A DNA stretch of 64,000 nt from a virus, in the IMG/VR virus record IMGVR_UViG_3300032235_000623, positions 32,001 through 96,000 of that record. One strand, 5' to 3'. The notes beneath the pieces were generated by a model. The model saw only the letters and a program-made list of their open reading frames with translations, ran no database searches and was not told the origin of the DNA. This document shows, in pieces, positions 1 to 64,000 of this stretch. How positions within the stretch are numbered: the first letter of the stretch is position 1; every line of letters begins with the position of its first letter. The translations under genes and the position numbers were made by a program.

Positions 1-543
1 GGTGCCTGGGAAAGATCTATAAAGAGAAAGAAAAAGTATAAAGCTTTAAGTACCGTGGATTTATATAGGCAAACATGTAATGTCAACATGGCACCTAGAG
101 AACAAAAATTTTTAACTCAACCGTTAATCTTTGAGGATATCATGCCTTCAGAAATACCACAGTTCTATTCAAGCCTGCATGTATCAATGTTGCAACAGTA
201 CTGCGACCTTGCTGGGATAAAGTTAATTTGGTCTACGTGGCATGATCCACAGAATAAAGTACTCAATTTAGTAAATCAAGAATATCCAGACACCTACAGG
301 GGCATGGTAGACACTAATCCAGGTGGGTGGTCATTTAATAAAAAAACCAATGAGTCTGAATATAGAGAAAATAACGTTTTAATAAATTGTCATGAAGATT
401 ACAAAATAATATCTGAAGACATGTTTCATACGGCAAGAGATATAGAATTTGGTATTGAGTGGGCACATTGGGGCACACATAGACATCTACATGTTGCTGA
501 AGCATTCGAAAAATATTTTAAGGAAAACATACAAAATGATTAA
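1..543 (+). CDS. SGNH/GDSL-like hypothetical protein, 5'-truncated by window edge
   Basis: Frame open from base 1; shares LIWSTW and ARD..HWG/HFG motifs with paralogue 2433..3272. Confidence 0.6.
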   Translation, partial: GAWERSIKRKKKYKALSTVDLYRQTCNVNMAPREQKFLTQPLIFEDIMPSEIPQFYSSLHVSMLQQYCDLAGIKLIWSTWHDPQNKVLNLVNQEYPDTYRGMVDTNPGGWSFNKKTNESEYRENNVLINCHEDYKIISEDMFHTARDIEFGIEWAHWGTHRHLHVAEAFEKYFKENIQND

Positions 544-628
544 AGATATACATAAATACATATATGTTTTTTATCAAAAGCTATTAAAGAAAAAAAGGGA
601 TAAAAAGAAAACAGATTACACCTACTAG
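536..628 (+). CDS. 30-aa basic micropeptide ending YTY
   Basis: MIKDIHKYIYVFYQKLLKKKRDKKKTDYTY; overlaps upstream stop; paralogue at 3241..3318. Confidence 0.6.
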   Translation: MIKDIHKYIYVFYQKLLKKKRDKKKTDYTY

Positions 629-673
629 TGCTATTGACTATATTGTATGTTAATTATATACTATTGACTACTA

Positions 674-747
674 GCACCAGTAGCTTAGTTGGTCAGAGCC
701 CCGAACTCATAATTCGGTAGTCGTAGGTTCAAGTCCTACCTGGTGTA
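674..747 (+). tRNA. tRNA with CAU anticodon (elongator Met or Ile2)
   Basis: Cloverleaf GCACCAG/CTGGTGT, loop CTCATAA, T-loop TTCAAGT; lacks initiator features. Confidence 0.9.
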
Positions 748-760
748 CAAGGGAGAATAT

Positions 761-1078
761 ATGGAAGAAGAAGAGTATATGGAAAAACTGAGGCACTATA
801 TAGAAATAGGTGCTATCAGAGAAGCTGGCATTGATCAAAATGGAGAGATAATATTTGAGATTGATGAAGAGCATACTAAAGAGTTAGCCCCAGAATTATG
901 GGAAGCTCATATGGAGTACGTAGATGAAGCCTTTCTTGATATGTATAAAGATGGTTTAGTGGATATAGAATATGATGAAGAGCTAAATGCTACTGTTCAC
1001 TTTACTAAAGAGGGTTACGAGTTAGCTGCAGAAAAGGGCTTGATTCCAATAAATATGGATGACATACCAAATAACTAA
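761..1078 (+). CDS. acidic hypothetical phage protein
   Basis: GGAG RBS then ATG at 761; track start at 743 overlaps the tRNA. Confidence 0.75.
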   Translation: MEEEEYMEKLRHYIEIGAIREAGIDQNGEIIFEIDEEHTKELAPELWEAHMEYVDEAFLDMYKDGLVDIEYDEELNATVHFTKEGYELAAEKGLIPINMDDIPNN

Positions 1079-1478
1079 AATGAATTTTGATGATGAAGTT
1101 TTCCAAGAGCGTAGATTTTTATTTCAAAATATAGCCTCTGTTTTACCAGATAATCCTTGGGTTATTAAAGCTACTGAAAAAATGAAAACTTATTCAAAAG
1201 ATGAATATTCTATTATGCTAAAAGAAGCATATGAATTTCAAGATGTATTTGATAGAGCAGTTCAATTAAATATCTCTGCAAAAACAGAAGAAGCACATGA
1301 GCTTTTTGTTTTATTCATTAAGCATATAAGATGGTTTTTTGAAATAGATAAAGAGTCTTATGACGAGCTACTAGAGCTTTGTAGTCCAAATATGAATCAA
1401 TTTCTTATTGTAAATAAATCATACTCTGATTTATTATTTGATATACTTAATGAGTATAGACTGGAAGTAGGAGTTTAA
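1059..1478 (+). CDS. TipAS antibiotic-recognition-domain-like protein (tentative)
   Basis: EEAHELFVLFIKHIRWFFEIDKESYDELLE resembles TipAS helices. Confidence 0.4.
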   Translation: MTYQITKMNFDDEVFQERRFLFQNIASVLPDNPWVIKATEKMKTYSKDEYSIMLKEAYEFQDVFDRAVQLNISAKTEEAHELFVLFIKHIRWFFEIDKESYDELLELCSPNMNQFLIVNKSYSDLLFDILNEYRLEVGV

Positions 1479-2443
1479 TGAAGGCAATCGTAGTAAAATC
1501 ATTTGGCGGTCCAGAGGTTATGGAGTATGTCGATTATCGAGATCCAACACCTGTAAAAAATCAAGTTTTGGTAGATACAAGAATGATAGGCGTCAACTAT
1601 GCAGATACCTATCAAACAGAGAATAGCTATTTGGTACAGTCTTTGCCACCAGTCATCCCTGGCATAGAGGCATCATTTATGATAGATGGTGATTTATTTG
1701 TTGGGCACACTTCAAGCGGTGCATATGCAGAAAAAATTCTTGTTAATAGAGATAGAATGTTTAAGGTGCCAGATGGTGTCAGTGAGCAGGAAGCACTCTC
1801 TGTAGTATGTCAGGGAACTACTGCATATGGAATAGTAAATGATATATGCAATATTAAAGATGGAGATTTGGTTTTAGTAAATGGAGCTTCAAGTGCAGTT
1901 GGCATGATACTAATTCAGCTATGCAAACTTTATGGCGCTACAGTCATAGGTGTTACTGGAAGTGAAAAGAAGATAGATTTTGTAAAAGACTTAGGTGCTG
2001 ACTTCGTATGCATTGATAGCATGTCTGAAATAAAAAAAATTACTGATTCAATTGGGAAAAAGCCAAAATTTATTTTAGAGTCTTACGGCGGTAAGCATTT
2101 CATGCAATACTATAGCATGCTAGATACTGCTGGTCATATATGTTCGTACGGTGCATCCTCTAGAGAAGGCTTGCCACCAATGCATATACGTGATCTTTTA
2201 AAGGATACCAAGATAGTTTCTGGATTCTGGGGAACTAAAATTTTTGCAGACTCAGAAAAATTATCTACTGCGGTTAACGATTTGTTTGATTTGATTAAAA
2301 ATAAAAAAATAAAAATTGTTATTGGAGATACAATGTATCTAAGCAATGCAAAGGAAATGCATGAAAAAATTAGAAACAGAGATACAGTTGGAAAGCTTAT
2401 TTTAATAAACGATATGAATGAAGCTTTAAAAAATGAAGTTTAG
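1478..2443 (+). CDS. qor: NADPH:quinone oxidoreductase (MDR/zeta-crystallin family)
   Basis: MKAIVV..FGGPEV, GVNYAD, LVNGASSAVG, C-terminal GKLIL. Confidence 0.9.
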   Translation: MKAIVVKSFGGPEVMEYVDYRDPTPVKNQVLVDTRMIGVNYADTYQTENSYLVQSLPPVIPGIEASFMIDGDLFVGHTSSGAYAEKILVNRDRMFKVPDGVSEQEALSVVCQGTTAYGIVNDICNIKDGDLVLVNGASSAVGMILIQLCKLYGATVIGVTGSEKKIDFVKDLGADFVCIDSMSEIKKITDSIGKKPKFILESYGGKHFMQYYSMLDTAGHICSYGASSREGLPPMHIRDLLKDTKIVSGFWGTKIFADSEKLSTAVNDLFDLIKNKKIKIVIGDTMYLSNAKEMHEKIRNRDTVGKLILINDMNEALKNEV

Positions 2444-3272
2444 CATTAGTAGTAATTTTACTGAAAATAAATATTTTGGTATTTTAAATCCAAATACTGA
2501 AGATTTTCTGATGCCATACGAAAAAGATCTTGGAATTGATCCAGACCACAGCCTAGTTTATAGCTATAATAATTTTGGTTTCAGGTGTGAAGATTTTGTA
2601 AAAAATCATAATGGGTTACATATACTTTTTGCGGGATGCTCTGAGACAGAGGGCGCTGCAAATAAACTAGAGGATACTTGGTCGCATATTTTATATAGCA
2701 AGATAAAAAAATCTGAAGACATGTCTGGCTACTATAACGTAGGTAAAGCTGGACTTACTATATCTGCAATTGTAATGAATATATTTCAATACATAGATGA
2801 TTTTGGATTGCCCGATTGTATTTTTGTGCAGTTTCCAGATCAAACAAGATACGTAACCTGGTCCCAAGAGGATGGGTTTTATCCAAAGTATCAGGTTTTA
2901 GGAGATAATGTAAGTAATATAGAGTGGGATATATTTTTTACCAAACATGACGATCCAAAAGCACTAAATATAAATATACTTTATAATTACCTATTGTTAA
3001 AAAATTTAATTCAGTTTTGTAAAATAAATAATATAAGATTAATCTGGTCTAGCTGGCACCATCCAAGTATTGAAAAATTTAGTTCTGATACCAGTTTGCT
3101 TGATGGCTATATAAACACAAGTACGCTTAATAAAGAGCATTGGGATATTAAAATAAAGGACTTAAAAGCAAGAGATGGATATCATTTTGGGAGAGGCTTT
3201 CATAAAATATGGGCTGACCAGTTCTATAAGGAGTTTTTAAATGATAAAGATCATAAAAAGAATAATAGTTAA
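2433..3272 (+). CDS. SGNH-hydrolase-like protein
   Basis: YSYNNFGFRC, FAGCSETEG, YNVGKAG, RDGYHFG (DxxH). Confidence 0.65.
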   Translation: MKFSISSNFTENKYFGILNPNTEDFLMPYEKDLGIDPDHSLVYSYNNFGFRCEDFVKNHNGLHILFAGCSETEGAANKLEDTWSHILYSKIKKSEDMSGYYNVGKAGLTISAIVMNIFQYIDDFGLPDCIFVQFPDQTRYVTWSQEDGFYPKYQVLGDNVSNIEWDIFFTKHDDPKALNINILYNYLLLKNLIQFCKINNIRLIWSSWHHPSIEKFSSDTSLLDGYINTSTLNKEHWDIKIKDLKARDGYHFGRGFHKIWADQFYKEFLNDKDHKKNNS

Positions 3273-3318
3273 AAGAAAAATAAAACAAATGTTAAAGAAG
3301 AATAGGTATACCTACTAA
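3241..3318 (+). CDS. 25-aa basic micropeptide ending YTY
   Basis: MIKIIKRIIVKRKIKQMLKKNRYTY; TAATG coupling to carbamoyltransferase. Confidence 0.65.
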   Translation: MIKIIKRIIVKRKIKQMLKKNRYTY

Positions 3319-4757
3319 TGATTATTTTAGGCATTAATGAAACATCACACGATGCATCAATATCCTTGATAAAGGATGGTGAGATACTATTTGCTGGACA
3401 TGCTGAAAGATACAGTAAAAAAAAGAATGACTGGTATAACAATAATGAAATTTATCTTGATATGCTTAATTATGGAACACCAACCCATATAGCATACTAT
3501 GAGCATCCAAGATTAAAACAATCAAGAATTATGTTGAGAGGCGGTGCTTCAGACTGGAAGCCAAGCATACCATTTGATCTACCAGTTAAATACTTTAGTC
3601 ACCACTATTCTCATGCATGTGCTGGATATTATACAAGTAAATTTAAAGATGCAGTAATTGTTGTTCTTGATGCAATAGGTGAATGGAATACATCAACAAT
3701 ATGGGTAGGCGAAGGCGAAGAAGTTAAATCGGTAAAGAAATTTAATTATCCAACAAGTTTTGGTTTATTCTATTCTGCATTTACTAAGCTACTTGGCTTA
3801 AAGCCAAATGAAGAAGAATATATAATGATGGGGATGGCTGGGTACGGTGATCCAGACAGATACTTTGATAAAGTTAATTCTTATTTTCCATCAATTAGAA
3901 AACAAAAATATAATTTTCATAAAGGAATAAATGACTGGGATATTGAGATAACAGATCAAAATAAATTTGATATTGCAGCAGCAGTACAAAAAGTATATGA
4001 GCATAGACTTTTAGAATTTATGGAGTATGCAAAGATACTTACGGGGAAAACAAATCTTGTATTTATGGGTGGATGTGCATTAAATTGTTCTGCTAACACC
4101 AAACTATGGGATTTGTTTAATAATATTTGGATTATGCCAAATCCAGGAGATGCGGGTAGCTCATTGGGTGCAGCAGCAGCCTTATACGGCTCTCATTTAA
4201 ATTGGGAAGGCCCATATCTAGGCACTAATTTGCAAAGTAATTGGCCTAGACACGAAATACTAAAAGAGCTAAAAGAAAATAAAATTGTAGCGGTTGCGTC
4301 TGGAAGGGCAGAGTACGGTCCAAGAGCACTTGGTAATAGAAGTATATTGGCAGATCCAAGAGATCCTAATATTAAAGATAAGGTAAATCAAATTAAACAA
4401 AGAGAAAAGTTTAGGCCATTTGCCCCAGTTGTTTTAGAGCATTTTGCAAATGAATGGTTTGACATGCCAACAAGATCAACACCATATATGCAATATGCAG
4501 TTAGGTGCAAATATCCAGAAAAAATACCTTCTGTCGTACATGTCGACGGAACTTCAAGAGTCCAGACTGTAAATGAATATGACCACCCAGAACTACACAT
4601 GCTTCTCAGGCAGTGGTATTGGGAAACAGGCGTACCTATTTTATTAAATACTAGCTTAAATATTAAGGGTCAGCCACTCCTTAATGATCAAAATGATATA
4701 ATTGAGTGGCAAAATAGATATAACACTAAAATATACGGAGGAAATAATGTTTTATGA
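3318..4757 (+). CDS. carbamoyltransferase, NodU/CmcH family
   Basis: ILGI..HDAS, HHYSHA, GGCALN, EYGPRALGNRSILADP, RPFAP, HVDGTSRVQTV, LLNTSLN. Confidence 0.95.
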   Translation: MIILGINETSHDASISLIKDGEILFAGHAERYSKKKNDWYNNNEIYLDMLNYGTPTHIAYYEHPRLKQSRIMLRGGASDWKPSIPFDLPVKYFSHHYSHACAGYYTSKFKDAVIVVLDAIGEWNTSTIWVGEGEEVKSVKKFNYPTSFGLFYSAFTKLLGLKPNEEEYIMMGMAGYGDPDRYFDKVNSYFPSIRKQKYNFHKGINDWDIEITDQNKFDIAAAVQKVYEHRLLEFMEYAKILTGKTNLVFMGGCALNCSANTKLWDLFNNIWIMPNPGDAGSSLGAAAALYGSHLNWEGPYLGTNLQSNWPRHEILKELKENKIVAVASGRAEYGPRALGNRSILADPRDPNIKDKVNQIKQREKFRPFAPVVLEHFANEWFDMPTRSTPYMQYAVRCKYPEKIPSVVHVDGTSRVQTVNEYDHPELHMLLRQWYWETGVPILLNTSLNIKGQPLLNDQNDIIEWQNRYNTKIYGGNNVL

Positions 4758-5529
4758 CAACCCAAATGTAGAAAAAGTTGGACACAAAGTTTATGTATAC
4801 AGGAATTTTGTTTCTCCAGAAAAAATGGCAGAGATAAATAAAATTTTAAAAGACATAAATGTTGATGATTTAAGAGTAGATACTTCAGATCACACGATAG
4901 ACTGGTATTACGATAAGTTTACTCAGCCTATTCCAGCTTTGTATGACGTATGGAAGGATTTAAATGATCTACTTCTTCCAGAATACTGTATTCACCCATG
5001 CCTTACCCTACTTAGTACTAAAGAGGGAGAAGAAATGTACGCTCACTCAGATAGTCCAGGAGAAGATATGGAAGACGAGCTTATTGCTTCAGATGTATGG
5101 AACACTTGTTGTGTTATCCACTACGGCGCTATAGTTTATTTTGGAGAATTTGAAGGCGGAGAGGTATACTATCCAAACTTAGATGCAGATGGTAACTTTG
5201 TAGGAAATGAAGAACCATTAAAGGCTGGCAATGAATTTAGAGTAAAGCCTAATGCTGGAGACTTGATAATTCATGGAGCTCATAGCGATACATATCATGG
5301 AGTTAAGAAGATAACATCTGGCGTAAGATATGCTTTCTCAAACTTTGTTTTACCAGTTGAAAAGAATCCAGGAACATTCCCAGTATGTGGTACTCCAGAA
5401 AATGAAGAAAGATGGAATAAGGGTCATGCAGAATGGCTAACACCAATTAATTTTAAATGGCAGCCTTCTGAAAAACTACAAAATGAAATAGACGCTGGAG
5501 TTACTGGCGTAAGATATAGAGATATGTAG
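4747..5529 (+). CDS. 2OG-Fe(II) dioxygenase (prolyl-4-hydroxylase-like)
   Basis: HSD, FEGGE, HGV..ITSGVRY; likely start MFYDNP at 4747. Confidence 0.85.
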   Translation: MFYDNPNVEKVGHKVYVYRNFVSPEKMAEINKILKDINVDDLRVDTSDHTIDWYYDKFTQPIPALYDVWKDLNDLLLPEYCIHPCLTLLSTKEGEEMYAHSDSPGEDMEDELIASDVWNTCCVIHYGAIVYFGEFEGGEVYYPNLDADGNFVGNEEPLKAGNEFRVKPNAGDLIIHGAHSDTYHGVKKITSGVRYAFSNFVLPVEKNPGTFPVCGTPENEERWNKGHAEWLTPINFKWQPSEKLQNEIDAGVTGVRYRDM

Positions 5530-5579
5530 TCTATACCTATAGACAAAATCAGCGACTAATAGTATTATTAGGTTACTAA

Positions 5580-5655
5580 GCCTTTGTAGCTCAGCGGACA
5601 GAGCAGTAGCCTTCTAAGCTATTGGTCGCTGGTTCGATTCCAGCCAAAGGCGCCA
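5580..5655 (+). tRNA. tRNA-Arg(UCU)
   Basis: GCCTTTG/CAAAGGC acceptor, loop CTTCTAA, encoded CCA. Confidence 0.95.
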
Positions 5656-5656
5656 T

Positions 5657-5729
5657 TGGGGATTAGCTCAGCAGGCAGAGCGGGAAGCTGTTAACTTCTA
5701 GGTCGCTGGTTCGAATCCAGCATCCCCAG
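5657..5729 (+). tRNA. tRNA-Asn(GUU)
   Basis: TGGGGAT/ATCCCCA, loop CTGTTAA. Confidence 0.95.
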
Positions 5730-5741
5730 CAAAACATATTT

Positions 5742-5814
5742 GCCCCTATAGCTCAGTTGGTAGAGCAACAGACTTTTAATCTGTGGGTCGTAGGATCGAT
5801 GCCTACTGGGGGTA
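5742..5814 (+). tRNA. tRNA-Lys(UUU), atypical T-loop
   Basis: GCCCCTA/TGGGGGT, loop CTTTTAA, T-loop ATCGATG. Confidence 0.88.
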
Positions 5815-5815
5815 C

Positions 5816-5939
5816 GATACTAAGGTTGCGTTGCAGGTATAGAGACTGACTCCCGACGGGGACAACTGGAGGTCAACGAGCTTATGTAAAGCCTCATGTA
5901 TCAGATTAATAAGTTAGTTTGCTCGTAGACTTATTAATC
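5816..5939 (+). ncRNA. putative structured RNA(s) between tRNA-Lys and tRNA-Trp
   Basis: GATAC/GTATC, CGTTG/CAACG, TCCC/GGGA stems; separate 12-bp hairpin 5904-5939; no ORF. Confidence 0.4.
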
Positions 5940-5943
5940 GCTT

Positions 5944-6014
5944 AGGGTCTAAGTGTTACGGAAGCACTACCGTCTCCAAAGCGGTAAGCCTAGGTTCGAC
6001 TCCTAGAGACTCTG
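5944..6014 (+). tRNA. tRNA-Trp(CCA)
   Basis: AGGGTCT/AGACTCT, loop CTCCAAA, TTCGACT. Confidence 0.9.
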
Positions 6015-6021
6015 CAGCAGA

Positions 6022-6130
6022 CCACACCTCTACACCTGCCGTCGGTTGCAGAAGTACGTGTGTGCAGTTCGGGCCTAGCTAGACGACTGCATTGTGTTGA
6101 GAACGCACAAGTACGAGCCTTACGGTGTGG
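6022..6130 (+). ncRNA. putative multibranch structured RNA
   Basis: CCACACC/GGTGTGG closing stem enclosing CTGC/GCAG, TGCAGT/ACTGCA, TTGTG/CACAA. Confidence 0.5.
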
Positions 6131-6153
6131 CACTCTATAAACCGAGTTCTCAA

Positions 6154-6245
6154 GGAAGATTGGCTGAGTGGTCTAAAGCAATCGGTTGCTAACTGATCGT
6201 GGGAGTTAAATTTCACCATAGGTTCGAATCCTATATCTTCCGCCA
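6154..6245 (+). tRNA. tRNA-Ser(GCU)
   Basis: GGAAGAT/ATCTTCC, loop TTGCTAA, long variable arm, CCA. Confidence 0.95.
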
Positions 6246-6246
6246 A

Positions 6247-6319
6247 GCCCTTATAGCCCAGCGGTAGAGGCAGTGGACTTAAAATCCATACAGCGTTGGT
6301 TCGAATCCAACTAAGGGCA
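6247..6319 (+). tRNA. tRNA-Leu(UAA), short variable arm
   Basis: GCCCTTA/TAAGGGC, loop CTTAAAA; class-I length as in actinobacterial Leu(UAA). Confidence 0.92.
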
Positions 6320-6390
6320 CAAATGGTATAATTATTTAGGGTCGCCATAAGGGGCCTTAATTTAATTTATTCGCTTAAAGGAGGAATAAA

Positions 6391-6801
6391 ATGGTAACAC
6401 AGTTCGGTATGGATATTTTTAATGATCCATTTTTTATAGGGTTTGACAGATTAACAAATAGAATATCTGCAGCTCATTCAAGTTCAAATGGTTTTCCGCC
6501 ATATAATGTAAGAAAAGTAGATGAAGATACATTTATTGTAGAGTTAGCTGTTGCTGGCTATAATCGTGAATCCTTATCCGTAGTAGAAAATGACGGAACA
6601 TTAGAGATTAAGGGTGAAAAGCCAGAGGATGCAGAAACATATCTTCACAAAGGAATTGCTGGAAGAAAATTTACACGTACTTTTGCATTAAGTGAGTACA
6701 TGTATGTAGATTCAGCTGACCTAAATGATGGAATGCTTTATGTTGTTGTAAAGAGAGAAATTCCAGAAGAAAAAAAGCCAAAGACAATCACAATTAAATA
6801 G
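6391..6801 (+). CDS. small heat-shock protein Hsp20 (IbpA-like)
   Basis: FPPYNV, VELAVAG, YLHKGIAGRKFTRTF, A.LNDGML. Confidence 0.95.
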   Translation: MVTQFGMDIFNDPFFIGFDRLTNRISAAHSSSNGFPPYNVRKVDEDTFIVELAVAGYNRESLSVVENDGTLEIKGEKPEDAETYLHKGIAGRKFTRTFALSEYMYVDSADLNDGMLYVVVKREIPEEKKPKTITIK

Positions 6802-6816
6802 ATCGCAAGAAGGTAA

Positions 6817-6932
6817 CCACTCCAAGCACTAGTGGCTTTAGGGACCGCCCTAAACAAAAGCATGATAGTGTTGGACGCTCCCACTTATGTTAATGTGGAC
6901 ATGCAGACCTGAGTAAGTCTTTAAACTGCTCA
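6817..6932 (+). ncRNA. putative structured RNA ending in H-type pseudoknot
   Basis: CCACT/AGTGG, TTTAGGG/CCCTAAA, GCATG/CATGC; pseudoknot 6905-6932 recurs elsewhere. Confidence 0.5.
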
Positions 6933-6951
6933 CTAAGATTAAGGAAAAGAT

Positions 6952-7128
6952 ATGCCAACGTATGAATACAATTGTGTTAATTGTAAAATTAATAAGGAAA
7001 TTCCAAAGTCATTTAACGATGCAGATAGTCCTGAGCTGTGCGAAAAGTGCGGTGAAGCAATGAATAAAGTTTATAGCACATTTGGTATACAGTTTAAGGG
7101 TGGAGGATTCTACTCCACTGGAGGGTAA
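6952..7128 (+). CDS. FmdB-family zinc-ribbon regulatory protein
   Basis: MPTYEYNCVNC..CEKCG..FKGGGFYST; below ORF-track cutoff. Confidence 0.9.
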   Translation: MPTYEYNCVNCKINKEIPKSFNDADSPELCEKCGEAMNKVYSTFGIQFKGGGFYSTGG

Positions 7129-7185
7129 CTAACTTTTTCAATGATATAATTAACTTGTTATAGATGTTATAACAAGGAGTTATAG

Positions 7186-9321
7186 TTGACTAGGACTAAG
7201 TTATGGAGATTATCATTAGCAGCCATTTTGGGGTTTGGCTGGCTATTTATGACACCTGCATACAGTGACGATCCTTTAACATTAGCCGCTAAAGAAATTG
7301 AATTATTAAATAGTGCAGTAGATAAATTAGACTATAAAGAAGGTCTAATTAATATGATTGATATCGCAGAAAATAAGTTCACATATGCCAAAAATCTACA
7401 GGATGTTAGAAATACAGCAATTGCAGACTATGAAGATGCAGTTGATGCAGAAGCCTCAGCATTAGAAGAATTAGAAATTGCTCAGTCAAATGTAGATGGA
7501 CAAACAGCAACAGTAGCCCTTGCACTTGATAATAGGGACAATGCTTTTCAAAATAAAAATAACGCACAAGATGCTCTCAATATAGCTAATATTAATCTAC
7601 AAACAGCACAATCTAATATGCAATCTGCAGGTGGATCAGGACTGCAATACACTGTATATAATCTTGCAAGAGTTTGGCCAAGCATAGCTGTGCCAGATTC
7701 CGTTATATGCTCTGGAACATGGAATTCAAACTCTATGCAACTTCCTGTTTGTGGCAATAGATATGAGAATATAGTAGTTAAGTTTACAGGACAAATAACA
7801 GTTCCAGATCATTGGACATCAACATATTTTGCAGGCTATACAGATGATGGGTTTAGAATGTACATTGATGGACAACTTGCAGTAAACAACTGGGTAGAGC
7901 AAGGTGTAAGGTGGAGCAACTATTCACCAGTTTATGATGTTACAACAGACAAGACATTTGATGTAGAAATTTGGTGGTACAACGGTGGAGGACCAGGATC
8001 TTATCACCTTGGTTGGGCTATTCCTGGAGGATGGACTGGAGCAGGATGCGACTATACTGGTGGTTGGGGAGTAGGATTTAGTTGTAATCTTGGAACATTC
8101 TCTTCTGGATCAGGACCAACACAGGCACAAATAGATGCTTATAACCAAGCACTTGAAACAAGAAATGCAGCACAACAAGATTATAATAATGCACTATCAG
8201 AATATAATGACAAACTAAATGTATACAACCAAGAGGTTGCAACACTAAACTCATTAAATCAAACATTAACTAATAAAGAATCTGAGTATGATAATGCAGT
8301 AAATGACACAGAGGATGCTTTGTCTGAAAAGAATAATGCTATAAATGATTTTAATAACGCTATAAATGATCTAAATAGCGCAATTGATGACGCATGGCGT
8401 TACTATGATGAGCAGTCAAAAAGAGAAATTCAGAGAGCAATCGCTCAAGCAGCTGCCAACGCTGCTGCAAACCAGCCAAAGCCAGAGCCATCCCCAAAAC
8501 CAACAATTGAACCAGAAAAGCCAAAGCCTTCTCCGCCACCAACAGATAAACCTGAGCCTAAGCCAAGCAATGCTACTGGAACAGAAGAACCAGGTCCAAA
8601 GCCAACACAGCCAGGACCTAAGCCAGAGCCAACACAGCCAGAAAAGCCTAAACCTGAACCAACAAAGACAAAAGAGCCTAAACCAACACCTGCTCCAAGT
8701 CCTGAACCAAAACCAGAACCTACTATTGAGCCAGAGCCTAAACCACTGCCAAGACCAGAATTTAAGCCAGCAGAAAATATTGATCCAGTTATCAAAGATG
8801 CAGAGCTAGCAGCACTTATTCCAGAAAAAGGAAGCGGAAGCACAGAGGATCTTTCTGGAGTTATTGCTAATCTAACTAGCAAAGATAATAAATTAGTTAA
8901 GCTTTCTCCAGAGCAAACAGCAGCAGTAAGTCAGACCCTCAAGGCTTTGACTCAAGAAGCAAAGAAAGAAATTGCTTCAGATCTTGGAATTTCATCATCA
9001 GAAGTTACAAAGGTTGCGGATGCAATGAAGTCGGATCCCAATATAGCATCAGCATTTGTTGAGTTCTCGGAAAGAGCAGAGCAGGCTGGAGACACATCTA
9101 TGCCATTTACCTTGGCAGATGCAACAACTGAAGTTGCAACAGAAGCATTTTTATCTGATCCAATAGGAGCAATTTCGGACATTAATTTTGAAAAATTACT
9201 TAGCCCATCAGAATGGGGTAAAGATATGACTGACGATCAGAGAGAAAAGGCACAAGAGGTAGTTGTGCCTGTAATTATTGCTGGAAATATTGTGGCAGCA
9301 GCCATGACAAGGAGGATATGA
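7186..9321 (+). CDS. secreted/surface protein with PA14 domain, coiled coils and Pro-rich linker
   Basis: Signal peptide; FTGQI..TDDGFRMYIDG..NNW; PEPK/PKPT tract; hydrophobic C-terminus. Confidence 0.75.
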   Translation: MTRTKLWRLSLAAILGFGWLFMTPAYSDDPLTLAAKEIELLNSAVDKLDYKEGLINMIDIAENKFTYAKNLQDVRNTAIADYEDAVDAEASALEELEIAQSNVDGQTATVALALDNRDNAFQNKNNAQDALNIANINLQTAQSNMQSAGGSGLQYTVYNLARVWPSIAVPDSVICSGTWNSNSMQLPVCGNRYENIVVKFTGQITVPDHWTSTYFAGYTDDGFRMYIDGQLAVNNWVEQGVRWSNYSPVYDVTTDKTFDVEIWWYNGGGPGSYHLGWAIPGGWTGAGCDYTGGWGVGFSCNLGTFSSGSGPTQAQIDAYNQALETRNAAQQDYNNALSEYNDKLNVYNQEVATLNSLNQTLTNKESEYDNAVNDTEDALSEKNNAINDFNNAINDLNSAIDDAWRYYDEQSKREIQRAIAQAAANAAANQPKPEPSPKPTIEPEKPKPSPPPTDKPEPKPSNATGTEEPGPKPTQPGPKPEPTQPEKPKPEPTKTKEPKPTPAPSPEPKPEPTIEPEPKPLPRPEFKPAENIDPVIKDAELAALIPEKGSGSTEDLSGVIANLTSKDNKLVKLSPEQTAAVSQTLKALTQEAKKEIASDLGISSSEVTKVADAMKSDPNIASAFVEFSERAEQAGDTSMPFTLADATTEVATEAFLSDPIGAISDINFEKLLSPSEWGKDMTDDQREKAQEVVVPVIIAGNIVAAAMTRRI

Positions 9322-9515
9322 TGAAAATAATTAAAGGTTTATTTAATTGGATATTAGAAGCAGTTAAAGAAAGTATTGCCCAGGTATGGACCCTTCTTGG
9401 CTTCTTTATTGCTTGGCTAACACTGACTGGAACAGCCCAAGATGTTGTTGCGGTAGCTACTATTGCTGCCACTATTATATGGCTGGTAACTATCCCTCTT
9501 CGTAAAGACGAGTAA
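9318..9515 (+). CDS. small two-TM membrane protein
   Basis: Two hydrophobic segments; coupled start. Confidence 0.7.
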   Translation: MMKIIKGLFNWILEAVKESIAQVWTLLGFFIAWLTLTGTAQDVVAVATIAATIIWLVTIPLRKDE

Positions 9516-9531
9516 ATGCTATAATAGTGGT

Positions 9532-9735
9532 ATGAGGAAGCTAATTGCTATTGCCCTGTCTGGGCTATTAATGGTATCATTGAGTAGTTGTGGGGTACCA
9601 CAGGATAGATATCGTTATCCATGCCAAGATCCAGCTAATTGGAAAAAGGCAGAGTGTAATCCTCCAATATGTGAATCTTCTGGCACATGCACAAAAGATT
9701 TAGTTAAAGACTATGAGGTAGTTCAGAATGGCTAA
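9532..9735 (+). CDS. small lipoprotein with multiple Cys
   Basis: Lipobox LSSC; RYPCQDP..C.PP.C...GTC. Confidence 0.75.
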   Translation: MRKLIAIALSGLLMVSLSSCGVPQDRYRYPCQDPANWKKAECNPPICESSGTCTKDLVKDYEVVQNG

Positions 9736-10174
9736 AGTACGTAGAAATCCTGCAGAGCTGGATGCGTTACTAAAATTTATCCTAGGTATCACTTTAGGAA
9801 GCATTTTATTTTTTACAGCAGTAGGAATTTTGTATGGATTGCTATTTGTACAGCAACCACTAAACGGTCAATCCGAAAACGATAAAATGTTTTTTAATGT
9901 TCTTGGATCAGTTGCAACATTTATTACAGGAACACTAGCTGGACTATTAATAGGTCAGAGTGGTGCTAAGGATATCATGAAGGCACAACTTGATAATAAA
10001 GAAATGGATGCAAGAAATACTCAGGCTGACAAAAAGTTAGAATCAGAATTAGAGATTGCAGAAAAAAAAGTTGATGTTGAACTAGATGCAGTAAGAGCTC
10101 GTTTAGCTGCTAAGCCAGATGGAGCAATGCCAGCAGAACAAGCAGTCGACACAGATTGGGATAAGGAAGACTAA
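9728..10174 (+). CDS. two-TM membrane protein with C-terminal coiled coil (holin-like)
   Basis: Two TM helices; directly upstream of endolysin. Confidence 0.6.
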   Translation: MAKVRRNPAELDALLKFILGITLGSILFFTAVGILYGLLFVQQPLNGQSENDKMFFNVLGSVATFITGTLAGLLIGQSGAKDIMKAQLDNKEMDARNTQADKKLESELEIAEKKVDVELDAVRARLAAKPDGAMPAEQAVDTDWDKED

Positions 10175-10176
10175 TA

Positions 10177-10776
10177 ATGGCACAAGATGATTTTCCAGTA
10201 CCAGCAGAAACTGCTAAGGCTCCAAAAGGTAGCGTTGCTCGTCTTATTCAAATCGCTAAGTCTCAAGTTGGATACATTGAAGGTCCAAAAGACAATGAAA
10301 CAAAGTATGGTGCTTACACAAAGGCTAACTTCCAGCCATGGTGTGGCTCATTTGTAAACTGGTGTGCAAACGAAGCTGGCGTAAAGATTCCTAATACAGT
10401 TTATACTCCAGGTGGTGCAGCAGCATTTAAGAAGGCTGGTGCATGGATTGATGGAGACATTGCAGATCCAGAGCCAGGTGATATTGCCTATTTTGATTTC
10501 CCATCAGATGGTGTCGATAGAATTTCTCACGTAGGTATTGTTGTTGAAGACAACGAAGACGGAACAGTCTGGTGTATTGAAGGAAATACTTCTTCTAATA
10601 AAAAGGGAAGTCAAAGAAATGGCGGAGAAGCTTGTAAGCAGCTTCGTGCATATAAGAAAAATAAAGCAGGAGTAATGGTTTCAATTGTAGGGTTTGGACG
10701 TCCAAAATTTAAATCTACATCAACCAAGTCATCATCTCCATCAGATGGAAAAGTCTGCCCAACTTGTGGCAAATAA
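10177..10776 (+). CDS. CHAP-domain peptidoglycan amidase/peptidase (endolysin candidate)
   Basis: PWCGSFVNW, PGDIAYF, HVGIV, IEGNT. Confidence 0.88.
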   Translation: MAQDDFPVPAETAKAPKGSVARLIQIAKSQVGYIEGPKDNETKYGAYTKANFQPWCGSFVNWCANEAGVKIPNTVYTPGGAAAFKKAGAWIDGDIADPEPGDIAYFDFPSDGVDRISHVGIVVEDNEDGTVWCIEGNTSSNKKGSQRNGGEACKQLRAYKKNKAGVMVSIVGFGRPKFKSTSTKSSSPSDGKVCPTCGK

Positions 10777-10791
10777 AATTGAAGGATAAAA

Positions 10792-11571
10792 ATGTCTAAA
10801 GAAGGATATAAGCCAACATCAGGAATGCAGTCTGCAGCAAGACGTGCCATTAAGCTAAAAGAACAGGGAAAAGCAAAAGGTGCTGGAACTGCAGTTGGTT
10901 GGACAAGAGCTGGACAATTAGCAAGAGGAGAAACTTTAAGTCTTTCTACAGTTAAACGTATGTACTCTTATTTTTCTCGACATGAAGTAGATAAAAAAGG
11001 AAAAGACTGGGATAATGCAGAAAGCCCATCAAATGGTAAGATCATGTGGCTTGCCTGGGGCGGAGATGCAGGATATTCATGGTCAAGAAAAATTGTTGAA
11101 AGAGAGAAGAATATGAAAAAATCATTAGAATTAAATGAGATAGTGGAAGAGATTAAAGATATCCTTGATGACGTAGTTAACCCAATTACCAAGGCAATTG
11201 AAGTTGAGATTGAAGAAGACGACGAAGAGGATGACATGGAAGACACTGAGGGTTGTGACTGTGAAGGTTGCAAGGAGTGCAAAGCAAATGGTGGATGCAC
11301 AGAAAAGATGTGTTCAGGACATAAGAAGATGAAGAAGTCTGATGATCTATCAGATGAAGATATCTCAAAGTCTTATGAGTCAGATAACGAAGAAGAAGAC
11401 AAGTGGGATAACATGGAGAAGGCTTGCTGGAGTGGTTATGTGCAGCAAGGCATGAAAGAAAAAAATGGTAGAAAAGTTCCTAACTGTGTACCAATTAAAA
11501 AGGCTACAGATGTAGAGGAAAAAGAAGAGCCTGTAAAAAAGTCTATATGGAGTGGAACTTTTTTAAAATAA
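10792..11571 (+). CDS. hypothetical protein, acidic/Cys-rich C-half
   Basis: TVKRMYSYFSRH..WLAWGG domain and CWSGY..VPNCVP motif. Confidence 0.7.
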   Translation: MSKEGYKPTSGMQSAARRAIKLKEQGKAKGAGTAVGWTRAGQLARGETLSLSTVKRMYSYFSRHEVDKKGKDWDNAESPSNGKIMWLAWGGDAGYSWSRKIVEREKNMKKSLELNEIVEEIKDILDDVVNPITKAIEVEIEEDDEEDDMEDTEGCDCEGCKECKANGGCTEKMCSGHKKMKKSDDLSDEDISKSYESDNEEEDKWDNMEKACWSGYVQQGMKEKNGRKVPNCVPIKKATDVEEKEEPVKKSIWSGTFLK

Positions 11572-11635
11572 ACTATTGACATAGATAGCATACCTCTGTA
11601 TACTATTACAGTAGGTTCAACCAAAAAATGGACTT

Positions 11636-11869
11636 ATGTTACATTTATATGAAAATGGAGTAGAGATACTCAGAAAAAAGATATCTAGTAAAAATGTAGA
11701 TACCTATTGGGATAACTATAATTTTATTATATGGGAAAAAAATCAAGGCGGATATTCAGATACAAAAGGTGTATTTAGAAACAATTCTTGGGGAATAGCT
11801 AATACTATTCATATAAACCAAAACGGAACTTGGATATTACCGCTAAAGTATGTCAAATATTTTAAATGA
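11636..11869 (+). CDS. hypothetical protein
   Basis: ORF after TTGACA-17-TATTAC promoter-like site. Confidence 0.65.
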   Translation: MLHLYENGVEILRKKISSKNVDTYWDNYNFIIWEKNQGGYSDTKGVFRNNSWGIANTIHINQNGTWILPLKYVKYFK

Positions 11870-12164
11870 ATTAGGAACAGACGAAGACAAGTTCGCTTGG
11901 TGGGACATTGCAGTCTGTTCTGGCATGGAAACAAATCTTTTTTATGATACATACGAGTCTGATCATAATATTGCAAAAAATATTGATCAAGCTTGTTTAT
12001 CTTGTCCAGTTATTGCAATATGCTATAAGAATGGAACTGAGAATAATGAGTATGGAGTTTGGGGCGGAGTTTATTTAAATTTCGGCCAGCACGATAAGCA
12101 AAGAAATACGCATAAGAGTAAAGAGATTTGGAAGGAATTGAAACGTAAACATGCCCAAATCTAA
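11850..12164 (+). CDS. whiB: WhiB-family Fe-S transcription regulator
   Basis: C..C-x2-C-x5-C and GVWGG. Confidence 0.9.
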   Translation: MSNILNELGTDEDKFAWWDIAVCSGMETNLFYDTYESDHNIAKNIDQACLSCPVIAICYKNGTENNEYGVWGGVYLNFGQHDKQRNTHKSKEIWKELKRKHAQI

Positions 12165-12480
12165 TATGCACGACAATAAACATTTTAAGCATGGAATCAA
12201 TATGTGGACTGGTGAGCCAAATAAACCAGTTTTTTATAATGATGAAATGAGAAAAAGATTAAGAGAAATAAAAAGACCACATATGCTAATGATGGATGTA
12301 GCTATGTACCCAGAATTTTTAGCTTTAAGATTATATGAAGATAATTTTATTCAATTTAGTGGAACTAAAAAAGAAGAGGTTATCGATTATGTTACAAAGG
12401 TTAAAAAAATGATCGAGTCTTACGGAGTAAGATGCGAATTAGAAGGGGTCCCAAGTGATAAGTCCATCGGAAAAATTTAA
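12151..12480 (+). CDS. hypothetical protein
   Basis: ORF track, operon context. Confidence 0.7.
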   Translation: MPKSNMHDNKHFKHGINMWTGEPNKPVFYNDEMRKRLREIKRPHMLMMDVAMYPEFLALRLYEDNFIQFSGTKKEEVIDYVTKVKKMIESYGVRCELEGVPSDKSIGKI

Positions 12481-12628
12481 TGTATATATACCTTCTGAAG
12501 AAGAGTACGGATATATAGAATCATTAGGAGCTTTTGTTTCAGAAGTTTCTTATACAAAAAATGGAGTTGTTTACAAAGAAATGATTGAGAACGAAGATTT
12601 TGTGATTATTGATGAGGAGTCTAATTAA
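12455..12628 (+). CDS. small hypothetical protein (57 aa)
   Basis: GTG start, fills gap, TAATG coupling. Confidence 0.5.
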   Translation: MISPSEKFNVYIPSEEEYGYIESLGAFVSEVSYTKNGVVYKEMIENEDFVIIDEESN

Positions 12629-12864
12629 TGGAAAAGATATTGTGTTATTCATGCAACAAAAGTAAAGCAAACCTTACACTTGTCAAATCTTCACTGCTTG
12701 GCATAAACTTATTCATGTGCGAATCTTGCAAATCAGAAAAGATGGAGCCAAGATGGGTTGTAATTATCGCTGGAAGACAAAATGGATCTGAGTCTGTAAA
12801 AGATTTTATAGCAAAAAAGCGATATCTTGGAAATGAAATTTCGGCTTCTGAATTATTAATTTAA
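12628..12864 (+). CDS. small zinc-binding hypothetical protein
   Basis: CYSC..CESC. Confidence 0.7.
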   Translation: MEKILCYSCNKSKANLTLVKSSLLGINLFMCESCKSEKMEPRWVVIIAGRQNGSESVKDFIAKKRYLGNEISASELLI

Positions 12865-12897
12865 TTAAATATATTTATCAGGTATAATATATCTATA

Positions 12898-13218
12898 ATG
12901 AAAATAGATATAGCTACCCTTATTTTGTCATTACTTGCAGCAATTTTGAGCGGAATGGGAACCGCCATAATTGCTGGAATTAAAGACTCAAAAAAGGAAA
13001 AGGTTAGACGCCAAGAGCGTGACCAAGACCATCTTAAAATGGAAATAAAAGATTTAAAAATTCAATTATATGAGCTAGAAAAGCAGTTGACTGAATGGAA
13101 AGATAAATATTATCATGCAATTCAGCAATTAATTGAAGTTAAGTCTGAATTAGAACAAACATTAATTCAATTAGACCATATTAATATACATGTGGAAGAG
13201 CAGTCTAGCAATCAATAA
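12898..13218 (+). CDS. membrane-anchored coiled-coil protein
   Basis: N-terminal TM, heptad repeats. Confidence 0.7.
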   Translation: MKIDIATLILSLLAAILSGMGTAIIAGIKDSKKEKVRRQERDQDHLKMEIKDLKIQLYELEKQLTEWKDKYYHAIQQLIEVKSELEQTLIQLDHINIHVEEQSSNQ

Positions 13219-13240
13219 ATAAAAATAGTACAATAGAAGC

Positions 13241-13807
13241 ATGACTTGTATTGTAGCCGTTATCCATGAAAACAAAGTTTATCTTGGCGGAGATTCCGCT
13301 GCATCAGACGACAAAACTGGGCTCATAGTTCAAAGAACTGATCCAAAAGTTTTTAAGGTTGGACAATTCGGTATTGGGTTCACAGATTCTTTTAGAATGG
13401 GACAGATACTTCAGTATAATTGGACGCCACCTAAGTATGTTCCAACAGTTGGCAATAAAAATTTAGATAAATTTATGCGAACTAAATTCGTTGATTCAAT
13501 CAAGGAAGTATTCAAAGAACATGGATACGGAAACTTTGGATCCAACACTGAAGATGGAGATGAGGGTGGCATATTCCTTGTGGCGGTAGCTGGAACTGGA
13601 AGAATATTCACTATAGATTTAGACTATCACATCGGAGAGGCTGACGTAATGTACATGGCTGAAGGAAGTGGTCAGCAAGTCGCATTGGGATCATTATTCT
13701 CAACAGCACAAGTAAAAACACCACGTAAGCGTGTCAGAATGGCCCTAGAAGCCTCAGCAAAATTTATTATGAGCGTACGTGGCCCCTTTACAATAATAGA
13801 AGTATAA
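13241..13807 (+). CDS. HslV/proteasome-beta-like Ntn protease
   Basis: N-terminal MTCIVA, GGDS, PKVF, GSG..ALG. Confidence 0.8.
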   Translation: MTCIVAVIHENKVYLGGDSAASDDKTGLIVQRTDPKVFKVGQFGIGFTDSFRMGQILQYNWTPPKYVPTVGNKNLDKFMRTKFVDSIKEVFKEHGYGNFGSNTEDGDEGGIFLVAVAGTGRIFTIDLDYHIGEADVMYMAEGSGQQVALGSLFSTAQVKTPRKRVRMALEASAKFIMSVRGPFTIIEV

Positions 13808-13821
13808 AGTATAATTAAACT

Positions 13822-14037
13822 ATGAAGGATCCCAAGGATATCAATCACTTAAAGCCCAATTATGATAAAGCTATGGATATTCGTGGTGTCCCAACACATG
13901 TGTGTCCCTGCGGATGTGAAGTGTTTAACTTAAAAGTAATTTTTCATAACTATGAGATAGCAAGTTACTTTATAGATATGGAATGTGCGAGCTGTGGAAC
14001 AATCGCAACAGCGCCAACCCCCTTAGATATGGAATAG
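13822..14037 (+). CDS. small zinc-finger protein
   Basis: CPCGC..CASCG. Confidence 0.7.
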   Translation: MKDPKDINHLKPNYDKAMDIRGVPTHVCPCGCEVFNLKVIFHNYEIASYFIDMECASCGTIATAPTPLDME

Positions 14038-14042
14038 TATAA

Positions 14043-14213
14043 ATGAGAAAATCTGAAAGAATGCTCAATCTAGAATTAGAAATTTATAAGTTAAGAATAG
14101 AATTAGATTTAGTTTATGAAATATTAAACAATATTGTTGCAGCAAACGAAGCTGCAAGCATAGAAGCTGGCAAGTGGTATGTAAGAAGACCACGATTCGA
14201 TTCAGAAAATTAG
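14043..14213 (+). CDS. small hypothetical protein (56 aa)
   Basis: MRKSERMLNLELE..; fills gap. Confidence 0.55.
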   Translation: MRKSERMLNLELEIYKLRIELDLVYEILNNIVAANEAASIEAGKWYVRRPRFDSEN

Positions 14214-14250
14214 TATTGACAGAACTCAATAATTATTGTATTATTCATTT

Positions 14251-15186
14251 ATGAAAAAAACACTAACTGCTATTGCTGTGATTGCGATTTCGGCGGTATC
14301 GCTTCCAGCTAATGCAGCACTAAAAAACTCTACCGCCCAGTTACCAACACTTGCTATCATCGATACTGCTCTAGATACTTCAATTCCATCTATTAAAGAA
14401 AAACTGATCGGAGAAGTTTGTATCCTGGATTGGAATTCATGCCCTAATGGACAACCTTTTATGGAGGGTACAGGGGCATCAGTGCTTCCAATGAATATTT
14501 TATCAACTAATAACTTTAACCATGGTACACAGATGGCTTCTGTAGCAGTAAAAAATAATCCAAACATGAATATTCTATTTATTAGAATTATTGGTCATAC
14601 TGCTGACGGTCGTAGACAAGTAACAAGAGCCAACCTTGTCCCTAGAGTTTTAGAGTGGATTAATGCAAATAAAGATAGATATAATGTTCAATCTATTGCA
14701 ATGTCACAAGGTCATCACAATCTAGTAAAAACTGGTGATTATTGCCCTAAAAATGTCGAGCTAGATGTTGCATTAGAAAAGCTAAATTCTGCTAACATTC
14801 CAGTGATGTTCGCTGTTGGAAATGATAGAGACTACTCAAGAATTGACTGGCCAGCATGCCACATGTCTCCAAACGTTTTTGCTATAGCTGGGTCAGAAAA
14901 CCACAACGCCCCAGCAACCTATAATAATCACGATTCAACTAGAACAGACTTTTTTGATTATGGAAATCAGCAAGTTGTTAGACCTGGAAATATTCAGGCG
15001 TACGCTGCTGGATCATCTGTAGCAAATGTTTCGTTTGCTGCAAAATGGTTGGGTATCAAAACTTCTAAATCATATGTTTCTATATCTGATATTTCTAATG
15101 TTATTAAAAATACATCTTTGTCAATCAAGAACTCACGTGGGGTATCTGGACTTCTAATTGATTATGGAAAGGCTACAAATGGCTAA
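14251..15186 (+). CDS. secreted subtilisin-like (S8) serine protease
   Basis: Signal peptide; IIDT, HGTQM, AVGN, AGSSVA. Confidence 0.85.
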   Translation: MKKTLTAIAVIAISAVSLPANAALKNSTAQLPTLAIIDTALDTSIPSIKEKLIGEVCILDWNSCPNGQPFMEGTGASVLPMNILSTNNFNHGTQMASVAVKNNPNMNILFIRIIGHTADGRRQVTRANLVPRVLEWINANKDRYNVQSIAMSQGHHNLVKTGDYCPKNVELDVALEKLNSANIPVMFAVGNDRDYSRIDWPACHMSPNVFAIAGSENHNAPATYNNHDSTRTDFFDYGNQQVVRPGNIQAYAAGSSVANVSFAAKWLGIKTSKSYVSISDISNVIKNTSLSIKNSRGVSGLLIDYGKATNG

Positions 15187-15388
15187 AGATTTAACGGTGC
15201 TTGAAGAAATCATAGGTGAGGTTGCAGAAGATGTCTATAATAAATGGGCACTTGCTTTGCCAGAAGAACAGAAGACAGATGATGCTCTATCTGCATTAAG
15301 CAAGAATGCTTATGAAGTCACTGTAATGATTATTCAGAACTTTATGAAGCGTTTTAACGAAGCAGCAGAAGAGCTAAAAGATAAGTAA
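15179..15388 (+). CDS. hypothetical protein
   Basis: GAAAGG RBS before MAKDLT. Confidence 0.65.
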   Translation: MAKDLTVLEEIIGEVAEDVYNKWALALPEEQKTDDALSALSKNAYEVTVMIIQNFMKRFNEAAEELKDK

Positions 15389-15440
15389 AATTATGGGGGA
15401 GGGTATTGACTCTCCCCCAATTATTTAGTAGGATATGGGT

Positions 15441-15914
15441 ATGCAAACATTTCTTCCACACAAAGACTTTTCCGAGACAGCAAAACATTTAGACCGTAAG
15501 CGTTTAATCAAGCAGAGTGTAGAAAACCTTCAGGTACTTAAGTCTCTCTCTGGACACTACGATAAAACTGGTGCTTGGGTAAACCACCCAGCAGTAAAGA
15601 TGTGGCGTGGTCACGAAGACTGGCTATTCTTATATAACGAGGCAATTGTAAGAGAGATTATTCTTAGAGGGTATAAGAATAGCACAAGAGAAACATTTGA
15701 CTCAATCTATCAAGAGAATTTTATTGCTCTTGAGTCTGATTCACCTTGGTGGCTTGGTAATGAGAGCCTCCACTACTCTCATAAGGGTAGATTATACGAA
15801 AAAGATCAAGAATCATATTATTTCTATGCGGAATTTGCTGATTATAAGGAATTAGGATATACTTGCTGCGTGTCCTGCAACTATTACTGGCCTACTCATG
15901 TGGAGAATCTATGA
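15441..15914 (+). CDS. MSMEG_6728-family / pyrimidine-dimer DNA glycosylase-like protein
   Basis: MQTFLP, LDRKRL.KQ.VE, HPAVKMWRG, SH...L..KD, YYWP. Confidence 0.85.
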   Translation: MQTFLPHKDFSETAKHLDRKRLIKQSVENLQVLKSLSGHYDKTGAWVNHPAVKMWRGHEDWLFLYNEAIVREIILRGYKNSTRETFDSIYQENFIALESDSPWWLGNESLHYSHKGRLYEKDQESYYFYAEFADYKELGYTCCVSCNYYWPTHVENL

Positions 15915-16216
15915 TAGTAAACGACGAAAATTTCGATAATACTATCAGTTCACACAGGCTTGTAATGATAGATTTTTGGGCTGAATGGTGCAGACCTTGC
16001 AAAATTTTTAGTCCAATTATTGAAGAAGTCTCAAACGAGACTGGAATATGGCTTGGAAAGATTAACATTGACGATAATCAAATTAAGCCAGCAGAGTACG
16101 AAGTATCTTCTATACCAACAACTATTTTATTTCAAGATGGTGTTCCAGTAAAAAGAATTATAGGCGCAAAGCCAAAGCATGTAATGTTACAGGAGCTTTC
16201 AGAATGGGTGAACTAG
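15911..16216 (+). CDS. trxA: thioredoxin
   Basis: DFWAEWCRPCK, SIPT. Confidence 0.92.
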   Translation: MIVNDENFDNTISSHRLVMIDFWAEWCRPCKIFSPIIEEVSNETGIWLGKINIDDNQIKPAEYEVSSIPTTILFQDGVPVKRIIGAKPKHVMLQELSEWVN

Positions 16217-16377
16217 ATTTTAATAGCTGGATAAAATATGGCTATGAAAAGGGGTGGACTTCTGATGTATTTTGTAATACTCATGATGGCCCACCTATGA
16301 ATGATATAGAGATGCAAGAATGGGAAGATGGAGGAGATCCGTGTTCCTTCCACATTCGTTTGTGGGAATTAGACTAA
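16204..16377 (+). CDS. small hypothetical protein (57 aa)
   Basis: FCNTHDGPPM..GGDPC; GGAG RBS. Confidence 0.6.
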   Translation: MGELDFNSWIKYGYEKGWTSDVFCNTHDGPPMNDIEMQEWEDGGDPCSFHIRLWELD

Positions 16378-16427
16378 AATTCTGTGCCTAACAATGGGGG
16401 CAGATAAATTAAGGAGAAAGAAATTAA

Positions 16428-17534
16428 ATGAAGTCATTTAATAAAATCGCACTAGCCATGGTTGCAGCCATGGCTATGGGCACAATCGTAGCAACACCTG
16501 CAAGTGCTGCTGTAATGACAGTCGCTGTAACTCTTGATGGAACGGCTAATACAACCGCTTCCTCAGTTTCTACACCTGCTGCATTGCCAGTTCCTGCAGA
16601 CAACTCAGTTGATGCTGCTGACGCACTTAAGTTTGTAGCAACAGTTGACACAGGAACATCAGTTTCTGTAACAGCAACAAATGCAACAATCGTGTCTGCA
16701 CTACACACATCTGCTGCACCAGTCGGAGCATCATCAGGATCATCATCTTTGACAATTGCTACTGGTACAGGAACAACTGCAACATTTTATGTCTACACAA
16801 AGACAACAGCAATTGGTACAGTTGTAGTTACAAACCAGGGAACACAACTTACATACTACGTACAGGGTACTGCTGGCAAGATTAATAACCTTGCTGTTTC
16901 AGCACCAGCAAACGGTGCTGCTGGAACAAAGCAGGATATTACAGTTACTGCAACAGACGTATTCGGAAACAAGGTTTCTGGTAAGTCAATTACAGCAACA
17001 GTATTTGCTTCAACAGCAACACTTGATACAGCAACAGCAACAACTGGTGCTACTCTTTCAGACTTTGGAGTTGCAAAGTTTTCTGCAACACTTCCAACAA
17101 CTGGAACACGATCACTTATTACATTTGCACCAACAAACTCAGGAGATGCAACATCTGCTGATGTAACTGGTTTAACTGCTCGTACTCTTGCACCTTTTGC
17201 AGAGATTGCAGTTCGTGATCTAGTATCAGAACTTGCTGCACAGACAGCTGCTAAGACAGCTGCTGAAAGAGCTCTTGCAGATGCAGTAGCAAAGGCTGCA
17301 TCTGATTCAGCAGCAGCAAAGGCTGCAGCAGAAGCAGCAGCTCTAACAGCTGCAGCAGAAATTGCTAAGCTAAAGGCAGAAGCTGTAACAGCAAAGCTTG
17401 CACACGATGCAGAAATTGCTAAGCTAAAGGCGGATAATGCGGTAGCGATTAAGGCAATCAAGGATGCTTTCAATAAGTTGGCTCGCCAATGGAATGCAAA
17501 GAATCCAAAGTCAAAAGTTACTCTAGTAAAGTAA
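16428..17534 (+). CDS. secreted Ala/Thr-rich Ig-like surface protein with C-terminal coiled coil
   Basis: Signal peptide, VTATDVFGN.V Ig-like motif, strong RBS, own terminator. Confidence 0.75.
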   Translation: MKSFNKIALAMVAAMAMGTIVATPASAAVMTVAVTLDGTANTTASSVSTPAALPVPADNSVDAADALKFVATVDTGTSVSVTATNATIVSALHTSAAPVGASSGSSSLTIATGTGTTATFYVYTKTTAIGTVVVTNQGTQLTYYVQGTAGKINNLAVSAPANGAAGTKQDITVTATDVFGNKVSGKSITATVFASTATLDTATATTGATLSDFGVAKFSATLPTTGTRSLITFAPTNSGDATSADVTGLTARTLAPFAEIAVRDLVSELAAQTAAKTAAERALADAVAKAASDSAAAKAAAEAAALTAAAEIAKLKAEAVTAKLAHDAEIAKLKADNAVAIKAIKDAFNKLARQWNAKNPKSKVTLVK

Positions 17535-17540
17535 TTTAAT

Positions 17541-17574
17541 AATAAAGGGGCAGGGGAGACCTTGCCCCTTTATT
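17541..17574 (+). terminator. intrinsic terminator
   Basis: AATAAAGGGGCA..TGCCCCTTTATT hairpin. Confidence 0.8.
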
Positions 17575-17590
17575 GTATTAATGATAGAAT

Positions 17591-17752
17591 ATGGATATGG
17601 ATTTAGATAGTTTATATGTTTTTATAAAAAAACAGTCTATAAATGATATTATTAAAGACTTAGAAGACTTAGAATTTCCACCAGAGTGGAGACCAAGAGA
17701 CGTTCTTGGGTTTGTGATCAGAAAATTGCAAGAAAAGGAAATGCAATGTTAA
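17591..17752 (+). CDS. small hypothetical protein
   Basis: 53-aa ORF after TAGAAT -10. Confidence 0.5.
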   Translation: MDMDLDSLYVFIKKQSINDIIKDLEDLEFPPEWRPRDVLGFVIRKLQEKEMQC

Positions 17753-17985
17753 AAAATATTAGTAAAAAAATAAATAAATGGCTTTCACCTACAACTTATG
17801 TTGATTTGGATGTAATCCTTGAAGATATCAATGCTGAAAAGGTTGTTAAGAAGACAGCTAAGAAGGCACCAGTAAAGAAAACTGCTTCTAAGAAGGCTCC
17901 TGCAAAGAAGGTTGCTAAGAAGGCTCCTGCGAAGAAGAAGCCAGCAGCTAAGAAGGTAGCAAAGAAAGCGCCTGCTAAGAAGTAA
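17746..17985 (+). CDS. histone-H1-like (PAKK-repeat) DNA-binding protein
   Basis: KKAPAKK repeats; GAAAAGGA RBS before 17746. Confidence 0.8.
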   Translation: MLKNISKKINKWLSPTTYVDLDVILEDINAEKVVKKTAKKAPVKKTASKKAPAKKVAKKAPAKKKPAAKKVAKKAPAKK

Positions 17986-18186
17986 ATGGAATCTAAAAAG
18001 CGAAGTATTATCAAAGCCATTACATGGCAATTTGTTCACCTAGGATTCGTGGCTGGCTTAATATACATATATACACGTGAGTGGGAGTATGCATCACTTG
18101 GGGCTATAGGCTACCTAGCCTGGGAATCAACAGCCTATTATTTTCATGAGCGGGCATGGATAAGATTTGGAAATAATATCAAGTAA
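17986..18186 (+). CDS. DUF2061-like membrane protein
   Basis: RSIIKAITW..YYFHERAW. Confidence 0.75.
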   Translation: MESKKRSIIKAITWQFVHLGFVAGLIYIYTREWEYASLGAIGYLAWESTAYYFHERAWIRFGNNIK

Positions 18187-18370
18187 TGGATTTATTAGAT
18201 ATTTGCGAAATAAAGGATTGTAATAGTCAGGCTGAGCGCATAACAAGCACTGAAACAAAGATAATCCAAGTATGCATAGAATGCTACAATAAAAAATATA
18301 AAAAATGATATAATGTATAATATGGAAGGATTTCTAGACCCTTCTAAATAAACCCTATAGGAGATAAGAA

Positions 18371-18902
18371 ATGTCAGATGGAAAGAATTTAACAGGTTTT
18401 GGCGAGACAAAGCCAGCAGGCGTAACACCATGGAACAACAACGAGCAGTATGCTCAGGATCCAAAGGCTGCATTCCCTGCAACAGATAAGTCATCACAAG
18501 ACGGCGCTGGACTTAACAACGGCGGTAAGTAATAATGTGCGTAGAATGTGGCTGCCAAATGGTTGGCAGCGAAACTGGTATTGTTGGAATTAACGGTGGC
18601 ATGTTAGACGTATCTACAGACGGAGATTCTGGACTAACACTAAACATGACAGCAAACCGTGAACAAAGAGAAAGATTCATTAACGAATAATGTCTGAAAA
18701 CGGATCAGAGACCGTTACCGCTTCAAATGCAGAGCCATCTGGAGCGGTAACTTCTACCGAAGCTACTAGAAAAAACCCTAGTCAGGGTAAATTTAAGTCT
18801 GGAATTAATAAAAAAGTTCCGATGAAGGTAGATGTAAATAAGCACGGAATTAGAAGAGAGACTAGCATCCAGCCTAAAAAGGTTGGAAGAAAAAAGGTTT
18901 AA
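18371..18902 (+). CDS. three small coupled ORFs (18371..18532, 18535..18690, 18690..18902)
   Basis: TATAAT promoter, AGGAG RBS, TAATG couplings. Confidence 0.6.
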
Positions 18903-18934
18903 TCTAACCTTTGTAACTAGAAAAGAGAGTATCT

Positions 18935-19639
18935 TTGTACATAGTAACTGGATCAGGATCTGGCATAGGTAAATCAGTATATAAAACTTTAAAAGAAACT
19001 GATCCAGTTATTGGTATTGATATTTTGCAATCAGACATTGTTTGTGATCTATCTTACGAAAAAAATATAAAAGAATTAGTATCCGAAATAACAAATTCCA
19101 ATAAAGAAATAAGTGGTGTCATCACATGTGCTGGAGTTGTTGGTGGAGATAGTGTAATATCAACTAATTATTTTGGATCTATCAGACTTGTAGAATACTT
19201 ATATGCCCATTATGGCAAAATAAATGCAATACTAATTGGGTCTATTATATTTACACACACAAAAGTTAATAATGAGTTAATAGATTTATTGCTAGATGGT
19301 AGTGAATCAGATGCAATATATTTTGCAAGGAAGAATAATCTTACAGATACAGAGATATATGCATCCTGCAAGCTAGCCCTTAATTTTTGGGCAAGACGTT
19401 TTATTAAGAATAACCCAAACTCTAGAATAAACGTCATACATCCATCATTAACTAAAACTGGAATGACAGAAAAGTATTTAAAGAGTGAAGTTATAAAAAT
19501 TATTTTTGCTGAAGATATACATAAGGCATATTTGGGCGAGCCAGAAGAAGTATCTGGCTTAGTATGCTATCTAATAAAAAATTCAAAGTTTGTAAATGGA
19601 CAATCTATATTTATAGATGACGGTGTGTACAGTGTGTAA
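18935..19639 (+). CDS. short-chain dehydrogenase/reductase
   Basis: VTGSGSGIG, CAG, YASCK (YxxxK), VNGQSIFIDDG. Confidence 0.88.
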   Translation: MYIVTGSGSGIGKSVYKTLKETDPVIGIDILQSDIVCDLSYEKNIKELVSEITNSNKEISGVITCAGVVGGDSVISTNYFGSIRLVEYLYAHYGKINAILIGSIIFTHTKVNNELIDLLLDGSESDAIYFARKNNLTDTEIYASCKLALNFWARRFIKNNPNSRINVIHPSLTKTGMTEKYLKSEVIKIIFAEDIHKAYLGEPEEVSGLVCYLIKNSKFVNGQSIFIDDGVYSV

Positions 19640-19723
19640 GACATGCGGAAACTGCTCTCAAGAGCACAATAAAACAATTGATGATGCAGTAGATAATATC
19701 TTAGATTCGAGTATAATATAAGA

Positions 19724-19957
19724 ATGAAAAGAAAGCTATTAGATGGGTCTGCGGTAGACTCTTTAGAAAGCCCTGTACAGTTAGTTATTCATACTAAGGC
19801 TCCACAAAAATGGAAGATAATAGATATGGAAACTGGCGAAGAGTACATTGGTTCAGAAATATCGCATCCAGTTTTTAGCAAAACATTAAAAAGTAAGGTT
19901 TTAGCTGGTCATATCGGATCGTGGAAAAAAATAAAATTTAGGAATAAAAATGAGTAA
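19724..19957 (+). CDS. hypothetical protein
   Basis: Leaderless-type start after TATAAT. Confidence 0.65.
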   Translation: MKRKLLDGSAVDSLESPVQLVIHTKAPQKWKIIDMETGEEYIGSEISHPVFSKTLKSKVLAGHIGSWKKIKFRNKNE

Positions 19958-20080
19958 ATATTCTATTAAAAAAGAACAAAAGTGCTACTACTGCACTGAG
20001 GAAGGTCTTTATTTTGACTATGCTGATTATAGATGTATAAGTGTTTGTAAAAATCATTTAAATATGGAAGCCTCAAGCTA

Positions 20081-21328
20081 ATGTCAATTCAAAATAATTT
20101 AAAAAAAGCTGGTCCAGAATTTCTTTTAAATTTAAAAAAACAAAATGGTGAAGTATTTTGGATACAGGATTATTTATTTGCATTCAATGAAAACTACGTA
20201 AATGAAATTTATGTTAAGCAGTACAACAACTTTACAAAAGCTGGCGGATGGCATAAGATTAAAGAGGGAATAGGATCAGGGTTGCTCACTAGTGAAGAGC
20301 CAAAGCACCTAGTCAATAGAAGAATACTAAACCCTGCATTTCATGTGAATAAGATTAATAAGCATATTGATGAAATGCGTTCAATAATTTCAAAAGAATT
20401 AAGTAATTTACAAAGTCAGAGTGAATTTAATATATCAGATTATTTTTTAAACTTGAGCTATATAGTATTAACTAATACCTTATTTAATGATAAAAACCTA
20501 TCTGAATCAAAAGAATTTAAAGATATATTTTATTCAATTATGAAGAAAACTGTTGATGACGAAGATCCGCACCATGAATCTTTGGAAGAGTATAGGAGCA
20601 GTTTATATAATTTAATATCAAAAGTAGTTTTGGATAGAGTCTCTAACGAAGAACATAATGATGACTTCCTAGACCTATTAATTGAATCATTCAATGATGG
20701 CGAGATGTCATTGCATGAAATAGTGGATGAGATACTCAGTATGCTACTTGCTGGACATGAAACAACGGCTAACGTCGTATCATGGGCAATATGTCATGTG
20801 TCATTAAATCAGGAAATAAAGAATAATATAAAAATAGAATCAGACTTATTTATAAATAAAATAAATACCAATGGAGTTCTTGATTCTTTAAAGGATTTAA
20901 CAAATTCAGAATATGCTATAAAGGAAACATTAAGACTCTATCCTCCAGTCTGGTCTAGCCCAAGGGAGGCAATTAGTGATTGCTATATAGAGGACACCTT
21001 CATTCCAAAGGGAACAAAAATTATATTAAGCTCATATGTTTCCCATAGAGATGAAAAGTATTTTGATGATCCAGAATTATTTATGCCAGATAGATGGGAT
21101 AATAATTTTGAGGACACCCTACCTCAAGGCTCATACTTTCCATTCCATCTTGGTCCAAGAAAGTGTATCGGATATCGTTTTGGAGAAATACAGGCAAAAA
21201 TTACATTACTAGAATTTTTTAAAAACTTTGAGATTGATTTATTGAACGGAATGCCTAAAGGTGTGCCATATGCAACATATAGAATATCTGAAAATTTCTG
21301 TGTTGAATTAAGAAAGAGTGATCAGTGA
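20081..21328 (+). CDS. cytochrome P450
   Basis: AGHETT I-helix, ETLRLYPP, PDRW, FHLGPRKCIG heme motif. Confidence 0.95.
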   Translation: MSIQNNLKKAGPEFLLNLKKQNGEVFWIQDYLFAFNENYVNEIYVKQYNNFTKAGGWHKIKEGIGSGLLTSEEPKHLVNRRILNPAFHVNKINKHIDEMRSIISKELSNLQSQSEFNISDYFLNLSYIVLTNTLFNDKNLSESKEFKDIFYSIMKKTVDDEDPHHESLEEYRSSLYNLISKVVLDRVSNEEHNDDFLDLLIESFNDGEMSLHEIVDEILSMLLAGHETTANVVSWAICHVSLNQEIKNNIKIESDLFINKINTNGVLDSLKDLTNSEYAIKETLRLYPPVWSSPREAISDCYIEDTFIPKGTKIILSSYVSHRDEKYFDDPELFMPDRWDNNFEDTLPQGSYFPFHLGPRKCIGYRFGEIQAKITLLEFFKNFEIDLLNGMPKGVPYATYRISENFCVELRKSDQ

Positions 21329-22113
21329 AGATTCATTACATGACAGACTCAGGAAACGATCTATCTGAGCTATCAAATATCCTAGATGATGCAGGCTACT
21401 ACTCTCTCCTTCTGGTATATCATTCAACAAAACCAGATGCCTGGATTAAATGTGCTAATGCTTTAAATAAAAAACATAAGTTTAAGTACATGATAGCCAT
21501 GAGGCCGTATGCAATTAGCCCAGAGTACTTTTCTATGATGTGCAACGCATTTAATGAGCTGTCTCCAAACAGGATAATGTTTAACATAGTAGCTGGAGAC
21601 TTACATAAAGAAGAGAAAAGCGTAGAGCATGCTTTATTTATCGGCGACCTTATAGAAACATCAGAAAAGAGAGTAAAGTATACTGCTGAATGGATAAAGA
21701 AATTAAAAGAAATTAATAAGATAAGGCCATTCCCAGAGATAGTAATGTCTGGGTTTTCTGATAAAACATTAGAAACTGCTGCAGAGTTTGCGGACTATAA
21801 TTTATGTATGATTGATACATACAAAGAGCATACAGATAGATTTAATAAAAATAAAAATAGAATGGTTTCTGCTCAGATTATAATAAGGGATACGTATGAG
21901 GAAGCAAAAGAGTTTGCTGATAAATATGTGCCAGAAGAGCACAAAAGAAGGTGGACAATTTTTGGAACAGAGTCTGACATTATTAATGAGTTTGAATATC
22001 TTGAGTCTATTGGGGTCACAGACATAATGCTTAGATCGCATAATTCAGATTTAAAGGTTAATTTAACTCACAATTTTGTAAAAAAATATAACTCAAGAGA
22101 AATGGTACAATAA
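21325..22113 (+). CDS. luciferase-like (LLM/SsuD-type) flavin monooxygenase
   Basis: KYMIAMRP, RIMFNIVAG, IIRDT.EEA, FGT. Confidence 0.8.
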   Translation: MKIHYMTDSGNDLSELSNILDDAGYYSLLLVYHSTKPDAWIKCANALNKKHKFKYMIAMRPYAISPEYFSMMCNAFNELSPNRIMFNIVAGDLHKEEKSVEHALFIGDLIETSEKRVKYTAEWIKKLKEINKIRPFPEIVMSGFSDKTLETAAEFADYNLCMIDTYKEHTDRFNKNKNRMVSAQIIIRDTYEEAKEFADKYVPEEHKRRWTIFGTESDIINEFEYLESIGVTDIMLRSHNSDLKVNLTHNFVKKYNSREMVQ

Positions 22114-22116
22114 GAT

Positions 22117-22797
22117 ATGACTAAAATTTATGCAATAGGTGACTGCCACCTATCAAGAGTGCAGGAACATTATAATCCAAGCGAAAGCGATGTGGATTTT
22201 GTTATATGGGGCAAGGCTGCGAAGAAGATATGGGACATTAATTTTGCAGAGATGCTGACGCTGGACGAGGTATCCTCTGGTAAAGAGCAGCAAAGATTTG
22301 ATGGAGACGGTGTAACGCTATTTAGCCAAATTAAAGATGAAGATATATTGTTCGCATGGTTTGGATATGTTGATATTAGAACATTTTTATCTAAATATAA
22401 CAATGCTGATGAGGTTGCTAAAAGGTATGTAGATCAGCTTAAATCTTATTTTAAAAATTCTTTAATTGTTATTATAGAGCCTCTACCTCAGTTTACTGAA
22501 ATGTTATTAAAGTACGAAGGTATTAGTCCATCATATACATATGAAGAAAGATTGAACCAAAATAAACTCTTTATAGAGTCTTTGCACAAATATGCATCAG
22601 ATGCAGGAATTACACATTTTATAACTCAAGACGATATAAAAAAGGCCATAGGAAGCGATGAGTTAACGCCTGCTATGACTCACACAAAAGCCCCTCACCC
22701 AGTTGATGGCTTGAAGGACGAATATAACCAAAATATATTTTTCTTGTTTGAAAGATATGCCAAAAAAATTATAGAGGAGAACTTTAATGACAACTAA
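22117..22797 (+). CDS. SGNH-like hypothetical protein
   Basis: YAIGDCH, WFGYVDIR. Confidence 0.55.
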   Translation: MTKIYAIGDCHLSRVQEHYNPSESDVDFVIWGKAAKKIWDINFAEMLTLDEVSSGKEQQRFDGDGVTLFSQIKDEDILFAWFGYVDIRTFLSKYNNADEVAKRYVDQLKSYFKNSLIVIIEPLPQFTEMLLKYEGISPSYTYEERLNQNKLFIESLHKYASDAGITHFITQDDIKKAIGSDELTPAMTHTKAPHPVDGLKDEYNQNIFFLFERYAKKIIEENFNDN

Positions 22798-23338
22798 CCA
22801 CGAAATGGTAACAGATAAAATTGTACAGTTTAATGATGTATTTGAGGACTTGGATGCTGTAGTTTCCAAGGTAGAGTCTGGATCCTGGGAGCACTGGGGT
22901 AGAGCAAATAATGAACGTGTTGGAACATTAAGATGGATCTATAAGATAGAAGGCTATCTTTATAATGAAATTAATTCAGCTGTTACAAAAGCAGCAGACG
23001 AATATTTTGAGAACCAATCTATTAAAAAGAATGAGTATATGTTTTCGAACAGCTCATATCATATTAGAAAATGGGATGCACCAATGAGAGGCATGGAGCC
23101 TCATTCAGACTTTTCAGCAAATGAGGATGGAAGCAGAAGCAACCCCTCATACACCATATGTGGTTATATCACAGAGGATTACGAGGGCGGGCACCTAGAA
23201 TTTCCTAAGCACAACATATCTATTAAGCCAAAAGCTGGATCTATTATAATATTTCCATCTGATGAATGGCACGGAGTTTCTGATGTAATAAGCGGAAATA
23301 GAATGATGTTTAGCTTATTTATACATAAAACCCATTGA
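22787..23338 (+). CDS. 2OG-Fe(II) dioxygenase
   Basis: HSD, DYEGG, HGV..VISGNR. Confidence 0.88.
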   Translation: MTTNHEMVTDKIVQFNDVFEDLDAVVSKVESGSWEHWGRANNERVGTLRWIYKIEGYLYNEINSAVTKAADEYFENQSIKKNEYMFSNSSYHIRKWDAPMRGMEPHSDFSANEDGSRSNPSYTICGYITEDYEGGHLEFPKHNISIKPKAGSIIIFPSDEWHGVSDVISGNRMMFSLFIHKTH

Positions 23339-23455
23339 CAAAACTTCAGTTATTTTATATGATTATCTCATGTCCATAAAAGAATATAACTCATCCTACT
23401 CTGAATGCGAGTGTGGAAAGATAATGTGCCCTAAGTGCTCAGAGGTAGGTAGATA

Positions 23456-23734
23456 ATGATAAGCTTAGTTGACTGGTTTATTAACAGATTATTTAGTAAT
23501 AGATACCTTAGAGAGGCTATCTTTGCTGAGGTACATTTCTATGATCATATAGAGGCAGCTCTAAAAGAGCCTACAACAAACCTATCCTGGGAAGAAGGCG
23601 GACTTTGGTATGGGTATACCTTTAATGAAATGCATAAGTTATATCTATTTGATGATACTGGATATGAGACAATGACAGAACTCTGGGACAACCTATGGAC
23701 CAGAGACATGGAGCACGGATTGAGTTATAGATGA
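23456..23734 (+). CDS. hypothetical protein
   Basis: ORF track, RBS. Confidence 0.65.
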   Translation: MISLVDWFINRLFSNRYLREAIFAEVHFYDHIEAALKEPTTNLSWEEGGLWYGYTFNEMHKLYLFDDTGYETMTELWDNLWTRDMEHGLSYR

Positions 23735-24027
23735 CAGAGTACTGGTCGTATCTCTTAGCAGCAATTGGCGTTACAGGCATATTCTTTGTTGGTCGAAAGA
23801 CCATTTGGGGATGGCTGATCTTATTATTAAATGAATGTATATGGATAGCATACGCATTAGCCACGGATCAATATGGGTTCATTATCATGGCTACAGCCTA
23901 TTCTGCTGTATATATTAAATCTTTTATATCTTGGAAGAAAGAAGAAAAAGAAGAACATATCTCACAATATGAGATTAATACTCATGGTCAAATAGATCAT
24001 AGATATATACATATTGATCGCAATTAG
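23731..24027 (+). CDS. PnuC-like small membrane protein
   Basis: Three TMs, K.IWGW motif. Confidence 0.55.
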   Translation: MTEYWSYLLAAIGVTGIFFVGRKTIWGWLILLLNECIWIAYALATDQYGFIIMATAYSAVYIKSFISWKKEEKEEHISQYEINTHGQIDHRYIHIDRN

Positions 24028-24497
24028 TGAAGCGCAAAAGTAGAGAGCAGAATTTCGAATATATGACAAAAAAAGAGATCATATTCGCCTTATATAATCA
24101 AGGCATGTCGTACCGACAAATCAAAGAGCAAACTGGCTTTTCAAAAGGCACCATTTCCTATCATTTGGGCGAAGGGGTCAAAGAGAGGGCAATGGATCGG
24201 CGGAAGCAGGATAGACATAAAATTACCACCTATATCAGAGAAGAAAAGGTGGGCAAGGTATGTATGGACTGCAGAGAAGATTATCCCCATTGGATTCTAG
24301 AATTTGACCATAGACCAGGGGAGGAAAAGAAATTTACCATTGGTACCCATAATATCGCTAGAGACAAATCACTAGATGAAGTTAAAGATGAAATAGCTAA
24401 ATGTGATATCGTATGTGCTAATTGCCATAAGAATAGGACATACTGGAGAAAGCTCAAGAATGGAGTCTATCCAGCAACCAAGGAACTATACGACTAG
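24027..24497 (+). CDS. HTH + HNH endonuclease
   Basis: SYRQI..SKGTISYH; CMDC, EFDH, CANCH. Confidence 0.8.
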   Translation: MKRKSREQNFEYMTKKEIIFALYNQGMSYRQIKEQTGFSKGTISYHLGEGVKERAMDRRKQDRHKITTYIREEKVGKVCMDCREDYPHWILEFDHRPGEEKKFTIGTHNIARDKSLDEVKDEIAKCDIVCANCHKNRTYWRKLKNGVYPATKELYD

Positions 24498-24498
24498 G

Positions 24499-25026
24499 AT
24501 GAACTCTTGGCAATATGGGCTTACAGCCCAAGAAGAAGCCTTGTGTGTAGAGGTAGGATATCAGCGTCAAAAGCCATACTTTGGCGATCCTAGCAAAAAC
24601 ATTAATTATGCTGAAGGTGACCTATGGGAGATGTGGCAGCATGTCATATGTGCAGGGTCTGAGCTAGCATTTGCCAGAATGATGGGTAATAAGGAATTTG
24701 TACCTCATGTGAACAAATGGAAGACTGAATTAGATATCCCAGGTGTTGGTGAGATAAGATACTCGTTTAATCCAGATGGTGGACTTAGATTCACAAATAG
24801 GGATAATCCTGATCTCAAATATGTATTATTAATTGACGGGATGGCTATCAAAAATAGGACGGGGAAGAACGAAGAAAGACGAAGTACTCCCTATAAAGCT
24901 ATAGGATGGCTATATGGACATGAATGTATGAAGGATGAATATCTATCTAAATACAATAATAGAACATGGGTTGTACCTCAGAGCAAATTAAAACCTATGC
25001 CTAACCATATTAAACCAGTTGACTAG
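24499..25026 (+). CDS. hypothetical phage protein
   Basis: Start MNSWQY after upstream stop. Confidence 0.65.
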   Translation: MNSWQYGLTAQEEALCVEVGYQRQKPYFGDPSKNINYAEGDLWEMWQHVICAGSELAFARMMGNKEFVPHVNKWKTELDIPGVGEIRYSFNPDGGLRFTNRDNPDLKYVLLIDGMAIKNRTGKNEERRSTPYKAIGWLYGHECMKDEYLSKYNNRTWVVPQSKLKPMPNHIKPVD

Positions 25027-25049
25027 AATATATATAGTATAATATAGAT

Positions 25050-25202
25050 ATGAGCATACTCGACAATTTAGAAGCATATCTAGAATTAGAAGAATTAGAT
25101 CCACTTGGTAAATCTTGGAAAGATGCACCAGATTGGTGTGACGATTGTGTAGCAAATCCTGGAGAGAAATGTCCAGATTGTGGCTATACACATAATTGCT
25201 GA
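25050..25202 (+). CDS. small Cys-rich protein (50 aa)
   Basis: CDDC..CPDCG; leaderless-type start. Confidence 0.55.
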   Translation: MSILDNLEAYLELEELDPLGKSWKDAPDWCDDCVANPGEKCPDCGYTHNC

Positions 25203-25291
25203 AGCTCCACAAAATAGGACATATTAGCTCCTAGCTCCTATATCCCCCTCCTAATTATCTCCTCTCTATGAGCCTCCTAGAGGCTTTTAAA

Positions 25292-25317
25292 GTGGAGTAA
25301 AGTGGAGTATTGTGGAG
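25292..25317 (+). promoter_or_regulatory. MraZ-box-like triple repeat
   Basis: GTGGAG x3 at exact 10-bp period. Confidence 0.6.
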
Positions 25318-25674
25318 AATATTACTATCAATTCATGTCTAATTACTATTATTATATATAGATAAAGATATATGAGTAATTGAACACCATCTCACAATAT
25401 GGACGTAATCCCAATTTGAGCAATTTGCAGCATATTCTGCCATTTCTGTCAATAGTGGCATATTCAGGCAATTTTGTCAAGCCTTCGTAAAGGAAAAATT
25501 GTGCCCATTTCGCCAAAAATTTGATCCAAATTCTGACAGATATTATATCTATTTTATTATATTGTTATAACATTTTGTTATATTCTATATTCATTTTGTC
25601 TTATTCTGATCAAAATTTCAGGGACATTTTATAAGCTGTCGTAAACGAATTATTTGGCCCATAATTTTTTCATA

Positions 25675-25731
25675 GAAAAAGGACCTATACATCCAAAATG
25701 TACATCATGTACAAATCGGACATATAGGTCC
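25675..25731 (-). terminator. terminator closing the minus-strand block
   Basis: GGACCTATA..TATAGGTCC inverted repeat followed by T-run on minus strand. Confidence 0.7.
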
Positions 25732-25754
25732 AGTGGAAATATGTTTATTTAGTT

Positions 25755-26162
25755 TTATGGACCAACTGTTGCAACTGCCTGGAAATGAGCTGTTTCTCCA
25801 TGGTAGTCTCCATGTAGCCATTTCTTATCAGATTCTTGATATAGGTTCTCAATTGATTTAGTTTTATGTTGTTTTACATTAGGGATTTTGATATTATTAA
25901 ATTCCCGCTTTTCTTTAACTAAGTTAATTGCTTTATGTAGGTTATTGGCTAGGATTAAGCCTTCGCTTGTATTGCCTTCCGCCAACTCAACATCATATCG
26001 TTGCTTCATTGAGAATACGATATTTACAACGAGTTCCATTACCTTATCAACTGTATAAATTGGCTGATTAGATAAATGCCGTGCCACCGCTGCCGTGTTG
26101 AAGAAATGGTCTTCGACACATGAAGCAACTGTGTCTGCTAGTTTTGTTTCTCTTGGTTGCAT
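25755..26162 (-). CDS. hypothetical protein
   Basis: Own promoter copy (26192-26213) and RBS. Confidence 0.7.
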   Translation of the reverse strand: MQPRETKLADTVASCVEDHFFNTAAVARHLSNQPIYTVDKVMELVVNIVFSMKQRYDVELAEGNTSEGLILANNLHKAINLVKEKREFNNIKIPNVKQHKTKSIENLYQESDKKWLHGDYHGETAHFQAVATVGP

Positions 26163-26240
26163 TTGTTTCCGCCTTTTCTATAGAACCGTTGATTATATCA
26201 GAAAGGGCTGACTTGCGCCAGCCCTTCCCACATTATGAGA

Positions 26241-26387
26241 TTACTTCTTTGAGCTTGGGGTTTCTGCTGTAAACTTGATACCCTGCTTCTCTGCCTCTGC
26301 AAGTACGTTCTTTGCAGCTGATGAGAAACGACCACGGCGGCCTACAGAGATTCCCTTTGATACTAGATATTCACGCTTTGTTGTCAT
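26241..26387 (-). CDS. Lsr2 C-terminal-domain-like mini DNA-binding protein (48 aa)
   Basis: KREYLVSKGISVGRRGRFS; GAAAGGA RBS; TTTACA-17-TATAAT promoter. Confidence 0.65.
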   Translation of the reverse strand: MTTKREYLVSKGISVGRRGRFSSAAKNVLAEAEKQGIKFTAETPSSKK

Positions 26388-26513
26388 TTGATTTGATCCT
26401 TTCATGATCGGTTGTTATATATATTATATAAGATATTCACGAATTTGTAAATACCCTCGTAACTATTTTTTTTATCCCTTATATGTTTATTTAGTTATAT
26501 TAAATTAGTTATA

Positions 26514-27729
26514 TTAATTAACTAATTCGTAGTCATATGGGTCAATAGAGTTATCTATCTCTAATTGGATCCATTCTGTTCTATCTGCAGCATCAGCCTT
26601 TTCATAGGCCTCCTGCAAGCTTTCCGCCTCCACCTCCAGATAATACTTGTCTACAAGGTCTCCGAATATTTTGAATTTAGTCATCCTCTTCCTCCTCATC
26701 TTCTTCAAACATTAAGTCTGTCATAATATCATTATCTGTCATCCAGTCACGTACATCTTCGTAGTGCTGTTCTGCCCCGTATTCTAGAGAGAACCCGTGT
26801 CCGTTTTTAACAGACTCACACAGCCTGTCCCATACCTCATCCTCTGACATCTCAAAGCGGTACTCCTCATCGGCCATAAAACCCTTGATTGTGCTCCAGG
26901 TCCATAGCCAAACCAGGGATAGCCCCAGGTCCGTTGTATCTAGGATATCGAGACATTGGTTTAGTTTATCTTTATCTTGTGGCTTCACGTTGCTTGGTCC
27001 TTTCATTAATTGAGAATGCTAATTGATAAGTTAATCCATATACAGCAGTCAAGGCGTCCATATAGCCTTCGTTGTACAGCCGCTCCACAGTGTCATCGTA
27101 GTCTTCATCTGAGCCCAATTCATTTGAGTTCTGTAGAAGAGGAACGAGGACCTGCTCGCATTCATACATCATGTTCTTCAATTCACCATGCAGAATGTCT
27201 GTCCCTGACTCACCAAGGTCGACGAGTTTCTGCAGGCGTGGTTCTAGTTCTGTAGTGTTCATTGGGCCATTATATCCTCTGCCACTGACAAAAAGTGGCG
27301 GGTAGCAATAATCTGTCCATTGATAGAGATATCCTCAATCTCTAAAGACTGATACTCATTTGATTCCATTTCTTCAAATAAATCCATTTCAGCCTGTAGA
27401 GCCTCAGAATCTTGCTCTAAACTAATTAGATGTAACTTCATATATTCGATTAATTGATTAGACATTTACTACCTCATATCTTTGAGTTAATCTATCATAA
27501 TATCTAGCAGCCTGACATGTGCAACTAAATATACCTGGTACATCTGAACATTCCCATTTATGTTCATGCATGATCGAAATACCCTTCTGCCCATAGGCCT
27601 TGTAAGAAATCATGAGCCATAACTAAATAATTATGAATTGCAGGATTATCATCAGCATTGACCAATAGGTCAGCTTGATAAACACCATACGTCATATCTG
27701 CTAAATCTTTTTGTGTGTAGCCCAACATT
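26514..27729 (-). CDS. run of small acidic hypothetical proteins (26514..26684, 26677..26988, 26972..27262, 27259..27465, 27564..27729)
   Basis: Overlapping start/stop coupling. Confidence 0.7.
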
Positions 27730-27891
27730 ATTTTACTTCCCAATACTCTAGTATTAGATTTAATGCAGAATGGATATTGCAATCACAATCCCCACCCATG
27801 TTATCCATAAATTCTAGATGACTATAATTGTCATCATAGATTTCATCTACTAATTGACCTACTGTCATTGCTCTTAGTTTGCTAATAGTTC

Positions 27892-28665
27892 TCATGCTTC
27901 CACCTTTTCTGTAGATTCCAATAATACACTATGGGTCTGACATTCTTTCATAGCCTCTTCATCCTGCCAAGAGCCTTGGTTGCATTCTGAGCAGAATTCA
28001 CCACAGTCATCTTCACAATAATCTAATGTATTAAATGATTGGCAAGCATAGCAGCGATTCTCATATTCTAGAATCTCTTTTACTTCACCACGGACAATCT
28101 CATATTCCCCACCCCAACCTGTTTCTTCCTCATACTCCAATGTGAGCAGGCAGTTTGGAACAAGATTAGATAGTTTAGTTAGAATAGTTACAGCAGGTGA
28201 CCATGCAGTCTCATATTTATAGACAACCCAGTTGTCATCACCATCTGACTTATATTCAATTATTTCTGTGTTTGGATACTTGTCATCATCAGATACAGCC
28301 ACATCCCATTTGGTGCCCCAATTAGAATTATTCCATGAGTACCAATCCTTTTGAGTCTTAGCAAACTCAACAGATTTAGCAAACCAATTAGGGTCCTTCA
28401 TATCTACACCATCACGTGCAGGCTGGCAGGCATACTCCTCATCAGTAATACCTTCATCTTTATATGAGTGGATATTAAAGAAAGCAAAGACAGGATTAGA
28501 ATAAGTTACTTCTTTAAATTTGGTGGGGAAACCCATAGATGAAATATCACCCATACCATGTGTCTCAATAGCCAATGTAAAAGGCTTATTCAATCTATCT
28601 TTAATCATATCTACCTCAGACTTAGGTCCTTGGATAGTCAATGTGTTATATACCCAATTTGGCAT
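27892..28665 (-). CDS. DUF1281/YubB-like phage protein
   Basis: MPNW..N.L.I.G, DWYSWN..NWGTKWD, ETAWSP. Confidence 0.75.
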   Translation of the reverse strand: MPNWVYNTLTIQGPKSEVDMIKDRLNKPFTLAIETHGMGDISSMGFPTKFKEVTYSNPVFAFFNIHSYKDEGITDEEYACQPARDGVDMKDPNWFAKSVEFAKTQKDWYSWNNSNWGTKWDVAVSDDDKYPNTEIIEYKSDGDDNWVVYKYETAWSPAVTILTKLSNLVPNCLLTLEYEEETGWGGEYEIVRGEVKEILEYENRCYACQSFNTLDYCEDDCGEFCSECNQGSWQDEEAMKECQTHSVLLESTEKVEA

Positions 28666-28826
28666 TATCGGCACACTCGCTTTGTTACATATTTGTAATA
28701 TGTATATGCTTTAGAAGATTTATCCTTAACTTGATATCTCTTATATGTACATACCTCAGCATTTGCTGGGGCGGAAACAATAGGAAGTAATCCTAGTATA
28801 ATACCTGCGATAATAGTTTTACGCAT
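28665..28826 (-). CDS. small secreted cationic two-Cys peptide
   Basis: Signal peptide ending ANA; mature EVCTYKRYQVKDKSSKAYTYYKYVTKRVCR; ACGAAAGGA RBS. Confidence 0.7.
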   Translation of the reverse strand: MRKTIIAGIILGLLPIVSAPANAEVCTYKRYQVKDKSSKAYTYYKYVTKRVCR

Positions 28827-28909
28827 TTTATATCCTTTCGTTGATATAAGAGAATTATACATTGGACCACCGACAAATGGAATAGATATGCTGTGTGAAT
28901 TGGACCACA

Positions 28910-28983
28910 TTGTTAGGTTTTGATCAAAGCTTGTTAGGTTTAATTAGATCTATTGTTAGATTTTATCAATCATTGTTAGGTTT
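28910..28983 (+). repeat. iteron-like direct repeats TTGTTAGRTTT x4
   Basis: Starts 28910, 28931, 28953, 28973. Confidence 0.8.
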
Positions 28984-29064
28984 GTGGTCAATATCACAGA
29001 ATTTCAGGAGATTTTGACTTGACCTCGTAAAAGAAATAATGTACTCTCTTGTCTTTGTGGGCAT

Positions 29065-29219
29065 AAAAAGATCCCCCGCCGATACCGCAGTATCAAGCGG
29101 GGGAATTATAGTAGGGCTGCCTGGCCAAACGAAAGGAATTAAGTAAATGCCTGCGTACTTAGCGACTTGGCGAATGCCTTAGTAGCCGCACCCCACATCC
29201 AAAGACAAACTAGTTGCCT
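29065..29219 (-). ncRNA. candidate ~150-nt sRNA with anti-SD tract and terminator
   Basis: TGATATAAT at 29226-29234, nested stems, CCCCCGC..GCGGGGGATCTTTT terminator. Confidence 0.45.
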
Positions 29220-29231
29220 AGGATTATTATA

Positions 29232-30199
29232 TCATACTGGAAGAAGTTCGTCCGAATACTTTTCACAGAATGCGGACAGGTCCATGGTAAATAAAGCCTC
29301 ATTCTTCATTCCACGTACCTTGTTTGACTGATTCCTAAAGTCATCTTGCTCATGAAGACTAAAGGTTTGGTCCTTCCAATTAATTACAGGAATCTTGTGC
29401 TCATTGTCTGATAGAGAGTTGACCTGTAGACCCCAGCCAGTCTCCATATTCCATTGGTCACCAATTAGACGTGATGTAGCAATGCGTGTTGCATATGAAT
29501 CATCGTTCCAACGTGCTCGTGCATGGACTACAGCATCCGCTAAATTCTTTAGCATGTCATAGCCAGCCCAGTGTCCGTATAGTACAATTGTCTCTCCGCT
29601 ATCCTGTACGAATACGAAGTTTGCTCTGTTACCCATTTTATTCCGCCGTTTCTAGTTGAGGTGTTTCTTCTGTCTTATTCAATTCTATAATTTCATATGA
29701 CACCTTGTCAAGTGCCTCTTTATTTTTATTGTAGTGGTGCCCGCAGAAAGCTAGCTCGCCTTCTACTAATTTAATTAAATACATAGCTTGGGCGGACCCA
29801 CATTGGTCGCAGCCAATCCATCTATTTAAATCGTCTGTGCTCATATATTATTCTCTTCGATCATATCAGCAAGACGGTCAAGCAACCAGGTATCGATATC
29901 GTTAATATCAATCTCTCGTAACTTTTCTATGATTTCTTCACGAGCAAATTTATACCCGTCATCAAATCCATCTTTATAATCTGACATATTATCTCCTAAT
30001 AACCTGTTGTTTCATATTCGCTAAAATAAGTTTCAGTTAAGTTAAACTTATCTCTAATGCGACTTACTTTCTCAATACTACCAGTTCCAATGTTGAAAGT
30101 CAACGGTCCAATTAGTTGAGGGTCAAGTCCAGTTATCTCGGCATCCCAGAAGGCCCTTTGCAGGGCCAACTGAGATGGAGCGGTGAGTTCAAAATACAT
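29232..30199 (-). CDS. small hypothetical proteins (29232..29636, 29638..29844 Cys/His-rich, 29996..30199)
   Basis: ORF track, coupled starts. Confidence 0.7.
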
Positions 30200-30855
30200 T
30201 AGTAAGCCTCACGAACATGGCAGACTTCTTGCTCATCAATAACGATGTTGCCATCCTGTGCATCGACATATAGCGCATCTGTAATTTCTGATTCAAGGTC
30301 ATAATCTTCTAATAGATTTAGTGTAATTGTTCCGCTAACTTCAACAGTTGCGGTAAATTCCACATCCTTGGTTAATTCAATGCCAAGCGCTTCAGCAATT
30401 GACTGCAAAGTATCTTGGTCGTCTGAATCAGCATATGACTCAAGAATAATATCTTTAACTGTATTAATCTTAGACTGAAGCAGGCTAACAGTTTTCTGTG
30501 ACTGTCGTCCATTGTGCAGGTCCCACTCAAGAGATGCAACCTTTGATGTTGTATATTCAGGGTCAGAATATCCGTGAATAACTTTATATGTAACTAGTAA
30601 ATCAGGATTGTAAGCAACTGCAGGTGAATGAAATGCATCTGAGCCAATTGTTGTTGTTTCCATCGTTTCCTCTTTCGTTGTAGTTATAGGTGGTATTGTA
30701 GCATCTTCCACTGACAATAATGTGCAATTAGAGTTGCAACGACATGTGAGGTCCATCACACCCGCTGGCCATCCATATCCATCTTTAATTGTATATTCGA
30801 TTAAAGCATCACAGTCTCCCGTGCATACCCAGGTGTATTTCTGATATGTTGTCAT
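30199..30855 (-). CDS. hypothetical protein with internal in-frame promoter/RBS/start at 30663
   Basis: Leaderless-type start 30855; second cassette 30695-30716 inside frame. Confidence 0.65.
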   Translation of the reverse strand: MTTYQKYTWVCTGDCDALIEYTIKDGYGWPAGVMDLTCRCNSNCTLLSVEDATIPPITTTKEETMETTTIGSDAFHSPAVAYNPDLLVTYKVIHGYSDPEYTTSKVASLEWDLHNGRQSQKTVSLLQSKINTVKDIILESYADSDDQDTLQSIAEALGIELTKDVEFTATVEVSGTITLNLLEDYDLESEITDALYVDAQDGNIVIDEQEVCHVREAY

Positions 30856-30980
30856 GGCGAGTATTGTACAGGACCCCACTGACATTTACAAGGATTTTCG
30901 GGAAAAAGCTTTGTGATACGTAACACATTTTTTTGGCCTTCAGATCTGGGGGCATCTCATTATCTGAGATTCAAATCTTG

Positions 30981-31054
30981 CGATCTGTATGGGACTTGAA
31001 CCCACGACCTCTACCGTGACAGGGTAGCGCTCTAACCAACTGAGCTAACAGACC
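30981..31054 (-). tRNA. tRNA-Asp(GUC)
   Basis: GGTCTGT/ACAGATC, loop CTGTCAC, TTCAAGT. Confidence 0.93.
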
Positions 31055-31095
31055 AAATGGTGAGCAGTTTTAAATCTTGCTCAGGATTTTATTAT

Positions 31096-32103
31096 TTAGA
31101 AGGCTTTAACCAACTTCATAATTTTATTTTTTTCTGCAGTTAAGATTGGGTCAAAACCGCTTGCACCCGCCATTAGGGATTCAGAATTTCCACGTGATGT
31201 GCGGAAATAATCTAGACGTTCAGTTAGCGCATTGAATGCACCCCACTTTGTGCCCTTGATATTAGCGTTAGTTGGTGAGTTATGATACAAGTCATCAAGA
31301 AGAACAACTTTGTTTTCCCACTTTGTGAGAGCAATTTTAGATGCATCTTCTTTTGGCTTTGGATAAATTGTCTGAATCAACTTTGAAAATTCGGCGTTAG
31401 TAATCTCTTGCTTGAAGAGTTCCTGCGCTTCTTTTTCAAATTCATCAAAGTAACCAAGTGCAAGACCAAGAGTCTCACGAGCAACTTGAATGCGACCTTC
31501 TACAGATTGCGTGTGGCGAATCTTGAAAGATTGCTTTGCATTACGCATTGCAAGATTCAAAGTGTTTTGGCATACAACACGAACAGGGGTAATTGCTGCT
31601 TGAACAGCAACAGAACCGTCGTGTGATGTCCATACAATTAAATAAAGTTTAGTTGCATCGTTAGCGCCTTGTGGGTCAAGCACCATTGTGCGAGGAATAT
31701 CCACAGTGCCGAAAACAACTTTGCCCTTTTTCAATGAGCCAGCAGATTCCCAACGGCAGTCAGCGTTGGCATCATGAATTGCATCAGCGAATGCAAACAA
31801 TTCTTCATTCTGCACAGGCTTGTAGCGCTTTCCAACAGTTGCAAGAACATCAGTCCCGCCATTGAATGGATTAGTGCGAACAACTAAAGATGAATTTGAA
31901 ACATCGTTCCAAGATTCGTCAATGTGATTTGTGATTGGAGATAAACGAACATCCCAATTTGCTAACTTTGCTTCTTCAAGCATTGTTGCAGTTGTAACTT
32001 CCTCATCTTGTGAGAAGATACGATTTGCAAGGTTGTGCCATGCAGGAGCGCCACGAAGAGCAAATGCAACTTCGCCGTTTTCGACTTCGAGATTGTGAGC
32101 CAT
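31096..32103 (-). CDS. DUF932/DUF945-family (TIGR03299-like) phage protein
   Basis: PAWH.L, VG.RY.PVQN, SHDGS, TPVRVVCQNTL, WGAFNALTE; start MAHNLE after CGAAAGGA. Confidence 0.85.
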   Translation of the reverse strand: MAHNLEVENGEVAFALRGAPAWHNLANRIFSQDEEVTTATMLEEAKLANWDVRLSPITNHIDESWNDVSNSSLVVRTNPFNGGTDVLATVGKRYKPVQNEELFAFADAIHDANADCRWESAGSLKKGKVVFGTVDIPRTMVLDPQGANDATKLYLIVWTSHDGSVAVQAAITPVRVVCQNTLNLAMRNAKQSFKIRHTQSVEGRIQVARETLGLALGYFDEFEKEAQELFKQEITNAEFSKLIQTIYPKPKEDASKIALTKWENKVVLLDDLYHNSPTNANIKGTKWGAFNALTERLDYFRTSRGNSESLMAGASGFDPILTAEKNKIMKLVKAF

Positions 32104-32281
32104 ATTTTTTCCTTTCGGTTGATTGATTTGGCAATTATAGCAGGGGGGTCTGACATTGTAAAGGATTAAAGATAAGATGTCCGAATTGTCTAACGTGATC
32201 AATCTCACAAAATTTTGGGAGTTTTCCACAGCTCGTCGTAAGCCTGTGGATAACCCCTCAGTTGTTGCGGGCACAATTTGA

Positions 32282-32305
32282 GGGGCGGGAAAAAGATCCC
32301 GCCCC
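32282..32305 (-). terminator. GC-rich hairpin terminator
   Basis: GGGGCGGGA..TCCCGCCCC just after stop of 32311..32568. Confidence 0.6.
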
Positions 32306-32310
32306 AAGCT

Positions 32311-34305
32311 TTAAACTAGTCCCAACTCTTCAGAAGTTAGTTTATATTTATTGTGTTTGTTTACTGTTTCCATTGGTAGAAAGATTGCTAGCGTCTTCTG
32401 CTTCTTCTTATTATCATAAACATAAGCACGAACAGTGCCAGCAAATCTACGTAGGTTTGAGAATACCATTTCAGATAGATATTCTCTATTTACTCCCTCA
32501 TCAGAATAAATAGTTAAATCATTTGCTTTGTTATCATCATAGATTTCAACTCTAAAACGATTTTTCATTTGATTACTTTCTGTTAGTAGTTATTTTGGTT
32601 GAGCAGTTTAGCACTTGACTTACTCAGGTCAGGGTTCTTTTGCTTTAGAGTATTCTAACATAGGGGGCTAGTTTTGTCTAGCCCCCATTTTATTAGAGAT
32701 ACTTAGCAATTTGCTTCATAGTAGAAGCATTTACTGTTTCCTCATCTGTCATCTTGAGAATTGTTAGGGCATTTGTGATGTCCTCTACAATTTCATTGTA
32801 TGTGTGTTGGTGCATGATTGTGAAATCACGCTCAGGCTCTTTAGGGAAATCGCTTTCCTTTACAATTAAATCAAAATCAACATTGAGAGAGTTGTTCCAA
32901 GAGCGATAGTTTGTGCGGAAGTTTTCAGCCTTCTTGATGTTTGCAATAGCAAAATCCTGAACTTCCTTACGCCACTTTTCTCTTGACTTCTCATACTTCG
33001 CTTCGTTTGCACCCTGCTCAGCATAGTCTTTCTTGATTGTTGCCAACTTTGTTTCCAAAGCCTTGATTACCTTTGGTGTTGCCACCTTTACTGTGATTGC
33101 TCTTGACATAGTTTTTCCTTTTCTATTTGGTTGAGGTTTTAGTATAACATAGGGGTCTGACAAACCCCGTAGGGTGAGAGTTCTTACTTACGACATTGGG
33201 CGAGAACACTCTCTAAACTGCCCCTGTTTCGATTTACTTACTCAGCGTATGCAGAAGTCCAACGCTCTGTGCCATTTACATCTAGCAAGATACGATTAAC
33301 TCCGCTTGGGTGATTATCAACCGCTTTGATAATACCTGTGATACCGCTTGCTGTTGTTGTGTATGTCTGACCGATTTCCATTTGTTTCTCCTTTGTTTGT
33401 TTGTTGGTAGTATTATAGCCTATGCCACTGACATTTTTAGTCTTCTTCGGTGTAATCTTCCTCACACCAGGCGCTTAGGTGGTGCTGTTCAATAATTGCC
33501 CAGGCAGGCGCTGTATCCATGCCTCGATAAGATACTCCTTCAGGCATTGAGATTTCACGATTTAGATCGTCTTCCCAGTATGCATCTATAGCATCTATGC
33601 AAGGTTGCACCATTGATAGCGGGACGGGTGGATAGTGATTACCCTGTAAGTGATAACCAATTGAAGCTTCTAGGCTTAAGCCCAATTCATCTGTTGCTAA
33701 TTCATAAGCAAGATTACTTCCCATTTATAACCTCGTTTCCAATAGTTTCCATTTCGTCAATAGACTCCATAAGTTCTTTTACTTGACTTTCGGTAAGTAG
33801 AATTTTAGTTGCCTTATCTACTGCAAGGCTAGCGATAGCGCATGAGTAAAGATAAATTCCTTTAGCAAATTCTTCATTACTCATTTCGTTATGATTATGT
33901 GTTAGGTATCCAGCAAGCCCCATAACTTCTTCGTCCATTATAGAGTCGCTAGTTGCTTCGATTAGAGCATAAGCGGTTGATAGCATTTTTTCCCTTTCGT
34001 TTGTTTTATGGAATTATAGCAGGTGGGTCTGACAAGCAGACCCACCCTATCAATTATGCTAGGGCTATGTAAGCCTGAGAGTAGCCTTCATTTACACGGT
34101 CAAGTTCATCCTGAATTTCAGACTTAGACATTAGAGAAACTTTGCCGATTAACTCACGAATAGCGCCTTCGTTCATCTGATTAAAGATAGCGGTTGGCAT
34201 TTTGCTTACTTGCTGATACATTGAACCTTCGATATCCAGTTTAGATACGAATTCTACGCCATCAACTGTGAATGGAAATAATGCCCATCTAGTCATATCT
34301 TTCAT
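32311..34305 (-). CDS. small hypothetical proteins (32311..32568, 32693..33109, 33238..33381, 33437..33724, 33714..33986, 34054..34305)
   Basis: Most have their own promoter copy and RBS. Confidence 0.7.
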
Positions 34306-34485
34306 TGTTTTACCTTTCGTTTGTGTTATGCGAGTATTATAGCGGAATGCTCTGACAAATCATAATCCATTTACGGCGTGTCGCAGCTTTTGTGATAAAC
34401 CTCACAAATTTTCAGGGTTTTCCACAGGTACCCGTAAATTGTGGATAACCCCCACGCCTTTGCGGGCATTTAGTTGAAATTTCAA

Positions 34486-36861
34486 CTAATTAAAAAATGG
34501 AGCTACAAGATCACAATAAGTTTTTAAATATTTTTCTTTTTTGTGTTTTGTTTTGCGTGTGTATTTTTTCTTTGAGGGGATCGGAGTCGCCGCATTACTG
34601 CGGCGCAACTCCTGAACCTTCTTTACTTTTTCTGTTGCCATTTTATCCTCTCGAATTAAAACTAGGAACTTGATAACCACTCGCCTCATGAAATTTTGTT
34701 ACGTTAAAATTTGGATTTTCTTTTGCACACAATTCTGAAAAATCTAAAACCATTTTAGAAAAAACAGCGGGATGAGTTTTGTTAGAATTATACTTAAGAA
34801 TTTCAGCGATAGCCTCGAAGTGCTTGCGTGTCATTGTCATACTGTTACAACCTTTCGTCCTTCACGATAGAAAATTTTTGTGTAGCATTTTGCAGATGGT
34901 GTAAAGATATTTACAGTTGAGTATTCGTTAGCGAAACCCCAATCTGTGAAAGCAAAAAAATCTTTCCATGCTGCCATTTCATCATCATATTCATGAGACC
35001 AATGCGGAGCATTTGAATCATAAGCCAAAGTAATTTTATACATTAGATATTCCAATCGTCTAGAGCACACTCACACGCTTCTACATCATAATTATTTTCA
35101 TCTCCCCAAAATAGGAAACCTGCACCACCGCACTCATCACAAGCAACGGCAATAATTTCTTTTAAGTCTGACATTAGTTTTCCTTTCGTTCTGTTGTTGA
35201 AATTGTAGCAGATAGCACCGACAAGGCTTCGGATTTGCTTGCTTGGCGTGTCGCTAGGATATGAGCCTTAAATTCTTCTAGGTTCATTAGAGAGCACCTT
35301 CCTGAAATAACTCGATTTCGATATCTAACTTTTTTTCATCTGATAATTCATCGAACGAAACCCAGCCTGCGCCTTCTTCGTCCATTTTAAAAAATTCAAT
35401 GTATCCCATTATTATTCACCTACCTTTACTGCAACTGTTCGGAAAGTTGTGCGGAAAGAGTTTTTAGGTTGAACCTCGACAAGATAAGAATCGCAACCTT
35501 CATACCAAACCGCTTTAGGGTGAGGTTCTGCGTTAATGATAATTCCCTCAAGAGTCTTTGAGAAATATTGCTTACCTACTAAGAGGTTCTGGACTGAATA
35601 TACATTTGCTGACATGGTGTCCGCCTTTCGTTTGTTTCTATATCTGGAATTATACACGAACGGACTGACATTTTCCAATTTGGCAAGGGTTTGTCTCAAT
35701 ATGTGGAGCGTGGGCTATGTGATAAGCATCACACGCCTAATGTGATAACCATCACACCAAAATGTCCGTTTTGTCTGTCAAATCGACACGCCGTAGAATT
35801 TGGGGCTTTTGATAACGATTACGTAACGACACGCCCGACGCCGCAGTATTTGCGGGCCAGCTTGATTTTGTCAAGTCGACACGCCGTTAGTTAGCGAAAA
35901 TCTTTTATGACTTCCCTCACATCTTGTTTTAATTCGTGCCACATCATGCGCCCCATATATAGGGCGGGGATCGCAAGGGCTAATTGTACTAGTGTGGTTA
36001 GTAGTCTATTCATTACTTATCTCCAAACATATCGAAAACTTCATCTAGTTGTTCATCTGTTAAGTGGTCAATACTAATAGCCTTAGTAAATCCGAACACA
36101 TCTTCTTCTTCTGCCATTAGATTTTCATACATTTCTTCTTCTGCTAGGTGTGCGTACTGGTCGCTTACATCTGCTTGAATAGTATCCCATTTAGTCATCA
36201 TTACTTATTTACCTCTACTTCTCTAACGATAAAGGAAAACCCTTTACCTAATTTGTTTAGTTCTTCAATTACGGCTAAGATTTCTTCGGGCTTATTAGCC
36301 TTGTTATTAACGCTTAGTAGTTGAGAGCCTTGCCATAGTGAGTAAGTGATAGTCATTCGTTTTCTTCTTTCGTTAGTTTGTTTAATAAGATTAAGGTACT
36401 ACATAGGGCTGACATTTGCAACCCTAAAGGGGGTGTGTTGCGTGTGAGTTACCTCACAGGCAGTTTATACACTCACAACCCTTAGAGCGGATAAGGTAGG
36501 CTAACACCTCTTTACGGGTATAAGCGTCTAGACCATAGGAGGACTTAACGCCTCCATTGTGGTATTCATGCACGATAGTGCTAAATAGTGTTTCTGTTAG
36601 TTGAGTCATTTGTGACTCCTTTCGTTTATTTATTAGGATAATCTTTTCATACTTATTTAATTTTTTCAAGTCTATTTGGTGTGGTGTCTATCACACTAGG
36701 CTAGGGGACTTATCGTAGGTGTAGCCTACGCCTGTCTCATAGTATGCGAACATCTGTTCGGTTTTATGAGTTCTATCTACTGTGCAGAACATGTCCTGCG
36801 GTTCGCCTGTCCAATTACAGGAGAGGCACTTACTTACTAGGTGTGATAATACTTTTGTCAT
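34486..36861 (-). CDS. small hypothetical proteins (34486..34641, 34643..34840, 34837..35043, 35412..35615, 36013..36201, 36454..36609, 36691..36861 and shorter ones)
   Basis: RBS cassettes and coupling. Confidence 0.65.
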
Positions 36862-37200
36862 TTTCTGACCTTTCTAGTTAATCACCTTGATTAACTTTCT
36901 TTATACTATAATCATATAACGGGGGTCTGACAAAAATCAAGTCGCAACACGGATAAATCGGACATTTTGAAAACTAATTTCAAAAAACCCTGTGATATGC
37001 CTCACAAACATGGGCGCACTATCCGAAATGTCCGAATTTCTACAGGTGTGTATCATACAAATAAAAAATTTATTAACATTTTTAGAAATCTGATTTTGCA
37101 GCTGATCGCAAAAACGCAAAATTCAAAAAAATATTTTTATTAACATTTCATAAACTTGAAATATCAGTTGACTAGAATTTAATTGATATATAATAGATAC

Positions 37201-37938
37201 ATGTCACTTACAGAAACAATATACACAAGAATCGACGGGTTCATAAACGATCTGCCAATCTACTTTTTAAATCACGGTTACTCTCCAGCATACTCAGAGT
37301 TTGAAGGTGTGCAATTTAAGCATCAGCTCAGCCTATACAAGAAGACTATCGATGGACTATCTCTGGACAATAAGTCTATTTTAGAAGTTGGCTGTGGAAG
37401 AGGCGGTGGATCAAAATGGATCTCAGATACATATAATGTAAACATGTATGGATGTGATATAACTCCAGTACATATAGCTGTGTGTAAGAAAAATGAAAAG
37501 GAAAACTTACAATACACTGTTGCAAATGCAGATGAATTGCCATACAAGGCAGAATCTATGGATGTCATATTTTCAATAGAAGCATCTCAAGCATTTCAAG
37601 ATCTAAAAGCATTTTTTGAAAAAGCATTTAACATACTAAAGAGTGATGGAAAAATAATAATTGTCGACATGTACCCTATTAGCAATGTTGATCGAAATAA
37701 GATGATGCGGGATTTAGATACTTATAAAGACATAGCTTCACTTTGGTTTAAAGATGTCGAAATTGAAATTATTACAGATAATGTTAAGCAAGCTTTGCTA
37801 GAAGATACACAGTTAATGAAAAACTATATTAAAGACGATAAGGTTTCATTCTTTGCTGTAGAAAATGCTAAAGACTCATATAGCAGATATGCTAATTCAG
37901 ATATCGGATATTTTAAGTTAACTGGAAATAAAATTTAA
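37201..37938 (+). CDS. class I SAM-dependent methyltransferase
   Basis: FLNHGY, LEVGCGRGGG, A..LP, LK.DG. Confidence 0.9.
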   Translation: MSLTETIYTRIDGFINDLPIYFLNHGYSPAYSEFEGVQFKHQLSLYKKTIDGLSLDNKSILEVGCGRGGGSKWISDTYNVNMYGCDITPVHIAVCKKNEKENLQYTVANADELPYKAESMDVIFSIEASQAFQDLKAFFEKAFNILKSDGKIIIVDMYPISNVDRNKMMRDLDTYKDIASLWFKDVEIEIITDNVKQALLEDTQLMKNYIKDDKVSFFAVENAKDSYSRYANSDIGYFKLTGNKI

Positions 37939-38250
37939 TTACCTATTGACTACTGAATTTTTTTAGTGTTATACTTCATACTGGTTTGTGGGGGCTTACA
38001 CTGGGAACTCAGTTATACTAAGTGTCGCTTCTCTCTATTCTCAACATTGTAGCAATTTTTTCAATGGGGGGAAAGGGGGGCTTTCCTAAAAATCATAGTT
38101 GCCTAAGTATCTATATAATACATATAAGATATATCTATAATTATAGTCAACTGAAATATTAAATGATATACTAATAACATGAAACTCATACTGACAATAG
38201 GAATCGTAGCTATCATTGTCCATATATGCGGATTACTAATCCAACTATAT

Positions 38251-38325
38251 GGACCACTAGCTTAATCAGGTTAAAGCAATTGTCTTATATACAATCGAGT
38301 TTCGGTTCAAATCCGAAGTGGTCTA
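38251..38325 (+). tRNA. tRNA-Ile(UAU)
   Basis: GGACCAC/GTGGTCT, ATTGT-CTTATAT-ACAAT, TTCAAAT. Confidence 0.85.
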
Positions 38326-38374
38326 CAAATAAAACGGGGGGATTCAGAGATATCATCTCTGGTCTAAATAACCC

Positions 38375-38638
38375 ATGCTAGAGAAAAGGCTTCTAATGGG
38401 GTTTATAGACCTTAGTACCAATAAGTCCACATATGGACTACCAAATGAGATCCTTCTAGTCCAAGAGGCTTTGAAAGCCTTTACTGACTATATCGAATCT
38501 AAATTGTCAGAATGTGACCAAGTAGAGTATAATGAGGATAGAATATGCGACCTAACTTGGAAGCATGATGATTGTAGAGTATTAATGGATATTCTATTTG
38601 ATCTCACATTAGAGGAAAAGTATAGGAGTAAATGGTAA
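38375..38638 (+). CDS. hypothetical protein
   Basis: ORF track. Confidence 0.55.
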   Translation: MLEKRLLMGFIDLSTNKSTYGLPNEILLVQEALKAFTDYIESKLSECDQVEYNEDRICDLTWKHDDCRVLMDILFDLTLEEKYRSKW

Positions 38639-38678
38639 ATGGTCTCTTCTACTTCCGCCGCACTTTTTTCGCACTTCA

Positions 38679-39236
38679 ATGAGGATATATATGCCTATTG
38701 AGAGTTTAACTAATACAATTAAGATATATAAGAAGTATTTCACCGAATATGACTGCAAACACATAATGGATACTTTTGGAGACTCAGGGGAAGAAACCGT
38801 ACCATTCCTAGAGTTTCACTGGGGAGAGCAGTCAGTAGAAGGATTGAATCAGGAAAAAAACAATATTATCTATGAGTTCTATAAATTCTTTAAAGATGAG
38901 ATAGAAAAAGAATTTGTCATTGACAATATAGAGTTAGAAAGAGTATTCTTGCAGACCATGAAGCCTGGTGGTCAACTATCAGAGCATTTAGATGGTGAGC
39001 ATAGATTTGCTGTTCTTGGATATATCAACTCAGACTATGTTGGAGGAGAGCTCTACTTCTCAAGAGATAATCTTTCCATAACCCCAGATACTGGGGATGT
39101 TTTGTTCTTTCATGGAGGATCAAAGAATCCTCATGCGGTAAAACCTCTACTATCTGGCAATCGTACAAGTTTAATAATGTTTTTTACAAATAAAGGTGAA
39201 AAAGAAAAATATTCAATATTGGGAAATAAGCTGTAG
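38679..39236 (+). CDS. 2OG-Fe(II) dioxygenase
   Basis: HLD, DYVGGEL, HAV..LSGNR. Confidence 0.88.
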   Translation: MRIYMPIESLTNTIKIYKKYFTEYDCKHIMDTFGDSGEETVPFLEFHWGEQSVEGLNQEKNNIIYEFYKFFKDEIEKEFVIDNIELERVFLQTMKPGGQLSEHLDGEHRFAVLGYINSDYVGGELYFSRDNLSITPDTGDVLFFHGGSKNPHAVKPLLSGNRTSLIMFFTNKGEKEKYSILGNKL

Positions 39237-39251
39237 GCAAGGGAGCTAAAT

Positions 39252-39845
39252 ATGTTTTATAATGATGAGAATGTTGTAAAGATTAAAGAAGAAGGCGTCT
39301 GGCTATATAGAAATTTTATTAGTCCAGAAGAATGCGCTGCCATAGTTAATAAAGCTTCAGAACTCAGCGATTTAGACTGGCAAGACGGATGGGCAAGACA
39401 TCAAGGAACACTATTCTATACAAATAATCCAGAATCTGAGAAGGCAATAGCTGAGTGGTGGAATGATAAAGTCAGTCCTCCAGTATTAATCCCAGAGGTT
39501 ACAAAGGTTAACCAAAAGCTAAAGTCACTATTTACACCTGAGCTATTTTTCCTACCAGAGTACAAGGTTGTAAGACTTAAGCCTGGACAGAATATGAAGG
39601 CGCACAGAGACAATAGATCTGCTAATTTAAAAGCAGATGTAAAACAAGAATTTACTATTAACTGTGCATATACACTATACCTAAATGAATTAAGTGGCGG
39701 AGAAATTAACTATCCAGAATTAGGATATACTCATACACCACAACCAGGTGATTTGATCATACACTCAGGTCTAGTCTTGCATGAAGTTTTTGATGTGATA
39801 GATGGATTTAGATATACGATAACAGGTTGGTTATTAAATAAATAA
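39252..39845 (+). CDS. 2OG-Fe(II) dioxygenase
   Basis: HRD, LYLN..GGE, HEV..GFRY. Confidence 0.88.
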   Translation: MFYNDENVVKIKEEGVWLYRNFISPEECAAIVNKASELSDLDWQDGWARHQGTLFYTNNPESEKAIAEWWNDKVSPPVLIPEVTKVNQKLKSLFTPELFFLPEYKVVRLKPGQNMKAHRDNRSANLKADVKQEFTINCAYTLYLNELSGGEINYPELGYTHTPQPGDLIIHSGLVLHEVFDVIDGFRYTITGWLLNK

Positions 39846-39918
39846 GCCATACATAAGGCGGATTATGTATGGCTTATTTGCACATATAGTGCAACAGGGA
39901 GTAAAAACTCAAACCTGC
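39838..39918 (-). ncRNA. candidate ~80-nt sRNA including bidirectional terminator hairpin
   Basis: TTGACT-17-TATAAT (39953..39925) directly upstream; three hairpins; no ORF. Confidence 0.55.
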
Positions 39919-39932
39919 TGATTAATTATAGG

Positions 39933-40677
39933 TTATCTTTTAAATAAAGTCAATATCTTTTTTTTGATTTTAAGGAGCCTTGCTTCTACACTTTGTTCCA
40001 TTTGACCACCTGGAGTTTCCTCCCTGTAATGTTCAGTTTGGAAATATGGGCTATGCATATGTTGCGAGAAGTGATTCCTTGGACTCATATAATATATTAT
40101 ACATCATTTTCAGACCTTAAGGATGGACTTGGGCCAAGAAGGTATCCATCTTCATGATACTTAACCATTTTTTCGGTATCTTCTTCTCCAACTATTTTAG
40201 TTGAAAGTAAAACAAGTATATCGTATATACGGTGAAGCATTATATAATTCACCATTGAAAGATTTTCCTCTATAGGCCTAGAGTTTTCATCTTCCGTCAT
40301 CTTGTAGGTACCCATCTAAATCGTTAATTATTTCATCAAGGGTCATTCCGTTTTCCTTTGATGTTTCTATATACTTCTTAAATTCTTTGATTGCTTTTTT
40401 AGCCATAGGCATTACTGGCATATGCATACATGGGATTCCCATACCTATAGAACGTGCCAAGTCTTTATCGTAATTCATTTTCTACCAACTTTTTTATTTT
40501 GCTATAAAATAATAACCCAATATTATTTTTGTAATTACATGAAAGGCAATATAAATATATAACATCGTCAATACTCTGGTTAACAGAAAGAGGGCCTTGA
40601 TCTAAAGGACATTCTATCCTAGGAACAAGACCCTCTTCAGCTAAAGCTAAGTATTTTGATACGTATTGTATCTTCAA
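39933..40677 (-). CDS. small hypothetical proteins (39933..40088, 40097..40290, 40287..40478, 40465..40677)
   Basis: Coupled minus-strand ORFs. Confidence 0.6.
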
Positions 40678-40692
40678 TTACTTCCTCTTATT

Positions 40693-41265
40693 CTAATTTG
40701 GAAATTTTGACAGCCACTCAGCTGCTTTAGGTGTTAACCCTTTCCAAGCTGACCAATCAGTACCGCCATCGGTCATGTAGTACGTTATCTCTGCGTTTAT
40801 TACTGGATCAAATAAGAGTACATTTGATGCCAGGTTAAATTTTTCTTTACGATCAATGCCGAGTTTTCCCAACATATTAATCTGAAAAATTCCATAGGAA
40901 CTGTCTCCAGTATTCCTGTTACCATTGTAAGCCATTGGTCTTCCATTGGATTCCCGCTTAGCAATAGCCCAAGCCGTTTTAAGGGCTTTTCCTTCAAAAC
41001 CTACAGACCATAACAACTTTTTAAGTTCTTCATCTGTAAGCATCTCAGAAGGCTTGTATACAGTATTGCTGTATTTCTCTAAGGTTTCTTTCTTTAATTG
41101 TGTTTCATCTAAAGCAGTAAGTGATTTGTTTTCACTTGATGCTTCCAAAGCTAGAGACTCTGTTGGTCCAGGTTGAACACCAAATAAAAATAGTAATAAT
41201 ACTATTATTGATGTCCAACTATGAGCAACATCGCTCAGTCTTTGCTTTATTTTCTCCATAGGCAT
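40693..41265 (-). CDS. membrane-anchored lytic-transglycosylase/lysozyme-like protein
   Basis: N-terminal TM; AIAKRESNG, SYGIFQIN, DWSAW. Confidence 0.8.
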   Translation of the reverse strand: MPMEKIKQRLSDVAHSWTSIIVLLLFLFGVQPGPTESLALEASSENKSLTALDETQLKKETLEKYSNTVYKPSEMLTDEELKKLLWSVGFEGKALKTAWAIAKRESNGRPMAYNGNRNTGDSSYGIFQINMLGKLGIDRKEKFNLASNVLLFDPVINAEITYYMTDGGTDWSAWKGLTPKAAEWLSKFPN

Positions 41266-41421
41266 TTCCTCCTCTAGAGATAACGTTATACAATAATAAC
41301 ATTAGGATCATAAATATGTCAAGCCAGTCAACTAAAAAAAGTTTTTAAAAGGTCTTTTTTTAATAAAAATCTTTTGGTAGAATTGTCTTTCTATAAATAA
41401 TTAGAAGGAGAGGCGGACATA

Positions 41422-43356
41422 ATGTCTTATACAATTAAAAACCCGTATGAAAATTTTATTGCGTTGTCAAGATACGCAAGATGGATTCCAGAAGAAAATA
41501 GAAGAGAAAAATGGTCTGAGACCGTAGATAGATATTTTAACTTTATGTTAAATCATTTATCAGAAAACCATAACTATGCACCAGATAGCAAGCTGGTAGA
41601 AGAATTAAAAGAAGCAGTCTACTCTAGAAATGTTATGCCATCAATGCGATCAGTAATGACAGCAGGTGCTGCATTAGATAGAGATCATGTGGCAGGATAT
41701 AACTGTTCATTTGTTCCAGTAGACTCACCAAGATCATTTGATGAAACTATGTACATTCTTATGTGTGGAACTGGAGTAGGATTTTCTGTTGAGTATAAGT
41801 ATGTCAATAAGCTTCCTGCCGTTCCAGAGACATTTGAGAAGTCAACAACAGTTATTACTGTTGAAGACTCTAAGCAGGGATGGGCAAAGGCGTACCGTGA
41901 GCTCCTAGCTCTACTTTGGTCTGGGCAAATTCCAGCAGTTGATGTGAGCAAGCTTCGTCCAGCTGGAGCACGTTTAAAGACTATGGGTGGAAGATCATCT
42001 GGGCCACAGCCACTGATTAATCTTTTTGATTTTACTATTGCTAAGTTTAAGTCAGCATCAGGTCGTCAGCTTAAGCCAATTGAAGCACATGACATTATGT
42101 GCAAGATTGGTGAAATCGTTGTAGTTGGCGGAGTTCGTCGTTCTGCTATGATTTCTCTTTCTAATATTAATGATATTGAAATGGCACAGGCTAAGTCTGG
42201 AAATTGGTGGGAAAATAATTCACAACGTGCACTTTCAAATAATTCTGTTGCTTATTCTCGTAAGCCAGATATGGAGCAGTTTATTGCAGAATGGAAGTCT
42301 TTGTATGACTCGAAATCTGGGGAGCGTGGCATTTATAACGTCGCAGCAGCGCAGGCGCAGGCAGCTAAATATGGTCGCAGAGACCCTGAAGTCCATTATG
42401 GAACGAACCCATGTTCAGAAATTATTTTACGTCCTTATCAGTTTTGTAACCTTTCAGAAGTCGTATTACGTGAAAAGGACACAGTTGAAGATGTTGCAAA
42501 TAAAGTTAAGCTTGCAACAATTCTTGGGACATGGCAATCAACACTAACAGATTTTAAGTATCTTCGTAAAATTTGGAAAGACAATACAGAAGAAGAGAGA
42601 CTCCTTGGCGTTTCTTTGACAGGACAGTTTGGCCACAAGTTTTTCTCTGGTAAAGAAAATCTTGCAAAGCTAGAAGAAACTCTTAACGGTCTTCGTGAGT
42701 ACGCAAGAACAATGAACTCTGAAGAGGCGGGGAAAATTGGGATTCCTGAGTCTGCAGCTATTACATGCGTAAAGCCTTCTGGAACAGTGTCTCAATTGGT
42801 CGGGGTGTCTTCAGGAATGCATGCTTGGCATTCTGATTATTATATTAGAACAGTACGTGGTGATAAAAAAGATCCTCTTTCGACTTTCCTAAAAGAAGTT
42901 GGGATTCCAGTAGAGGATGATTTCATGAAGCCAAACGATACTTATGTATTTTCTTTTCCAGTAAAGGCACCAGAAGGAGCAATTACTAGAAATCATTTAA
43001 CAGCAATTGAGCATTTAAACACTTGGCTAGTTTATCAACGTGCTTGGTGTGAACACAAACCATCAATTACAGTTTCTGTAAAAGAAGATGAATGGATGGA
43101 GGTAGGTGCTTGGGTATATAAGCACTTCGACGAGGTATCTGGAATATCATTCTTGCCTCATTCTGATCACTCGTATAAGCAGGCTCCGTATCAAGAAGTA
43201 TCAAGAGAAGAGTATGAGGATTTACTGAGCAGAATGCCATCGGAAATTAGATGGGAAGATTTATCTTTCTACGAAACAGAAGATGGAACAAGCGGAACAC
43301 AAACATTAGCATGCACCTCTGACGGTAATTGCGAGATTGTGGATATATCAGCTTAG
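41422..43356 (+). CDS. nrdJ: class II (B12-dependent) ribonucleotide reductase
   Basis: YNCS, GTGVG, GGVRRSA, TNPCSEI, CNL, CVKPSGT, C-terminal AC....C. Confidence 0.95.
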   Translation: MSYTIKNPYENFIALSRYARWIPEENRREKWSETVDRYFNFMLNHLSENHNYAPDSKLVEELKEAVYSRNVMPSMRSVMTAGAALDRDHVAGYNCSFVPVDSPRSFDETMYILMCGTGVGFSVEYKYVNKLPAVPETFEKSTTVITVEDSKQGWAKAYRELLALLWSGQIPAVDVSKLRPAGARLKTMGGRSSGPQPLINLFDFTIAKFKSASGRQLKPIEAHDIMCKIGEIVVVGGVRRSAMISLSNINDIEMAQAKSGNWWENNSQRALSNNSVAYSRKPDMEQFIAEWKSLYDSKSGERGIYNVAAAQAQAAKYGRRDPEVHYGTNPCSEIILRPYQFCNLSEVVLREKDTVEDVANKVKLATILGTWQSTLTDFKYLRKIWKDNTEEERLLGVSLTGQFGHKFFSGKENLAKLEETLNGLREYARTMNSEEAGKIGIPESAAITCVKPSGTVSQLVGVSSGMHAWHSDYYIRTVRGDKKDPLSTFLKEVGIPVEDDFMKPNDTYVFSFPVKAPEGAITRNHLTAIEHLNTWLVYQRAWCEHKPSITVSVKEDEWMEVGAWVYKHFDEVSGISFLPHSDHSYKQAPYQEVSREEYEDLLSRMPSEIRWEDLSFYETEDGTSGTQTLACTSDGNCEIVDISA

Positions 43357-43420
43357 TAGTATAATATATTTGGGGTAAAACCCAAATTCCTGGGCAGAGT
43401 GCCCAGAAATAGGAGGTCTT

Positions 43421-43648
43421 ATGAAACAAGATCTAAATAATGATGGAAAGGTAACAATGCAAGAAAAAATTCTAGCAGCGTTAGCAAGCTACGGACGCCA
43501 TTTCTTAGGTGCCGCAATTGCTCTCTATATGACTGGTAATACAGACCCAGGAGATTTGATTAAGGGAGGAATTGCAGCAGTACTGCCAGTAATTCTTAAG
43601 GCCCTTAATACAAATGAGCCAGCTTTTGGATTTACCAAGAAACCGTAA
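43421..43648 (+). CDS. small membrane protein (holin-like)
   Basis: Two hydrophobic segments, strong RBS. Confidence 0.55.
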   Translation: MKQDLNNDGKVTMQEKILAALASYGRHFLGAAIALYMTGNTDPGDLIKGGIAAVLPVILKALNTNEPAFGFTKKP

Positions 43649-43719
43649 GTATTAGTTGATTAGGATAGCTCCTATGCTAAAATAAGCATAGGAGTTTTCC
43701 TTTTAGGAGATTTTTGCAA

Positions 43720-44070
43720 ATGGCAGTACAAAAGAATTTCGAAGTAGATCAAAATGCTACTTTCACCTTTGAGGTTCAATATACCGAAGAGGATGAAGTA
43801 ACGCCTATTGATCTCACTGGCGCAACCGCTAAAATGCAGGTGCGTGACACAAAGGGCGGAACAAAGTTAGCATTTACGCTAACTTCTCCATCTGGTGGAA
43901 TTACAATTGACGAGCCAAATGGAAAGTTGACTATAAAGATCACTCCTACTCAAACCAATAAAATGTTTTATCCAAAATCTGCATATGACATAATGGTAGT
44001 TGATTCAAATGGTAACAAAACAAAGTTGCTAGAAGGATTTATGACACTGAGTAGGAGTGTGACTATTTAA
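43720..44070 (+). CDS. virion structural protein (baseplate/fibre adaptor-like)
   Basis: PIDLTGATAKMQVR..YDI..LLEG. Confidence 0.65.
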   Translation: MAVQKNFEVDQNATFTFEVQYTEEDEVTPIDLTGATAKMQVRDTKGGTKLAFTLTSPSGGITIDEPNGKLTIKITPTQTNKMFYPKSAYDIMVVDSNGNKTKLLEGFMTLSRSVTI

Positions 44071-47000
44071 TGGCCGATGTAATTAAGGTTGTAGAGCAAA
44101 AAAATAAAGTAATCATTTCATCTCCAGGATCTCAAGGTCCAAGAGGTAAAACAATACTTAATGGATCTGGTGCACCTGCAAATAATTTAGGACTAGAGGG
44201 CGATTTTTATTATGATAAAGATTCTGCTGCATTTTATGGTCCAAAGTTATCAGACCTAACATGGGTTGGTGCAACAGTTATAGAGTTTGCAACAACAGAG
44301 AATGTCTCTTATACAACATCTTGGGAGCTATCTCAATTAGTTGGTCCAGTAAATGGGGAATACTCCATACAAATAACACATAACTTAGGATACAGTCCAA
44401 GTGTAACAATTAAGTCAAGTTCTGGTGACGTAGTAGAAACTGGAATAAATTATGATTCGCTTAATCAGTTAACTCTTGTAATGGCACAGCCGTTTTCTGG
44501 AACAGTATACCTATCATAAGGAGATAAAAAAATGGCAAGAAAATTTTTGGTAAGCGTCGACCTAAATAAAAATGAACTTCTAAATGCCAGAATTCAGAAT
44601 TTAGGTAGTGCCCCATCAAGTCCAGTATCAGGACAAATTTATTTTGATACAAACGATAATGTTTTATATTTTTATAACGGAACTTCTTGGGTCCCAGCAT
44701 CTGGAGCAACAGATGTAATTCAAGAGGTTATAGGTTCTTCTGTTATAGGAGGAACAGGATTAACAGCCACATATGACAACGTATCTGGCGAAACAACTAT
44801 TTCTTTAGATGACACAGCTGTAACAACTGGAAGCTATGGTTCAAGCACAGAGATTCCAACATTTACCGTAGACGCACAAGGTAGACTTACTGCAGCTGGA
44901 AGCACAACAATCTCTACAGATTTAGCAGTTTCCGCAGATTCTGGATCAGATACTATATCTCTTCTTTCAGAAACCCTAACTATTTCTGGCGGAGAAGGAA
45001 TTGATACATCTGTTGAGTCTGGAACAATTACAATTTCTGGAGAAGATGCTTCAGGAACTAATAAGGGTATTGCTAGCTTCAACACAACAGATTTTTCTGT
45101 ATCTAATGGCCATGTAAGTTTAGCAAAAGACCCAGTAATTACACTTTCTGGAGATGTTGCTGGTTCTGCAACAATGACAAACCTTGGCGATGTCACAATA
45201 ACAACAACTGTACAGCCAAACTCAGTAGCACTTGGCACAGATACAACTGGTAACTATATTGCAACAATTTCAGGAACAGCTAATGAAATTACAGTAACAG
45301 GATCAGGATCAGAGTCAGCAGCGGTAACAATTGGATTGCCAGACGACGTAACAGTTTCTGGAAACTTAACAGTTAATGGTAACCTTGATGTTGCAGGATC
45401 AATTAATTCTGTAAATACAACAGAAGTAAATATAGTTGACAATAAGGTTGTATTAAATTCAAATGTTACAGGTTCTCCTACAGCAAATGCTGGAGTTAGA
45501 GTTGAGCGTGGAACATCAACAGATGTTGAACTTCTTTGGAATGAGACATCAGATCAGTGGACATTGACAAATGATGGAACTAACTATCATGAAATAACAA
45601 GAAAGTACAAGCAAACACTTTCTACATCTGCAACATCATATACTGTTACACACAATCTAGGAACTCAAGATGTTATTGTACAAATTTATGAAGTTGCATC
45701 ACCATACCAGCAAATTTTTGCTGATGTAGAGCATACAAGCTCAAGCACAGTAACAGTAAAATTTGCATCTGCTCCAACAGCTGGAGAATATAGAGTAGTT
45801 ATCATAGGATAAGGTAGTAATAATGGCCAAATTTAAATCATTATTAAACTTAGTAACACTTTCAGTAGACCCATCATCTGGGTCTGCTGGAGATGTTTAC
45901 TTTAATGTAGTTTCAAAAAATTTGAAGATACATAATGGTTTAGTTTGGGTTGACTTAACACCTAGTTCAAAAGATCCTGCTCCATTCTATATGCACACTC
46001 ATACTTATGATGGAGATGTTCATACAATTACAATTGATGACATGATTACGTTTGACAATGATTTAAATAATGAAGCATCAGTTGTGGAACAAATCCCTGC
46101 TATAATTGGATTTGACGGCGGTAGTCCAAATTCAATATACGACGATGTTTCTTATAAAGAGTTAACATTGTTAGACGGAGGCGAAATTGGCAACTAATTT
46201 CCCAACAAGTTTAGACAACTTATCAAATCCAGATGGAACAGACAGCCTACAAGGACACGCACAGCTTCATGCTAATGTAAATGATGCAATTGAAGCTATT
46301 CAGTCTAAAATCGGAGTAGATGGTTCAGAAGATACAACGTCTTTAGATTACAGAGTATCTCAGTTAGAAATATCTCCAGTAGATATTGAGCAAGTACAGG
46401 ATGCAATTGCAGCAGCATTTGCTGCTGGAGATCAATCACAGGTTACAGTATCTTATAATGATGCTTTAAACTCATTAACGCTTTTAGTAAATGCTGCAGA
46501 AACAGCAGGATATACAAGCACAGTTAAACACTATGTAAAAAATTCTTCAGGGTCAACAATAACTGCTGGCACTCCAGTGTATACATCTGGAGCAAATGGT
46601 GCAAATATTCTTGTTTCAAAAGCATCTAATGTTGGAGAGTCAACTTCAAGCAAAACGTTTGGCTTGCTTGCACAAAATTTAGCTCAAAATGGTATTGGAT
46701 TTGTAGTTACTGAGGGATTACTTTCAGGTCTAAATACTAGCTCAGCCAATGCTGGTGATCCAGTATGGCTTGGAGTAAATGGATCTGTTATATACGGGTT
46801 ATCTAATAAGCCAATAGCTCCAGCACACCTAGTATTTTTAGGTATTGTAACTAGAGCACACGCACAAAATGGTCAGATTTTTGTTAAGGTTCAAAATGGA
46901 TTTGAACTTAACGAATTACACGATGTAGATTTAGATTACTCTAATCCTCCATCCGACGGAGATGTGCTTGCTTATAATGCAACTACAGGAATGTGGACAA

Positions 47001-49290
47001 ATTCATCTGAATTTGTAACACAAAGTTATGTAGACGATGCTATTTCTACAGTAGGAGACTCAGTAGATTCTGTAACAACCTTACTAGGGCTAGAGGGTAA
47101 CAATGATACTGTTATTACTGGGATAGAAAATGAGACTGAGGTAGATACTTTTGCAGTTTCAGATTTTAGAACAGTTAAGTATCATTTGCAAATATCAAGA
47201 AATTCAGAGTTTTATGTTTCTGATTTCTTGTTGTTAGCAGATGGAACAAATGTAAATGTAGTTGAGTCAAACGTAATATCAAACACATCTTCAGATCTTG
47301 CAAATGTAAATTTTGAAGAAAATTCAGGTATAATTAGTCTATATGTGACACCTGTTGGATCTGCTGTAACAGCAAGATTTATCAGAATGTCATTAAAGGC
47401 TTAATAAGGGGGTTGCACAGTGGCAACATTAAATAAAAACTTTAGAATTAAAAATGGCTTGGTAGTTGAAGGATCAACGGCTACCGTAAATGGTCAAAAT
47501 ATATTAACAGAGACAGGTTCTGATCAATATATTATCAATCTCATTGGTGGCACAGCAACAGATGCAAATACTCCTAGTGCAGTTGTAAAGCGTGATGCAA
47601 ATGGTGATTTTGCTGCAGGCACAATTACAGCAGATCTCGCTGGTAATGCAGACACAGCAACAACACTTGAGACTTCACGTACAATTGAATTAACTGGAGA
47701 TGTAACAGGCTCTGTTTCATTTGATGGTTCACAAAATGTTCAAATTCAAGCAGTCATAGACGGGTCGTTTGCTACAAATTCAGAAGTAACATCAGCAATT
47801 GAAAATGCAGCAGGCTCATACCTTGATTGGGATGGACAATCTCAGCTTAATGTTAATACACAAGAAATTGCTCAGGCATTTGGTCAGACATTTGATTCTT
47901 ATGGGTCAGCAGATGATGCAGAAACAGCAGCAAACTTATATACAGATGGCCGTGAAACTGCCATCACGACTGCTTATCAGGACTACGCTGATCAGGCAGA
48001 GGTTGATGCTAAGGCATACACAGATGCTCGTGAAACAGCAATTACATCTGCATACCAGTCATACGCTGATACAGCAGAACAAGATGCTAAGGACTATGCA
48101 GATGATTTAATTAATGATGCATCAAACCTTTCAACAGAAGTTTGGTCAGCATACAAGACAAATACAGAAATTGGTCTTGCAGAACAAAGAGCAAAGGATC
48201 ACGCAGATGATGCTGTAGCAGGACTTGTTGGTTCAGCTCCAGAGGTTTTGGATACAATTCAAGAATTGGCAACAGCACTTGAAAATAATCCAGACATTAT
48301 TGCTGATCTTGAAAATGTTGCAGCAGGTAAGCAAAATACACTAACTCCAGGCGCAAATATTGATATCTCAAACGATACAATTTCTGTAACTGGACTTGAT
48401 GCAGCAGACATTTCAGACTTTAACCAAGCAGCACTTTCTGCAACATCAGCAGCATACGATCCATCTGGTGCAGCAGCAGATGCTCAGACAAACGCTGAGG
48501 CAACTGCACAGGCAGCACTTGATGATGTATTAGATGCTACAACAGCATTTACTGCACTTAATGTAAACGATGAGGCTAAGCAATTTGCTGCAAGCTCAAC
48601 ATCATTAGGGTCAGTAGTTGTAACAGCTTATGAGTGGGCAAAAGCTGATTATCGTTCAGCAAAGGCACTTGTAAAGATTGACAACGGAACACATAATGAA
48701 ATATCAGAAATTCTACTCACACTAGATTCATCAGATAACGTATCAATTACAGAATATGCAATTGTAGGTACTAACGGATCTAGAGGAACAATCACAGCAG
48801 ATGTTTCAGGTTCAAATGTTAGAATTCGTGTAAATCCAGTAAACGATTCAACAATTAAAATTACTGGAACACTGCTTAAATAATTAAATAAAAGGCTTGG
48901 GGGAGAGCCTAAATCTCCCCCACAAATAAAAATTCGGGGGATAGGGAACTCGTGACAACAAACAATAAAGATTTTAAAGTTAAGAATGGCCTTGTAGTTG
49001 AGGGTAATCAAATAACGCTTGGAGATACTCCAGTAGCCTTCAATACCTCCACAAGCAAATTAGAAATTTATATTAACGGTTCTTGGCAGCCAATAGCTTT
49101 TACATCAGAAATTCCAGATGTTCCAGAAATTACATTTATGGATATCGGATTGGCCATTGACTACGATGGAGAACCAGTATATACAGTTCAGGCAAATGGT
49201 GTAGTTACCACAGCCACAAAATTCGCAGATGGGGGAACTCCATCAACATCTTCTTTCGGTATTACCTTTGATTCAGGTACTATCGGTTAA
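44070..49290 (+). CDS. tail-fibre/accessory structural gene run (44070..44519, 44532..45812, 45823..46197, 46187..47404, 47420..48883, 48952..49290)
   Basis: Ser/Thr/Gly-rich; THNLG, NFRIKNGL.VEG, APE.LDT..ELA fibre motifs. Confidence 0.8.
48899..48921 (+). terminator. hairpin after fibre gene
   Basis: GGGGGAGA..TCTCCCCC. Confidence 0.5.
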
Positions 49291-49320
49291 GAAGATAAAA
49301 TGATATAATAAGGAGTAATT

Positions 49321-51675
49321 ATGGCAACAGTAAGAATTCAATTAAGAAGAGGCACAGCAGCAGAATGGACAGCTGCAAATCCTGTATTGGCCGCAGGCGA
49401 AATGGGTCTGGAGACAGACACAGGCGATTTTAAATTTGGTGATGGCTCATCAGCCTGGGGTGCTTTAAGCTATTCTCTAGGCAATGCAATTGATGACTAT
49501 ATCCCGCTTTCAGAAAAGGGTAATCCAGATGGAGTTGCAACACTTAACTCACAAGGATTAATTCCTGTAGAGCAGTTGCCAGCAGCTGCAGCCCTAGAAG
49601 TTGAGGTAGCATCTTCAATTTCAGATCACAATTCAGATACCACAAACGTACACGGTATTACTGATACATCTATTCTTGTAACAACAACAGGAAATCAAAC
49701 TTTAACCTCTAAGAGCTTGACATCACCAGCTCTTACAGGAACACCAACTGCCCCTACTGCAAATGTTGGAACAGACACAACTCAAATTGCAACAACAGCA
49801 TTCGTTCAGGATGCAATTGAGGCAGTTGTTGGAGCAGCACCAGAAGCATTGAACACCTTAGCAGAAATTGCTACATCCCTAAATGATGACGCAGATCTAG
49901 CTGGTACACTAACCACATCAATTGGTACAAAGGTCTCAAAGGCTGGAGATACAATGAGCGGGGTTCTTGATATGGGCTCTAACAAGGTAACAAACCTTGG
50001 AACACCTACATCAAATTTTGATGCTGCAAGCAAGTATTATGTAGATTCAAGAGTAGCTGGAGATGTCGGCGACCACAATGATTTAACAACAAATGTACAT
50101 GGTATTGGAGACACAGCTGATCTAGTTTTGACATCAGACTCTAGACTATCAGACGAAAGAACACCACTTAATGATTCTGTAAGCACTGCAAAGCTAAGCA
50201 ATAATGCAGTTGCAACAGCAAAGATTGAAAATGGCGCAGTTTCAGCAGATAAAATTGGAACAGATGCCGTAACAGAAGTTAAGATAATTAATGGAGCAGT
50301 TACAGCAGCAAAGATTGCTGACTACGCAGTTACAACAGAAAAAATTGCTGATTTAAATGTAACAGAGTCAAAACTTAATACAGGATCTGTAACTGAAGAC
50401 AAAATTGCAACAGATGCAGTAACAGAATTAAAGATTGCTGACGGTTCAGTAACATCTGCTAAAATTGCATCAAGCGGAGTAGAGACAGCAAATATTGCTG
50501 GTCTAGCCGTAACAGATGCAAAGATTGCTGACGATGCAGTTACAACAGCAAAAATTGCTGATTCAAACGTAACAGAGTCAAAGATTAATACAGGAGCAGT
50601 AACTGAAGGTAAAATTGGAGCTGGCGCAGTAACAGAATTAAAGATTGCAGATGGCTCAGTAACCTCAGCAAAGATTGCTAATGGAACAATTGTCGATGGA
50701 GACATTTCAACAGTAGCAGCAATTGCTCAGTCAAAGATTGATGGACTTACATCTGATCTTGCTGCCAAGGCGCTAGATTCAGATTTAGATGCACACACAT
50801 CAGCAACAACTTCAGTTCATGGCATTGCTGACACTTCAGTACTTGCAACAGATTCTGAAGTAGCTGCTGCACAGACTGCAGCGCAAAATTTTGCAACATC
50901 TGCAATCTCAACACACAATTCAGACACAACAAATGTGCATGGAATAGTTGATACGAGCAAGCTTGTTACAACAGATGCACAGTCTACAACTTTAGATGGA
51001 GCATTAACAGTTCAGGGAGACCTTACTGTTAATGGTACAACATTTAGCGCATCTGCAACATCTATTACAATTGAAGATAATATGGTTCAGCTTGCTCATC
51101 AAAATTCAGCAAATACAGTAGACTTAGGTCTTGTAGTTGCATATAACGATGGAACAGCTAAGCATGCAGGTATTGTAAGAGATGTATCTGACTCTAAGTG
51201 GAAGCTTTTCAAGGGTGTTACAACAGAGCCATCAACTACAGTTGACTTTACACAAGGATCACTCGATGACCTTGCAGTAGCAGGACTTACTGCAACAACA
51301 GTAACACCATCATCTGGTGTAGTGTTTACAGATGGAACACAGACAAAAGCTGGAGTACCATCAATAACACCAATAACAGAAAAGACATCAAACTATACAC
51401 TTTCAAGTCTTTCTGAAAGAGACACTCTTATTGAGGTAAACCACACAGGAGGATCTGCCGTAACTATCACAGTTCCAGCTGACTCTTCAGTAAATTACCC
51501 AGTAGGAACATCCATAGATATTTTAAGAACAAATACTGGAGAAGTAACAATTGCTGGCTCAGGTGCTACAATTAATGCTACACCAGGCTTAAAGTTAAGA
51601 GCTCAGTGGTCAAGCGCAACTCTATTTAAGAGAGCAGCAAACACATGGGTATTATTCGGAGATCTAAAGGCATAA
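49321..51675 (+). CDS. long tail fibre with Mtd_N-like head-binding domain and 10-aa (AVTxAKIAD) repeats
   Basis: RIQLRRGTAAEW...NPVLAAGE.G.ETDT..FKFGDG; decapeptide repeats ~50170-50700. Confidence 0.85.
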   Translation: MATVRIQLRRGTAAEWTAANPVLAAGEMGLETDTGDFKFGDGSSAWGALSYSLGNAIDDYIPLSEKGNPDGVATLNSQGLIPVEQLPAAAALEVEVASSISDHNSDTTNVHGITDTSILVTTTGNQTLTSKSLTSPALTGTPTAPTANVGTDTTQIATTAFVQDAIEAVVGAAPEALNTLAEIATSLNDDADLAGTLTTSIGTKVSKAGDTMSGVLDMGSNKVTNLGTPTSNFDAASKYYVDSRVAGDVGDHNDLTTNVHGIGDTADLVLTSDSRLSDERTPLNDSVSTAKLSNNAVATAKIENGAVSADKIGTDAVTEVKIINGAVTAAKIADYAVTTEKIADLNVTESKLNTGSVTEDKIATDAVTELKIADGSVTSAKIASSGVETANIAGLAVTDAKIADDAVTTAKIADSNVTESKINTGAVTEGKIGAGAVTELKIADGSVTSAKIANGTIVDGDISTVAAIAQSKIDGLTSDLAAKALDSDLDAHTSATTSVHGIADTSVLATDSEVAAAQTAAQNFATSAISTHNSDTTNVHGIVDTSKLVTTDAQSTTLDGALTVQGDLTVNGTTFSASATSITIEDNMVQLAHQNSANTVDLGLVVAYNDGTAKHAGIVRDVSDSKWKLFKGVTTEPSTTVDFTQGSLDDLAVAGLTATTVTPSSGVVFTDGTQTKAGVPSITPITEKTSNYTLSSLSERDTLIEVNHTGGSAVTITVPADSSVNYPVGTSIDILRTNTGEVTIAGSGATINATPGLKLRAQWSSATLFKRAANTWVLFGDLKA

Positions 51676-51685
51676 GGAGCAAACA

Positions 51686-53047
51686 ATGGCAATTAATAAA
51701 AGATCGGGTACAGGTTCTTCAGCACAAGATAACTTTATTGGACCAAATCCAGTAACAGGTCTAACAGCTACAAATGTAGGGTCTGGTAGATCATACAACG
51801 ATGGCAGAATTGACTTATCTTGGACAAATCCTACAAATGGCAATACGCCAACAGGATATAAGATTATTAGAGGCGGTACAGAAATTGCAACTGTTTCTCA
51901 TCCAAATAATACTTATTCAAATACAGGCTTATCGTCTAATACAGGCTACTCTTATGTAGTTCGTGCTTACGATGATTATGCTACATCTGCTGATTCAAAT
52001 ACAGCAACAGCAACCGCAACAACAGTTCCAGCTACAATGAGCTCTCCAACTGCCACCGCAGGAGTAGACAAAGATACGCTTTCTTGGTCAGCGCCTGCAG
52101 ATGGTGGATCAGCCATCACGCTATATAGATGGACATCAAGCGACGGAAAGTCTGGAACATTTTCAGCAGGCTCAACATCTGGTGATGTATCTCAAGAAGC
52201 AAATACGGCTCAAACATATCAGATTAGAGCAGAGAATCTAAATGGAGCAGGAGTATATTCAGGAAATTCAAATTCTGTAACTACACAGGCACCAAGCTTC
52301 TTCGGACCTCCTAGCTTCTTCTCGCCTCCAGGATTCTTCGGACCACCAAACTTCTTCGGTCCTCCAGGATTCTTCGGACCACCAAACTTCTTTGGTCCTC
52401 CAAGCTTCTTCGGTCCTCCAGGATTCTTCGGTCCTCCAGGATTCTTCGGTCCTCCAGGATTCTTCGGTCCTCCAGGATTCTTCGCACCACCATCATTCTA
52501 TAAGAGCGTTGGAATCAATACTCTTCTTAGAACACCTACAGGAATGATTTCTGCAGGACAAATTGAGGTGGGAGATGAAGTTATAGGATTGCGTATCCCA
52601 GGGATACCAGATAACTTCTGGCTTCTAGATGACGGATCAGGTGGAACATATTCTGATTATGTTATTACTCAAGAACAGATTGATAATGCAGAAGAAACTG
52701 TTGTTACTGTTCAAGGAAAAGCTCTTCACGAGAATTCTGGAGCAGTAGTAGTAAATGGTGATATTTATACACTTCATCACTATATCTTGGCTAAAAGAGA
52801 TAATGATATTAGAGTCTTAAACGTTTCTGATTTAGTCAATACAGATTTAGTTTATAATTATCAGACAAAAGATTTTGTTGCTATAGAGTCTCTTGAAACA
52901 AACTCTGAGATAACAATTCAGTCATATTCTATAAACGTAGAGCCTTGGGACTTCTACTTTACAGAAAACGGTCTAACTTTTGACATGCAAGCTCTTTCAG
53001 AGCATCTGTTTGGATCAAACGATCCAGATGGCCCTGGCCCCCTATAA
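51686..53047 (+). CDS. FN3 domains + (PPxFFG)x12 repeat + C-terminal Hint (intein-like) domain
   Basis: LSW/YVVRA FN3 motifs; [20 protein letters not shown] block A; TLHH block B; YSINVE..YFTENG block F. Confidence 0.8.
52289..52504 (+). repeat. coding 18-bp tandem repeat, 12 units
   Basis: Consensus CCTCCAGGATTCTTCGGT = PPGFFG. Confidence 0.95.
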
Positions 53048-53056
53048 TCAATATAG

Positions 53057-53599
53057 GTGAAATTTAAAATAACCAGTACTGGTGAGGAGATAGAGAAATC
53101 TATCTCCTATCAGTCTTTTCCAGATGAACTTTATAAAGAAGGAATTTGGGGTCATTTTGCATTTATAGAAAATAGAGAAATGAATATACGGGTAATATGT
53201 TCTGCTTATAATAATGATAGATATTTACCAGGTACTGTTGTTGTTTCTAATAAAATATTTAATGATTTCCCTATTGCTCAGAGTGCTTGGAATATAAATA
53301 ATAAAATTAGCCGTATGTACGTAGACCCATTTTATAGAAGCAAAAAAGTTGCAACATATAGTGTTATAACAAATGACATGTTGGCTAGAAAAATGGGTTA
53401 CGAGATATGGTCCAACATATATGGAGAAAGAGGCGGAACCCTTGCGGGAGACCAACTATATAATAGAATATACGAGCTAGGTTTTGAGAATGTGAAAGTA
53501 GATATAGATCCTAATGACATTTTCCAGTATAGAAATTTTTCTCATCCAATACACTACATAGATAAGAGGCCAGTATACGATGAATCAACTTTACAGTAA
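53057..53599 (+). CDS. GNAT-like acyltransferase
   Basis: RMYVDPFYRSKKVAT resembles motif A. Confidence 0.55.
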   Translation: MKFKITSTGEEIEKSISYQSFPDELYKEGIWGHFAFIENREMNIRVICSAYNNDRYLPGTVVVSNKIFNDFPIAQSAWNINNKISRMYVDPFYRSKKVATYSVITNDMLARKMGYEIWSNIYGERGGTLAGDQLYNRIYELGFENVKVDIDPNDIFQYRNFSHPIHYIDKRPVYDESTLQ

Positions 53600-54152
53600 A
53601 ACAAAGTTTATAAAAAAGAATATTGATATTGATTTTGATTTAGAAGACATTAAAAATATGTCTTTTAAAAAAGATGAGTTGTTTTTTGTTAAAGATGGCG
53701 ACCTTAACAAGGAAAATGAAATTATCCATAAATCAAAAAATATATTTACAACATACTCTAGCAGCTCATATAGTTTATATAAAGGTATATCTTATTTGTT
53801 AAGAGAAGCTTGTCTTTTGTATGACATAAATAAAGATGTACAGGACTATATGATCTACGGCAAGATTTCAAAGTATGGGGATTATAATAAAGGAATATGG
53901 TATGATTTCCCAGGAATTAATATACCATACCTTCACGGATTCTTTTTCTTTGACTCCAGCTATGAGGTAAACTTTAAGAATCAAAATAATTTAGTTACAG
54001 AAAAAGTAGAAGGCAATACAGTTATTATTAACAAGCCAACTGATTTAATAAATATTAAATCAGAAAAAGACTCAGAAATTATTGAGTTCTATATAGTTCC
54101 AAACGATATGCTTAAACATAATGAACCAGGTGTATGGGTTCCAATTCTATAG
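53580..54152 (+). CDS. hypothetical protein, possibly degenerate DSBH fold
   Basis: Context; no intact HxD..H. Confidence 0.5.
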   Translation: MNQLYSKTKFIKKNIDIDFDLEDIKNMSFKKDELFFVKDGDLNKENEIIHKSKNIFTTYSSSSYSLYKGISYLLREACLLYDINKDVQDYMIYGKISKYGDYNKGIWYDFPGINIPYLHGFFFFDSSYEVNFKNQNNLVTEKVEGNTVIINKPTDLINIKSEKDSEIIEFYIVPNDMLKHNEPGVWVPIL

Positions 54153-54188
54153 TAGAAATGATATAATATACAAAAGAAAAGAGGCAGT

Positions 54189-54887
54189 ATGTTAGAAAAT
54201 GCAGAATTTTTAGCCATGGGCGTTGTTGTCTATAGAAATGCTTTTAAGGACAGCGCAGAATATATTCAGAGAATTGAGAGTGCTCTTGGTTCAGAAGAAA
54301 ATACAAAGTACGGTTGGAAGCCAGGTTATACTGGGTACGGAGCAAAAAATCTAAATTATAGAGACTGTGTAGATTTTAAGATTAAATATAATCAGGATGG
54401 CTCACTTAGTGCACATATGGACTGTGTTCAAAAAGATGACTTAACTGATATTGATAGAGATTTAATTAGAATTTGGGAAGATGCATATTACGCACAACTT
54501 GGTCCAGTAGACGACTATCGTAATATGTTTGGGCTTGCACCATTGAAGTATTGGGAATCATTTAATTTTATTAAGTATGGTCCAGGACAGCACTTCCAGG
54601 TTCACTCAGATCATGGATATTCATATACATGTGTGCTTTCTTCAGTAGGATATCTGAATGATGATTATGAGGGCGGAGAGTTGTTCTTTGACAAGCTAAA
54701 TCTTAAGATTAAGCCAAAGGCTGGAGATCTTTATCTTTTCCCATCATCATATGTATATTCACATGCAGCAATGCCAGTTACATCAGGGACAAAGTACTCT
54801 ATAGTAACGATGTTAGATTACTTAGAAACAGCACACACTCCAGAATACAGGGATCTAGAGTCTAGATATTCTAAAAGCCTATTGTAA
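54189..54887 (+). CDS. 2OG-Fe(II) dioxygenase (P4H-like)
   Basis: HSD, YLNDDYEGGEL, HAA.PV.SG.KY. Confidence 0.9.
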   Translation: MLENAEFLAMGVVVYRNAFKDSAEYIQRIESALGSEENTKYGWKPGYTGYGAKNLNYRDCVDFKIKYNQDGSLSAHMDCVQKDDLTDIDRDLIRIWEDAYYAQLGPVDDYRNMFGLAPLKYWESFNFIKYGPGQHFQVHSDHGYSYTCVLSSVGYLNDDYEGGELFFDKLNLKIKPKAGDLYLFPSSYVYSHAAMPVTSGTKYSIVTMLDYLETAHTPEYRDLESRYSKSLL

Positions 54888-55582
54888 TGTATTCAATTAC
54901 AGGGTATCAGATATCTGAATCTGCTGATATCTATCCTTCCCCAGTAAAAAGAGACTGGATGGATAGTACTCATGATAGGCATGCCTATAATTGTTTTCCA
55001 GTAACCATAACAAATTCTTTAGGCTGGAGCGTATCATTTCCAGAAGAGATATCATTTATTTGGGATGGAATATCTGATAGCTCATCCGAACACGTCAAGG
55101 TGCTATCTGGAGAGAAATATGTGTCTACAAGACGTGCAAATGGCACTATAAGCTTTAATGCAGGACTTGGATTTCAAACAGATTCAAATTTAAGTCTTTT
55201 ATGCATACCAACTCCAAATTTGTTTACAAGAGGCGCACAGTGTTTTACAACATTAATCAGCACTTCTTTTTTTCATGGAGATTTTCCAATTGTATGGAAA
55301 ATTACTGAGCCTATGCACAAGATCACCATTCCAGCAAATACGCCAATTGCAAATATCATTCCAATATCTTTAACTGAGTTGCAAGGTTCAGAAATTAATT
55401 TTAAAAGTCTAGAAGAAATGCCTCCAAGCAAATGTGATGACGCAACAACAATGAAGGCTATAAACGATATAGTTTCTTCTGGAAATTGGACAAATTTTTA
55501 TAGGGATGCAGTAGATGCTTGTGGCAATTCCATTGGGGAGCATGAAGTAAAGTCGATAAGATTAAGAGTTAATAATGCCTAA
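54887..55582 (+). CDS. DUF6065-like protein
   Basis: RDWMD.T...AYNCFP....N.LGW. Confidence 0.65.
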   Translation: MYSITGYQISESADIYPSPVKRDWMDSTHDRHAYNCFPVTITNSLGWSVSFPEEISFIWDGISDSSSEHVKVLSGEKYVSTRRANGTISFNAGLGFQTDSNLSLLCIPTPNLFTRGAQCFTTLISTSFFHGDFPIVWKITEPMHKITIPANTPIANIIPISLTELQGSEINFKSLEEMPPSKCDDATTMKAINDIVSSGNWTNFYRDAVDACGNSIGEHEVKSIRLRVNNA

Positions 55583-56288
55583 AATAACATTTCATTCAAA
55601 TAAAGTATATAATCAACCAGGAGATCAACTAAATCCACAGCCAGCAAAAAAAGCTGTCCCCCAGTGGTTTTCTGAATCTAGCAGATATTGGTTTCCAGAA
55701 AATAAAGATTCTCTTTCGTTTAAAGCATGCCCAGCTTTAGTTGACGCATTTTTATGCGGGTATGTTTTAAAAACACCATGCGATATTTATTTTTATAAAG
55801 AGTCGTACTCAGACGTATTTAAACATACAGATACATTTAAAGTTGTAAAAGAGCCAGGGTATGATGATTTTTGTTGTTCAAGACCAGACATGCAAGGTTT
55901 TCCAAAGCCCCATGGATTTGATAAACACTTCCACTGGTTTCCTAATTGGATGCCAGGCCTAGAGCCTGGTTATAGTGCTTTATATGTACATCCACTAAAT
56001 CGTTTCGATCTACCGTTCACTACCATCTCTGGTATAATTGATAACGATAAGATGGATACTCCTGGCTTAATGCCATTTTTCTTAAAAGAAGGTTTTGAGG
56101 GGTTGATTCCAAAAGGAACTCCCTTTGTTCAAATAATTCCTTTCAAGAGAGAAGACTGGGAGTCAGAAGAAAAGATGTACTCAATAGAAGAGATTTACGA
56201 AAGACATAATTATCAAGCAAATAAATTTAGAGTCCCAGAAGGCGGGGCTTATAAGAAAAAAGTTTGGTCAAGAAAGAGGTACGATTAA
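55575..56288 (+). CDS. DUF6065-related/dUTPase-fold-like protein
   Basis: KACP...D....GY, SGIIDND, IPKGTP.VQIIPFKRE. Confidence 0.55.
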   Translation: MPKITFHSNKVYNQPGDQLNPQPAKKAVPQWFSESSRYWFPENKDSLSFKACPALVDAFLCGYVLKTPCDIYFYKESYSDVFKHTDTFKVVKEPGYDDFCCSRPDMQGFPKPHGFDKHFHWFPNWMPGLEPGYSALYVHPLNRFDLPFTTISGIIDNDKMDTPGLMPFFLKEGFEGLIPKGTPFVQIIPFKREDWESEEKMYSIEEIYERHNYQANKFRVPEGGAYKKKVWSRKRYD

Positions 56289-57007
56289 TGAATATGAAGG
56301 TTTGGGATACAAGCGGTAACCTAGCAAACTATAATGCAAAATCTATAACTCCATCAGGATTTTTTGGAACTTCAGATAAAAATATTGTAGAGGTTGAAAA
56401 CTTTATAACAGAAGAAGAAAACGAAGTGTACCTAGAATTTGCAAGAAAAAATTCTTCTTTTGACGATACTCCAACTGAGTTTAATGAAAATGGAAATGTT
56501 ATATATGATGAAAGACCGTGGGTTAACAGAGTAGCTACTGGGGATAACTTATTAAAAAATGGAGCACACGTCATACCAGTTTTAACAAAAATGGTAGAGC
56601 GTTTTCAAAAGGTTATTGAGGAGTTCTTTGAAGTAGAGGTAATACCAACTGGACCAGCTATTGTTAGATGGCCAGTAAATGCTAGACAAGAGCCTCATGC
56701 TGATAAAGAGTTGCATGAAGGTCCAGATGCAGGTAAGCCAAATTCTTTCCCATGGTATGATCTTGGAACTGTATTTTATTTTAATGATGACTATGAAGGC
56801 GGAGAATTATACTTTCCAAAACAAGGAATTGAGTTCAAGCCAAAAGCACGAGCTGTTTATTTCTTCCCAGGTGATATGAATTATATACATGGAGTTAGAC
56901 CAATAACTAAGGGTTGTAGGTATACTGCTCCATATTTTTGGACGATTACAAAGTTGCCAGAAAAGTATAACGGCCCAAAGGAGTTTAAGTATGAGCCAAA
57001 TAACTAA
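56288..57007 (+). CDS. 2OG-Fe(II) dioxygenase (P4H-like)
   Basis: HAD, NDDYEGGEL, HGV.PI..G.RY. Confidence 0.9.
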   Translation: MNMKVWDTSGNLANYNAKSITPSGFFGTSDKNIVEVENFITEEENEVYLEFARKNSSFDDTPTEFNENGNVIYDERPWVNRVATGDNLLKNGAHVIPVLTKMVERFQKVIEEFFEVEVIPTGPAIVRWPVNARQEPHADKELHEGPDAGKPNSFPWYDLGTVFYFNDDYEGGELYFPKQGIEFKPKARAVYFFPGDMNYIHGVRPITKGCRYTAPYFWTITKLPEKYNGPKEFKYEPNN

Positions 57008-57710
57008 GCATAAAGAAGAATGTTTTACCATTGAAAACTTTTTAACAGAGCATGAGTGCAAAGCAATAATAGCTTATACAGAGTGGCTTGTAGCAAACAA
57101 TATACTTGAGTGGAACCAAATCTCATTCTATGATTCATATGCTATGGGTTTTTGGCCATATGACGATAATCTTGAATACTTTGGATTACCAAAAAATTAT
57201 TTCCATGATGTTTTAAAATTAAAAATTAAAGATGCTTGTGAAAATGTTCTAGGTAAAGATGTAGCAGAAGTTAGCTATCATGCCCAAAAATGGTTGCCAG
57301 GGGCATACGCATCTTTTCATTCAGACAACTCTGACGAAGATGGTAACCCAACAGAATTTGAAAGAAGTAAGTATGCTGCATTTATATATTTAAATGAAGA
57401 CTTCTCTGGAGGTTATTTAAACTTTAAGCATCATGATGTTCATATAGATCCAAAACAAGGCATGTTAGCTATATTTGCTGGAGGACATACTAATGAGCAT
57501 GAGGTCACTAAGGTTCACGGTGGAACAAGATATACAATTGGATCTTTTTGGGATAACGCTGATATAGAGTACACTGAAGAGCAGATTAAAGAGCGTGAAG
57601 AAAGACTAAAAAAGACTAGAGCGGATCAAGATGAAATGTATAGAAAGTGGCAAGAAGAAAAAGAAAATGGCATTGTCCAAGAGTACACTGGAAAGTATGG
57701 TGAGAAGTGA
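56991..57710 (+). CDS. 2OG-Fe(II) dioxygenase (P4H-like)
   Basis: HSD, YLNEDFSGG, HEV..V.GG.RY. Confidence 0.9.
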   Translation: MSQITKHKEECFTIENFLTEHECKAIIAYTEWLVANNILEWNQISFYDSYAMGFWPYDDNLEYFGLPKNYFHDVLKLKIKDACENVLGKDVAEVSYHAQKWLPGAYASFHSDNSDEDGNPTEFERSKYAAFIYLNEDFSGGYLNFKHHDVHIDPKQGMLAIFAGGHTNEHEVTKVHGGTRYTIGSFWDNADIEYTEEQIKEREERLKKTRADQDEMYRKWQEEKENGIVQEYTGKYGEK

Positions 57711-58564
57711 ATAAGATAGAGATCTATCCAAGGGTGGTTGTTTATAAAAACACATTGCCAAGATGGAAAGAGTATATAGAATTATTGAAAAGATCAGAGT
57801 CTGAGCCACCAAGATATTATTTCCAAGACTGGGAAGACTGGTATGGATTTGGCAGAATGATGAATCTATCAATGAAGCATCCAGGTGTGCCTTACGAAGT
57901 AAACTCTGATGATGAATATGCATTGCTTCAAAAAGATTTTCTGCAAGATGTAACTAATGCATACTACGCAGCAAGCGCAGACTACGTACAGACATATGGT
58001 ATATCTTTACCTAATTGGGTAAATAATGGAATATCTATTTGCAAGTATTGGGAAAGCCCAAAACAAAATACAATGGCAATGCATTATCACACAGACTATG
58101 TTGGTGCTAATGCATCCGCCCCAGGCAAAAAATTTGCTATAACGTGCACAATTTATATAAATGACGACTACGATGGTGGCGGATTATCGTTTTTGAGAGA
58201 AGATACTGGAGACGTTATTGACTATAAGCCAGAAGCTGGCGACATAGTTGTGTTCCCATCAGGAGACCCAGTAACTGGGGCATCTCATTATTTTCACGGT
58301 GTTGATAGAGTCGATAATGGCGAAAAGTACTTCATTAGATGCTTTTGGTCTTATGAGTTTGAAGGCACAAAAGAGTGGCACGAAGGTGTAGAAAAATATG
58401 GTCAGGATGTATGGGAAGAAATGCAGCTTGAAAATATGAAGCAGGAGATAAAGTCTGGTAAGTGGCATAGGTATCTAGTCATGCCTGGGGAAGAGGATCC
58501 AAAAATAGAAAAATCTACTCCATTCTTTTTAAGGAGCAATGATGCTTATAAAAAGATTAGATGA
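57707..58564 (+). CDS. 2OG-Fe(II) dioxygenase (P4H-like)
   Basis: HTD, YINDDYDGG, HGV....G.KY. Confidence 0.9.
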   Translation: MNKIEIYPRVVVYKNTLPRWKEYIELLKRSESEPPRYYFQDWEDWYGFGRMMNLSMKHPGVPYEVNSDDEYALLQKDFLQDVTNAYYAASADYVQTYGISLPNWVNNGISICKYWESPKQNTMAMHYHTDYVGANASAPGKKFAITCTIYINDDYDGGGLSFLREDTGDVIDYKPEAGDIVVFPSGDPVTGASHYFHGVDRVDNGEKYFIRCFWSYEFEGTKEWHEGVEKYGQDVWEEMQLENMKQEIKSGKWHRYLVMPGEEDPKIEKSTPFFLRSNDAYKKIR

Positions 58565-59156
58565 AAATATTGTTTACTATGAGAATGTTTTAGAAAATCC
58601 ATATTCTTTTTTAGAAAAAATTGAAGAGCTAGATTCAAGTAATTCAAACATATCGCATTTAAGTAAGTGGGAAAAGTGGAGTGCTAGTAATTCAGATAAG
58701 CAGTATGGAATTACTAAAAATGGAACATTTTCTAATATGCAGTATGTTACAGAAGCAGACATAGAGACATCTTTTATATCTTATAAGATAAAAGCAATAA
58801 CAGACCTATGTTTTGCAAACTATAGACACCTTACTGGAGCAGAAATGCTAAAGCTGCCAGATTATTTTAGTATTAGAAAATATGATACTGGTGCAGATAT
58901 GGGCAGACATGTTGACTCTGAAGATCCAACCGATAAGTCTCACCCAGTTGTTTCTGGAGTGCTTTATCTAAATGATGATTATGAAGGCGGAGAAATTTAT
59001 TTTCCAGAACAGAATATAAAGATTAAGCCTTCTGCGGGAAGCATGATAATGTTTCCTTCCTATCGTCCATATTTTCATCATCCGTTAGAGATAACTAACG
59101 GTAATAAATACATGGTACCATTCTTCTGGTACCCATTAGAAACGGTTTGGGAATAA
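58539..59156 (+). CDS. 2OG-Fe(II) dioxygenase (P4H-like)
   Basis: HVD, YLNDDYEGGE, H....TNGNKY. Confidence 0.9.
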   Translation: MMLIKRLDENIVYYENVLENPYSFLEKIEELDSSNSNISHLSKWEKWSASNSDKQYGITKNGTFSNMQYVTEADIETSFISYKIKAITDLCFANYRHLTGAEMLKLPDYFSIRKYDTGADMGRHVDSEDPTDKSHPVVSGVLYLNDDYEGGEIYFPEQNIKIKPSAGSMIMFPSYRPYFHHPLEITNGNKYMVPFFWYPLETVWE

Positions 59157-59163
59157 ATGAATA

Positions 59164-59823
59164 ATGAAAGCAAAACAAAATTTTTGGTCAGCGCTATACG
59201 AAAGGTCACAGCCTAAAATGATGTACTTACCTAACATACTAGATGACAAATGTGTTTATTTTAGAAATACAATTTCAGAGCCACATAAACTAATAGAGTT
59301 TATTGAAGAGTGCGAAAACGATAAGTCTACTCATAAATATATATCAAACTGGGCGAGTCTTAGTAACGGAGTAGAATTTAAAAAGTTTTTATTAGAAGAT
59401 GGTGAAATGTCTGAAAGAATGAAGCAGAAAGTTCTATATATTTACAATAGCTTTCAGGCAGGAATTAATTATTGCAAAGAACACTATTCTAATTTTGCAA
59501 TGAAGGATACAACATCAACAAAACCACTGTATCTTTTTAAGTCAAAGCCATTAAGTAGTGTTCAAAGAGATCAAGAGTATAGTATTCCTTCAGGCCCAGA
59601 GTCTGTGTCAGTTTACCTAATGATGAATACAGAGGCAGATGGTAGAGCTTTTTGCGTAAACAAAGAAAGAAGCATCTACATATATCCTGAGCCTTGGAGC
59701 ATAATTATGATTCCAGATAATCTTTCTCATTCAGAAGGAATTAATGCCAATAATGATTTGTATTACTTAAAAACAAAGTTTGAGTTAGGTCCAGAAAAGC
59801 TGCAATGCAGTAATCTGCTATAA
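59164..59823 (+). CDS. degenerate dioxygenase paralogue lacking HxD
   Basis: N-terminus parallels 58539 product; only distal His retained. Confidence 0.55.
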   Translation: MKAKQNFWSALYERSQPKMMYLPNILDDKCVYFRNTISEPHKLIEFIEECENDKSTHKYISNWASLSNGVEFKKFLLEDGEMSERMKQKVLYIYNSFQAGINYCKEHYSNFAMKDTTSTKPLYLFKSKPLSSVQRDQEYSIPSGPESVSVYLMMNTEADGRAFCVNKERSIYIYPEPWSIIMIPDNLSHSEGINANNDLYYLKTKFELGPEKLQCSNLL

Positions 59824-59830
59824 TAAAACT

Positions 59831-61513
59831 ATGTCTTATTCCAGAAACGTATTAAAAGATTACCCTATTGGGTTTTGGGAGCTTTCCGAAAATGCCTTAG
59901 ACGGCTCTGGCTGCGGTAATGACGCAGTGGTTTCTGGAACGCATTATATAGATGGATTTAGCCTTCATCCTTCAATTGGTGGGTATACAAGAATTAAAGG
60001 AAACTCTTATGTTTCCATGCCAATAGATAAAGATTACTATTCGGATACAAACCTTCCACCAATTGCAAACTCTTCAAGCTCCAGAAATGAATTTTCTTTA
60101 GAGCTTTGGTTTAAAGCAGAAGATAACCTTATTAGTGAAACTCCTTTATTCGCAGATGTAAATGCAGATACGGGTATATTCTACGAGCAGGGAAATATTA
60201 TTTTTAAGGTTGAAGGAGAATCTGTAGAGTATACGCTAACAGAGATCAACAGAGCACATCATGTAGTTGGTGTATATTCTGGCAATGATATATCAATATT
60301 CATCAATGGCGATATTGCAGCAAATAAAATTTTAAATAGCTTCAGGTTTAGCTCTGAAGATGTTGATTTTCAGGTTGGTCCAGTAGTAGATAGCAATGCC
60401 TCATTTCTAGTAAATGGGGTAGCTGTATATAGATATGCACTTAGCCTAAATCAAATATATGATCATTTTTATCAGGTAAACAATATTCCGCCAATTCAAA
60501 TTGCTGATCCAGACAACGGATTTATATTCCAGATCAAGAATAGCGCAAGTGGGAAAAGGTTTACATTTGATTACCCAATAAATAAAAATTGGTCAGACGT
60601 TGTAGAAAGCCCTGTAGAATTTAATGATGCTAAAGGGTATGTAGAACTAGGCAAAGCGGACGGGGAAGTCTCTAAGGAGCTCCTAGACGTTATATCAGTA
60701 CCTTCTATTGAAGAGTACGAACACTCTATTATAGAGTGGGTTGGAGATAATGGGGTATCCGTAAAGATATCACAAAATAATGTTGACTTTTATGACTGTA
60801 TAAATGGAATGCCTTTACCAATTCAAGATAATACTAAATCTATTATTTATTTAAAGATAATATTCCAATCATCTAATGCACAAAGATTTAATCCAAGACT
60901 ATATTCATTATCCATTTCTTTCTTTAATGGATTAAGGCTGTACGCATCTAATAGTGCTGACTACATATCCTCTTCTTCTACGGGAGGAAGTGACTTTGGT
61001 TTCACGTGGAACAATTGGCCAATTCTTTCAAGATATAGCCTTAATGGTTTAAGGGCAGGATCAGAGTTTAGCATTTATACAGATAAGGACGTATATTCCC
61101 TTGAGATGTTCTACACACCAACCGAATTGTCTGAGAGCTCATTATTTGACCAGCTATCCTGGAACGGGGCGGGAGCCCTAAGCAAATCAAACATCCTAGC
61201 CCTATATATCAATGGAGAAGATAAGACATCAGAAACCTCAGTATCTGGCTTATTTATACCTGGAGAGATATATCACGTAGTAGCAGTATTAAATAATTCA
61301 ATGACAGGGGAGATTGTCTTCAATGGGGACAATGAGGCCCTATATCAATACATTACGATATATGAGAGCCAATTGAGTTCAGGTACTGCCCAGGCTCATT
61401 ATGAGTTGTATACTAATAGTGTCTCTACTATTGCCGACGGCTCGTCACTTGCACTGACAGAAAACTCTGTAAATTACTACAATAATGATTGGGTTGTAAT
61501 ACAAAGCATATAA
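59831..61513 (+). CDS. LamG/concanavalin-A-like virion protein
   Basis: FSLELWFK, HHVVGVY, IFING, VAVYRYALS. Confidence 0.75.
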   Translation: MSYSRNVLKDYPIGFWELSENALDGSGCGNDAVVSGTHYIDGFSLHPSIGGYTRIKGNSYVSMPIDKDYYSDTNLPPIANSSSSRNEFSLELWFKAEDNLISETPLFADVNADTGIFYEQGNIIFKVEGESVEYTLTEINRAHHVVGVYSGNDISIFINGDIAANKILNSFRFSSEDVDFQVGPVVDSNASFLVNGVAVYRYALSLNQIYDHFYQVNNIPPIQIADPDNGFIFQIKNSASGKRFTFDYPINKNWSDVVESPVEFNDAKGYVELGKADGEVSKELLDVISVPSIEEYEHSIIEWVGDNGVSVKISQNNVDFYDCINGMPLPIQDNTKSIIYLKIIFQSSNAQRFNPRLYSLSISFFNGLRLYASNSADYISSSSTGGSDFGFTWNNWPILSRYSLNGLRAGSEFSIYTDKDVYSLEMFYTPTELSESSLFDQLSWNGAGALSKSNILALYINGEDKTSETSVSGLFIPGEIYHVVAVLNNSMTGEIVFNGDNEALYQYITIYESQLSSGTAQAHYELYTNSVSTIADGSSLALTENSVNYYNNDWVVIQSI

Positions 61514-61576
61514 TTTTGTCATTAGGTGTGACAAGATATGGACTTTAGCACTATAAAGTGGTAGAATAGTCAACAT

Positions 61577-61924
61577 ATGGATATCAAAAGAACTGGTTTT
61601 AAAATCAATGATCACGAGACAACCCTCGGAATATATGTCTGGGAAATGCCAGATGGACGCTGGATTGGCGACGATGACGGAAACTTTCTTTCTATAACTG
61701 CAAAAGAAGGCAATAGAGAAAGAATGAATTTGTTAGCAGATGCTGTTAGGTCTTACGGAATCTACGAAGGCAAGCCAAAGTTCCTTTCTGGCAGAAGAAA
61801 GATTGATGACGAAGAATTTGAGTATCAGCAACAAAGATTAAGATGGGGCCTAACTCCAGATCCTTTGGACATCGGAGTTTATAAAGATGAAATGAAGGCT
61901 CTAAAGAATAGCGGTGGAAAATGA
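61577..61924 (+). CDS. hypothetical protein upstream of portal
   Basis: ORF track; coupled to portal. Confidence 0.7.
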   Translation: MDIKRTGFKINDHETTLGIYVWEMPDGRWIGDDDGNFLSITAKEGNRERMNLLADAVRSYGIYEGKPKFLSGRRKIDDEEFEYQQQRLRWGLTPDPLDIGVYKDEMKALKNSGGK

Positions 61925-63504
61925 TAGAATTTGAAGACGACATGGGTAGCTCTAACGAAGTAGAAATAACAAACACTTCTGACTGGATGAAGTTTTCTTC
62001 TGCACCAGTTCAGAAAACAAATGATCCGTTCCGTGTAGAGAATGACGACCTGCTAAAGATTTCTGGAATCTCTCCAACCTTCAGAAGAAAAGTAAGTAGA
62101 GATTTACAAAAACGATTTGCAGGAATTGACGGTGCTGAAACTCAGCAAAACCTACTTCAGCAAGCGGTAACTGGCTATGCAATGTTTGATTTGGTTGAGC
62201 CACCGTACAACCTAGAGTACCTATCTTCAATTTATGAAATTTCCCCATATAATTACGCTGCTATTAATGCCAAGGTTGCAAACATTGTTGGCTTAGGTTT
62301 TGATTTTATTGAGAGCAGAAAAACAAACGATGCTTTGGATGAAATTGAAGATGATAAGCAATTAGAAAGAGCAAGAAGAAAGCTTAGTAGAATCAGACAA
62401 GATCTTCATGAGTGGCTGGAAGATTGTAACGAAGAAGAAACATTTAAAGAAACATTAATAAAGTTCTACACCGATGTAGAAGCAACAGGAAACGGGTACT
62501 TAGAAATAGGTAGAACCACATCTGGAAAGATTGGTTATATTGGACATATTCCAGCAAAGACAATGAGAGTTCGTCGTCTTCGTGACGGATTTATTCAGTT
62601 GCTTTATGGAAAGGCAGTTTACTTTAGAAACTTTGGAGATCAGGAAACACCAAATCCGATTGCAGGTGGATTAGATAGACCTAACGAAATTATTCATTTA
62701 AAGAAGTACACTCCAAAGAATAACTATTATGGAATTCCAGATATCATTGCTGCACAGAATGCGATGGCAGGTAATGAATTTGCTGGAAAGTACAACTTGG
62801 ACTATTTTGAAAATAAGGCTGTACCAAGATATATTATTACAGTCAAGGGTGCAAAGCTTTCATCTGAGTCAGAGAGAAAGCTTCTTGAGTTTTTCCAAGT
62901 TGGACTAAAGGGCAAAAATCATAGATCTTTGTATATACCCCTTCCAGCAGACTCACCAGATTCTAAGGTTGAATTTAAGATGGAGCCAATTGAGGCGGGT
63001 TCACAGGAGTCATCATTTAACGTTTATAGAACTGCAAACAGAGATGAAATATTAATGGCTCACAGAACTCCAATTAATAAAATTGGTACACCAGCTGGAG
63101 TTAATTTAGCTACAGCAAGAGATGCAGATAAGACTTTTAAAGAGCAGGTATGTAGACCAGCTCAAGAAAATCTTGAGAAGAAATTAAATAAAATCATTGA
63201 AGAAATGACAGATGCGCTTAAATTAAAATTTAATGAGCTTACTCTTACAGATGAAGATACTCAGTCAAAAATTGATGAAAGGTATTTGCGTTTCCAGGTT
63301 TTGACTCCGAATGAAATTAGACTTAGAATGGGCTTAGTCCCTAGAGAAGGCGGAGACAGCCCTGTTGACTTACAGGCGCAGGCAGCTGAAGTAAAATCTC
63401 AAGCATTACAAACTAGAACTAGAGACCAGGAAAGATCTGCAAATTCCCCAGATTCTTCAGGAGAAGGTAGAAATGCAAAGGGAGACGGAAGACAGGTCGA
63501 GTAG
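61921..63504 (+). CDS. portal protein
   Basis: TGNGYLE, EIIH.K, YYGIPDI, YFEN.AVP, TPNEIR..MGL.P. Confidence 0.92.
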   Translation: MIEFEDDMGSSNEVEITNTSDWMKFSSAPVQKTNDPFRVENDDLLKISGISPTFRRKVSRDLQKRFAGIDGAETQQNLLQQAVTGYAMFDLVEPPYNLEYLSSIYEISPYNYAAINAKVANIVGLGFDFIESRKTNDALDEIEDDKQLERARRKLSRIRQDLHEWLEDCNEEETFKETLIKFYTDVEATGNGYLEIGRTTSGKIGYIGHIPAKTMRVRRLRDGFIQLLYGKAVYFRNFGDQETPNPIAGGLDRPNEIIHLKKYTPKNNYYGIPDIIAAQNAMAGNEFAGKYNLDYFENKAVPRYIITVKGAKLSSESERKLLEFFQVGLKGKNHRSLYIPLPADSPDSKVEFKMEPIEAGSQESSFNVYRTANRDEILMAHRTPINKIGTPAGVNLATARDADKTFKEQVCRPAQENLEKKLNKIIEEMTDALKLKFNELTLTDEDTQSKIDERYLRFQVLTPNEIRLRMGLVPREGGDSPVDLQAQAAEVKSQALQTRTRDQERSANSPDSSGEGRNAKGDGRQVE

Positions 63505-63557
63505 TCCTACTCAACCACTATTTGCCTTTTGATATATACCATAATAAAATTAAGCAT

Positions 63558-64000
63558 ATGAATATCGAAAAATCTTCTTGGTCTTCTAATGGCGATGCCA
63601 TTAATTTGTCGGTTCCGTTTACTAAAGTTAACCGTGAGCGTAGAACCGTATCTGGATTCGCCACACTAGACAATATTGATCAAACAGGTGATTTGGTTAC
63701 AGCTGAAGCTAGCCTTGAGGCTTTTGAAAAGTTTAGAGGAAACATTCGTGAGATGCATGGGCCAAACGCAGTTGGCAAGATGCTATCTTTTAGACCAGAG
63801 ACTTTTTACAACCCTGAAACAAAAGAGATGCACACTGGCGTCTATGTAGATGCATATGTTTCAAAGGGAGCACAAGATACCTGGGAGAAAGTTCTAGATG
63901 GAACTCTCTCAGGTTTTTCTATTGGCGGAAAGATTATCGAATCAGATAACGAAGTAAATAAATCAACAGGACAATCAGTTAGATTTATTAAAAAGTATGC
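63558..64000 (+). CDS. prohead protease (HK97-type), 3'-truncated
   Basis: RTVSGFAT..D..GD, REMH, W..V..G.LSGFSIGG; follows portal. Confidence 0.85.
   Translation, partial: MNIEKSSWSSNGDAINLSVPFTKVNRERRTVSGFATLDNIDQTGDLVTAEASLEAFEKFRGNIREMHGPNAVGKMLSFRPETFYNPETKEMHTGVYVDAYVSKGAQDTWEKVLDGTLSGFSIGGKIIESDNEVNKSTGQSVRFIKKY

Follow-up and report, generated by a model that had tools for sequence, protein, structure and literature searches.

A compact H-type RNA pseudoknot of ~30 nt, whose consensus reads NNNC-C-UGRRYA-N-GNNN-NNAAAC-URYYCA, is present at three sites of a viral genome, and these sites belong to an extensive, uncatalogued family carried by prophages and tailed phages from many bacterial phyla. 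The knot is linked more tightly with the upstream gene's end than with the ribosome-binding site (RBS) or tRNA downstream. We suspect, at a probability of roughly 0.4, that it serves as a cis-acting mechanical barrier or end-cap, which would divide polycistronic phage mRNA into segments closed to exonucleases and ribosomes.

Three copies of the pseudoknot in one viral genome

The DNA analyzed here (the window) comprises 64,000 nt, positions 32,001 to 96,000, of the 108,849-bp virus record IMGVR_UViG_3300032235_000623. The original prediction placed a pseudoknot at three sites, and the searches bear this out. The pattern CTGAGYAA-N(4-16)-AAACTGCTCA has exactly three matches in the window (6905-6932 on the plus strand, 31089-31061 and 32631-32600 on the minus strand) and none in 100 dinucleotide shuffles. 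A covariance model scores the copies at 49.1, 52 and 39.4 bits, against 12 bits for the runner-up in the genome, and a pattern search of the whole record revealed no further copies. As predicted, stem 1 changes in a compensatory manner (AGAC/GTCT, AAATC/GATTT, TGAC/GTCA); stem 2 is TGAGYA/TGCTCA at all three sites, with C-G alternating with U-G at one position; and every copy lies in gene sense. Hundreds of other phage contigs lend this structural prediction much further support.

In copy 1 (6905..6932, plus strand), stem 1 pairs AGAC (6905-6908) with GUCU (6917-6920) and stem 2 pairs UGAGUA (6910-6915) with UGCUCA (6927-6932), the remaining bases being the loop 1 C (6909), the junction A (6916) and loop 3, UUAAAC (6921-6926). 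The stop codon of hsp20 lies 103 nt upstream, and the ATG at 6952 of a 58-aa zinc-ribbon ORF (MPTYEY..CxxC, 6952-7128) comes 20 nt after the knot. Copy 2 (31061..31089, minus strand) consists of AAAUC (31089-31085) and GAUUU (31076-31072) in stem 1, UGAGCA (31083-31078) and UGCUCA (31066-31061) in stem 2, loop 1 C (31084), junction A (31077) and loop 3 AAAAC (31071-31067). It abuts the stop codon of a DUF932/phrog_1221 gene (31096..32307, minus strand), from whose TAA (31098-31096) it is separated by a 6-nt spacer, and a tRNA-Asp (GTC; 30980..31054, minus strand) follows 6 nt beyond its end. About 20 related contigs share this arrangement of DUF932 gene, pseudoknot and tRNA-Asp, the gap being 3-13 nt, and DUF932/phrog_1221 is the most frequent upstream neighbor within the related freshwater phage clade.

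Copy 3 (32600..32631, minus strand) pairs UGAC (32631-32628) with GUCA (32619-32616) and UGAGUA (32626-32621) with UGCUCA (32605-32600); loop 1 is C (32627), the junction A (32620), and loop 3 (32615-32606) has 10 nt with AAAC at its end. This copy occupies the 5' leader of an 85-aa ORF (32311-32568), whose ATG at 32568 comes 31 nt after it, and a promoter-like -10 box is found ~20 nt upstream. A G+C-rich hairpin (32663-32686) embeds a sigma-70-like promoter, TAGACA-17-TG-TAGAAT (32680-32652; whole feature 32652..32686, minus strand), which places copy 3 at about +14 of the primary transcript. The RNA data came from four freshwater metatranscriptome runs, as assembled contigs of relatives, which cannot show transcript starts or ends; these contigs join across the 1.6 kb that separates copies 2 and 3.

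A looser variant at 33176-33223, previously proposed as a further member, does not belong here: it is antisense, has no covariance model match at E<=10, and forms a long stem with an 18-nt loop, not a hairpin of 4-5 bp and 8 nt. Near it, the sense-strand 9-mer CTGAGTAAG (33237-33246) has neither stem.

Covariation and distribution across phyla

Covariation and position counts were taken from the matches listed from scans of viral contigs and bacterial genomes of many phyla, so that totals are lower bounds. Stem 1 has 4-5 bp of free sequence with a C-G closing pair, and 3-5 pairs form in most copies. Among the matches listed, at least 3 consecutive flanking pairs occur in 112 of 126 unique pattern matches, compared with ~5% expected, and the closing pair is C-G in 109/111 and 348/383 in two counts. 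The hairpin loop of 8 nt (C-U-G-R-R-Y-A-N) pairs with the 3' strand, forming the 6-bp stem 2, UGRRYA/URYYCA. Loop 1 is a single C (357 of the 383 matches listed), and loop 3 usually has 6 nt and terminates in AAAC (302/383). One junction nucleotide is variable (A 170, U 157, C 38 and G 18 among the matches listed).

Stem 2 was followed in three scans that each left one partner free, and the partner was complementary in 74/74, 61/62 and 53/69 of the matches listed. Where A3 is replaced by G, the partner is C in 69 and U in 5 (n=74); where G4 is A, C or U, the partner is U in 53, G in 4 and A in 4, with one mismatch (n=62); and where G2' is A, the 5' base is U in 50 and C in 13, all among the matches listed. 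A mirror control is invalid as a null because the complement retains the fold, and an AAAC-anchored control was used instead: the AAAC-anchored pattern gave 511 matches among those listed versus 38 in the control.

The loop and stem lengths seen here agree with those expected of a classical coaxial knot, in which a single deep-groove nucleotide is enough to bridge six pairs and the minor groove of stem 1 accommodates an A-rich loop. Nearest-neighbor energies describe weak stems (stem 1, -1 to -2.5 kcal/mol; stem 2, -3.3 to -5.6 kcal/mol), and any barrier strength would need putative tertiary contacts. Across phyla, some 12 positions hardly vary: the C of loop 1, the C-G that closes stem 1, the terminal stem 2 pairs and AAAC.

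The knot was found in phages and metagenome-assembled genomes of many phyla (at least the matches listed), ranging from Lactobacillus to Paracoccus to phages of candidate phyla, with 1-7 copies per genome among the matches listed. One carrier is a T7-like Paracoccus phage, transcribed by its own polymerase; this and the spread over many phyla speak against host RNA polymerase or Rho as the target of the mechanism. No Rfam 15 family matched over the knot, whether the window was searched at gathering score, two loci at E<=10, or 19 other loci. Megablast of both regions found no near relatives among GenBank phages, and literature searches by topic and by literal sequence returned only unrelated primers. 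Four spacers of a type III-A CRISPR array target the knot, and their predicted crRNAs are antisense to it.

Gene-end placement and resemblance to known RNAs

According to the original prediction, the knot stands just before an RBS or a tRNA. This holds for the three sites, but the tighter link, to the end of the upstream gene, had been missed. Among the matches listed, ~40% of copies start 4-9 nt past the upstream stop codon, a spacer to stem 1 that peaks at 6 nt and is almost never below 4, and the first base of that stop codon piles up 12-16 nt ahead of loop C; the distance from the knot to the next ORF is broad (median 78 nt). Orientation matches the downstream gene in 165 and the upstream gene in 173 of 217 intergenic copies among the matches listed. 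Frequent direct 3' neighbors, besides an RBS, are tRNAs at 3-13 nt, type III hammerhead ribozymes with predicted cleavage 5-7 nt past the knot, and the DUF2800 RNA, which begins at the base immediately after it. The hammerhead adjacency is real but rare (2/344 sites by a strict detector and a few more by eye, among the matches listed). G is depleted at +1/+2 after the knot, and the 30 nt downstream are less structured than random 30-mers (mean MFE -2.2 vs -3.1). Transitions from a minor head protein to a scaffold or capsid gene are common contexts, and the flanking genes are highly diverse, falling into 73 and 78 clusters among the matches listed. When 2,938 ORFs from the loci were clustered in search of a co-occurring protein family, all that emerged was the synteny of a single phage clade; likewise, RBS and tRNA-Asp words were the only k-mers enriched in the 100-nt flanks, where a partner motif or a second conserved half was sought.

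The closest known elements are coremin/xrRNA_C and the luteoviral frameshift pseudoknots, and the knot belongs to neither. Coremin and its Watson-Crick variant occur in BNYVV RNA3, cucumoviruses and many RNA viruses (Dilweg, Gultyaev and Olsthoorn; PMC6546385, PMC10520033, PMC10321173). Coremin comprises a C-G-closed hairpin with loops such as CGAA or CGAGUAA and the spacer GUUAAACUAC, with GAG/CUC in the Watson-Crick variant; it brings Xrn1 and scanning ribosomes to a halt and promotes -1 frameshifting (PMC10520033, PMC10321173). Like the phage knot, it is a ~30-nt element of intergenic regions or UTRs, modeled as a luteovirus-like H-type knot, with a short hairpin (~4 bp in coremin hp1), a C-G closing pair, an unchangeable one-nucleotide loop 1, and a GA-containing hairpin loop with C at its start. 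A single U separates the tested heptaloop CGAGUAA from the phage loop CUGAGUAA, the A-rich linkers are GUUAAAC-U and NNAAAC-U, and in the Watson-Crick variant, as in the phage knot, loop GAG pairs with downstream CUC(A). In contrast, stem 2 is canonical, covarying and 6 bp long in the phage knot and has ~3 mostly non-canonical pairs in coremin. Furthermore, the coremin loop consensus YGAD/YGNNAD fixes G at loop position 2 (PMC10520033), whereas the phage knot has it at position 3. Of the 8-10-nt coremin spacer GUUAAACUAC, AAAC-U is common to the phage knot and nearly invariant there, whereas the remainder differs and forms the 6-bp helix. Coremin also needs hp2 directly after the spacer for Xrn1 resistance; a second hairpin of at least 4 bp starting within 3 nt of the phage knot was found in 12% of copies and 11% of shuffles, and the knot's bacterial hosts lack Xrn1. 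Convergence is the more probable source of the likeness, common descent being unlikely.

The -1 frameshift knots of luteoviruses and poleroviruses (BWYV, PLRV, ScYLV; 26-28 nt) resemble the phage knot in size and topology, in the C of loop 1 (1-2 nt), in an A-rich final loop ending by the junction, in a bulged-out junction nucleotide and in a ribosomal A-site codon 5-8 nt upstream. Unlike them, the phage knot has no overlapping -1 frame and no X XXY YYZ slippery heptamer upstream, where ordinary codons and a stop are found; its A-site codon is that stop, and its stem 2 has 6 bp versus 3 bp. With no slippery sites and closed frames, frameshift and readthrough signals were set aside. The preQ1-I aptamer (RF00522), at ~34 nt, is likewise an H-type knot that is marginally stable unless tertiary contacts form; its P1 has 5 bp, and its A-rich tail ends in AAAC ahead of the 3' strand of P2. 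Its ligand-pairing loop C is invariant, whereas the equivalent junction position of the phage knot is variable; the 6-bp P2 of the phage knot leaves no pocket, copies precede tRNAs and ribozymes, and an expression platform based on SD or terminator is absent. The RF00522 covariance model did not match at gathering score or at E<=10 with lax filters.

Other known elements were discarded too. A riboswitch does not agree with the missing expression platform, variable junction base and separate RBS, and the small aptamer offered by the original prediction is for the first two of these reasons unlikely. Among the matches listed, 30 of 259 copies (11.6%, against a 3% background) have at least 5 T within 15 nt, which does not make the knot an intrinsic terminator, and an own-strand terminator scan called none of the three window copies. 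Sigma-70-like sites lie upstream (54) and downstream (45) at no fixed distance, unlike a promoter; CCA after the knot is no commoner than single-base frequencies predict, unlike a tRNA-like 3' end; and for hammerhead, pistol, twister, hatchet and HDV-like ribozymes there was no Rfam match over the knot, hammerheads being only neighbors. RNase III hairpins between T7 genes and the ompA, ermC and aprE leaders likewise act in cis at borders of phage or bacterial polycistronic mRNA and set segment stability, but these are simple or bulged and defined by shape, whereas the phage knot is conserved in sequence across phyla.

A possible barrier on phage mRNA and its alternatives

On the barrier reading, the knot would act in cis on polycistronic phage mRNA, placed at the nearest distance to the stop codon that avoids unwinding; beyond the reach of the terminating ribosome, it is proposed to stay folded. 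It could then halt 5'->3' decay by RNase J or 5'-end-dependent RNase E scanning, 3'->5' exonucleases once RNase P or a hammerhead has processed the downstream RNA, and sliding post-termination ribosomes, and the stability and translation of adjacent segments would be decoupled. In vitro, coremin/xrRNA_C from RNA viruses of plants and fungi acts as such a barrier (PMC10520033, PMC10321173). The exonuclease-blocking or processing-linked element of the original prediction would fit the positional evidence and this analogue. Against the barrier reading stand the weak nearest-neighbor energies of the stems, the lack of the second hairpin that coremin needs versus Xrn1, the equal fit of the conserved loop and terminal stem 2 bases to a specific protein or ligand partner, and genome compaction, which alone could crowd the knot against the stop codon. 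Many likely hosts (beta- and gamma-proteobacteria) are not known to have a 5'->3' exonuclease, which also counts against it. Contexts are also mixed, including 5' leaders such as that of copy 3 and sites directly before promoters, so no single direction of protection covers all copies.

The ~12 near-invariant positions, and stems as marginally stable alone as those of ligand- or protein-stabilized knots such as preQ1-I, could mark a specific binding site for a conserved protein (host ribosomal or translation protein, RNase, phage protein) or small ligand, an operator or switch for the neighboring gene. We consider this unlikely, since no protein family co-occurs outside one phage clade, the flanking genes vary widely (73 and 78 clusters), the junction nucleotide that would specify the ligand in preQ1-I is free, and copies also precede tRNAs and ribozymes; nor is there a regular expression platform, a U-tract following in 11.6% and the RBS lying 10-35 nt or much further off. 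A distribution like that of small self-cleaving ribozymes (intergenic, in any gene context, near hammerheads, tRNAs and structured RNAs) and the highly conserved core might instead suggest that the knot marks or makes a cistron-separating cut, as hammerheads, RNase P sites and T7 RNase III sites do. Such a role seems quite improbable: ~30 nt with two short helices is below any known natural self-cleaver in size, no ribozyme model matched, the flanks are variable with no conserved unpaired dinucleotide outside the knot, and a following hammerhead or tRNA already supplies cutting activity.

The 4-9 nt between stop and knot equal the spacer of frameshift signals, which would set the knot at the mRNA entrance of a ribosome with the stop codon in its A site; there it could modulate termination or recycling, or block sliding and re-initiation, uncoupling cistrons. 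Coremin-type knots stall scanning ribosomes and withstand the ribosomal helicase (PMC10520033, PMC10321173), and junctions at which a scaffold or capsid gene follows a minor head protein are frequent. A ribosome-directed role is nevertheless decidedly unlikely, because ~60% of copies among the matches listed, including window copies 1 and 3, lie away from a stop codon, the copy 3 transcript has no upstream ORF, and slippery heptamers are absent; with two of three frames through the knot closed by TGA/TAA, recoding is excluded. Conserved sequence at gene borders, cassette differences between related genomes at such sites, and the joining of relatives' metatranscriptome contigs over the 1.6 kb from copy 2 to copy 3 would suit a DNA-level element (phage-polymerase promoter, operator, recombination site or single-strand DNA structure). 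This we regard as very improbable: the spacing of the two conserved blocks varies by up to 6 nt or more, the element is present in phyla with differing promoter rules, sigma-70-like promoters lie at no fixed distance, and both helices covary. The G-U pairs, found on the sense strand only, the orientation, which follows the genes, and the predicted antisense crRNAs indicate an element that works as RNA.

A bolder and more doubtful form of the barrier reading is that tailed phages of most phyla bear an exoribonuclease- and ribosome-resistant 30-nt knot converged on coremin/xrRNA_C, a universal 'bulkhead' whose invariance makes it a preferred target of type III CRISPR. If true, the conserved RNA would be a liability, against which type III systems gather spacers. 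If the barrier reading holds, the knot would be among the most widespread structured phage RNAs still absent from Rfam and the first xrRNA-like roadblock described in viruses of bacteria, and it would explain differing stabilities and yields of adjacent phage genes without promoters or terminators. It would also offer phage annotation a gene-end marker and synthetic biology a 30-nt insulator expected to work across phyla. Whatever the function of the knot, ~12 invariant bases, shared by carriers as distant as Lactobacillus, Paracoccus and phages of candidate phyla, point to a universal partner, one worth finding.

Knot copies in the phage genome and beyond

The virus record (108,849 bp, about 91% complete according to IMG/VR) belongs to a tailed phage; a tape-measure-like gene, genes for portal and ribonucleotide reductase, and nine tRNAs were identified in it. 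The window stretch or near-identical sequence is present in freshwater, aquatic and wastewater metagenome runs. Scanning the window with the pattern CTGAGYAA-N(4-16)-AAACTGCTCA returned exactly three matches, at 6909-6932 (+), 31061-31084 (-) and 32600-32627 (-). With the flanking stem 1 these form pseudoknots at 6905-6932 (copy 1), 31089-31061 (copy 2) and 32631-32600 (copy 3). The pattern was absent from 100 shuffles of the window, and the whole record holds no copies beyond these three. A covariance model built from knots of other phages scored copies 2, 1 and 3 at 52, 49 and 39 bits, against 12 bits for the best other match in the genome. Stem 1 is changed at three of four positions, with pairing kept in every copy, and stem 2 carries C-G or U-G. 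Thus the original prediction of three dispersed repeats, with a compensatory stem 1 and C-G/U-G alternation in stem 2, was borne out. It had also proposed a looser antisense variant at 33176-33223; this site has a different architecture, was not matched by the covariance model and was rejected as a family member.

By sequence, the three knots belong to a large family. The pattern occurs in more than 117 IMG/VR contigs and more than 118 records of one-genome-per-species GTDB contigs, in each case among the matches listed. The GTDB matches listed include many Saccharibacteria and other candidate-phyla MAGs, Lactobacillaceae, Clostridia and Bacteroidota, as well as alpha-, beta- and delta-proteobacteria, cyanobacteria, Nitrospira and Omnitrophota; this is a mixed set, comprising some prophages or mis-binned phage contigs, some CRISPR spacers and a few chance matches inside genes. 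Genomes of related phages, about 100 kb in size, contain one to seven copies each, mostly grouped inside 4-6 kb. Among cultured phages, a good copy (36 bits) lies 7 nt past a stop codon in the T7-like Paracoccus phage ParMal1, in the region 25280-25350 of OQ376858.1. Lacticaseibacillus phage R3.3 carries a decayed copy at the site where the knot is intact in a related prophage; at least one cultured phage can therefore do without the element. The decayed copy (L603:3206-3245; OP807345.1 near 21834-21869) reads CUAAGCAU ... AAACUACUCA, with two stem-2 mismatches, and its intact counterpart lies at L185:847-871. The original prediction had raised a possible match to a characterised Rfam family; no Rfam family was matched over the knot, and neither a catalogue entry nor a paper was found for this RNA.

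Fold of the knot and likeness to coremin

Covariation in both helices supports the predicted pseudoknot fold. At least three consecutive stem-1 pairs enclose the 8-nt loop in 112 of 126 unique exact-pattern matches (about 5% expected), and in a selected alignment the variable pairs include all four Watson-Crick types. Because the initial pattern fixed the stem-2 sequence, we ran three further scans in which a non-canonical base was forced on the 5' or 3' strand and the partner was left free, and counted the copies with an intact stem 1. Copies with A3 changed to G had C (69) or U (5) as partner (n=74); of the 62 with G4 changed to A, C or U, 61 had a partner U (53), G (4) or A (4) and one was mismatched; and G2' changed to A was accompanied by a 5' U (50) or C (13). 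A scan by structure alone, anchored on AAAC, yielded 511 matches, compared with 38 in mirrored controls. The H-type pseudoknot with covariation that had been proposed therefore stands on both the stem-1 and the free-partner stem-2 results.

The consensus is NNNC-C-UGRRYA-N-GNNN-NNAAAC-URYYCA. Stem 1 is closed by a C-G pair, loop 1 is C in 93% of copies, the terminal stem-2 pairs are U-A, G-C and A-U, the junction base varies freely and loop 3 is 6 nt long in 79% of copies. The two positions 3' of the knot are seldom G (2% and 5%); a G there would lengthen stem 2 across loop 1. These lengths match Pleij's rules, the classical stereochemical limits on H-type knots. By nearest-neighbour energies the helices are weak alone, so tertiary contacts would be expected. 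Seven sites (L019, L046, L069, L089, L091, L096) form a sub-class with AAAAA-GGCUCA in place of AAAC-UGCUCA, in which the junction-proximal A-U pair of stem 2 is lost.

The closest known element is coremin (xrRNA_C), an exonuclease-stopping knot of plant and fungal RNA viruses. It begins with a hairpin of 4 bp, closed by C-G, whose loop is YGAD, YGNNAD or, for example, CGAGUAA; a spacer GUUAAACUAC and a second hairpin follow. In a Watson-Crick variant the loop GAG pairs with a spacer CUC, and its authors modelled it as a luteovirus-like H-type knot. Coremin halts Xrn1 one base ahead of the hairpin, brings scanning ribosomes to a stall and promotes -1 frameshifting (PMC10520033, PMC10321173). 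In the phage knot we find the same closing pair, C in loop 1, GAG/CUC core and AAAC-U linker. In contrast to coremin, its stem 2 is a full 6-bp helix, its loop has G at position 3 and a second hairpin is lacking (12% vs 11% in shuffles); thus it is not a coremin member, and plausibly works like one.

Action as RNA and position at gene ends

Several features of the sequence argue that the knot acts as RNA and not as DNA. G-U pairs are confined to the gene-sense strand, and the gap separating the two conserved blocks is variable. The sense orientation originally noted held for intergenic copies, which agree with the downstream gene in 165 of 217 cases and with the upstream gene in 173 of 217. 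Furthermore, knot copies are found as CRISPR spacers: four in a complete bacterial genome (L240, 1,032,001-1,040,000), where they are part of an array with more than 76 repeats, and a fifth in a Cloacimonadota contig (L158) with a related repeat. The adjoining cas1 (1,041,165-1,042,058) and csm1/cas10 (1,050,172-1,052,442) assign the L240 system to type III-A. The usual crRNA tag left by Cas6 is 8 nt, and such a tag, AUUGAGAC, stands at the end of the repeat's reverse complement; the crRNAs of all five spacers should therefore be complementary to the sense RNA, the orientation that a transcript-targeting system would require.

The strongest positional regularity is with the end of the upstream gene. 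In 82 of about 200 copies, the nearest ORF upstream on the same strand has the first base of its stop codon 12-16 nt before the loop C, and stop triplets are three-fold enriched at offsets 12 and 13. The resulting spacer between stop and stem 1 measures 4-9 nt, most often 6, and hardly ever less than 4; window copy 2 obeys this rule (TAA, 6 nt, knot). A duplex can come to about +11 from the P site of a ribosome holding a stop codon without entering the helicase site, and the spacer is this nearest approach. Spacing to the following ORF varies widely (median 78 nt, shoulder at 20-40 nt). Flanking ORFs fall into 73 unrelated clusters upstream and 78 downstream, with minor head or morphogenesis genes recurrent upstream and scaffold, RNA polymerase and integrase genes downstream.

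Processed or folded RNAs often lie directly 3' of the knot. tRNAs (Asp, Arg, Leu) begin 3-13 nt past it in 25 cases and never lie directly upstream; type III hammerheads would cleave 5-7 nt 3' of it; and the Rfam DUF2800 RNA (RF02960) starts at the base after it in six loci (L016:285-445, L145, L155, L173, L194 and L211). The 5' end of this RNA (CCGUCAG...CUGAUCA) has a hammerhead-like look. The window's six-tRNA cluster (Arg, Asn, Lys, Trp, Ser, Leu; 5580-6320, +), downstream of a Nol-like carbamoyltransferase gene (3318-4757, +), is without a knot. The 100 nt from hsp20 to copy 1 (6817-6904, +) contain further hairpins, which had been noted separately as a putative kissing-loop RNA.

Sigma-70-like promoters occur on both sides of the knot at no fixed spacing, and copy 3 lies about 14 nt into the primary transcript from a good predicted promoter. 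G+C-rich hairpins at 32652-32686 (-) and 33140-33168 (-) carry a -35-like TGTCAGAC/TAGACA in the loop region, followed by TATGTTAnAnT; the same hairpin-embedded putative promoter also lies just downstream of the knot in related phages (L022, L075, L077, L096, L217, L234). In a relative's freshwater metatranscriptome contig, the ORF at 32693-33163 almost abuts copy 2 and the intervening 1.6 kb (31085 to 32693, with the 85-aa and DUF932 genes) is skipped, which suggests gain or loss of gene cassettes at knot copies.

A candidate barrier at cistron borders

Several readings were set aside. Slippery sites are absent and frames closed, excluding a frameshift or readthrough signal; a U-tract follows only 11.6% of copies, excluding a terminator; and the variable junction base and absent expression platform exclude a preQ1-I-type riboswitch. 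The T7-like carrier phage uses its own polymerase, which argues against mechanisms through host RNA polymerase, Nus factors or Rho. In one rival reading the knot would be a specific binding site; no tie to a protein family was found for it. Other rivals would make it a processing signal, with processed RNAs often lying 3' of it, or a ribosome-directed element, with the stop codon at a regular spacing.

The likeness to coremin leads us to favour, tentatively and with a probability of roughly 0.4, a cis-acting barrier or end-cap. As such, the knot would sit just outside the terminating ribosome, and so would never be unwound. Copies occur in a 5' leader, at a gene end ahead of a promoter and in front of processing sites, and these mixed contexts suit a bulkhead that works regardless of direction better than one that protects a single side. 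Such a bulkhead would stop RNA-threading enzymes and ribosome sliding at the borders between cistrons.

Follow-up and report, generated by a model that had tools for sequence, protein, structure and literature searches.

Putative host-read regulatory cassettes in a small-gene block of an uncultured lake phage

Why should a phage gather look-alike sites for several different bacterial regulators in one stretch of tiny genes? The window, i.e. the whole 64,000-nucleotide stretch analysed, belongs to a 108.8-kb viral contig from an uncultured lake phage. This contig encodes WhiB, which indicates an actinobacterial host, and the phage shows distant kinship to Streptomyces phages; the predicted host is based on these two features. 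A first-pass annotation had described an early block loaded with host-regulator boxes and proposed that this supposedly first-entering DNA either senses the host state or serves as a decoy. All the motifs that it listed were recovered at or near their positions, but the dominant element, a set of 14 core promoters of the PafBC (RecA-NDp) type, had been missed. The block, in which most genes have no known family in Pfam or PHROGs, includes the following.

25755 to 37119 (about 11 kb), minus strand: small-gene block of about 38 genes (ORF and ribosome-binding-site map, Pfam, PHROGs, tRNA search)
27892 to 28674, minus strand: DUF1281_C-like gene (Pfam/PHROGs)
29638 to 29844, minus strand: DUF7455 gene (Pfam/PHROGs)
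30980 to 31054: tRNA-Asp, inside the block (tRNA search)
31096 to 32103, minus strand: DUF932 gene (Pfam/PHROGs)

The regulatory layout of the block is conserved in 80 relatives, whose orthologous sites are not independent counts. No homologue of CRP, DnaA, MraZ, a WYL protein or a sigma factor was found encoded by the phage.

The window contains 15 copies of the pattern TGTCRG-N10-TAnnnT, where 1.12 would be expected, and 14 of these copies are located on the minus strand between 27269 and 36932, each with a ribosome-binding site and ATG, or a leaderless ATG, downstream. Motif definitions were in part picked after the sequence had been viewed; an unbiased k-mer scan placed ATGTCAG and TGTCAGA among the words most enriched in the block, with 11 and 10 gene-strand copies, respectively, and 0 on the opposite strand. 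The TGTCRG element ('-26 element') lies at -28 to -23 and has A at position 5 in most block promoters, while the -10 element is TAnnnT, often preceded by TGn. Promoter and leader (with the AACGAAAGG ribosome-binding site) form a repeated unit of 60-70 nt. The promoters, all on the minus strand, are listed with the centres of their CRP-type boxes.

36911 to 36932: TGTCAG-N10-TATGAT, block head; CRP-type box at -94.5
36393 to 36414: TGTCAG-N10-TACCTT; CRP-type box at -64.5
35649 to 35670: TGTCAG-N10-TATAAT; tandem CRP-type boxes at -83.5 and -106.5
35202 to 35223: TGTCGG-N10-TACAAT; no CRP-type box
34336 to 34357: CRP-type box at -69.5 (out of phase), DnaA-type pair beyond it upstream
34013 to 34034: spacer is the 3' arm of a hairpin; no CRP-type box
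33412 to 33433: TGTCAGTG-N8-TATAAT; CRP-type box at -53.5
33141 to 33162: TGTCAG-N10-TATACT; no CRP-type box
32134 to 32155: promoter of the DUF932 gene; CRP-type box at -74.5, DnaA-type pair upstream
30863 to 30884: leaderless ATG (30855) 7 nt past the -10; CRP-type box at -63.5
30695 to 30716: within a long ORF; CRP-type box at -64.5
28854 to 28875: TGTCGGTG-N8-TATAAT; CRP-type box at -54.5
27921 to 27942: TGTCAG-N10-TATTAT; no CRP-type box
27269 to 27290: leaderless ATG (27262) 6 nt past the -10

In a 55-sequence footprint of the DUF932-gene promoter region, all elements are conserved. The motif published for PafBC in vivo is tGTCgg(N10)tA(N3)T, where the HTH of PafB touches -23 to -28 (PMC8635444), and such promoters of mycobacteria and other actinobacteria are read by sigma adaptation (PMC8635444; PMC11804915). 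The phage promoters resemble them in the 22-nt bipartite structure, the position of the upstream element and the lack of a conserved -35 in the phage genome, and the TGTC(A/G)GTG variant is common to phage and host-like genomes. They differ in being lined up, all 14 on one strand, before tiny genes of unknown function, in the frequent A at position 5, and in the TGn and the CRP-type sites upstream that many of them have. Host recA-type promoters are followed by an SOS box and these are not; their PafBC dependence is predicted. In many relatives a -35-like hexamer (TTGATA, TTGTAA) is found 17 nt from the -10, so some promoters may fire without PafBC. The block probably forms a separately regulated phage gene class of at least 14 short transcription units, whose core promoters would copy the promoter type of the actinobacterial PafBC DNA-damage regulon. 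PafBC activated by single-stranded DNA would sit between the -26 element and region 4 of sigma-A ('sigma adaptation'), allowing the host polymerase to start.

The second element is the palindrome TGTGA-N6-TCACA. With 0-1 mismatch, 13 sites (6 perfect) were found, all within 28894-37006, compared with 2.86 +/- 1.68 expected in the whole window; 0 of 100 shuffles reached 13, and outside the block the 108.8-kb genome holds only one more site, with 1 mismatch. The earlier annotation had counted ten CRP-type boxes, and enrichment over background is borne out. That the boxes were nearly all intergenic is roughly right, since eight are cleanly so but five reach into the final codons of the ORF upstream.

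28894 to 28909: CRP-type palindrome, 1 mismatch
28983 to 28998: CRP-type palindrome, 1 mismatch
30745 to 30760: CRP-type palindrome, perfect
30912 to 30927: CRP-type palindrome, 1 mismatch
32194 to 32209: CRP-type palindrome, 1 mismatch
33451 to 33466: CRP-type palindrome, 1 mismatch
34391 to 34406: CRP-type palindrome, perfect
35718 to 35733: CRP-type palindrome, perfect; in tandem with the next, centres 23 bp apart
35741 to 35756: CRP-type palindrome, perfect; tandem partner of the preceding
35906 to 35921: CRP-type palindrome, 1 mismatch; no adjoining PafBC-type promoter
36443 to 36458: CRP-type palindrome, perfect
36680 to 36695: CRP-type palindrome, 1 mismatch; upstream of gene 36454-36609, which lacks a core promoter of the PafBC type
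36991 to 37006: CRP-type palindrome, perfect

An iteron-like array is located at 28910-28982, between the first two of these boxes.

Nine of the 14 PafBC-type promoters have a CRP-type box upstream, in steps of about 10 bp, with centres near -54.5, -64, -74.5, -84 and -94.5, i.e. on a single helix face; the box at -69.5 is out of phase. In about 95 sequence-distinct groups from 82 loci, the gap between box and TGTCAG clusters at 8, 18, 27-28, 37-38, 48-49 and 58 nt. Class I CRP promoters (E. coli lac P1 type) and the CRP/GlxR/Rv3676 regulons (PMC10187061) share the upstream 16-bp palindrome and the 10-bp positional steps. The phage boxes, however, are about 3 bp off the E. coli class I register (-61.5, -71.5), their partner core is of the PafBC type instead of -35/-10, and their density is far above that of any host-like genome searched. 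At the nine promoters the palindrome would be placed as for an activator that touches the polymerase.

At two promoters a putative DnaA box pair, composed of TTATCCACA and an inverted TTTTCCACA with 13-14 bp between them, stands just beyond the CRP-type box. Both inverted pairs had been noted before.

32222 to 32253, minus strand: DnaA-type pair, gene strand TTATCCACA-N14-TGTGGAAAA, 12 nt upstream of a CRP-type box
34418 to 34448, minus strand: DnaA-type pair, gene strand TTATCCACA-N13-TGTGGAAAA, 11 nt upstream of a CRP-type box

In relatives the second box of the same module is direct (N12) or inverted (N14), and the CRP-type box follows 11-14 nt further. The same 9-mer occurs in pairs at oriC of small actinobacterial genomes, with the N12 direct pair in the dnaA-dnaN oriC of genomes G122 and G043. 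This shared geometry could mean that the pairs, and the four 21-bp CTAACAA repeats of this genome, are phage replication origins that recruit host DnaA and are activated transcriptionally by neighbouring promoters; the phage's own Toprim-type primase gene and the iteron-like array with its flanking CRP-type boxes would agree with this. Nevertheless, DnaA-type modules number 1 to 4 per genome, each before a different gene, and the array is found in this phage genome only, so that we regard origins as improbable. T5-like phages carry DnaA-box arrays in the injection-stop region (Davison, bioRxiv 10.1101/866236). There too, a large virulent siphovirus has conserved consensus boxes within a non-structural region, but in T5 they occupy a large non-coding, injection-linked region, whereas here the pairs belong to promoter-upstream modules adjoining CRP-type boxes.

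Putative sites of two further regulators are found, an MraZ-type triple closing the block and an SOS box near its head, both as first annotated.

25292 to 25317, plus strand: MraZ-type triple GTGGAG-TAAA-GTGGAG-TATT-GTGGAG
36747 to 36760: SOS (LexA)-type box CGAACAGATGTTCG, sole copy in the genome

The triple comes immediately after the hairpin AGCCTCCTAGAGGCT, at the block's 3' boundary, and fits exactly the pattern GTGGWG-N4 x3 (bioRxiv 10.1101/2022.02.09.479790), for which 0 matches are expected even with 2 mismatches. It is conserved in 46 of about 52 relatives' loci reaching that position, and its placement is unlike that of an operator of a phage gene. The segment bearing the SOS box is absent from 80 close relatives. 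Overall, the matches to CRP, DnaA and MraZ sites and the one LexA box are far beyond chance and conserved across the phage family.

Six host-like genomes (G099, G043, G122, G073, G014, G013) were searched for the stricter motif TGTCRGTG-N8-TAnnnT. It was present in 5-8 copies per genome in G099, G043, G122 and G073, of 1.4-1.5 Mb (control, 0-1), including one before recA in G122, and in neither G014 nor G013. An adjacent pair of WYL-domain genes in G099, G043, G122, G073 and G014 suggests that these small genomes carry pafBC. Of 121 Actinomycetes genomes, 117 encode a CRP-family HTH; in the small ones there is just one such protein, of 230 aa, with the helix RETVNK, and the helix RETVGR reads TGTGA in E. 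coli (PMC10187061). No perfect TGTGA-N6-TCACA was found in five small host-like genomes, so the lineage's presumed use of this consensus is deduced from the protein helix only. The MraZ triple pattern occurs in 82 of the 121 genomes, mostly at one locus (before mraZ in G013), and the phage SOS core also precedes recA in small actinobacterial genomes.

Taken together, these features are best read as cis-regulatory cassettes recognized by host regulators, an explanation that we hold to be somewhat favoured by the evidence. Host-regulator look-alike sites on PafBC-type promoters suggest that the phage probably couples the block genes to the state of the cell, and these genes would then respond to single-stranded DNA or damage, cAMP and the cell cycle. 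From sequence we infer the binding by host proteins, the transcription start positions and the biological purpose. Of the two roles first proposed, sensing of the host state fits, because the sites exceed chance, are conserved and match the consensus checked in actinobacterial genomes. Virulent phage phi29 of Bacillus reportedly carries Spo0A boxes on its early promoters and origins. It would similarly combine several consensus sites for a host master regulator with a programme that follows host physiology; there, a single regulator is a repressor, whereas here several are predicted and the main one would be an activator.

A pure decoy, in which replicating phage DNA titrates PafBC, CRP, DnaA and MraZ and blunts the damage response, replication initiation and division control, fits less well and seems rather unlikely. 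The phage sites are indeed closer to consensus than those of host-like genomes (six perfect CRP-type sites against none in five genomes), PafBC-type motifs number 14, compared with 5-8 in each of the four host-like genomes that have the stricter motif, and no phage gene is evident that the MraZ triple could control. However, the helical phasing of the CRP-type boxes and the fixed distance from DnaA-type pair to CRP-type box argue for cis-regulatory elements. A sink would need neither this phasing nor the single strand orientation and the ribosome-binding site and ATG after each site, and two DnaA pairs is a low number next to known titration loci. Titration may occur as a side effect.

Phage factors might read the motifs in place of host regulators, TGTCAG marking a temporal class (through an activator similar to MotA or through a shut-off repressor) and the palindrome serving as operator for a small phage dimer, with its likeness to host sites due to coincidence or mimicry. 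About 35 small block proteins are of unknown fold, weak HTH matches were found in two phage proteins (one at 24027-24497 of the window, the other from a 47-aa ORF located beyond it), and the motif set is confined to the clade and absent from more distant relatives. On the other hand, no recognizable DNA-binding domain was found in the block, and four to five unrelated motifs each equal a different host consensus exactly, found at the expected host loci, for which coincidence is very unlikely. We therefore consider phage factors a doubtful explanation, although less so than the decoy or the origins.

Host-read cassettes are also compatible with recombination as a side effect. That the cassettes are chiefly substrates for shuffling small genes, their sequence content being incidental, is very improbable, since exact host-regulator words and 10-bp phasing would be left unexplained. 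Such shuffling would account for the repeated promoter-leader unit and for the mosaic gene content between cassettes, where most relatives lack a counterpart of segment 36691-36861 and of the last block gene. The PeSL (promoter-early stem-loop) cassettes of T4-type phages are said to be plain sigma-70 early promoters. They are likewise repeated units, some overlapping a hairpin, that flank small genes in a mosaic region, but they have no host-regulator sites.

Finally, a few motifs stand apart.

34375 to 34383, minus strand: orphan motif, gene strand CGACACGCC
35245 to 35253, minus strand: orphan motif, gene strand CGACACGCC
35784 to 35885, minus strand: orphan motif GGCGTGTCG, three gene-strand copies (35784-35792, 35827-35835, 35877-35885)
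35812 to 35827, plus strand: ATAAC-N6-GTAAC, single site, not significant

The assignments to GlnR/MtrA and to WhiA found no support. ATAAC-N6-GTAAC is a single site, with a chance expectation of about 0.2, and no more than 5-8 of 81 relatives retain it. Five exact copies of CGACACGCC are indeed present, against about 1.5 expected with 1 mismatch allowed. TTGACA follows two of the three GGCGTGTCG copies.

The block at 25.7-37.1 kb of the window carries about 38 small genes on the minus strand (hereafter the gene strand), of which only three fall into Pfam families (DUF932, a DUF1281_C-like domain and DUF7455). When the sequences downstream of its CRP-type palindromes were aligned, a second element surfaced. 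The pattern TGTC[AG]G-N10-TAYAMT occurs in 11 copies in the genome, every one of them on the minus strand of the block. With a looser -10 (TGTCRG-N10-TAnnnT), the block has 14 copies, all on the gene strand, and one more lies elsewhere; 1.12 would be expected in the window. A ribosome binding site and an ATG follow 25 to 49 nt past the -10 of these core promoters, and in six cases the ribosome binding site is the block-specific word AACGAAAGG. In two cases (window positions 30855 and 27262) the ATG lies 6 to 7 nt after the -10. Leaderless mRNAs are typical of actinobacteria, and the spacing suggests that the genes starting at these two positions are probably expressed from such mRNAs.

Outside the block, plain extended -10 promoters (aaaTGnTATAAT) lacking the TGTCAG element serve the rest of the genome, and the block is therefore a separately regulated class. 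Intergenic promoters outside the block, on the plus strand (e.g. at 49301, 54159 and 66074), consist of aaaTGnTATAAT without a -35, TGTCAG or palindrome. On the two strands of the whole genome, AACGAAAGG has a single copy besides the six before block genes, and it lies inside the block on the opposite strand. Promoter and leader therefore form a repeated cassette. Hairpins with their 3' arm within a promoter spacer were observed at 32569-32692, 34013-34053 and 33141-33170 (e.g. GGTGGGTCTG...CAGACCCACC); the terminator of one unit thus overlaps the promoter of the next.

With a transcription start 7 nt past the -10, as we infer here, TGTCAG would occupy positions -28 to -23. The in vivo motif published for PafBC is tGTCgg(N10)tA(N3)T, and the HTH of PafB contacts positions -23 to -28, the "-26 element" (PMC8635444). 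The 22-nt layout, derived here independently for the block promoters, is the same as that published PafBC (RecA-NDp) layout (PMC8635444). No -35 consensus was found in the 11 aligned promoters of this genome, yet in many relatives a TTGATA or TTGTAA stands at a distance of 17 nt from the -10. Two other interpretations of TGTCAG, as a MotA-box-like phage element or as a misplaced -35, were replaced by the PafBC reading on account of the match to PMC8635444 and of the host-like genomes described below.

The host is likely to be an actinobacterium, since the phage encodes a WhiB protein (window 11898-12071) and has a portal protein with 57% identity to its counterparts in Streptomyces phages of the Stanwilliamsviridae, e.g. 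BillNye. The low G+C content (about 37%) had first suggested a Gram-negative or T5-like host, a reading rejected on account of the WhiB gene and the portal protein. When the ribonucleotide reductase (RNR) gene was used as a host probe, it recovered only phage contigs mis-binned in unrelated MAGs. Contigs of the family (L086-L100, one of them 109.9 kb) have been deposited within MAGs labelled Saccharibacteria, Bacteroidia, Brevundimonas and a cyanobacterium; these are binning artefacts and could mislead host assignment. The IMG/VR source contig is 108,849 bp long and estimated to be 91% complete, the window corresponding to its bases 32001-96000, and nine tRNA genes lie in the window. An Rfam search returned tRNA-Asp only, and megablast against phage records gave no match. 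A search of the phage genome for tyrosine integrases found none, which speaks against a temperate lifestyle; the family is virulent-looking.

This phage family is abundant: lake metagenomes contain at least 253 related contigs. The motif set is carried by all 80 relatives fetched from among these, although counts across related genomes are not independent events, and it is also present in a relative whose RNR is 79% identical. It is absent from BillNye and from two more distant contigs, G004:C13 and G005:C2. This distribution marks the system as an innovation of this clade.

Among the host-like actinobacterial genomes, two WYL-domain genes lie side by side in G099, G043, G122 and G073 (complete, 1.4-1.5 Mb) and in G014. 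The pattern TGTCRGTG-N8-TAnnnT occurs 5 to 8 times per genome in four of the six host-like genomes searched (0 to 1 in the reversed control), and is not found in the other two, G014 and G013. One copy stands in front of recA in G122. In this 1.5-Mb genome, three PafBC-type promoters (L131-L133), that of recA among them, are each followed within 5 to 25 nt by an SOS box, TCGAAC-N4-GTTCGA. Domain searches detected neither a WYL protein nor a sigma factor (regions 2 and 4) encoded by the phage.

The first-pass annotation, made by a model from the sequence alone, had described the region as loaded with boxes for host regulators, and the CRP-type boxes are the most numerous of those it named. Their enrichment is confirmed: the window contains 13 copies of TGTGA-N6-TCACA with at most one mismatch, where 2.86 are expected, and none of 100 shuffles reached 13. 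All 13 sites (6 perfect, 7 with one mismatch) lie within 28894-37006. The genome as a whole has no perfect site besides these 6, and a single one-mismatch site lies outside the block. The palindrome stands upstream of 9 of the 14 promoters, with centres at -53.5, -54.5, -63.5, -64.5 (twice), -69.5, -74.5, -83.5 (with a second box at -106.5) and -94.5. In the 80 close relatives, the more distant contig L106 and this genome, 8, 18, 27-28, 37-38, 48-49 or 58 nt separate the palindrome from TGTCAG, and this ladder with its 10-bp period holds in about 95 groups with otherwise unlike intervening sequence. A 10-bp ladder is the mark of a protein obliged to face the transcription complex, and would be unexpected for a passive sink. 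Compared with the class I positions of E. coli, the phage register is about 3 bp off. An iteron-like array of four direct CTAACAA repeats, 20-22 bp apart with GATC-containing spacers, lies between two CRP-type boxes (28910-28982); of the 82 genomes compared, this is the only one to have it.

Of the 121 Actinomycetes genomes sampled, 117 have a CRP-family regulator (110 of 114 without the seven unpublished ones, all seven of which matched). Each of the four small genomes examined (G099, G043, G122 and G112) encodes just one CRP, 230 aa long, whose recognition helix is RETVNK. The corresponding E. coli helix, RETVGR, reads TGTGA; the actinobacterial variants have Asn at position 5 and Lys at position 6 (PMC10187061). 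No perfect CRP-type site was found in five host-like small genomes, a result that carries little information. The phage itself yielded no CRP or cNMP domain in CRP HTH and cNMP domain searches and tblastn.

The two DnaA-type pairs noticed in the first pass are likewise present, as two perfect TTATCCACA boxes and two partners with one mismatch. Across the 82 related loci, the gene strand carries 346 copies of TTATCCACA and the opposite strand 58. Homologous modules have as their second 9-mer either a direct TTATCCACA after 12 nt (62 distinct contexts) or an inverted one after 14 nt (63), and in both forms a CRP-type box lies 11 to 14 nt beyond the pair. The pairs were at first read as a hairpin or terminator; the relatives whose second box is a direct repeat in the same module argue against this, and the reading was dropped. 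The 9-mer, being orientation-free, behaves as a unit recognized by a protein would. It recurs in the dnaA-dnaN intergenic region (oriC) of G122 and G043, where an N12 direct pair is among its copies. In the footprint upstream of the DUF932 gene (55 distinct sequences), GCCC, the box pair, the palindrome, CGGACAT, TGTCAG and the -10 stand out from variable flanks. No DnaA homologue was found in the phage by tblastn.

At the end of the block, the reported MraZ-type triple (25292-25317) is an exact GTGGWG-N4-GTGGWG-N4-GTGGWG, with 0 expected even when two mismatches are allowed. The MraZ operator of B. subtilis consists of three GTGG[A/T]G with 4-nt spacers and is unique in that genome (bioRxiv 10.1101/2022.02.09.479790). 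Three GTGGNG with N4 spacers were found in 82 of 121 Actinomycetes genomes (78 of 117 without four unpublished genomes), typically at a single locus whose core is GTGGAGTA[AC]AGTGG; in G013 the triple precedes mraZ by about 65 nt. The 16-mer GTGGAGTAAAGTGGAG is common to the phage triple and several Actinomycetes genomes. Conservation among the relatives was followed by anchoring on the DUF932 gene, as the mosaic region made the last block gene unusable; the triple is kept in 46 of the approximately 52 loci reaching far enough, always with the same hairpin alongside. The phage triple does not occupy a promoter region: a terminator-like hairpin precedes it in a non-coding zone between convergent genes, and no gene clearly follows it. 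No MraZ homologue was detected in the phage by tblastn. At 25660-25735, a long inverted repeat (GGACCTATA...TATAGGTCC) enclosing the palindrome TGTACATGATGTACA and followed by a T-run sits where the block ends, in an AT-rich non-coding zone of 550 bp.

The LexA-type SOS box was also located, matching the actinobacterial TCGAAC-N4-GTTCGA at 14 of 16 positions, and it shares its 14-nt core with the box that precedes recA in G122. It is restricted to this genome and L106, its segment being missing in the 80 close relatives.

Taken at the level of sequence, the most economical reading is that the block is a set of promoter cassettes relying on host regulators. PafBC would be the obligatory activator of the block promoters, CRP a phased co-activator, and DnaA an upstream modulator or origin factor. 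Single-stranded DNA activates PafBC (PMC11804915), so the block may fire once phage replication or host attack yields ssDNA. In that case the block, which had been called early, may not be early at all. The annotation had also raised the possibility of a decoy. A datA-like decoy, made of sites without cis-regulatory geometry, does not fit sites that are phased, in a single orientation and promoter-linked; titration of regulators by replicated phage DNA may occur as a secondary effect. A more far-reaching scheme, which we consider rather unlikely, would join the two. In it, the host ssDNA/damage alarm (PafBC) would trigger the approximately 38 small genes as an arsenal for takeover or counter-defence, with cAMP-CRP and DnaA as gates, while the near-perfect sites, as the phage genome multiplies, would also drain PafBC, CRP, DnaA and MraZ from the host chromosome, so that one block would both read and rewrite host damage, metabolic and cell-cycle control.

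Some phages are known to borrow one regulator of their host, e.g. LexA, Spo0A or CRP. In the literature searched, no accessory-gene block built wholly on PafBC-type promoters, phased CRP-type sites and DnaA pairs was found described, nor were PafBC promoters found linked to phages. If true, the reliance on host regulators would represent a natural viral use for sigma adaptation and offer a testable model of lake phages sensing ssDNA, energy and cell-cycle state in streamlined actinobacteria. The block would also be a source of compact natural promoter parts with defined regulator inputs.

The sequence ATAAC-N6-GTAAC, previously assigned to GlnR/MtrA, is present, but the assignment is not upheld: it is a single copy where about 0.2 are expected by chance, and is kept in 5 to 8 of 81 relatives. 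The CGACACGCC motif was found as reported, and CGACACGCC/GGCGTGTCG is a real family-wide word (277 and 120 copies in the 82 loci). Its assignment to WhiA gains no support from the consensus of that factor (GACAC), which is too short to discriminate. It is only a thought that the TGTCG core of the word resembles the -26 element. Further orphan words are CGGACAT and GCCCGCAA. A domain search of the phage found no HTH_3 reader, and a weak hit at 19.4 kb of G000 in the search for phage-encoded readers proved to be a Toprim primase. Just outside the 3' end of the block, 24027-24497 (plus strand) encodes a 156-aa protein whose N-terminal HTH matches (HTH_38, HTH_40, ArsR) stay below threshold and which also has a Cys-rich stretch; it is a candidate phage regulator. 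A 48-aa protein encoded at 26241-26387 (minus strand) contains KGISVGRRGRFS, by eye like the RGR AT-hook of Lsr2 DNA-binding domains, and has no Pfam hit. Finally, the distant contig G004:C13 (L118/L119; 27.8 kb, binned with an Aquiluna MAG) carries a dozen TGATATAAT sites, many followed by an ATG 5 to 7 nt on. Judged by this spacing, they would form a run of leaderless transcription units without any host-regulator words.

Follow-up and report, generated by a model that had tools for sequence, protein, structure and literature searches.

TGTGA-N6-TCACA is the site of class I CRP-dependent promoters and of actinobacterial Crp/GlxR. Stoperators of cluster A mycobacteriophages (e.g. L5) are single 13-bp repressor sites that occur genome-wide in temperate phages and are thought to act on passing polymerase. 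In T4-type phages, PeSLs (promoter-early stem-loop cassettes) consist of a terminator stem-loop and an ordinary early promoter, and their paralogous copies are similar enough to recombine (PMC2839356, PMC4122927). The injection-stop region of phage T5 (Repeat Region 3) is one long untranslated tract of the terminal repeat that contains 8 DnaA boxes and for which a DnaA-dependent tether or pause has been proposed (10.1101/866236). In halovirus HF2, contiguous repeats between genes carry archaeal promoters whose activity was shown in reporters (PMC8707807). Strand-specific nick sites have been described in T5, phiKMV-like phages, and phage tf (PMC3517423).

Here, we analyzed a 64,000-nucleotide stretch (the window) of the 108.8-kb (~109 kb) genome of an uncultured lake phage with an actinobacterial host. 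A sequence-only reading of the window had described a dispersed scaffold of ~60 bp built around CGTAA. The scaffold is real. All eight listed CGTAA positions are present, and the five full copies (CGTAA at 29026, 30919, 32237, 34433, and 35822) carry the claimed flanking blocks, with an upstream GG 17-19 bp before CGTAA and a TGNGGGC end 34-36 bp past its C. The stated length needs correcting: the unit also includes, in fixed register, a TGTGA-N6-TCACA box and measures ~80 bp rather than ~60 bp. The copies are as follows, with E values from an nhmmer profile search.

28983..29062, plus strand: full copy 1, class 1 (E 2.8e-15), with CRP-like box 28983-28998, AATTTCAGG 29000-29008, TTGACC 29019-29024, CGTAA 29026-29030, TACTCT 29042-29047, and TTGTGGGC 29055-29062; TTGACC-N17-TACTCT is a plus-strand sigma-A type promoter
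30894..30953, plus strand: full copy 2, divergent compact subclass, with ATTTTCGGG 30894-30902, CRP-like palindrome TGTGATACGTAACACA 30912-30927 centered on CGTAA 30919-30923, and TGGGGGC 30947-30953; no flanking CRP box
32194..32272, plus strand: full copy 3, class 2 (E 6e-17), with CRP-type box 32194-32209, AATTTTGGG 32211-32219, DnaA box TTTTCCACA 32222-32230, CGTAA 32237-32241, DnaA box TGTGGATAA 32245-32253, CCCC 32254-32257, and TTGCGGGC 32265-32272
34391..34467, plus strand: full copy 4, class 2 (E 2.3e-12), with CRP-type box TGTGATAAACCTCACA 34391-34406, ATTTTCAGGG 34408-34417, TTTTCCACA 34418-34426, CGTAA 34433-34437, TGTGGATAA 34440-34448, CCCCC 34449-34453, and TTGCGGGC 34460-34467
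35797..35857, plus strand: full copy 5, class 3 (E 2.2e-9), with AATTTGGGG 35797-35805, CGTAA 35822-35826, CGACACGCCCGAC 35827-35839, and an inverted repeat GCCGCA/TGCGGGC ending at 35857; no in-register CRP box, CRP-type boxes further on at 35718-35733 and 35741-35756
25614..25660, plus strand: partial copy (E 1.2e-5), with AATTTCAGGG, CGTAA 25640-25644, and GCCC, lacking the CRP box and the TTGCGGGC block, just past the terminator hairpin of the block's last gene
25462..25506, plus strand: weak partial copy (E 0.003), with ATTCAGG, CGTAA 25486-25490, and GCCC

The pattern CGTAA-N22-27-TGNGGGC occurs five times in the window, always on the plus strand, compared to 0.04 expected matches (100 dinucleotide shuffles, none reaching five), and inspection of every CGTAA on both strands of the whole 108.8-kb genome disclosed no further site with both flanking blocks. 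On the phage genome, the profile recovered four full copies (E 6e-17 to 2e-9) plus, as its only other matches, the partials at 25609-25667 (E 1e-5) and 25459-25507 (E 0.003). Copy 2 is too divergent to be detected at E<0.01; relatives also contain copies of its compact type (d=34-36 group). Across 80 related phage loci (L001-L080), 499 profile matches lie in a single orientation and retain the spacing, and in 79 relatives a copy orthologous to copy 3 precedes the DUF932 gene. The sequence-only reading had named chance-level hits genome-wide and spacing lost in relatives as results that would speak against the scaffold; because copies exceed chance and spacing is kept, neither was found. The frame was not found in 185,579 species-representative cellular genomes. 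Three further copies had been proposed that lacked the last block, and those at 25486 and 25640 were borne out as partials. The one at 26458 was not: it is missed by the profile and overlaps an ordinary minus-strand TTTACA-N17-TATAAT promoter.

The frame is non-coding. Read on the plus strand, it comprises the CRP-type box TGTGA-N6-TCACA, AAATTYCAGGG, slot 1, C(G/T)TAA, slot 2, CCCC, and TTGCGGGC; at the second position of CGTAA, described as G, 73% of copies have G and 21% have T. About 30 positions are invariant at fixed spacing, and the two slots differ between copies in what they contain but are constant in length. The invariant blocks amount to CGTAA plus three TTnnGGG-like G-tracts, two of which are inverted about the CG of CGTAA. 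As had been claimed, the spacers carry regulator boxes. Slots are filled with a CRP-like palindrome, GACACGCCCGAC, two DnaA boxes, or the -35 and -10 elements of a sigma-A promoter. Of 168 distinct copies, 79 contain paired DnaA boxes, 42 TTGAC/TACCCT, and 27 GACACGCCCGAC. In orthologous copies upstream of DUF932, the second DnaA box occurs in either orientation (CTGTGGAWAA or TTATCCACAA), which indicates that the box itself is kept and not a hairpin.

The observation that full copies sit between transcription units also holds. On the minus strand, which is the sense of the genes, the head of a unit reads from a stable hairpin or terminator of the previous unit through GCCCnCA-loop-TGnGGGG, slot 2, TTA(C/A)G, slot 1, and CCCTGRAATTT to, usually, the CRP-type box, a 0-120 bp spacer, and a PafBC-type promoter TGTCRG-N10-TANNNT. 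The elements that accompany the five full copies are listed below.

29065..29104, minus strand: terminator hairpin CCCCCGC...GCGGGGG with T-tract, ending a conserved small-RNA gene; copy 1 begins directly after it in gene sense
28908-28983: four ~20-bp iterons between copy 1 and its downstream promoter
28854..28875, minus strand: PafBC-type promoter TGTCGG-N10-TATAAT, downstream of copy 1 in gene sense
30954..30970, unstranded: palindrome ATCTCATTATCTGAGAT with copy 2 on one side and tRNA-Asp (30980-31054, minus strand) on the other
30863..30884, minus strand: PafBC-type promoter TGTCAG-N10-TACAAT, directly abutting copy 2
32282..32305, unstranded: GC-rich hairpin GGGGCGGG-N8-CCCGCCCC, located between copy 3 and the stop (32311) of the upstream gene
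32134..32155, minus strand: PafBC-type promoter of the DUF932 gene, TGTCAG-N10-TATAAT, 81 bp past TTACG of copy 3
34470..34489, unstranded: perfect AT-rich 20-bp palindrome TTAGTTGAAATTTCAACTAA adjoining copy 4, also found at copies in relatives
34336..34357, minus strand: PafBC-type promoter TGTCAG-N10-TATAAT, 75 bp past TTACG of copy 4
35861..35875, unstranded: palindrome CTTGATTTTGTCAAG adjoining copy 5
35649..35670, minus strand: PafBC-type promoter TGTCAG-N10-TATAAT, 151 bp past TTACG of copy 5

This layout recurs in relatives, where forms of CTTGACAnTGTCAAG lie beside many copies. The 50-nt segment that precedes a copy folds at -12 kcal/mol or better in 62% of cases versus 10% of control segments, and a PafBC-type promoter lies within 400 bp downstream (gene sense) of 231 of 240 distinct copies, mostly at 34-92 bp. 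No such promoter follows the two partial copies at the block end. Copy-to-promoter distances range from 26 to 196 bp and show a periodicity of 10.3-10.5 bp in 56 architecture representatives (Rayleigh p about 3e-5); p rises to 0.013 with each distance counted once, and merging runs of adjacent distances removes the significance.

Comparison with the described systems revealed partial resemblances. Like PeSLs, the frame is a short composite intergenic motif between small, fast-changing early genes that joins the stem-loop of the previous unit to the next control region at mosaic junctions (PMC2839356, PMC4122927). In contrast to PeSLs, a distinct PafBC-type element 0-120 bp away supplies the promoter, gapped invariant blocks hold interchangeable inserts, identical runs between paralogues are short, and copies show no special enrichment of breakpoints. 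As in the T5 region, the part of a large virulent phage that is expressed first contains conserved non-coding repeats in which ordered DnaA boxes occur together with palindromes and inverted repeats (10.1101/866236); however, the frame is dispersed, its DnaA boxes are paired and occur inside about half of the 5-10 intergenic copies, and its invariant blocks are unrelated. HF2 similarly carries conserved ~30-60 bp intergenic repeats upstream of units in a large virulent virus (PMC8707807), whereas only one class of the frame has promoter elements, and these point away from the genes. With class I CRP promoters the frame shares a perfect or near-perfect TGTGA-N6-TCACA in fixed register, ~63 bp upstream of the predicted class 1 start, but compact and class 3 copies lack the box, the phage is without a Crp-type HTH, and the distance from candidate box to gene-sense promoter varies from roughly -61 to -85. 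Stoperators are likewise asymmetric sites repeated in short actinophage intergenic gaps in one orientation relative to transcription; in contrast, the frame is an 80-bp composite confined to the early block of a phage that lacks an integrase or recognizable repressor.

Of the four explanations listed by the sequence-only reading, a protein binding or wrapping site fits best, with fixed-spaced blocks over ~65-80 bp and slots that contain recognizable protein sites. We tentatively favor, at somewhat less than even likelihood, a DNA-level protein-docking frame that heads each early transcription unit. This reading is preferred because of the invariant blocks, the protein-site slots, the flipping DnaA boxes, and the lack of a common RNA fold. 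Also counted in its favor are the excess of copies over chance and their single orientation across relatives, the hairpin before and the PafBC-type promoter after most copies, the more frequent inheritance with the promoter-side flank, and the helical periodicity of the promoter distances. The frame would act as double-stranded DNA and form the outer, upstream part of the early-unit control region. We infer that one dedicated sequence-specific factor, of phage or host origin, reads the invariant blocks; the slots and the flanking box would dock different host proteins in each copy, namely DnaA, a Crp/GlxR-type regulator, or sigma-A RNA polymerase. It is tempting to speculate that the assembled complex gates or boosts the next early promoter and shields it from read-through. 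The sequences show the anatomy of the frame, its conservation, its strict orientation, its position, and its linkage to the promoter side, whereas protein binding, the binders named here, and the sign of their effect are inferences. Pfam recognized no DNA-binding family among the block's 10 largest minus-strand ORFs plus another 10 small ones, nor did a PHROGs scan of 13 of these 20, and neither a sigma domain nor a Crp domain (Crp-type HTH) was found in the phage. Counted against the docking frame are this lack of a reader protein, the variable promoter distance, the weak phasing, and the promoterless partial copies.

Inheritance of the frame bears on its proposed role as a cassette-exchange site. 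Among pairs of copies with similar cores, only the promoter-side flank is homologous in 227 and only the hairpin-side flank in 47; the frame is thus co-inherited with the promoter side about five times as often, and homology upstream of DUF932 starts at the GCCCGCA edge. The frame might be mainly evolutionary, a conserved terminator-promoter junction that serves as a PeSL-like crossover point for swaps of early cassettes between co-infecting relatives. The block is strongly mosaic, both flanks are unrelated in 393 of 835 similar-core pairs, breaks with a single homologous flank fall mostly at the outer, hairpin-side edge, and the hairpin-plus-promoter composite resembles PeSLs (PMC4122927). 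We nevertheless regard this as quite unlikely. Breakpoints in relatives are equally frequent at many gene boundaries free of copies (e.g. 26440, 28640, 28800, 33200, 33640, and 35040), paralogous copies share identical runs of only 5-13 nt, which are ill suited to homologous exchange, neither a serine nor a tyrosine recombinase gene was recognized in the phage, and recombination alone leaves the ~30 invariant, fixed-spaced positions unexplained. Very improbable is a physical mark of virion DNA or entry, either a strand-specific nick site or a DnaA-dependent tether or pause. All copies do lie on one, non-coding strand, as do phiKMV-like nicks, and TTGCGGGC shares its GC-richness with the T5 nick consensus R/GCGCRGG (PMC3517423); the commonest class has paired DnaA boxes, reminiscent of the 8 ordered boxes of T5 (10.1101/866236), and next to the block (24027-24497) is a gene for an HNH endonuclease that also has an HTH domain. 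However, the strand bias is wholly confounded with gene orientation, known nick motifs are contiguous words of 7-19 bp and not 80-bp gapped frames (PMC3517423), DnaA boxes are found in only about half of the copies, these are dispersed over 10 kb between genes and not in one untranslated region, and the T5 model is itself only a proposal. A structured RNA element (processing site, attenuator, or antitermination signal) in early transcripts or their antisense is exceedingly improbable. Where the DnaA boxes are inverted, the copy forms a long hairpin whose loop contains CGUAA (z = -1.9 to -2.8), and some variants of CCCnCA/TGnGGG are compensatory (CCCTCAA/TTGAGGG, CCCCCAA/TTGGGGG), but only these inverted-box copies fold notably: class 1 gives z = +0.8 and +1.1, the class 3 copy gives a good fold on just one of its strands, and orthologous copies lose the hairpin when the box switches from inverted to direct. 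The central pair of the short repeat is standard or G-T in only 74 of 165 distinct copies (1 of 42 in class 1), wobble-type pairs show no strand preference (T-G 7, A-C 15), stems are invariant while loops vary, and Rfam matches in the window are tRNAs only.

The main rival, possible but doubtful, is that the frame represents a new class of plus-strand promoter, antisense to the early genes and used by host RNA polymerase with a sigma factor or adaptor. YCAGGG could serve as the -35 and CGTAA as the -10, separated by a 16-bp spacer in the manner of ECF-type promoters; alternatively, CGTAA could be a '-26 element' and the -10 could include CCC. Operators would be provided by the host-factor sites in the slots, and the transcripts would oppose read-through or shut off early units. 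The 64-80 bp span and fixed spacing resemble a polymerase footprint, and the 3' end of each early unit carries one copy that faces back into the unit. Relative to the predicted class 1 start, the CRP-type box is centered near -63, as reckoned from alignment columns, close to a class I activator position. However, three quarters of the copies lack any -35/-10 pair, spacing downstream of CGTAA is as tight as upstream of it, which a simple -35/-10 promoter does not require, and copies are inherited with the flank behind them rather than the one that would be transcribed. Plus-strand ORFs past the copies lack conservation, and no sigma domain was found in the phage; a weak sigma r4 match at 24075-24182 lies within the HNH endonuclease. 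Of the virion-factor promoter that had been suggested, promoter character holds for one class only, and this is of an ordinary sigma-A type and not of a virion-factor type. That class also qualifies the docking frame: class 1 has a convincing sigma-A promoter that points backward and opposes the conserved small-RNA gene, so at least the class 1 copy has an output of its own, which counts against a docking-only reading. In support of the promoter reading, the invariant CCC of class 1 forms the middle of the TACCCT -10 hexamer, the final T of which is kept in 41 of 42 class 1 copies although it breaks the CCCnCA/TGnGGG repeat. In relatives, the class 1 consensus (sigma-A type, plus strand) is TTGACN-N17/18-(TG)nTACCCT, with the TG present in 38 of 52.

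All eight CGTAA sites around which the sequence-only reading had placed a gapped repeat are present in the sequence. This repeat, which we refer to as the frame, reads on the plus strand and lies between early transcription units whose genes are encoded by the minus strand (the gene sense). The pattern CGTAA-N22-27-TGNGGGC matches five times, always on the plus strand, compared with 0.04 matches expected from shuffles. This count and a listing of every CGTAA in the whole genome on both strands, which revealed no further site with both flanking blocks, reject a chance origin. A profile built from 96 distinct copies in relatives recovered four full copies and two partial copies at 25.5–25.7 kb, and nothing else in the genome. 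The site at 26458 overlaps a plain minus-strand TTTACA-N17-TATAAT promoter and was dropped as a copy.

Related viral loci were retrieved with the DUF932 protein (80 loci, 78–91% identity), and a scan with the exact pattern contributed 35 more. The 80 loci contain 499 profile matches, all of which fall on the strand opposite DUF932 and none on the other, which indicates that spacing and orientation are conserved lineage-wide. Chance-level hits or unconserved spacing, the two outcomes that the sequence-only reading had considered fatal to the repeat, are at odds with these one-strand matches. When 185,579 species-representative cellular genomes were scanned by pattern for the full frame, four matches were returned, none of them supported by the profile; they lie in GC-rich, unrelated taxa and their number agrees with our own chance estimate. 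On this GTDB-wide scan, the possibility that the frame is a host regulatory composite copied by the phage was rejected. A coding role was also rejected: the plus-strand ORFs that follow copies (29167, 32262, 34497, and 35907) contain stops or are uncovered in relatives. Minus-strand ORFs overlapping copies are mostly kept open in relatives.

Comparison of 168 distinct full-length copies revealed the invariant or nearly invariant columns TGTG(A)-N6-TCAC(A), AAAtTyCaGGgg, CNTAA (second position G in 73%, T in 21%), CCCC, nCA, and TTG(C)GGGC. Insertions and deletions are almost limited to the junction that follows the CRP-type box, a single column within slot 1, and the CCCnCA/TGnGGG loop. The conserved columns and this indel pattern together delineate a frame of approximately 80 bp that holds a CRP-type palindrome in fixed register. 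In our own reading of the columns, the inverted G-tracts YCAGGG and CCCnCA are equidistant from the CG step of CGTAA, and TTGCGGGC provides a third G-tract of this form. The variable stretches on either side of CGTAA, designated slots 1 and 2, are constant in length, and their content sorts into classes.

Slot classes of the frame, with number of copies and representatives in the window (plus strand)
Paired DnaA boxes: 79 copies; window copies 32237 and 34433
TTGAC ... TACCCT (class 1): 42 copies; window copy 29026
GACACGCCCGAC (GACACG type): 27 copies; window copy 35822
Others, including CRP-like palindromes centred on CGTAA: 20 copies

The copy at 30919 is divergent; it is of the compact, CRP-centred type, a subclass that recurs in relatives. 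Two words were also seen repeatedly at 35700–35900 and in relatives: GGCGTGTCG(A), which contains GACAC and lies within or beside frames, often adjoining TTGACA, and (A)ATTCGGACA or TCGGACA, which lies between CRP-type boxes and promoters.

The whole virus record comprises 108.8 kb (37% G+C, 91% complete), and nine tRNA genes lie in the window. The best identity of the portal protein (57–59%) is to Streptomyces phages of the BillNye type, and a WhiB-family gene is located on the plus strand at 11898–12071 (Pfam Whib, E 3e-10). Both signs fit an actinobacterial host, and the WhiB-family protein is a possible phage-encoded partner of host sigma-A. The genome is plus-strand except for an island of approximately 35 small minus-strand genes at 25.2–37.15 kb that includes the DUF932 gene (31096–32103/32307) and a tRNA-Asp. 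The second-last plus-strand gene before this block (24027–24497) encodes an HNH endonuclease of 156 amino acids with an N-terminal HTH, probably a homing or nicking enzyme. Within the small-gene block (27290–36932), TGTCRG-N10-TANNNT matches 14 times on the minus strand versus one plus-strand match genome-wide; our label for these elements, the PafBC or RecA-NDp promoter type, is based on pattern and strand bias. Nine of the 14 have no frame upstream. At two internal PafBC-type promoters on the minus strand (33130–33170 and 34000–34040; GGGGTTTGTCAGACCCC and GGGTGGGTCTGCTTGTCAGACCCACC), the TGTCAG box lies within a GC-rich hairpin, so that DNA or RNA structure could either mask the -26 box or expose it. 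Megablast of the early block against GenBank phages gave no match, and the right 50 kb of BillNye (portal 57% identical) contains no PafBC-type promoter and only one weak, unconvincing match to the frame profile.

The full copies lie between transcription units, as the sequence-only reading had proposed. In gene sense, the order at each is palindrome or terminator, frame, and PafBC-type promoter, which indicates that the copies separate runs of tightly packed genes.

Elements that flank the full copies, before and after in gene sense (window positions)
Copy 29026, plus strand: hairpin 29065–29104 before it and PafBC-type promoter 28875, minus strand, after it
Copy 30919, plus strand: hairpin 30954–30970; promoter 30884, minus strand
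Copy 32237, plus strand: hairpin 32282–32305; promoter 32155, minus strand
Copy 34433, plus strand: hairpin 34470–34489; promoter 34357, minus strand
Copy 35822, plus strand: hairpin 35861–35875; promoter 35670, minus strand

In relatives, the 50-nt segment that precedes a copy folds at -12 kcal/mol or better in 62% of distinct copies versus 10% of random controls, and a PafBC-type promoter is found within 400 bp downstream in 231 of 240 distinct copies. This gene-sense promoter is a separate TGTCRG-N10-TANNNT element that lies 26–196 bp from the frame. TTACG-to-TGTC distances peak at 80–81, 88–89, 75, 68–70, and 34–36 bp; in compact copies, the block CCCTGAAATTT directly adjoins TGTCAG. Among 835 pairs of similar cores from different contigs, flanks were homologous on both sides in 168 and on neither in 393, on the promoter side alone in 227, and on the hairpin side alone in 47. 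By this measure of sequence homology, the frame belongs with the promoter side. Upstream of DUF932, alignable sequence begins at the GCCCGCA edge of the frame, and the preceding terminators and genes differ. Distances between frame and promoter display a periodicity of 10.3–10.5 bp among 56 architecture representatives (p ~3e-5), with p = 0.013 when each distance is counted once and loss of the signal when adjacent distances are merged; helical phasing of the frame to its downstream promoter is suggested by these values and is not robust to conservative counting.

Promoters of the sigma-A (sigma-70) type consist of a TTGACA-like -35 and a TAnnnT -10 element 16–18 bp apart, with an optional TGn extension. 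On the motif strand, the 52 distinct copies of class 1 examined carry a TTGACN -35 element followed by a spacer of 17 bp (31 copies) or 18 bp (20 copies), a TG extension in 38, and the -10 sequence TACCCT in 47. The last T of TACCCT is kept in 41 of 42 class 1 copies despite breaking a short inverted repeat. The sequence thus makes a convincing case that class 1 is a sigma-A type promoter, and at least a class 1 copy would have its own output. This promoter is directed away from the early genes and would read into the terminator of a conserved non-coding gene on the minus strand.

Conserved non-coding gene before the class 1 copy (window positions)
29065–29226, minus strand: non-coding gene that has a TGnTATAAT promoter and contains CCTTTCGTTGG, with its terminator at 29065–29104
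~29218–29226, minus strand: its extended -10 element, TGATATAAT

The gene carries CCTTTCGTTTGG, which is complementary to the AACGAAAGG ribosome-binding sites of early genes, and directly precedes the class 1 copy in all 12 genomes inspected. The class 1 output is probably an antisense partner of this conserved small RNA.

In the best-supported reading, the frame is a double-stranded DNA docking site that heads each early transcription unit and, to judge from the flank comparisons, is linked in evolution to the PafBC-type promoter that comes after it in gene sense. Its invariant blocks would be contacted by one dedicated reader protein, and DnaA, a Crp-type regulator, or the housekeeping polymerase would occupy candidate sites in the exchangeable slots. 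The search for a reader covered the block's 10 largest minus-strand ORFs and 10 small ones with Pfam (13 also with PHROGs); it revealed domains of unknown function only and no DNA-binding family. Neither a WYL domain nor a Crp-type HTH was identified in the phage. The chief competing explanation takes the frame itself to be a new kind of backward-facing promoter. The sequence-only reading had also suggested a virion-factor promoter; a promoter, of the ordinary sigma-A type, is supported for class 1 only, and the DnaA, GACACG, and compact classes lack a sigma-A -35/-10 pair. Promoters of the ECF type have a conserved -35 and a CGT-containing -10 element approximately 16–17 bp apart that are recognised by a cognate ECF sigma factor. 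YCAGGG and CGTAA are spaced in agreement with this arrangement. The -35 lacks the usual AAC, and no sigma gene was found in the phage: Sigma70_r2 was absent, and a weak Sigma70_r4_2 match was rejected as a sigma factor when it was found to lie in the HTH of the HNH endonuclease. By eye, neither a gene-sense promoter composed of a TTACG -35 and a TGAAAT -10 (19-bp spacer) nor a SigF/SigB-type GGGTA, sigma-54 type, or PafBC-type register within the frame fits in spacing or in key bases. The possibility that the frame functions as an RNA element is less likely, and the evidence favours action as DNA. Notable RNA folding was seen only in copies with inverted DnaA boxes, and class 1 folds worse than its own shuffles on both strands. 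Both flanking genes were located in 79 relatives, all of which carry an orthologous DnaA-type copy upstream of DUF932 with a second DnaA box that is either inverted (CTGTGGAWAA) or direct (TTATCCACAA); across these orthologues, the DnaA box is kept and the hairpin is not. The CCCnCA/TGnGGG repeat exhibits some compensatory variants; its central pair is standard or G-T in only 74 of 165 distinct copies, and wobble-type pairs display no strand preference. In the window, Rfam identified only tRNAs and gave no match for the frame. The lack of a common fold, the flipping of DnaA boxes between orthologues, and the Rfam result together reject a structured RNA family.

Recombination at the copies is also a less likely explanation. 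The nearest published analogue in layout is the PeSL cassette of T4-type phages. As in a PeSL, the control region of an early unit directly adjoins a stem-loop that belongs to the unit before it, a junction evident here from the hairpins (62%, controls 10%) and PafBC-type promoters (231/240) that flank the copies. A defining feature of the PeSL motif is that it contains the downstream early promoter, and the frame lacks this feature: its gene-sense promoter is a separate element, and no gene-sense -35/-10 pair was detected by eye within the frame. Gene-content breakpoints, which the sequence-only reading had suggested checking for at the copies, do occur at frame edges and favour the hairpin-side edge, yet they are equally present at many copy-free gene boundaries. 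A site-specific recombination site (attC, att, or res-like) was rejected, as no serine or tyrosine recombinase (PF00239 or PF00589, E<=1; no resolvase or integrase) was matched in the 91%-complete genome. A nick or entry signal is likewise less likely. The localized nick sites of T5, phiKMV-like phages, and tf are ligase-repairable single-strand breaks at a motif in virion DNA; the one-strand bias is the sole feature of such sites visible from sequence. The T5 injection-stop signal is a single long untranslated tract, located in the terminal repeat, with eight ordered DnaA boxes (10.1101/866236). Frame copies are instead scattered over 10 kb in the gaps between genes, and about half of them carry DnaA boxes, in pairs.

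It is tempting to speculate, at long odds, that the frames are the phage's own trigger of PafBC-type early promoters, acting through an adjacent patch of single-stranded DNA. Single-stranded DNA activates the host alarm protein PafBC, which is able to bind to internal gaps (PMC11804915). The patch would arise from a nick or gap that is specific to one strand of the virion DNA and located at the invariant GC-rich block or, alternatively, from opening of the slots driven by DnaA or polymerase, and host PafBC would be activated locally, at once on genome entry. If true, the long-unexplained localized nicks of phage genomes would acquire a function, and the phage's dependence on a DNA-damage activator in an undamaged cell would be explained.

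The docking reading suggests a modular design in which an invariant frame and its slots plug early units into DnaA, a Crp-type regulator, and the housekeeping polymerase, next to promoters that, as labelled by pattern, copy host DNA-damage promoters. We did not find such a gapped, slot-bearing design described in the literature searched. To our knowledge, phages of abundant freshwater actinobacteria are not yet routinely growable, so their gene control is known from sequence alone. The frame is a strongly conserved non-coding feature of the early region of these phages. If one dedicated protein reads it, that protein would act as a master organiser of host takeover; should the frame instead be a promoter, it would represent a new promoter class. 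In either case, its profile or pattern offers a compact sequence handle with which this phage lineage and its early regions could be identified in metagenomes.

Three tandem copies of a 21-bp AT-rich repeat (25544–25607) are located between the partial frame copies, in the gap where the plus-strand genes converge on the end of the minus-strand block. Four direct repeats of approximately 20 bp (core TTGTTAGGTTT, period 20–21 bp) occupy 28908–28983, in the interval from the class 1 copy to the promoter at 28875; this insert, absent from most relatives and also present in one (L072), resembles replication-origin iterons or a regulator array. A perfect 20-bp AT-rich palindrome, TTAGTTGAAATTTCAACTAA (34470–34489), directly adjoins the TTGCGGGC end of some copies. 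Because it is conserved in relatives (L026, L028, and L048) and has no following T-tract, it probably serves as an operator and not as a terminator.

Follow-up and report, generated by a model that had tools for sequence, protein, structure and literature searches.

Organization of the small-RNA locus

The window, by which is meant the whole stretch of 64,000 nucleotides that was analysed, is part of the 108,849-bp IMG/VR phage record IMGVR_UViG_3300032235_000623, and positions are those of the window unless another record is named. On its minus strand, an interval free of open reading frames extends from the stop codon of a gene at 29232-29636 to the next ATG at 28826. An earlier examination of these letters, referred to here as the sequence-only reading, had pointed out this interval together with an extended -10 element and a terminator, and each of these features is present: the extended -10 promoter TGATATAAT lies at 29226-29234 (-), with the TGA stop of the upstream gene embedded in it, the predicted start of the RNA is near 29219 (-), and the intrinsic terminator at 29065-29103 (-) consists of a hairpin (29103-29073) with arms CCCCCGC and GCGGGGG followed by the U-run AUCUUUUU (29071-29065). 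These signals describe a small-RNA unit made up of an extended -10 promoter, an RNA of about 155 nt and a hairpin terminator. They are also common in the family to which the RNA belongs, since TGnTATAAT occurs 3-36 nt upstream of P1, the closing stem of the structure described below, in 41 of 62 unique members, and a crude test found a hairpin with a T-run 3' of the RNA in 46 of the 62 variants. No conserved ORF was found on either strand of the RNA interval, and, as judged from the sequence signals, the RNA appears to have a transcription unit of its own outside coding sequence.

The gene that precedes the RNA (29232-29636, minus strand) encodes a protein of 134 amino acids belonging to phrog_31860, ends in TGA, and is always found in this position. 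Its protein has no Pfam family and no sequence match in the PDB; it yields a confident alpha/beta model (pLDDT 88) for which no fold match was found, and none of these comparisons (Pfam, PDB sequence, fold) gives any hint of an RNA partner.

In metatranscriptome runs X17-X20 the early genes of relatives are covered, and the RNA interval is almost without cover at 90% likeness. One exact metatranscriptome contig of 225 nt corresponds to 29165-29384 and joins the 3' end of the upstream gene to the 5' half of the RNA; because metatranscriptome contigs carry neither strand nor ends, this contig is neutral with respect to expression of the RNA.

Immediately 3' of the terminator there is a conserved non-coding block at 29063-28995 (-), with the pattern GCCCRCAAAG..GRGGGTA..TTTACG..GTCAA..TTTCCTGRAAT, which is kept in nearly all relatives and which recurs at about 34468-34425 (-) and upstream of other early promoters. 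Between this block and the next early promoter a sequence of about 13 nt (AAACCTAACAATG-like) occurs as four direct repeats (28925-28990), which were not seen at the same place in most relatives.

Distribution and novelty of the RNA family

Relatives of the locus were collected by means of the upstream protein, which identified 35 viral contigs at 53-93% identity. A homologous RNA lies directly downstream of the upstream gene in all 35 of these protein-anchored loci, in 25 distinct versions. With a covariance model of the RNA, each of 81 loci gives exactly one strong match and each of four near-complete genomes a single strong copy, and a motif scan places the RNA on at least 120 viral contigs.

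The RNA family is new, in that it is not in Rfam, and so is its three-way-junction architecture. Scans of the window and five relatives against Rfam 15, which includes C4 antisense RNA, 6C, riboswitches and freshwater motifs, gave no match except tRNAs; the best Rfam match in the region, to NsiR1, scored 20.8 bits, where the gathering score is 39, and covered the terminator only. No description of the family was found in literature searches, and DNA searches of cultured phages, near and distant, gave no match.

Conserved secondary structure

RNAalifold, applied to 26 sequences, gives a three-way junction as the consensus structure; of its 18 pairs, 9 show compensatory changes. In the window copy, a 5' leader at 29197-29219 (-), assigned by inspection only, is of variable length in the family and contains a small hairpin (UAGGC..GCCUA) in many relatives. 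It is followed by the 5' strand of P1, GUGGGGU (29190-29196, -), which pairs with the 3' strand GCCCUAC (29111-29117, -), and the two enclose the stem P2, GCGGCU/AGUCGC, which closes an inner hairpin GGC-AUUC-GCC (29162-29189, -), the junction strand J2/3, UAAGUAC (29155-29161, -; YUAANUAA in the consensus of the family alignments), and the hairpin P3 (29119-29154, -), whose stem GCAGGC / GCC-AG-GC carries a loop of 23 nt. P2, P3 and the 3' strand of P1 rest on covariation as well as on the RNAalifold consensus.

Covariation among relatives was the check that the sequence-only reading had recommended, and it clearly favours a structured RNA. In the model-based alignment, 97.6% of the cells at paired positions can form pairs, compared with 79.2% in shuffles, and there are 83 cells with double changes, compared with 25 in shuffles; as a control for the first figure, sliding the partners by 1-3 columns leaves only 25-49% of the cells paired. 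The four outer pairs of P1 have changed on both sides in 7-15 of the 26 sequences, and compensatory changes occur in two of the six pairs of P2 (A-U, G-C, C-G in one; G-U, A-U, U-A in the other) and in three of the five pairs of the P3 stem. Three nested stems had been proposed from the letters of this one copy, and they fare differently. GTGGGG/CCCTAC corresponds to P1, the true closing stem, and covaries. The pairing GGCTA/TGGCC finds no support, since covariation instead pairs GCGGCU with AGUCGC in P2 and GCAGGC with GCC..GC in P3. The pairing TAAGTA/TACTTA, which would join J2/3 to the 5' part of the P3 loop, can form in this copy; at least 6 contiguous pairs of this kind are available in 36 of the 62 members, and the rest are at the level of chance. 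The junction itself contains the conserved elements GGUGC, YUAANUAA and AGCAGCC, and it is more elaborate than would be needed for a plain carrier of a seed.

The invariant loop octamer

The tract UUCCUUUCGUUU, which had been singled out as unpaired and complementary to the ribosome sites of early genes, occupies 29127-29138 (-) within the P3 loop, and its conservation, on which the proposal depended, is strong in the part that contains the octamer CUUUCGUU (29135-29128, -), which is invariant while the stems around it vary. Two collections that were assembled without regard to the octamer agree on this point. It is invariant in the 25 unique protein-anchored sequences, a set collected without reference to the RNA, and a seed-blind scan, whose pattern consisted of the junction strand and 3' junction alone (CTAAGTAANGCAG...TAGCAGCC), recovered 79 contigs with 26 distinct P3 segments and found the octamer in 79 of 79. 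The octamer is unpaired in the consensus fold, and its mean unpaired probability is 0.66, compared with 0.39 for the rest of the RNA. What the RNA displays is a conserved single-stranded seed within a variable scaffold. The P3 loop as a whole ranges from 19 to 27 nt across the family.

In the motif-anchored variants the loop has the form UU-[A/C/U]-CUUUCGUU-[G/U]-G, of which UUACUUUCG, UUUCUUUCG and UUCCUUUCG are examples, and the base adjoining the octamer is A in 21, C in 24 and U in 17 of the 62 variants. This distribution bears on the earlier suggestion that the tract mimics the 16S 3' sequence UCCUUUC, because the variable base is the one that completes UCC, and the mimicry is therefore not a conserved property of the family.

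The early ribosome-site tag

The sequence-only reading held that many early genes share a ribosome-binding site complementary to the tract. Both the sharing and the complementarity are borne out. The tag AACGAAAGG is present at all six of the places that it named, namely at 28834-28842 (separated by 7 nt from the ATG at 28826 and by 11 nt from the preceding TATAAT), at 33993-34001 (before the ATG at 33986, where with its flank it provides 11 nt complementary to the loop), at 34313-34321 (ATG 34305), at 35182-35190 (ATG 35174), at 35624-35632 (ATG 35615) and at 36618-36626 (ATG 36609). Four near-variants can be added: AACGAAAGA(GG) at 30671-30679 (ATG 30663), ACCGAAAGG at 32111-32119 (ATG 32103, the start of a DUF932 gene), GACGAAAGG at 34851-34859 (ATG 34840), and AACGAAAGA at 36366-36374 (ATG 36356). 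All ten sites belong to the minus strand and fall within 28834-36626, so that AACGAAAG(G) or a one-base variant of it precedes ten minus-strand start codons from 28826 to 36609. The distribution of the core AACGAAAG over the 108.8-kb genome is correspondingly uneven. It occurs nine times on the minus strand, and eight of these occurrences lie 4-11 nt before an ATG within one 7.8-kb block; on the plus strand of the whole genome it occurs once, and that one occurrence is the antisense of the RNA loop.

The distance from tag to ATG is 7 +/- 1 nt in most cases, while the distance from tag to -10 element ranges over 11-16 nt, and because the first spacing is fixed and the second variable, the tag belongs to the ribosome site and not to the promoter. 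Nine of the ten tags lie just 3' of a promoter in which TATAAT is preceded, at 10-11 nt, by a TGTCAG/TGTCGG box, the only tag for which no promoter was seen just upstream being the variant at 34851-34859, and the downstream genes of the same early units are untagged. The tag therefore marks the 5'-proximal cistron of each early transcript, where it lies about 5-20 nt from the predicted 5' end of the mRNA. The early leaders are short, A-rich and without inhibitory structure. Plus-strand genes use AGGAG/GGAGG ribosome sites, none of which occur in the early block.

The same tag is found in all relatives, in several copies per locus. The four near-complete genomes each have 5-8 tags, confined to a single strand and clustered around the RNA gene in three of them and just upstream of it in the fourth, and tag and RNA co-occur in all four. 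The Streptomyces phage BillNye has no tag, and its genome gives only a weak match to the covariance model (18.8 bits), without a tag-matching loop.

The RNA's own promoter has no TGTCAG box, unlike the promoters of the early genes, which suggests two promoter classes with different regulation. Within the early promoters (28850-36700, -) the TGTCAG/TGTCGG box is too close to TATAAT to be a -35 element, and many of these promoters are preceded by palindromes resembling TGTGA-N6-TCACA. A gene at 27262-26972 (-) looks leaderless, with TGTCAG-N10-TATAAT followed by 6 nt and the ATG (27262-27290).

Complementarity of loop and tag

The RNA and the tagged mRNAs come from the same strand, and the loop is therefore antisense to the tag in trans. 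At the ten tagged sites of the window, 9-12 contiguous pairs between loop and tag are possible; at 33986, 34305 and 35615, for example, CAAACGAAAGG pairs with CCUUUCGUUUG. The regions to which the loop is complementary are thus the translation-initiation regions of the presumed targets. A duplex scan of the 23-nt loop against both strands of the genome placed tagged ribosome sites as the two best non-self sites and as 6 of the best 15, the best of all non-self duplexes being that with the tag before the ATG at 33986 (-17.6 kcal/mol). The energies themselves are not diagnostic. Duplexes between loop and tag range from -14 to -18 kcal/mol, while shuffled loops reach -19 kcal/mol somewhere in the genome, so duplex energy alone was discarded as a proof that the tags are singled out, and because shuffled loops match these energies the argument for pairing rests instead on recurrence and conservation.

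Compensatory change between loop and tag, which would ordinarily be sought as evidence of an interaction, does not occur, because the octamer and the core of the tag are both invariant. Only the flanks can vary, and there cognate loops pair slightly better with their tags than permuted loops do (p about 0.025 upstream and about 0.3 downstream, with kinship ignored). Where C adjoins the octamer in the loop, the next base of the tag is G in 91% of sites, compared with about 69% elsewhere, and a G upstream of AACG is found almost exclusively in phages with C or U at that loop position; both comparisons are confounded by relatedness, and the flank pattern between G and C is suggestive only. An A next to the octamer, which is found in a third of the variants, leaves a shorter duplex.

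The 16S rRNA is the other natural partner of a ribosome site. Actinobacteria share the 16S tail ending in CCUCCUUUCU, which is common among Gram-positive bacteria and may be that of the host. A tail of this sequence would pair with GAAAGG(A) of the tag and not with AAC, which the invariant GUU of the RNA does reach. With a 16S 3' tail ending in CCUUUCU the tag could form 6-7 pairs, and the duplex between loop and tag is longer. Since GUU is invariant and UCC is not conserved, the target is the private tag of the phage, and not Shine-Dalgarno sites generally. The sequence-only reading had supposed that the RNA could shut off SD-led translation in the host, and this part of its proposal finds no support, because the invariant CUUUCGUU runs into GUU and so pairs with the tag's AAC beyond the reach of the 16S tail. 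Nor would the escaping phage genes be mainly leaderless, as it had also envisaged, since the plus-strand genes carry AGGAG/GGAGG and a single leaderless-looking gene (27262) was seen.

Host and abundance of the phage group

The phage encodes a WhiB-family protein (11898-12071, +; PF02467, 37.6 bits), and its portal protein is 57% identical to those of Streptomyces phages, including the cultured relative BillNye; these two features point to an actinobacterial host. Phage DNA is present in freshwater metagenomes, and the host is most likely a freshwater actinobacterium. A scan of bacterial genomes for the host gave three true matches, on contigs of 2.9-3.5 kb in metagenome-assembled genomes assigned to Bacteroidia, to Polynucleobacter and to an unclassified bacterium. 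These were left out of the host assignment because such short contigs are probably mis-binned phage.

The portal gene (61921-63504, +) has relatives on at least 600 IMG/VR viral contigs, at 77-88% identity, and the phage group is therefore very common in lakes and metagenomes. A portal-anchored search for distant lineages returned, among the matches listed, only these close relatives (77-88% identical). Since at least 120 viral contigs carry the RNA in so common a group, it is among the more widespread of undescribed phage RNAs.

Proposed function

The most conserved single-stranded tract of the RNA is complementary to the promoter-proximal early ribosome sites, and translational repression of the early genes is therefore the best reading of the locus. 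In this reading the RNA would act in trans as a small RNA occluding early-gene ribosome sites, a proposal that, resting as it does on sequence, we hold with about as much doubt as belief. The early-gene part of the shut-off that had been proposed from the letters thus stands as the preferred explanation, now attached to a conserved, structured RNA, while the host part finds no support, for the reasons given above.

The steps may be pictured as follows. The host's primary-sigma polymerase would transcribe the minus strand from the extended -10 element, producing a stand-alone RNA of about 155 nt that ends at the intrinsic terminator. The three-way junction would present the P3 loop, in which CUUUCGUU together with 1-4 flanking bases would pair in trans with the tag AACGAAAG(G), which in this scheme is the ribosome-binding site of the first gene in each early transcription unit. 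The duplex would cover the Shine-Dalgarno element, and as the stable RNA accumulated during infection, binding of the 30S subunit to tagged early mRNAs would be blocked, so that translation of the early genes would be reduced as a class and that of genes with AGGAG/GGAGG sites would continue. Of the two possible directions, repression is favoured over activation, since it is the ribosome site that the duplex covers, and since the leaders are short and lack structure. In actinobacteria, small-RNA pairing that is mediated by loops and independent of chaperones has been documented for the 6C sRNA (PMC6486639).

If this mechanism holds, the timing of gene expression in a large lytic phage rests on two classes of ribosome site, one of which is read by a single small RNA, and the system is an RNA counterpart of T4 RegA/RegB. 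The pair formed by tag and loop, if it operates as proposed, would be a compact orthogonal translation switch for actinobacteria. There is a further possibility, which is speculative and which we consider rather improbable, that RNA and tag constitute a group-wide RNA immunity code, in which the phage's own early genes and those of tagged superinfecting relatives are both silenced and the scaffold recruits a partner. The reasoning is that hundreds of co-occurring freshwater actinophage variants have the same loop and the same tag, so a resident phage would silence tagged relatives that superinfect; in that event one RNA molecule would combine an early-gene switch with superinfection exclusion.

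Alternative explanations

The RNA could be a structured non-coding RNA with some other job, such as the binding or titration of a protein, the sensing of a ligand, or catalysis, in which the octamer serves that job and its complementarity to the tag is incidental. The highly conserved and compact junction, which exceeds the needs of a seed carrier, is what such a job would lead one to expect, as are the absence of covariation between loop and tag and the possible existence of a scaffold-only relative in Streptomyces phages (described below). It would then be a coincidence that the sole plus-strand copy of the early-ribosome-site 8-mer falls exactly in the exposed loop, and that RNA and tag co-occur; there is in addition no Rfam family, riboswitch or ribozyme match, and nothing found for the neighbouring protein hints at an RNA partner. 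An incidental match is on balance unlikely, though it deserves to be taken seriously. A different possibility accepts the pairing and reverses its sign or purpose, the RNA serving to protect, stabilize or buffer the short 5' ends of the early mRNAs. The nearness of the tag to the predicted 5' ends (about 5-20 nt) means that a duplex could hinder RNases that depend on the 5' end, yet the same duplex covers the Shine-Dalgarno element itself, and the short, A-rich leaders have no inhibitory structure for it to open; a protective role accordingly seems improbable.

An action in cis is suggested by the order of elements, since a promoter, a three-way junction and a terminator followed by genes on the same strand is the arrangement of a riboswitch-like leader or attenuator that controls read-through into downstream genes, and the possible Streptomyces-phage relative lies in a 5' UTR without a terminator. 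However, about 230 nt and a separate conserved promoter intervene between the RNA terminator and the next gene, the sequence and distance of the terminator are free to vary among relatives, and inspection of the window copy and one relative revealed no conserved antiterminator pairing, so that the chance of attenuation appears slim. Smaller still is the likelihood that the RNA imitates the 16S 3' tail, whether it would act as decoy for some host factor or toxin directed against UCCUU-type sequences or would soak up host Shine-Dalgarno sites in general. The window copy does read UUCCUUUC, which is like the tail ending CCUCCUUUCU that is common in Gram-positive bacteria (PMC6288834), but the UCC in it is not conserved, as the counts given above for the 62 variants demonstrate, and the part that is conserved continues into GUU, which is absent from 16S rRNA. 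Finally, the sequence-only reading had offered as its own alternative that the tract is, on the plus strand, a ribosome site for an 11-aa ORF at 29147-29182. That ORF exists here, with AACGAAAGG followed 9 nt on by an ATG and 11 codons, but only 11 of the 62 variants have any start codon after the antisense tag, the peptides are unrelated, the surrounding genes and signals without exception use the minus strand, and the covariation preserves RNA pairing; we attach practically no weight to the micro-ORF.

Relation to known systems

The principle that a phage or bacterial antisense RNA can occlude a ribosome site is already known, and what appears to be new in the antisense repression favoured here, beyond the RNA family itself, is the presumed regulon, about ten early transcription units that share a private extended ribosome-site tag, in very abundant freshwater actinophages. 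The c4 antisense RNA of phages P1 and P7 and the sar RNA of P22 are structured phage antisense RNAs that occlude the ribosome site of a phage gene, each acting on one operon (icd-ant, or ant) for immunity. Unlike them, the present RNA matches about ten separate early transcription units, and it has no Rfam match. In phage T4, RegA represses translation and RegB cleaves the GGAG of early ribosome sites. The likeness to RegA/RegB lies in a class-wide shut-off of early translation by way of a feature common to the early ribosome sites, and the difference is that the T4 effectors are proteins, whereas the effector proposed here is an RNA and the feature an extended private tag.

The Cuckoo / CcsR sRNAs of Alphaproteobacteria likewise combine an invariant, pyrimidine-rich loop motif of the anti-Shine-Dalgarno type with stems that are free to vary (PMC4615179). 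They are built from 2-4 adjacent hairpins, each with CCUCCUCCC, whereas the phage RNA has a single loop with CUUUCGUU on a three-way junction and so lacks the defining set of two to four CCUCCUCCC hairpins (PMC4615179). It also differs from them in being phage-encoded and in that its presumed target is a private tag carried by early genes of the phage itself, and the Rfam scans showed no sequence or model similarity between the two. The 6C sRNA of Actinobacteria, a multi-target sRNA in a phylum without Hfq, likewise binds mRNAs through exposed conserved loops, but it is a host gene whose C-rich loops are carried on two hairpins, and the phage RNA differs from it in motif and fold (PMC6486639); no 6C-type match was obtained in the Rfam scans.

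The Streptomyces phages BillNye, Byblos, Wakanda and Ankus share an RNA element in a 5' UTR (at about 115,830-115,945 of BillNye, NC_042105.1), which has a TTGACA-17-TACAAT promoter, a 5' hairpin, the invariant single strand CUAAGCACAACAUAAGCAGG and no terminator, and whose P1 and P2 stems show compensatory changes among the four phages. This element resembles P1, P2 and J2/3 of the freshwater RNA without the P3 loop, and the model score of 18.8 bits (E 0.06) makes a common origin of the two possible. Because this possible homologue has P1, P2 and the junction strand and no P3 loop, the scaffold may have a function of its own.
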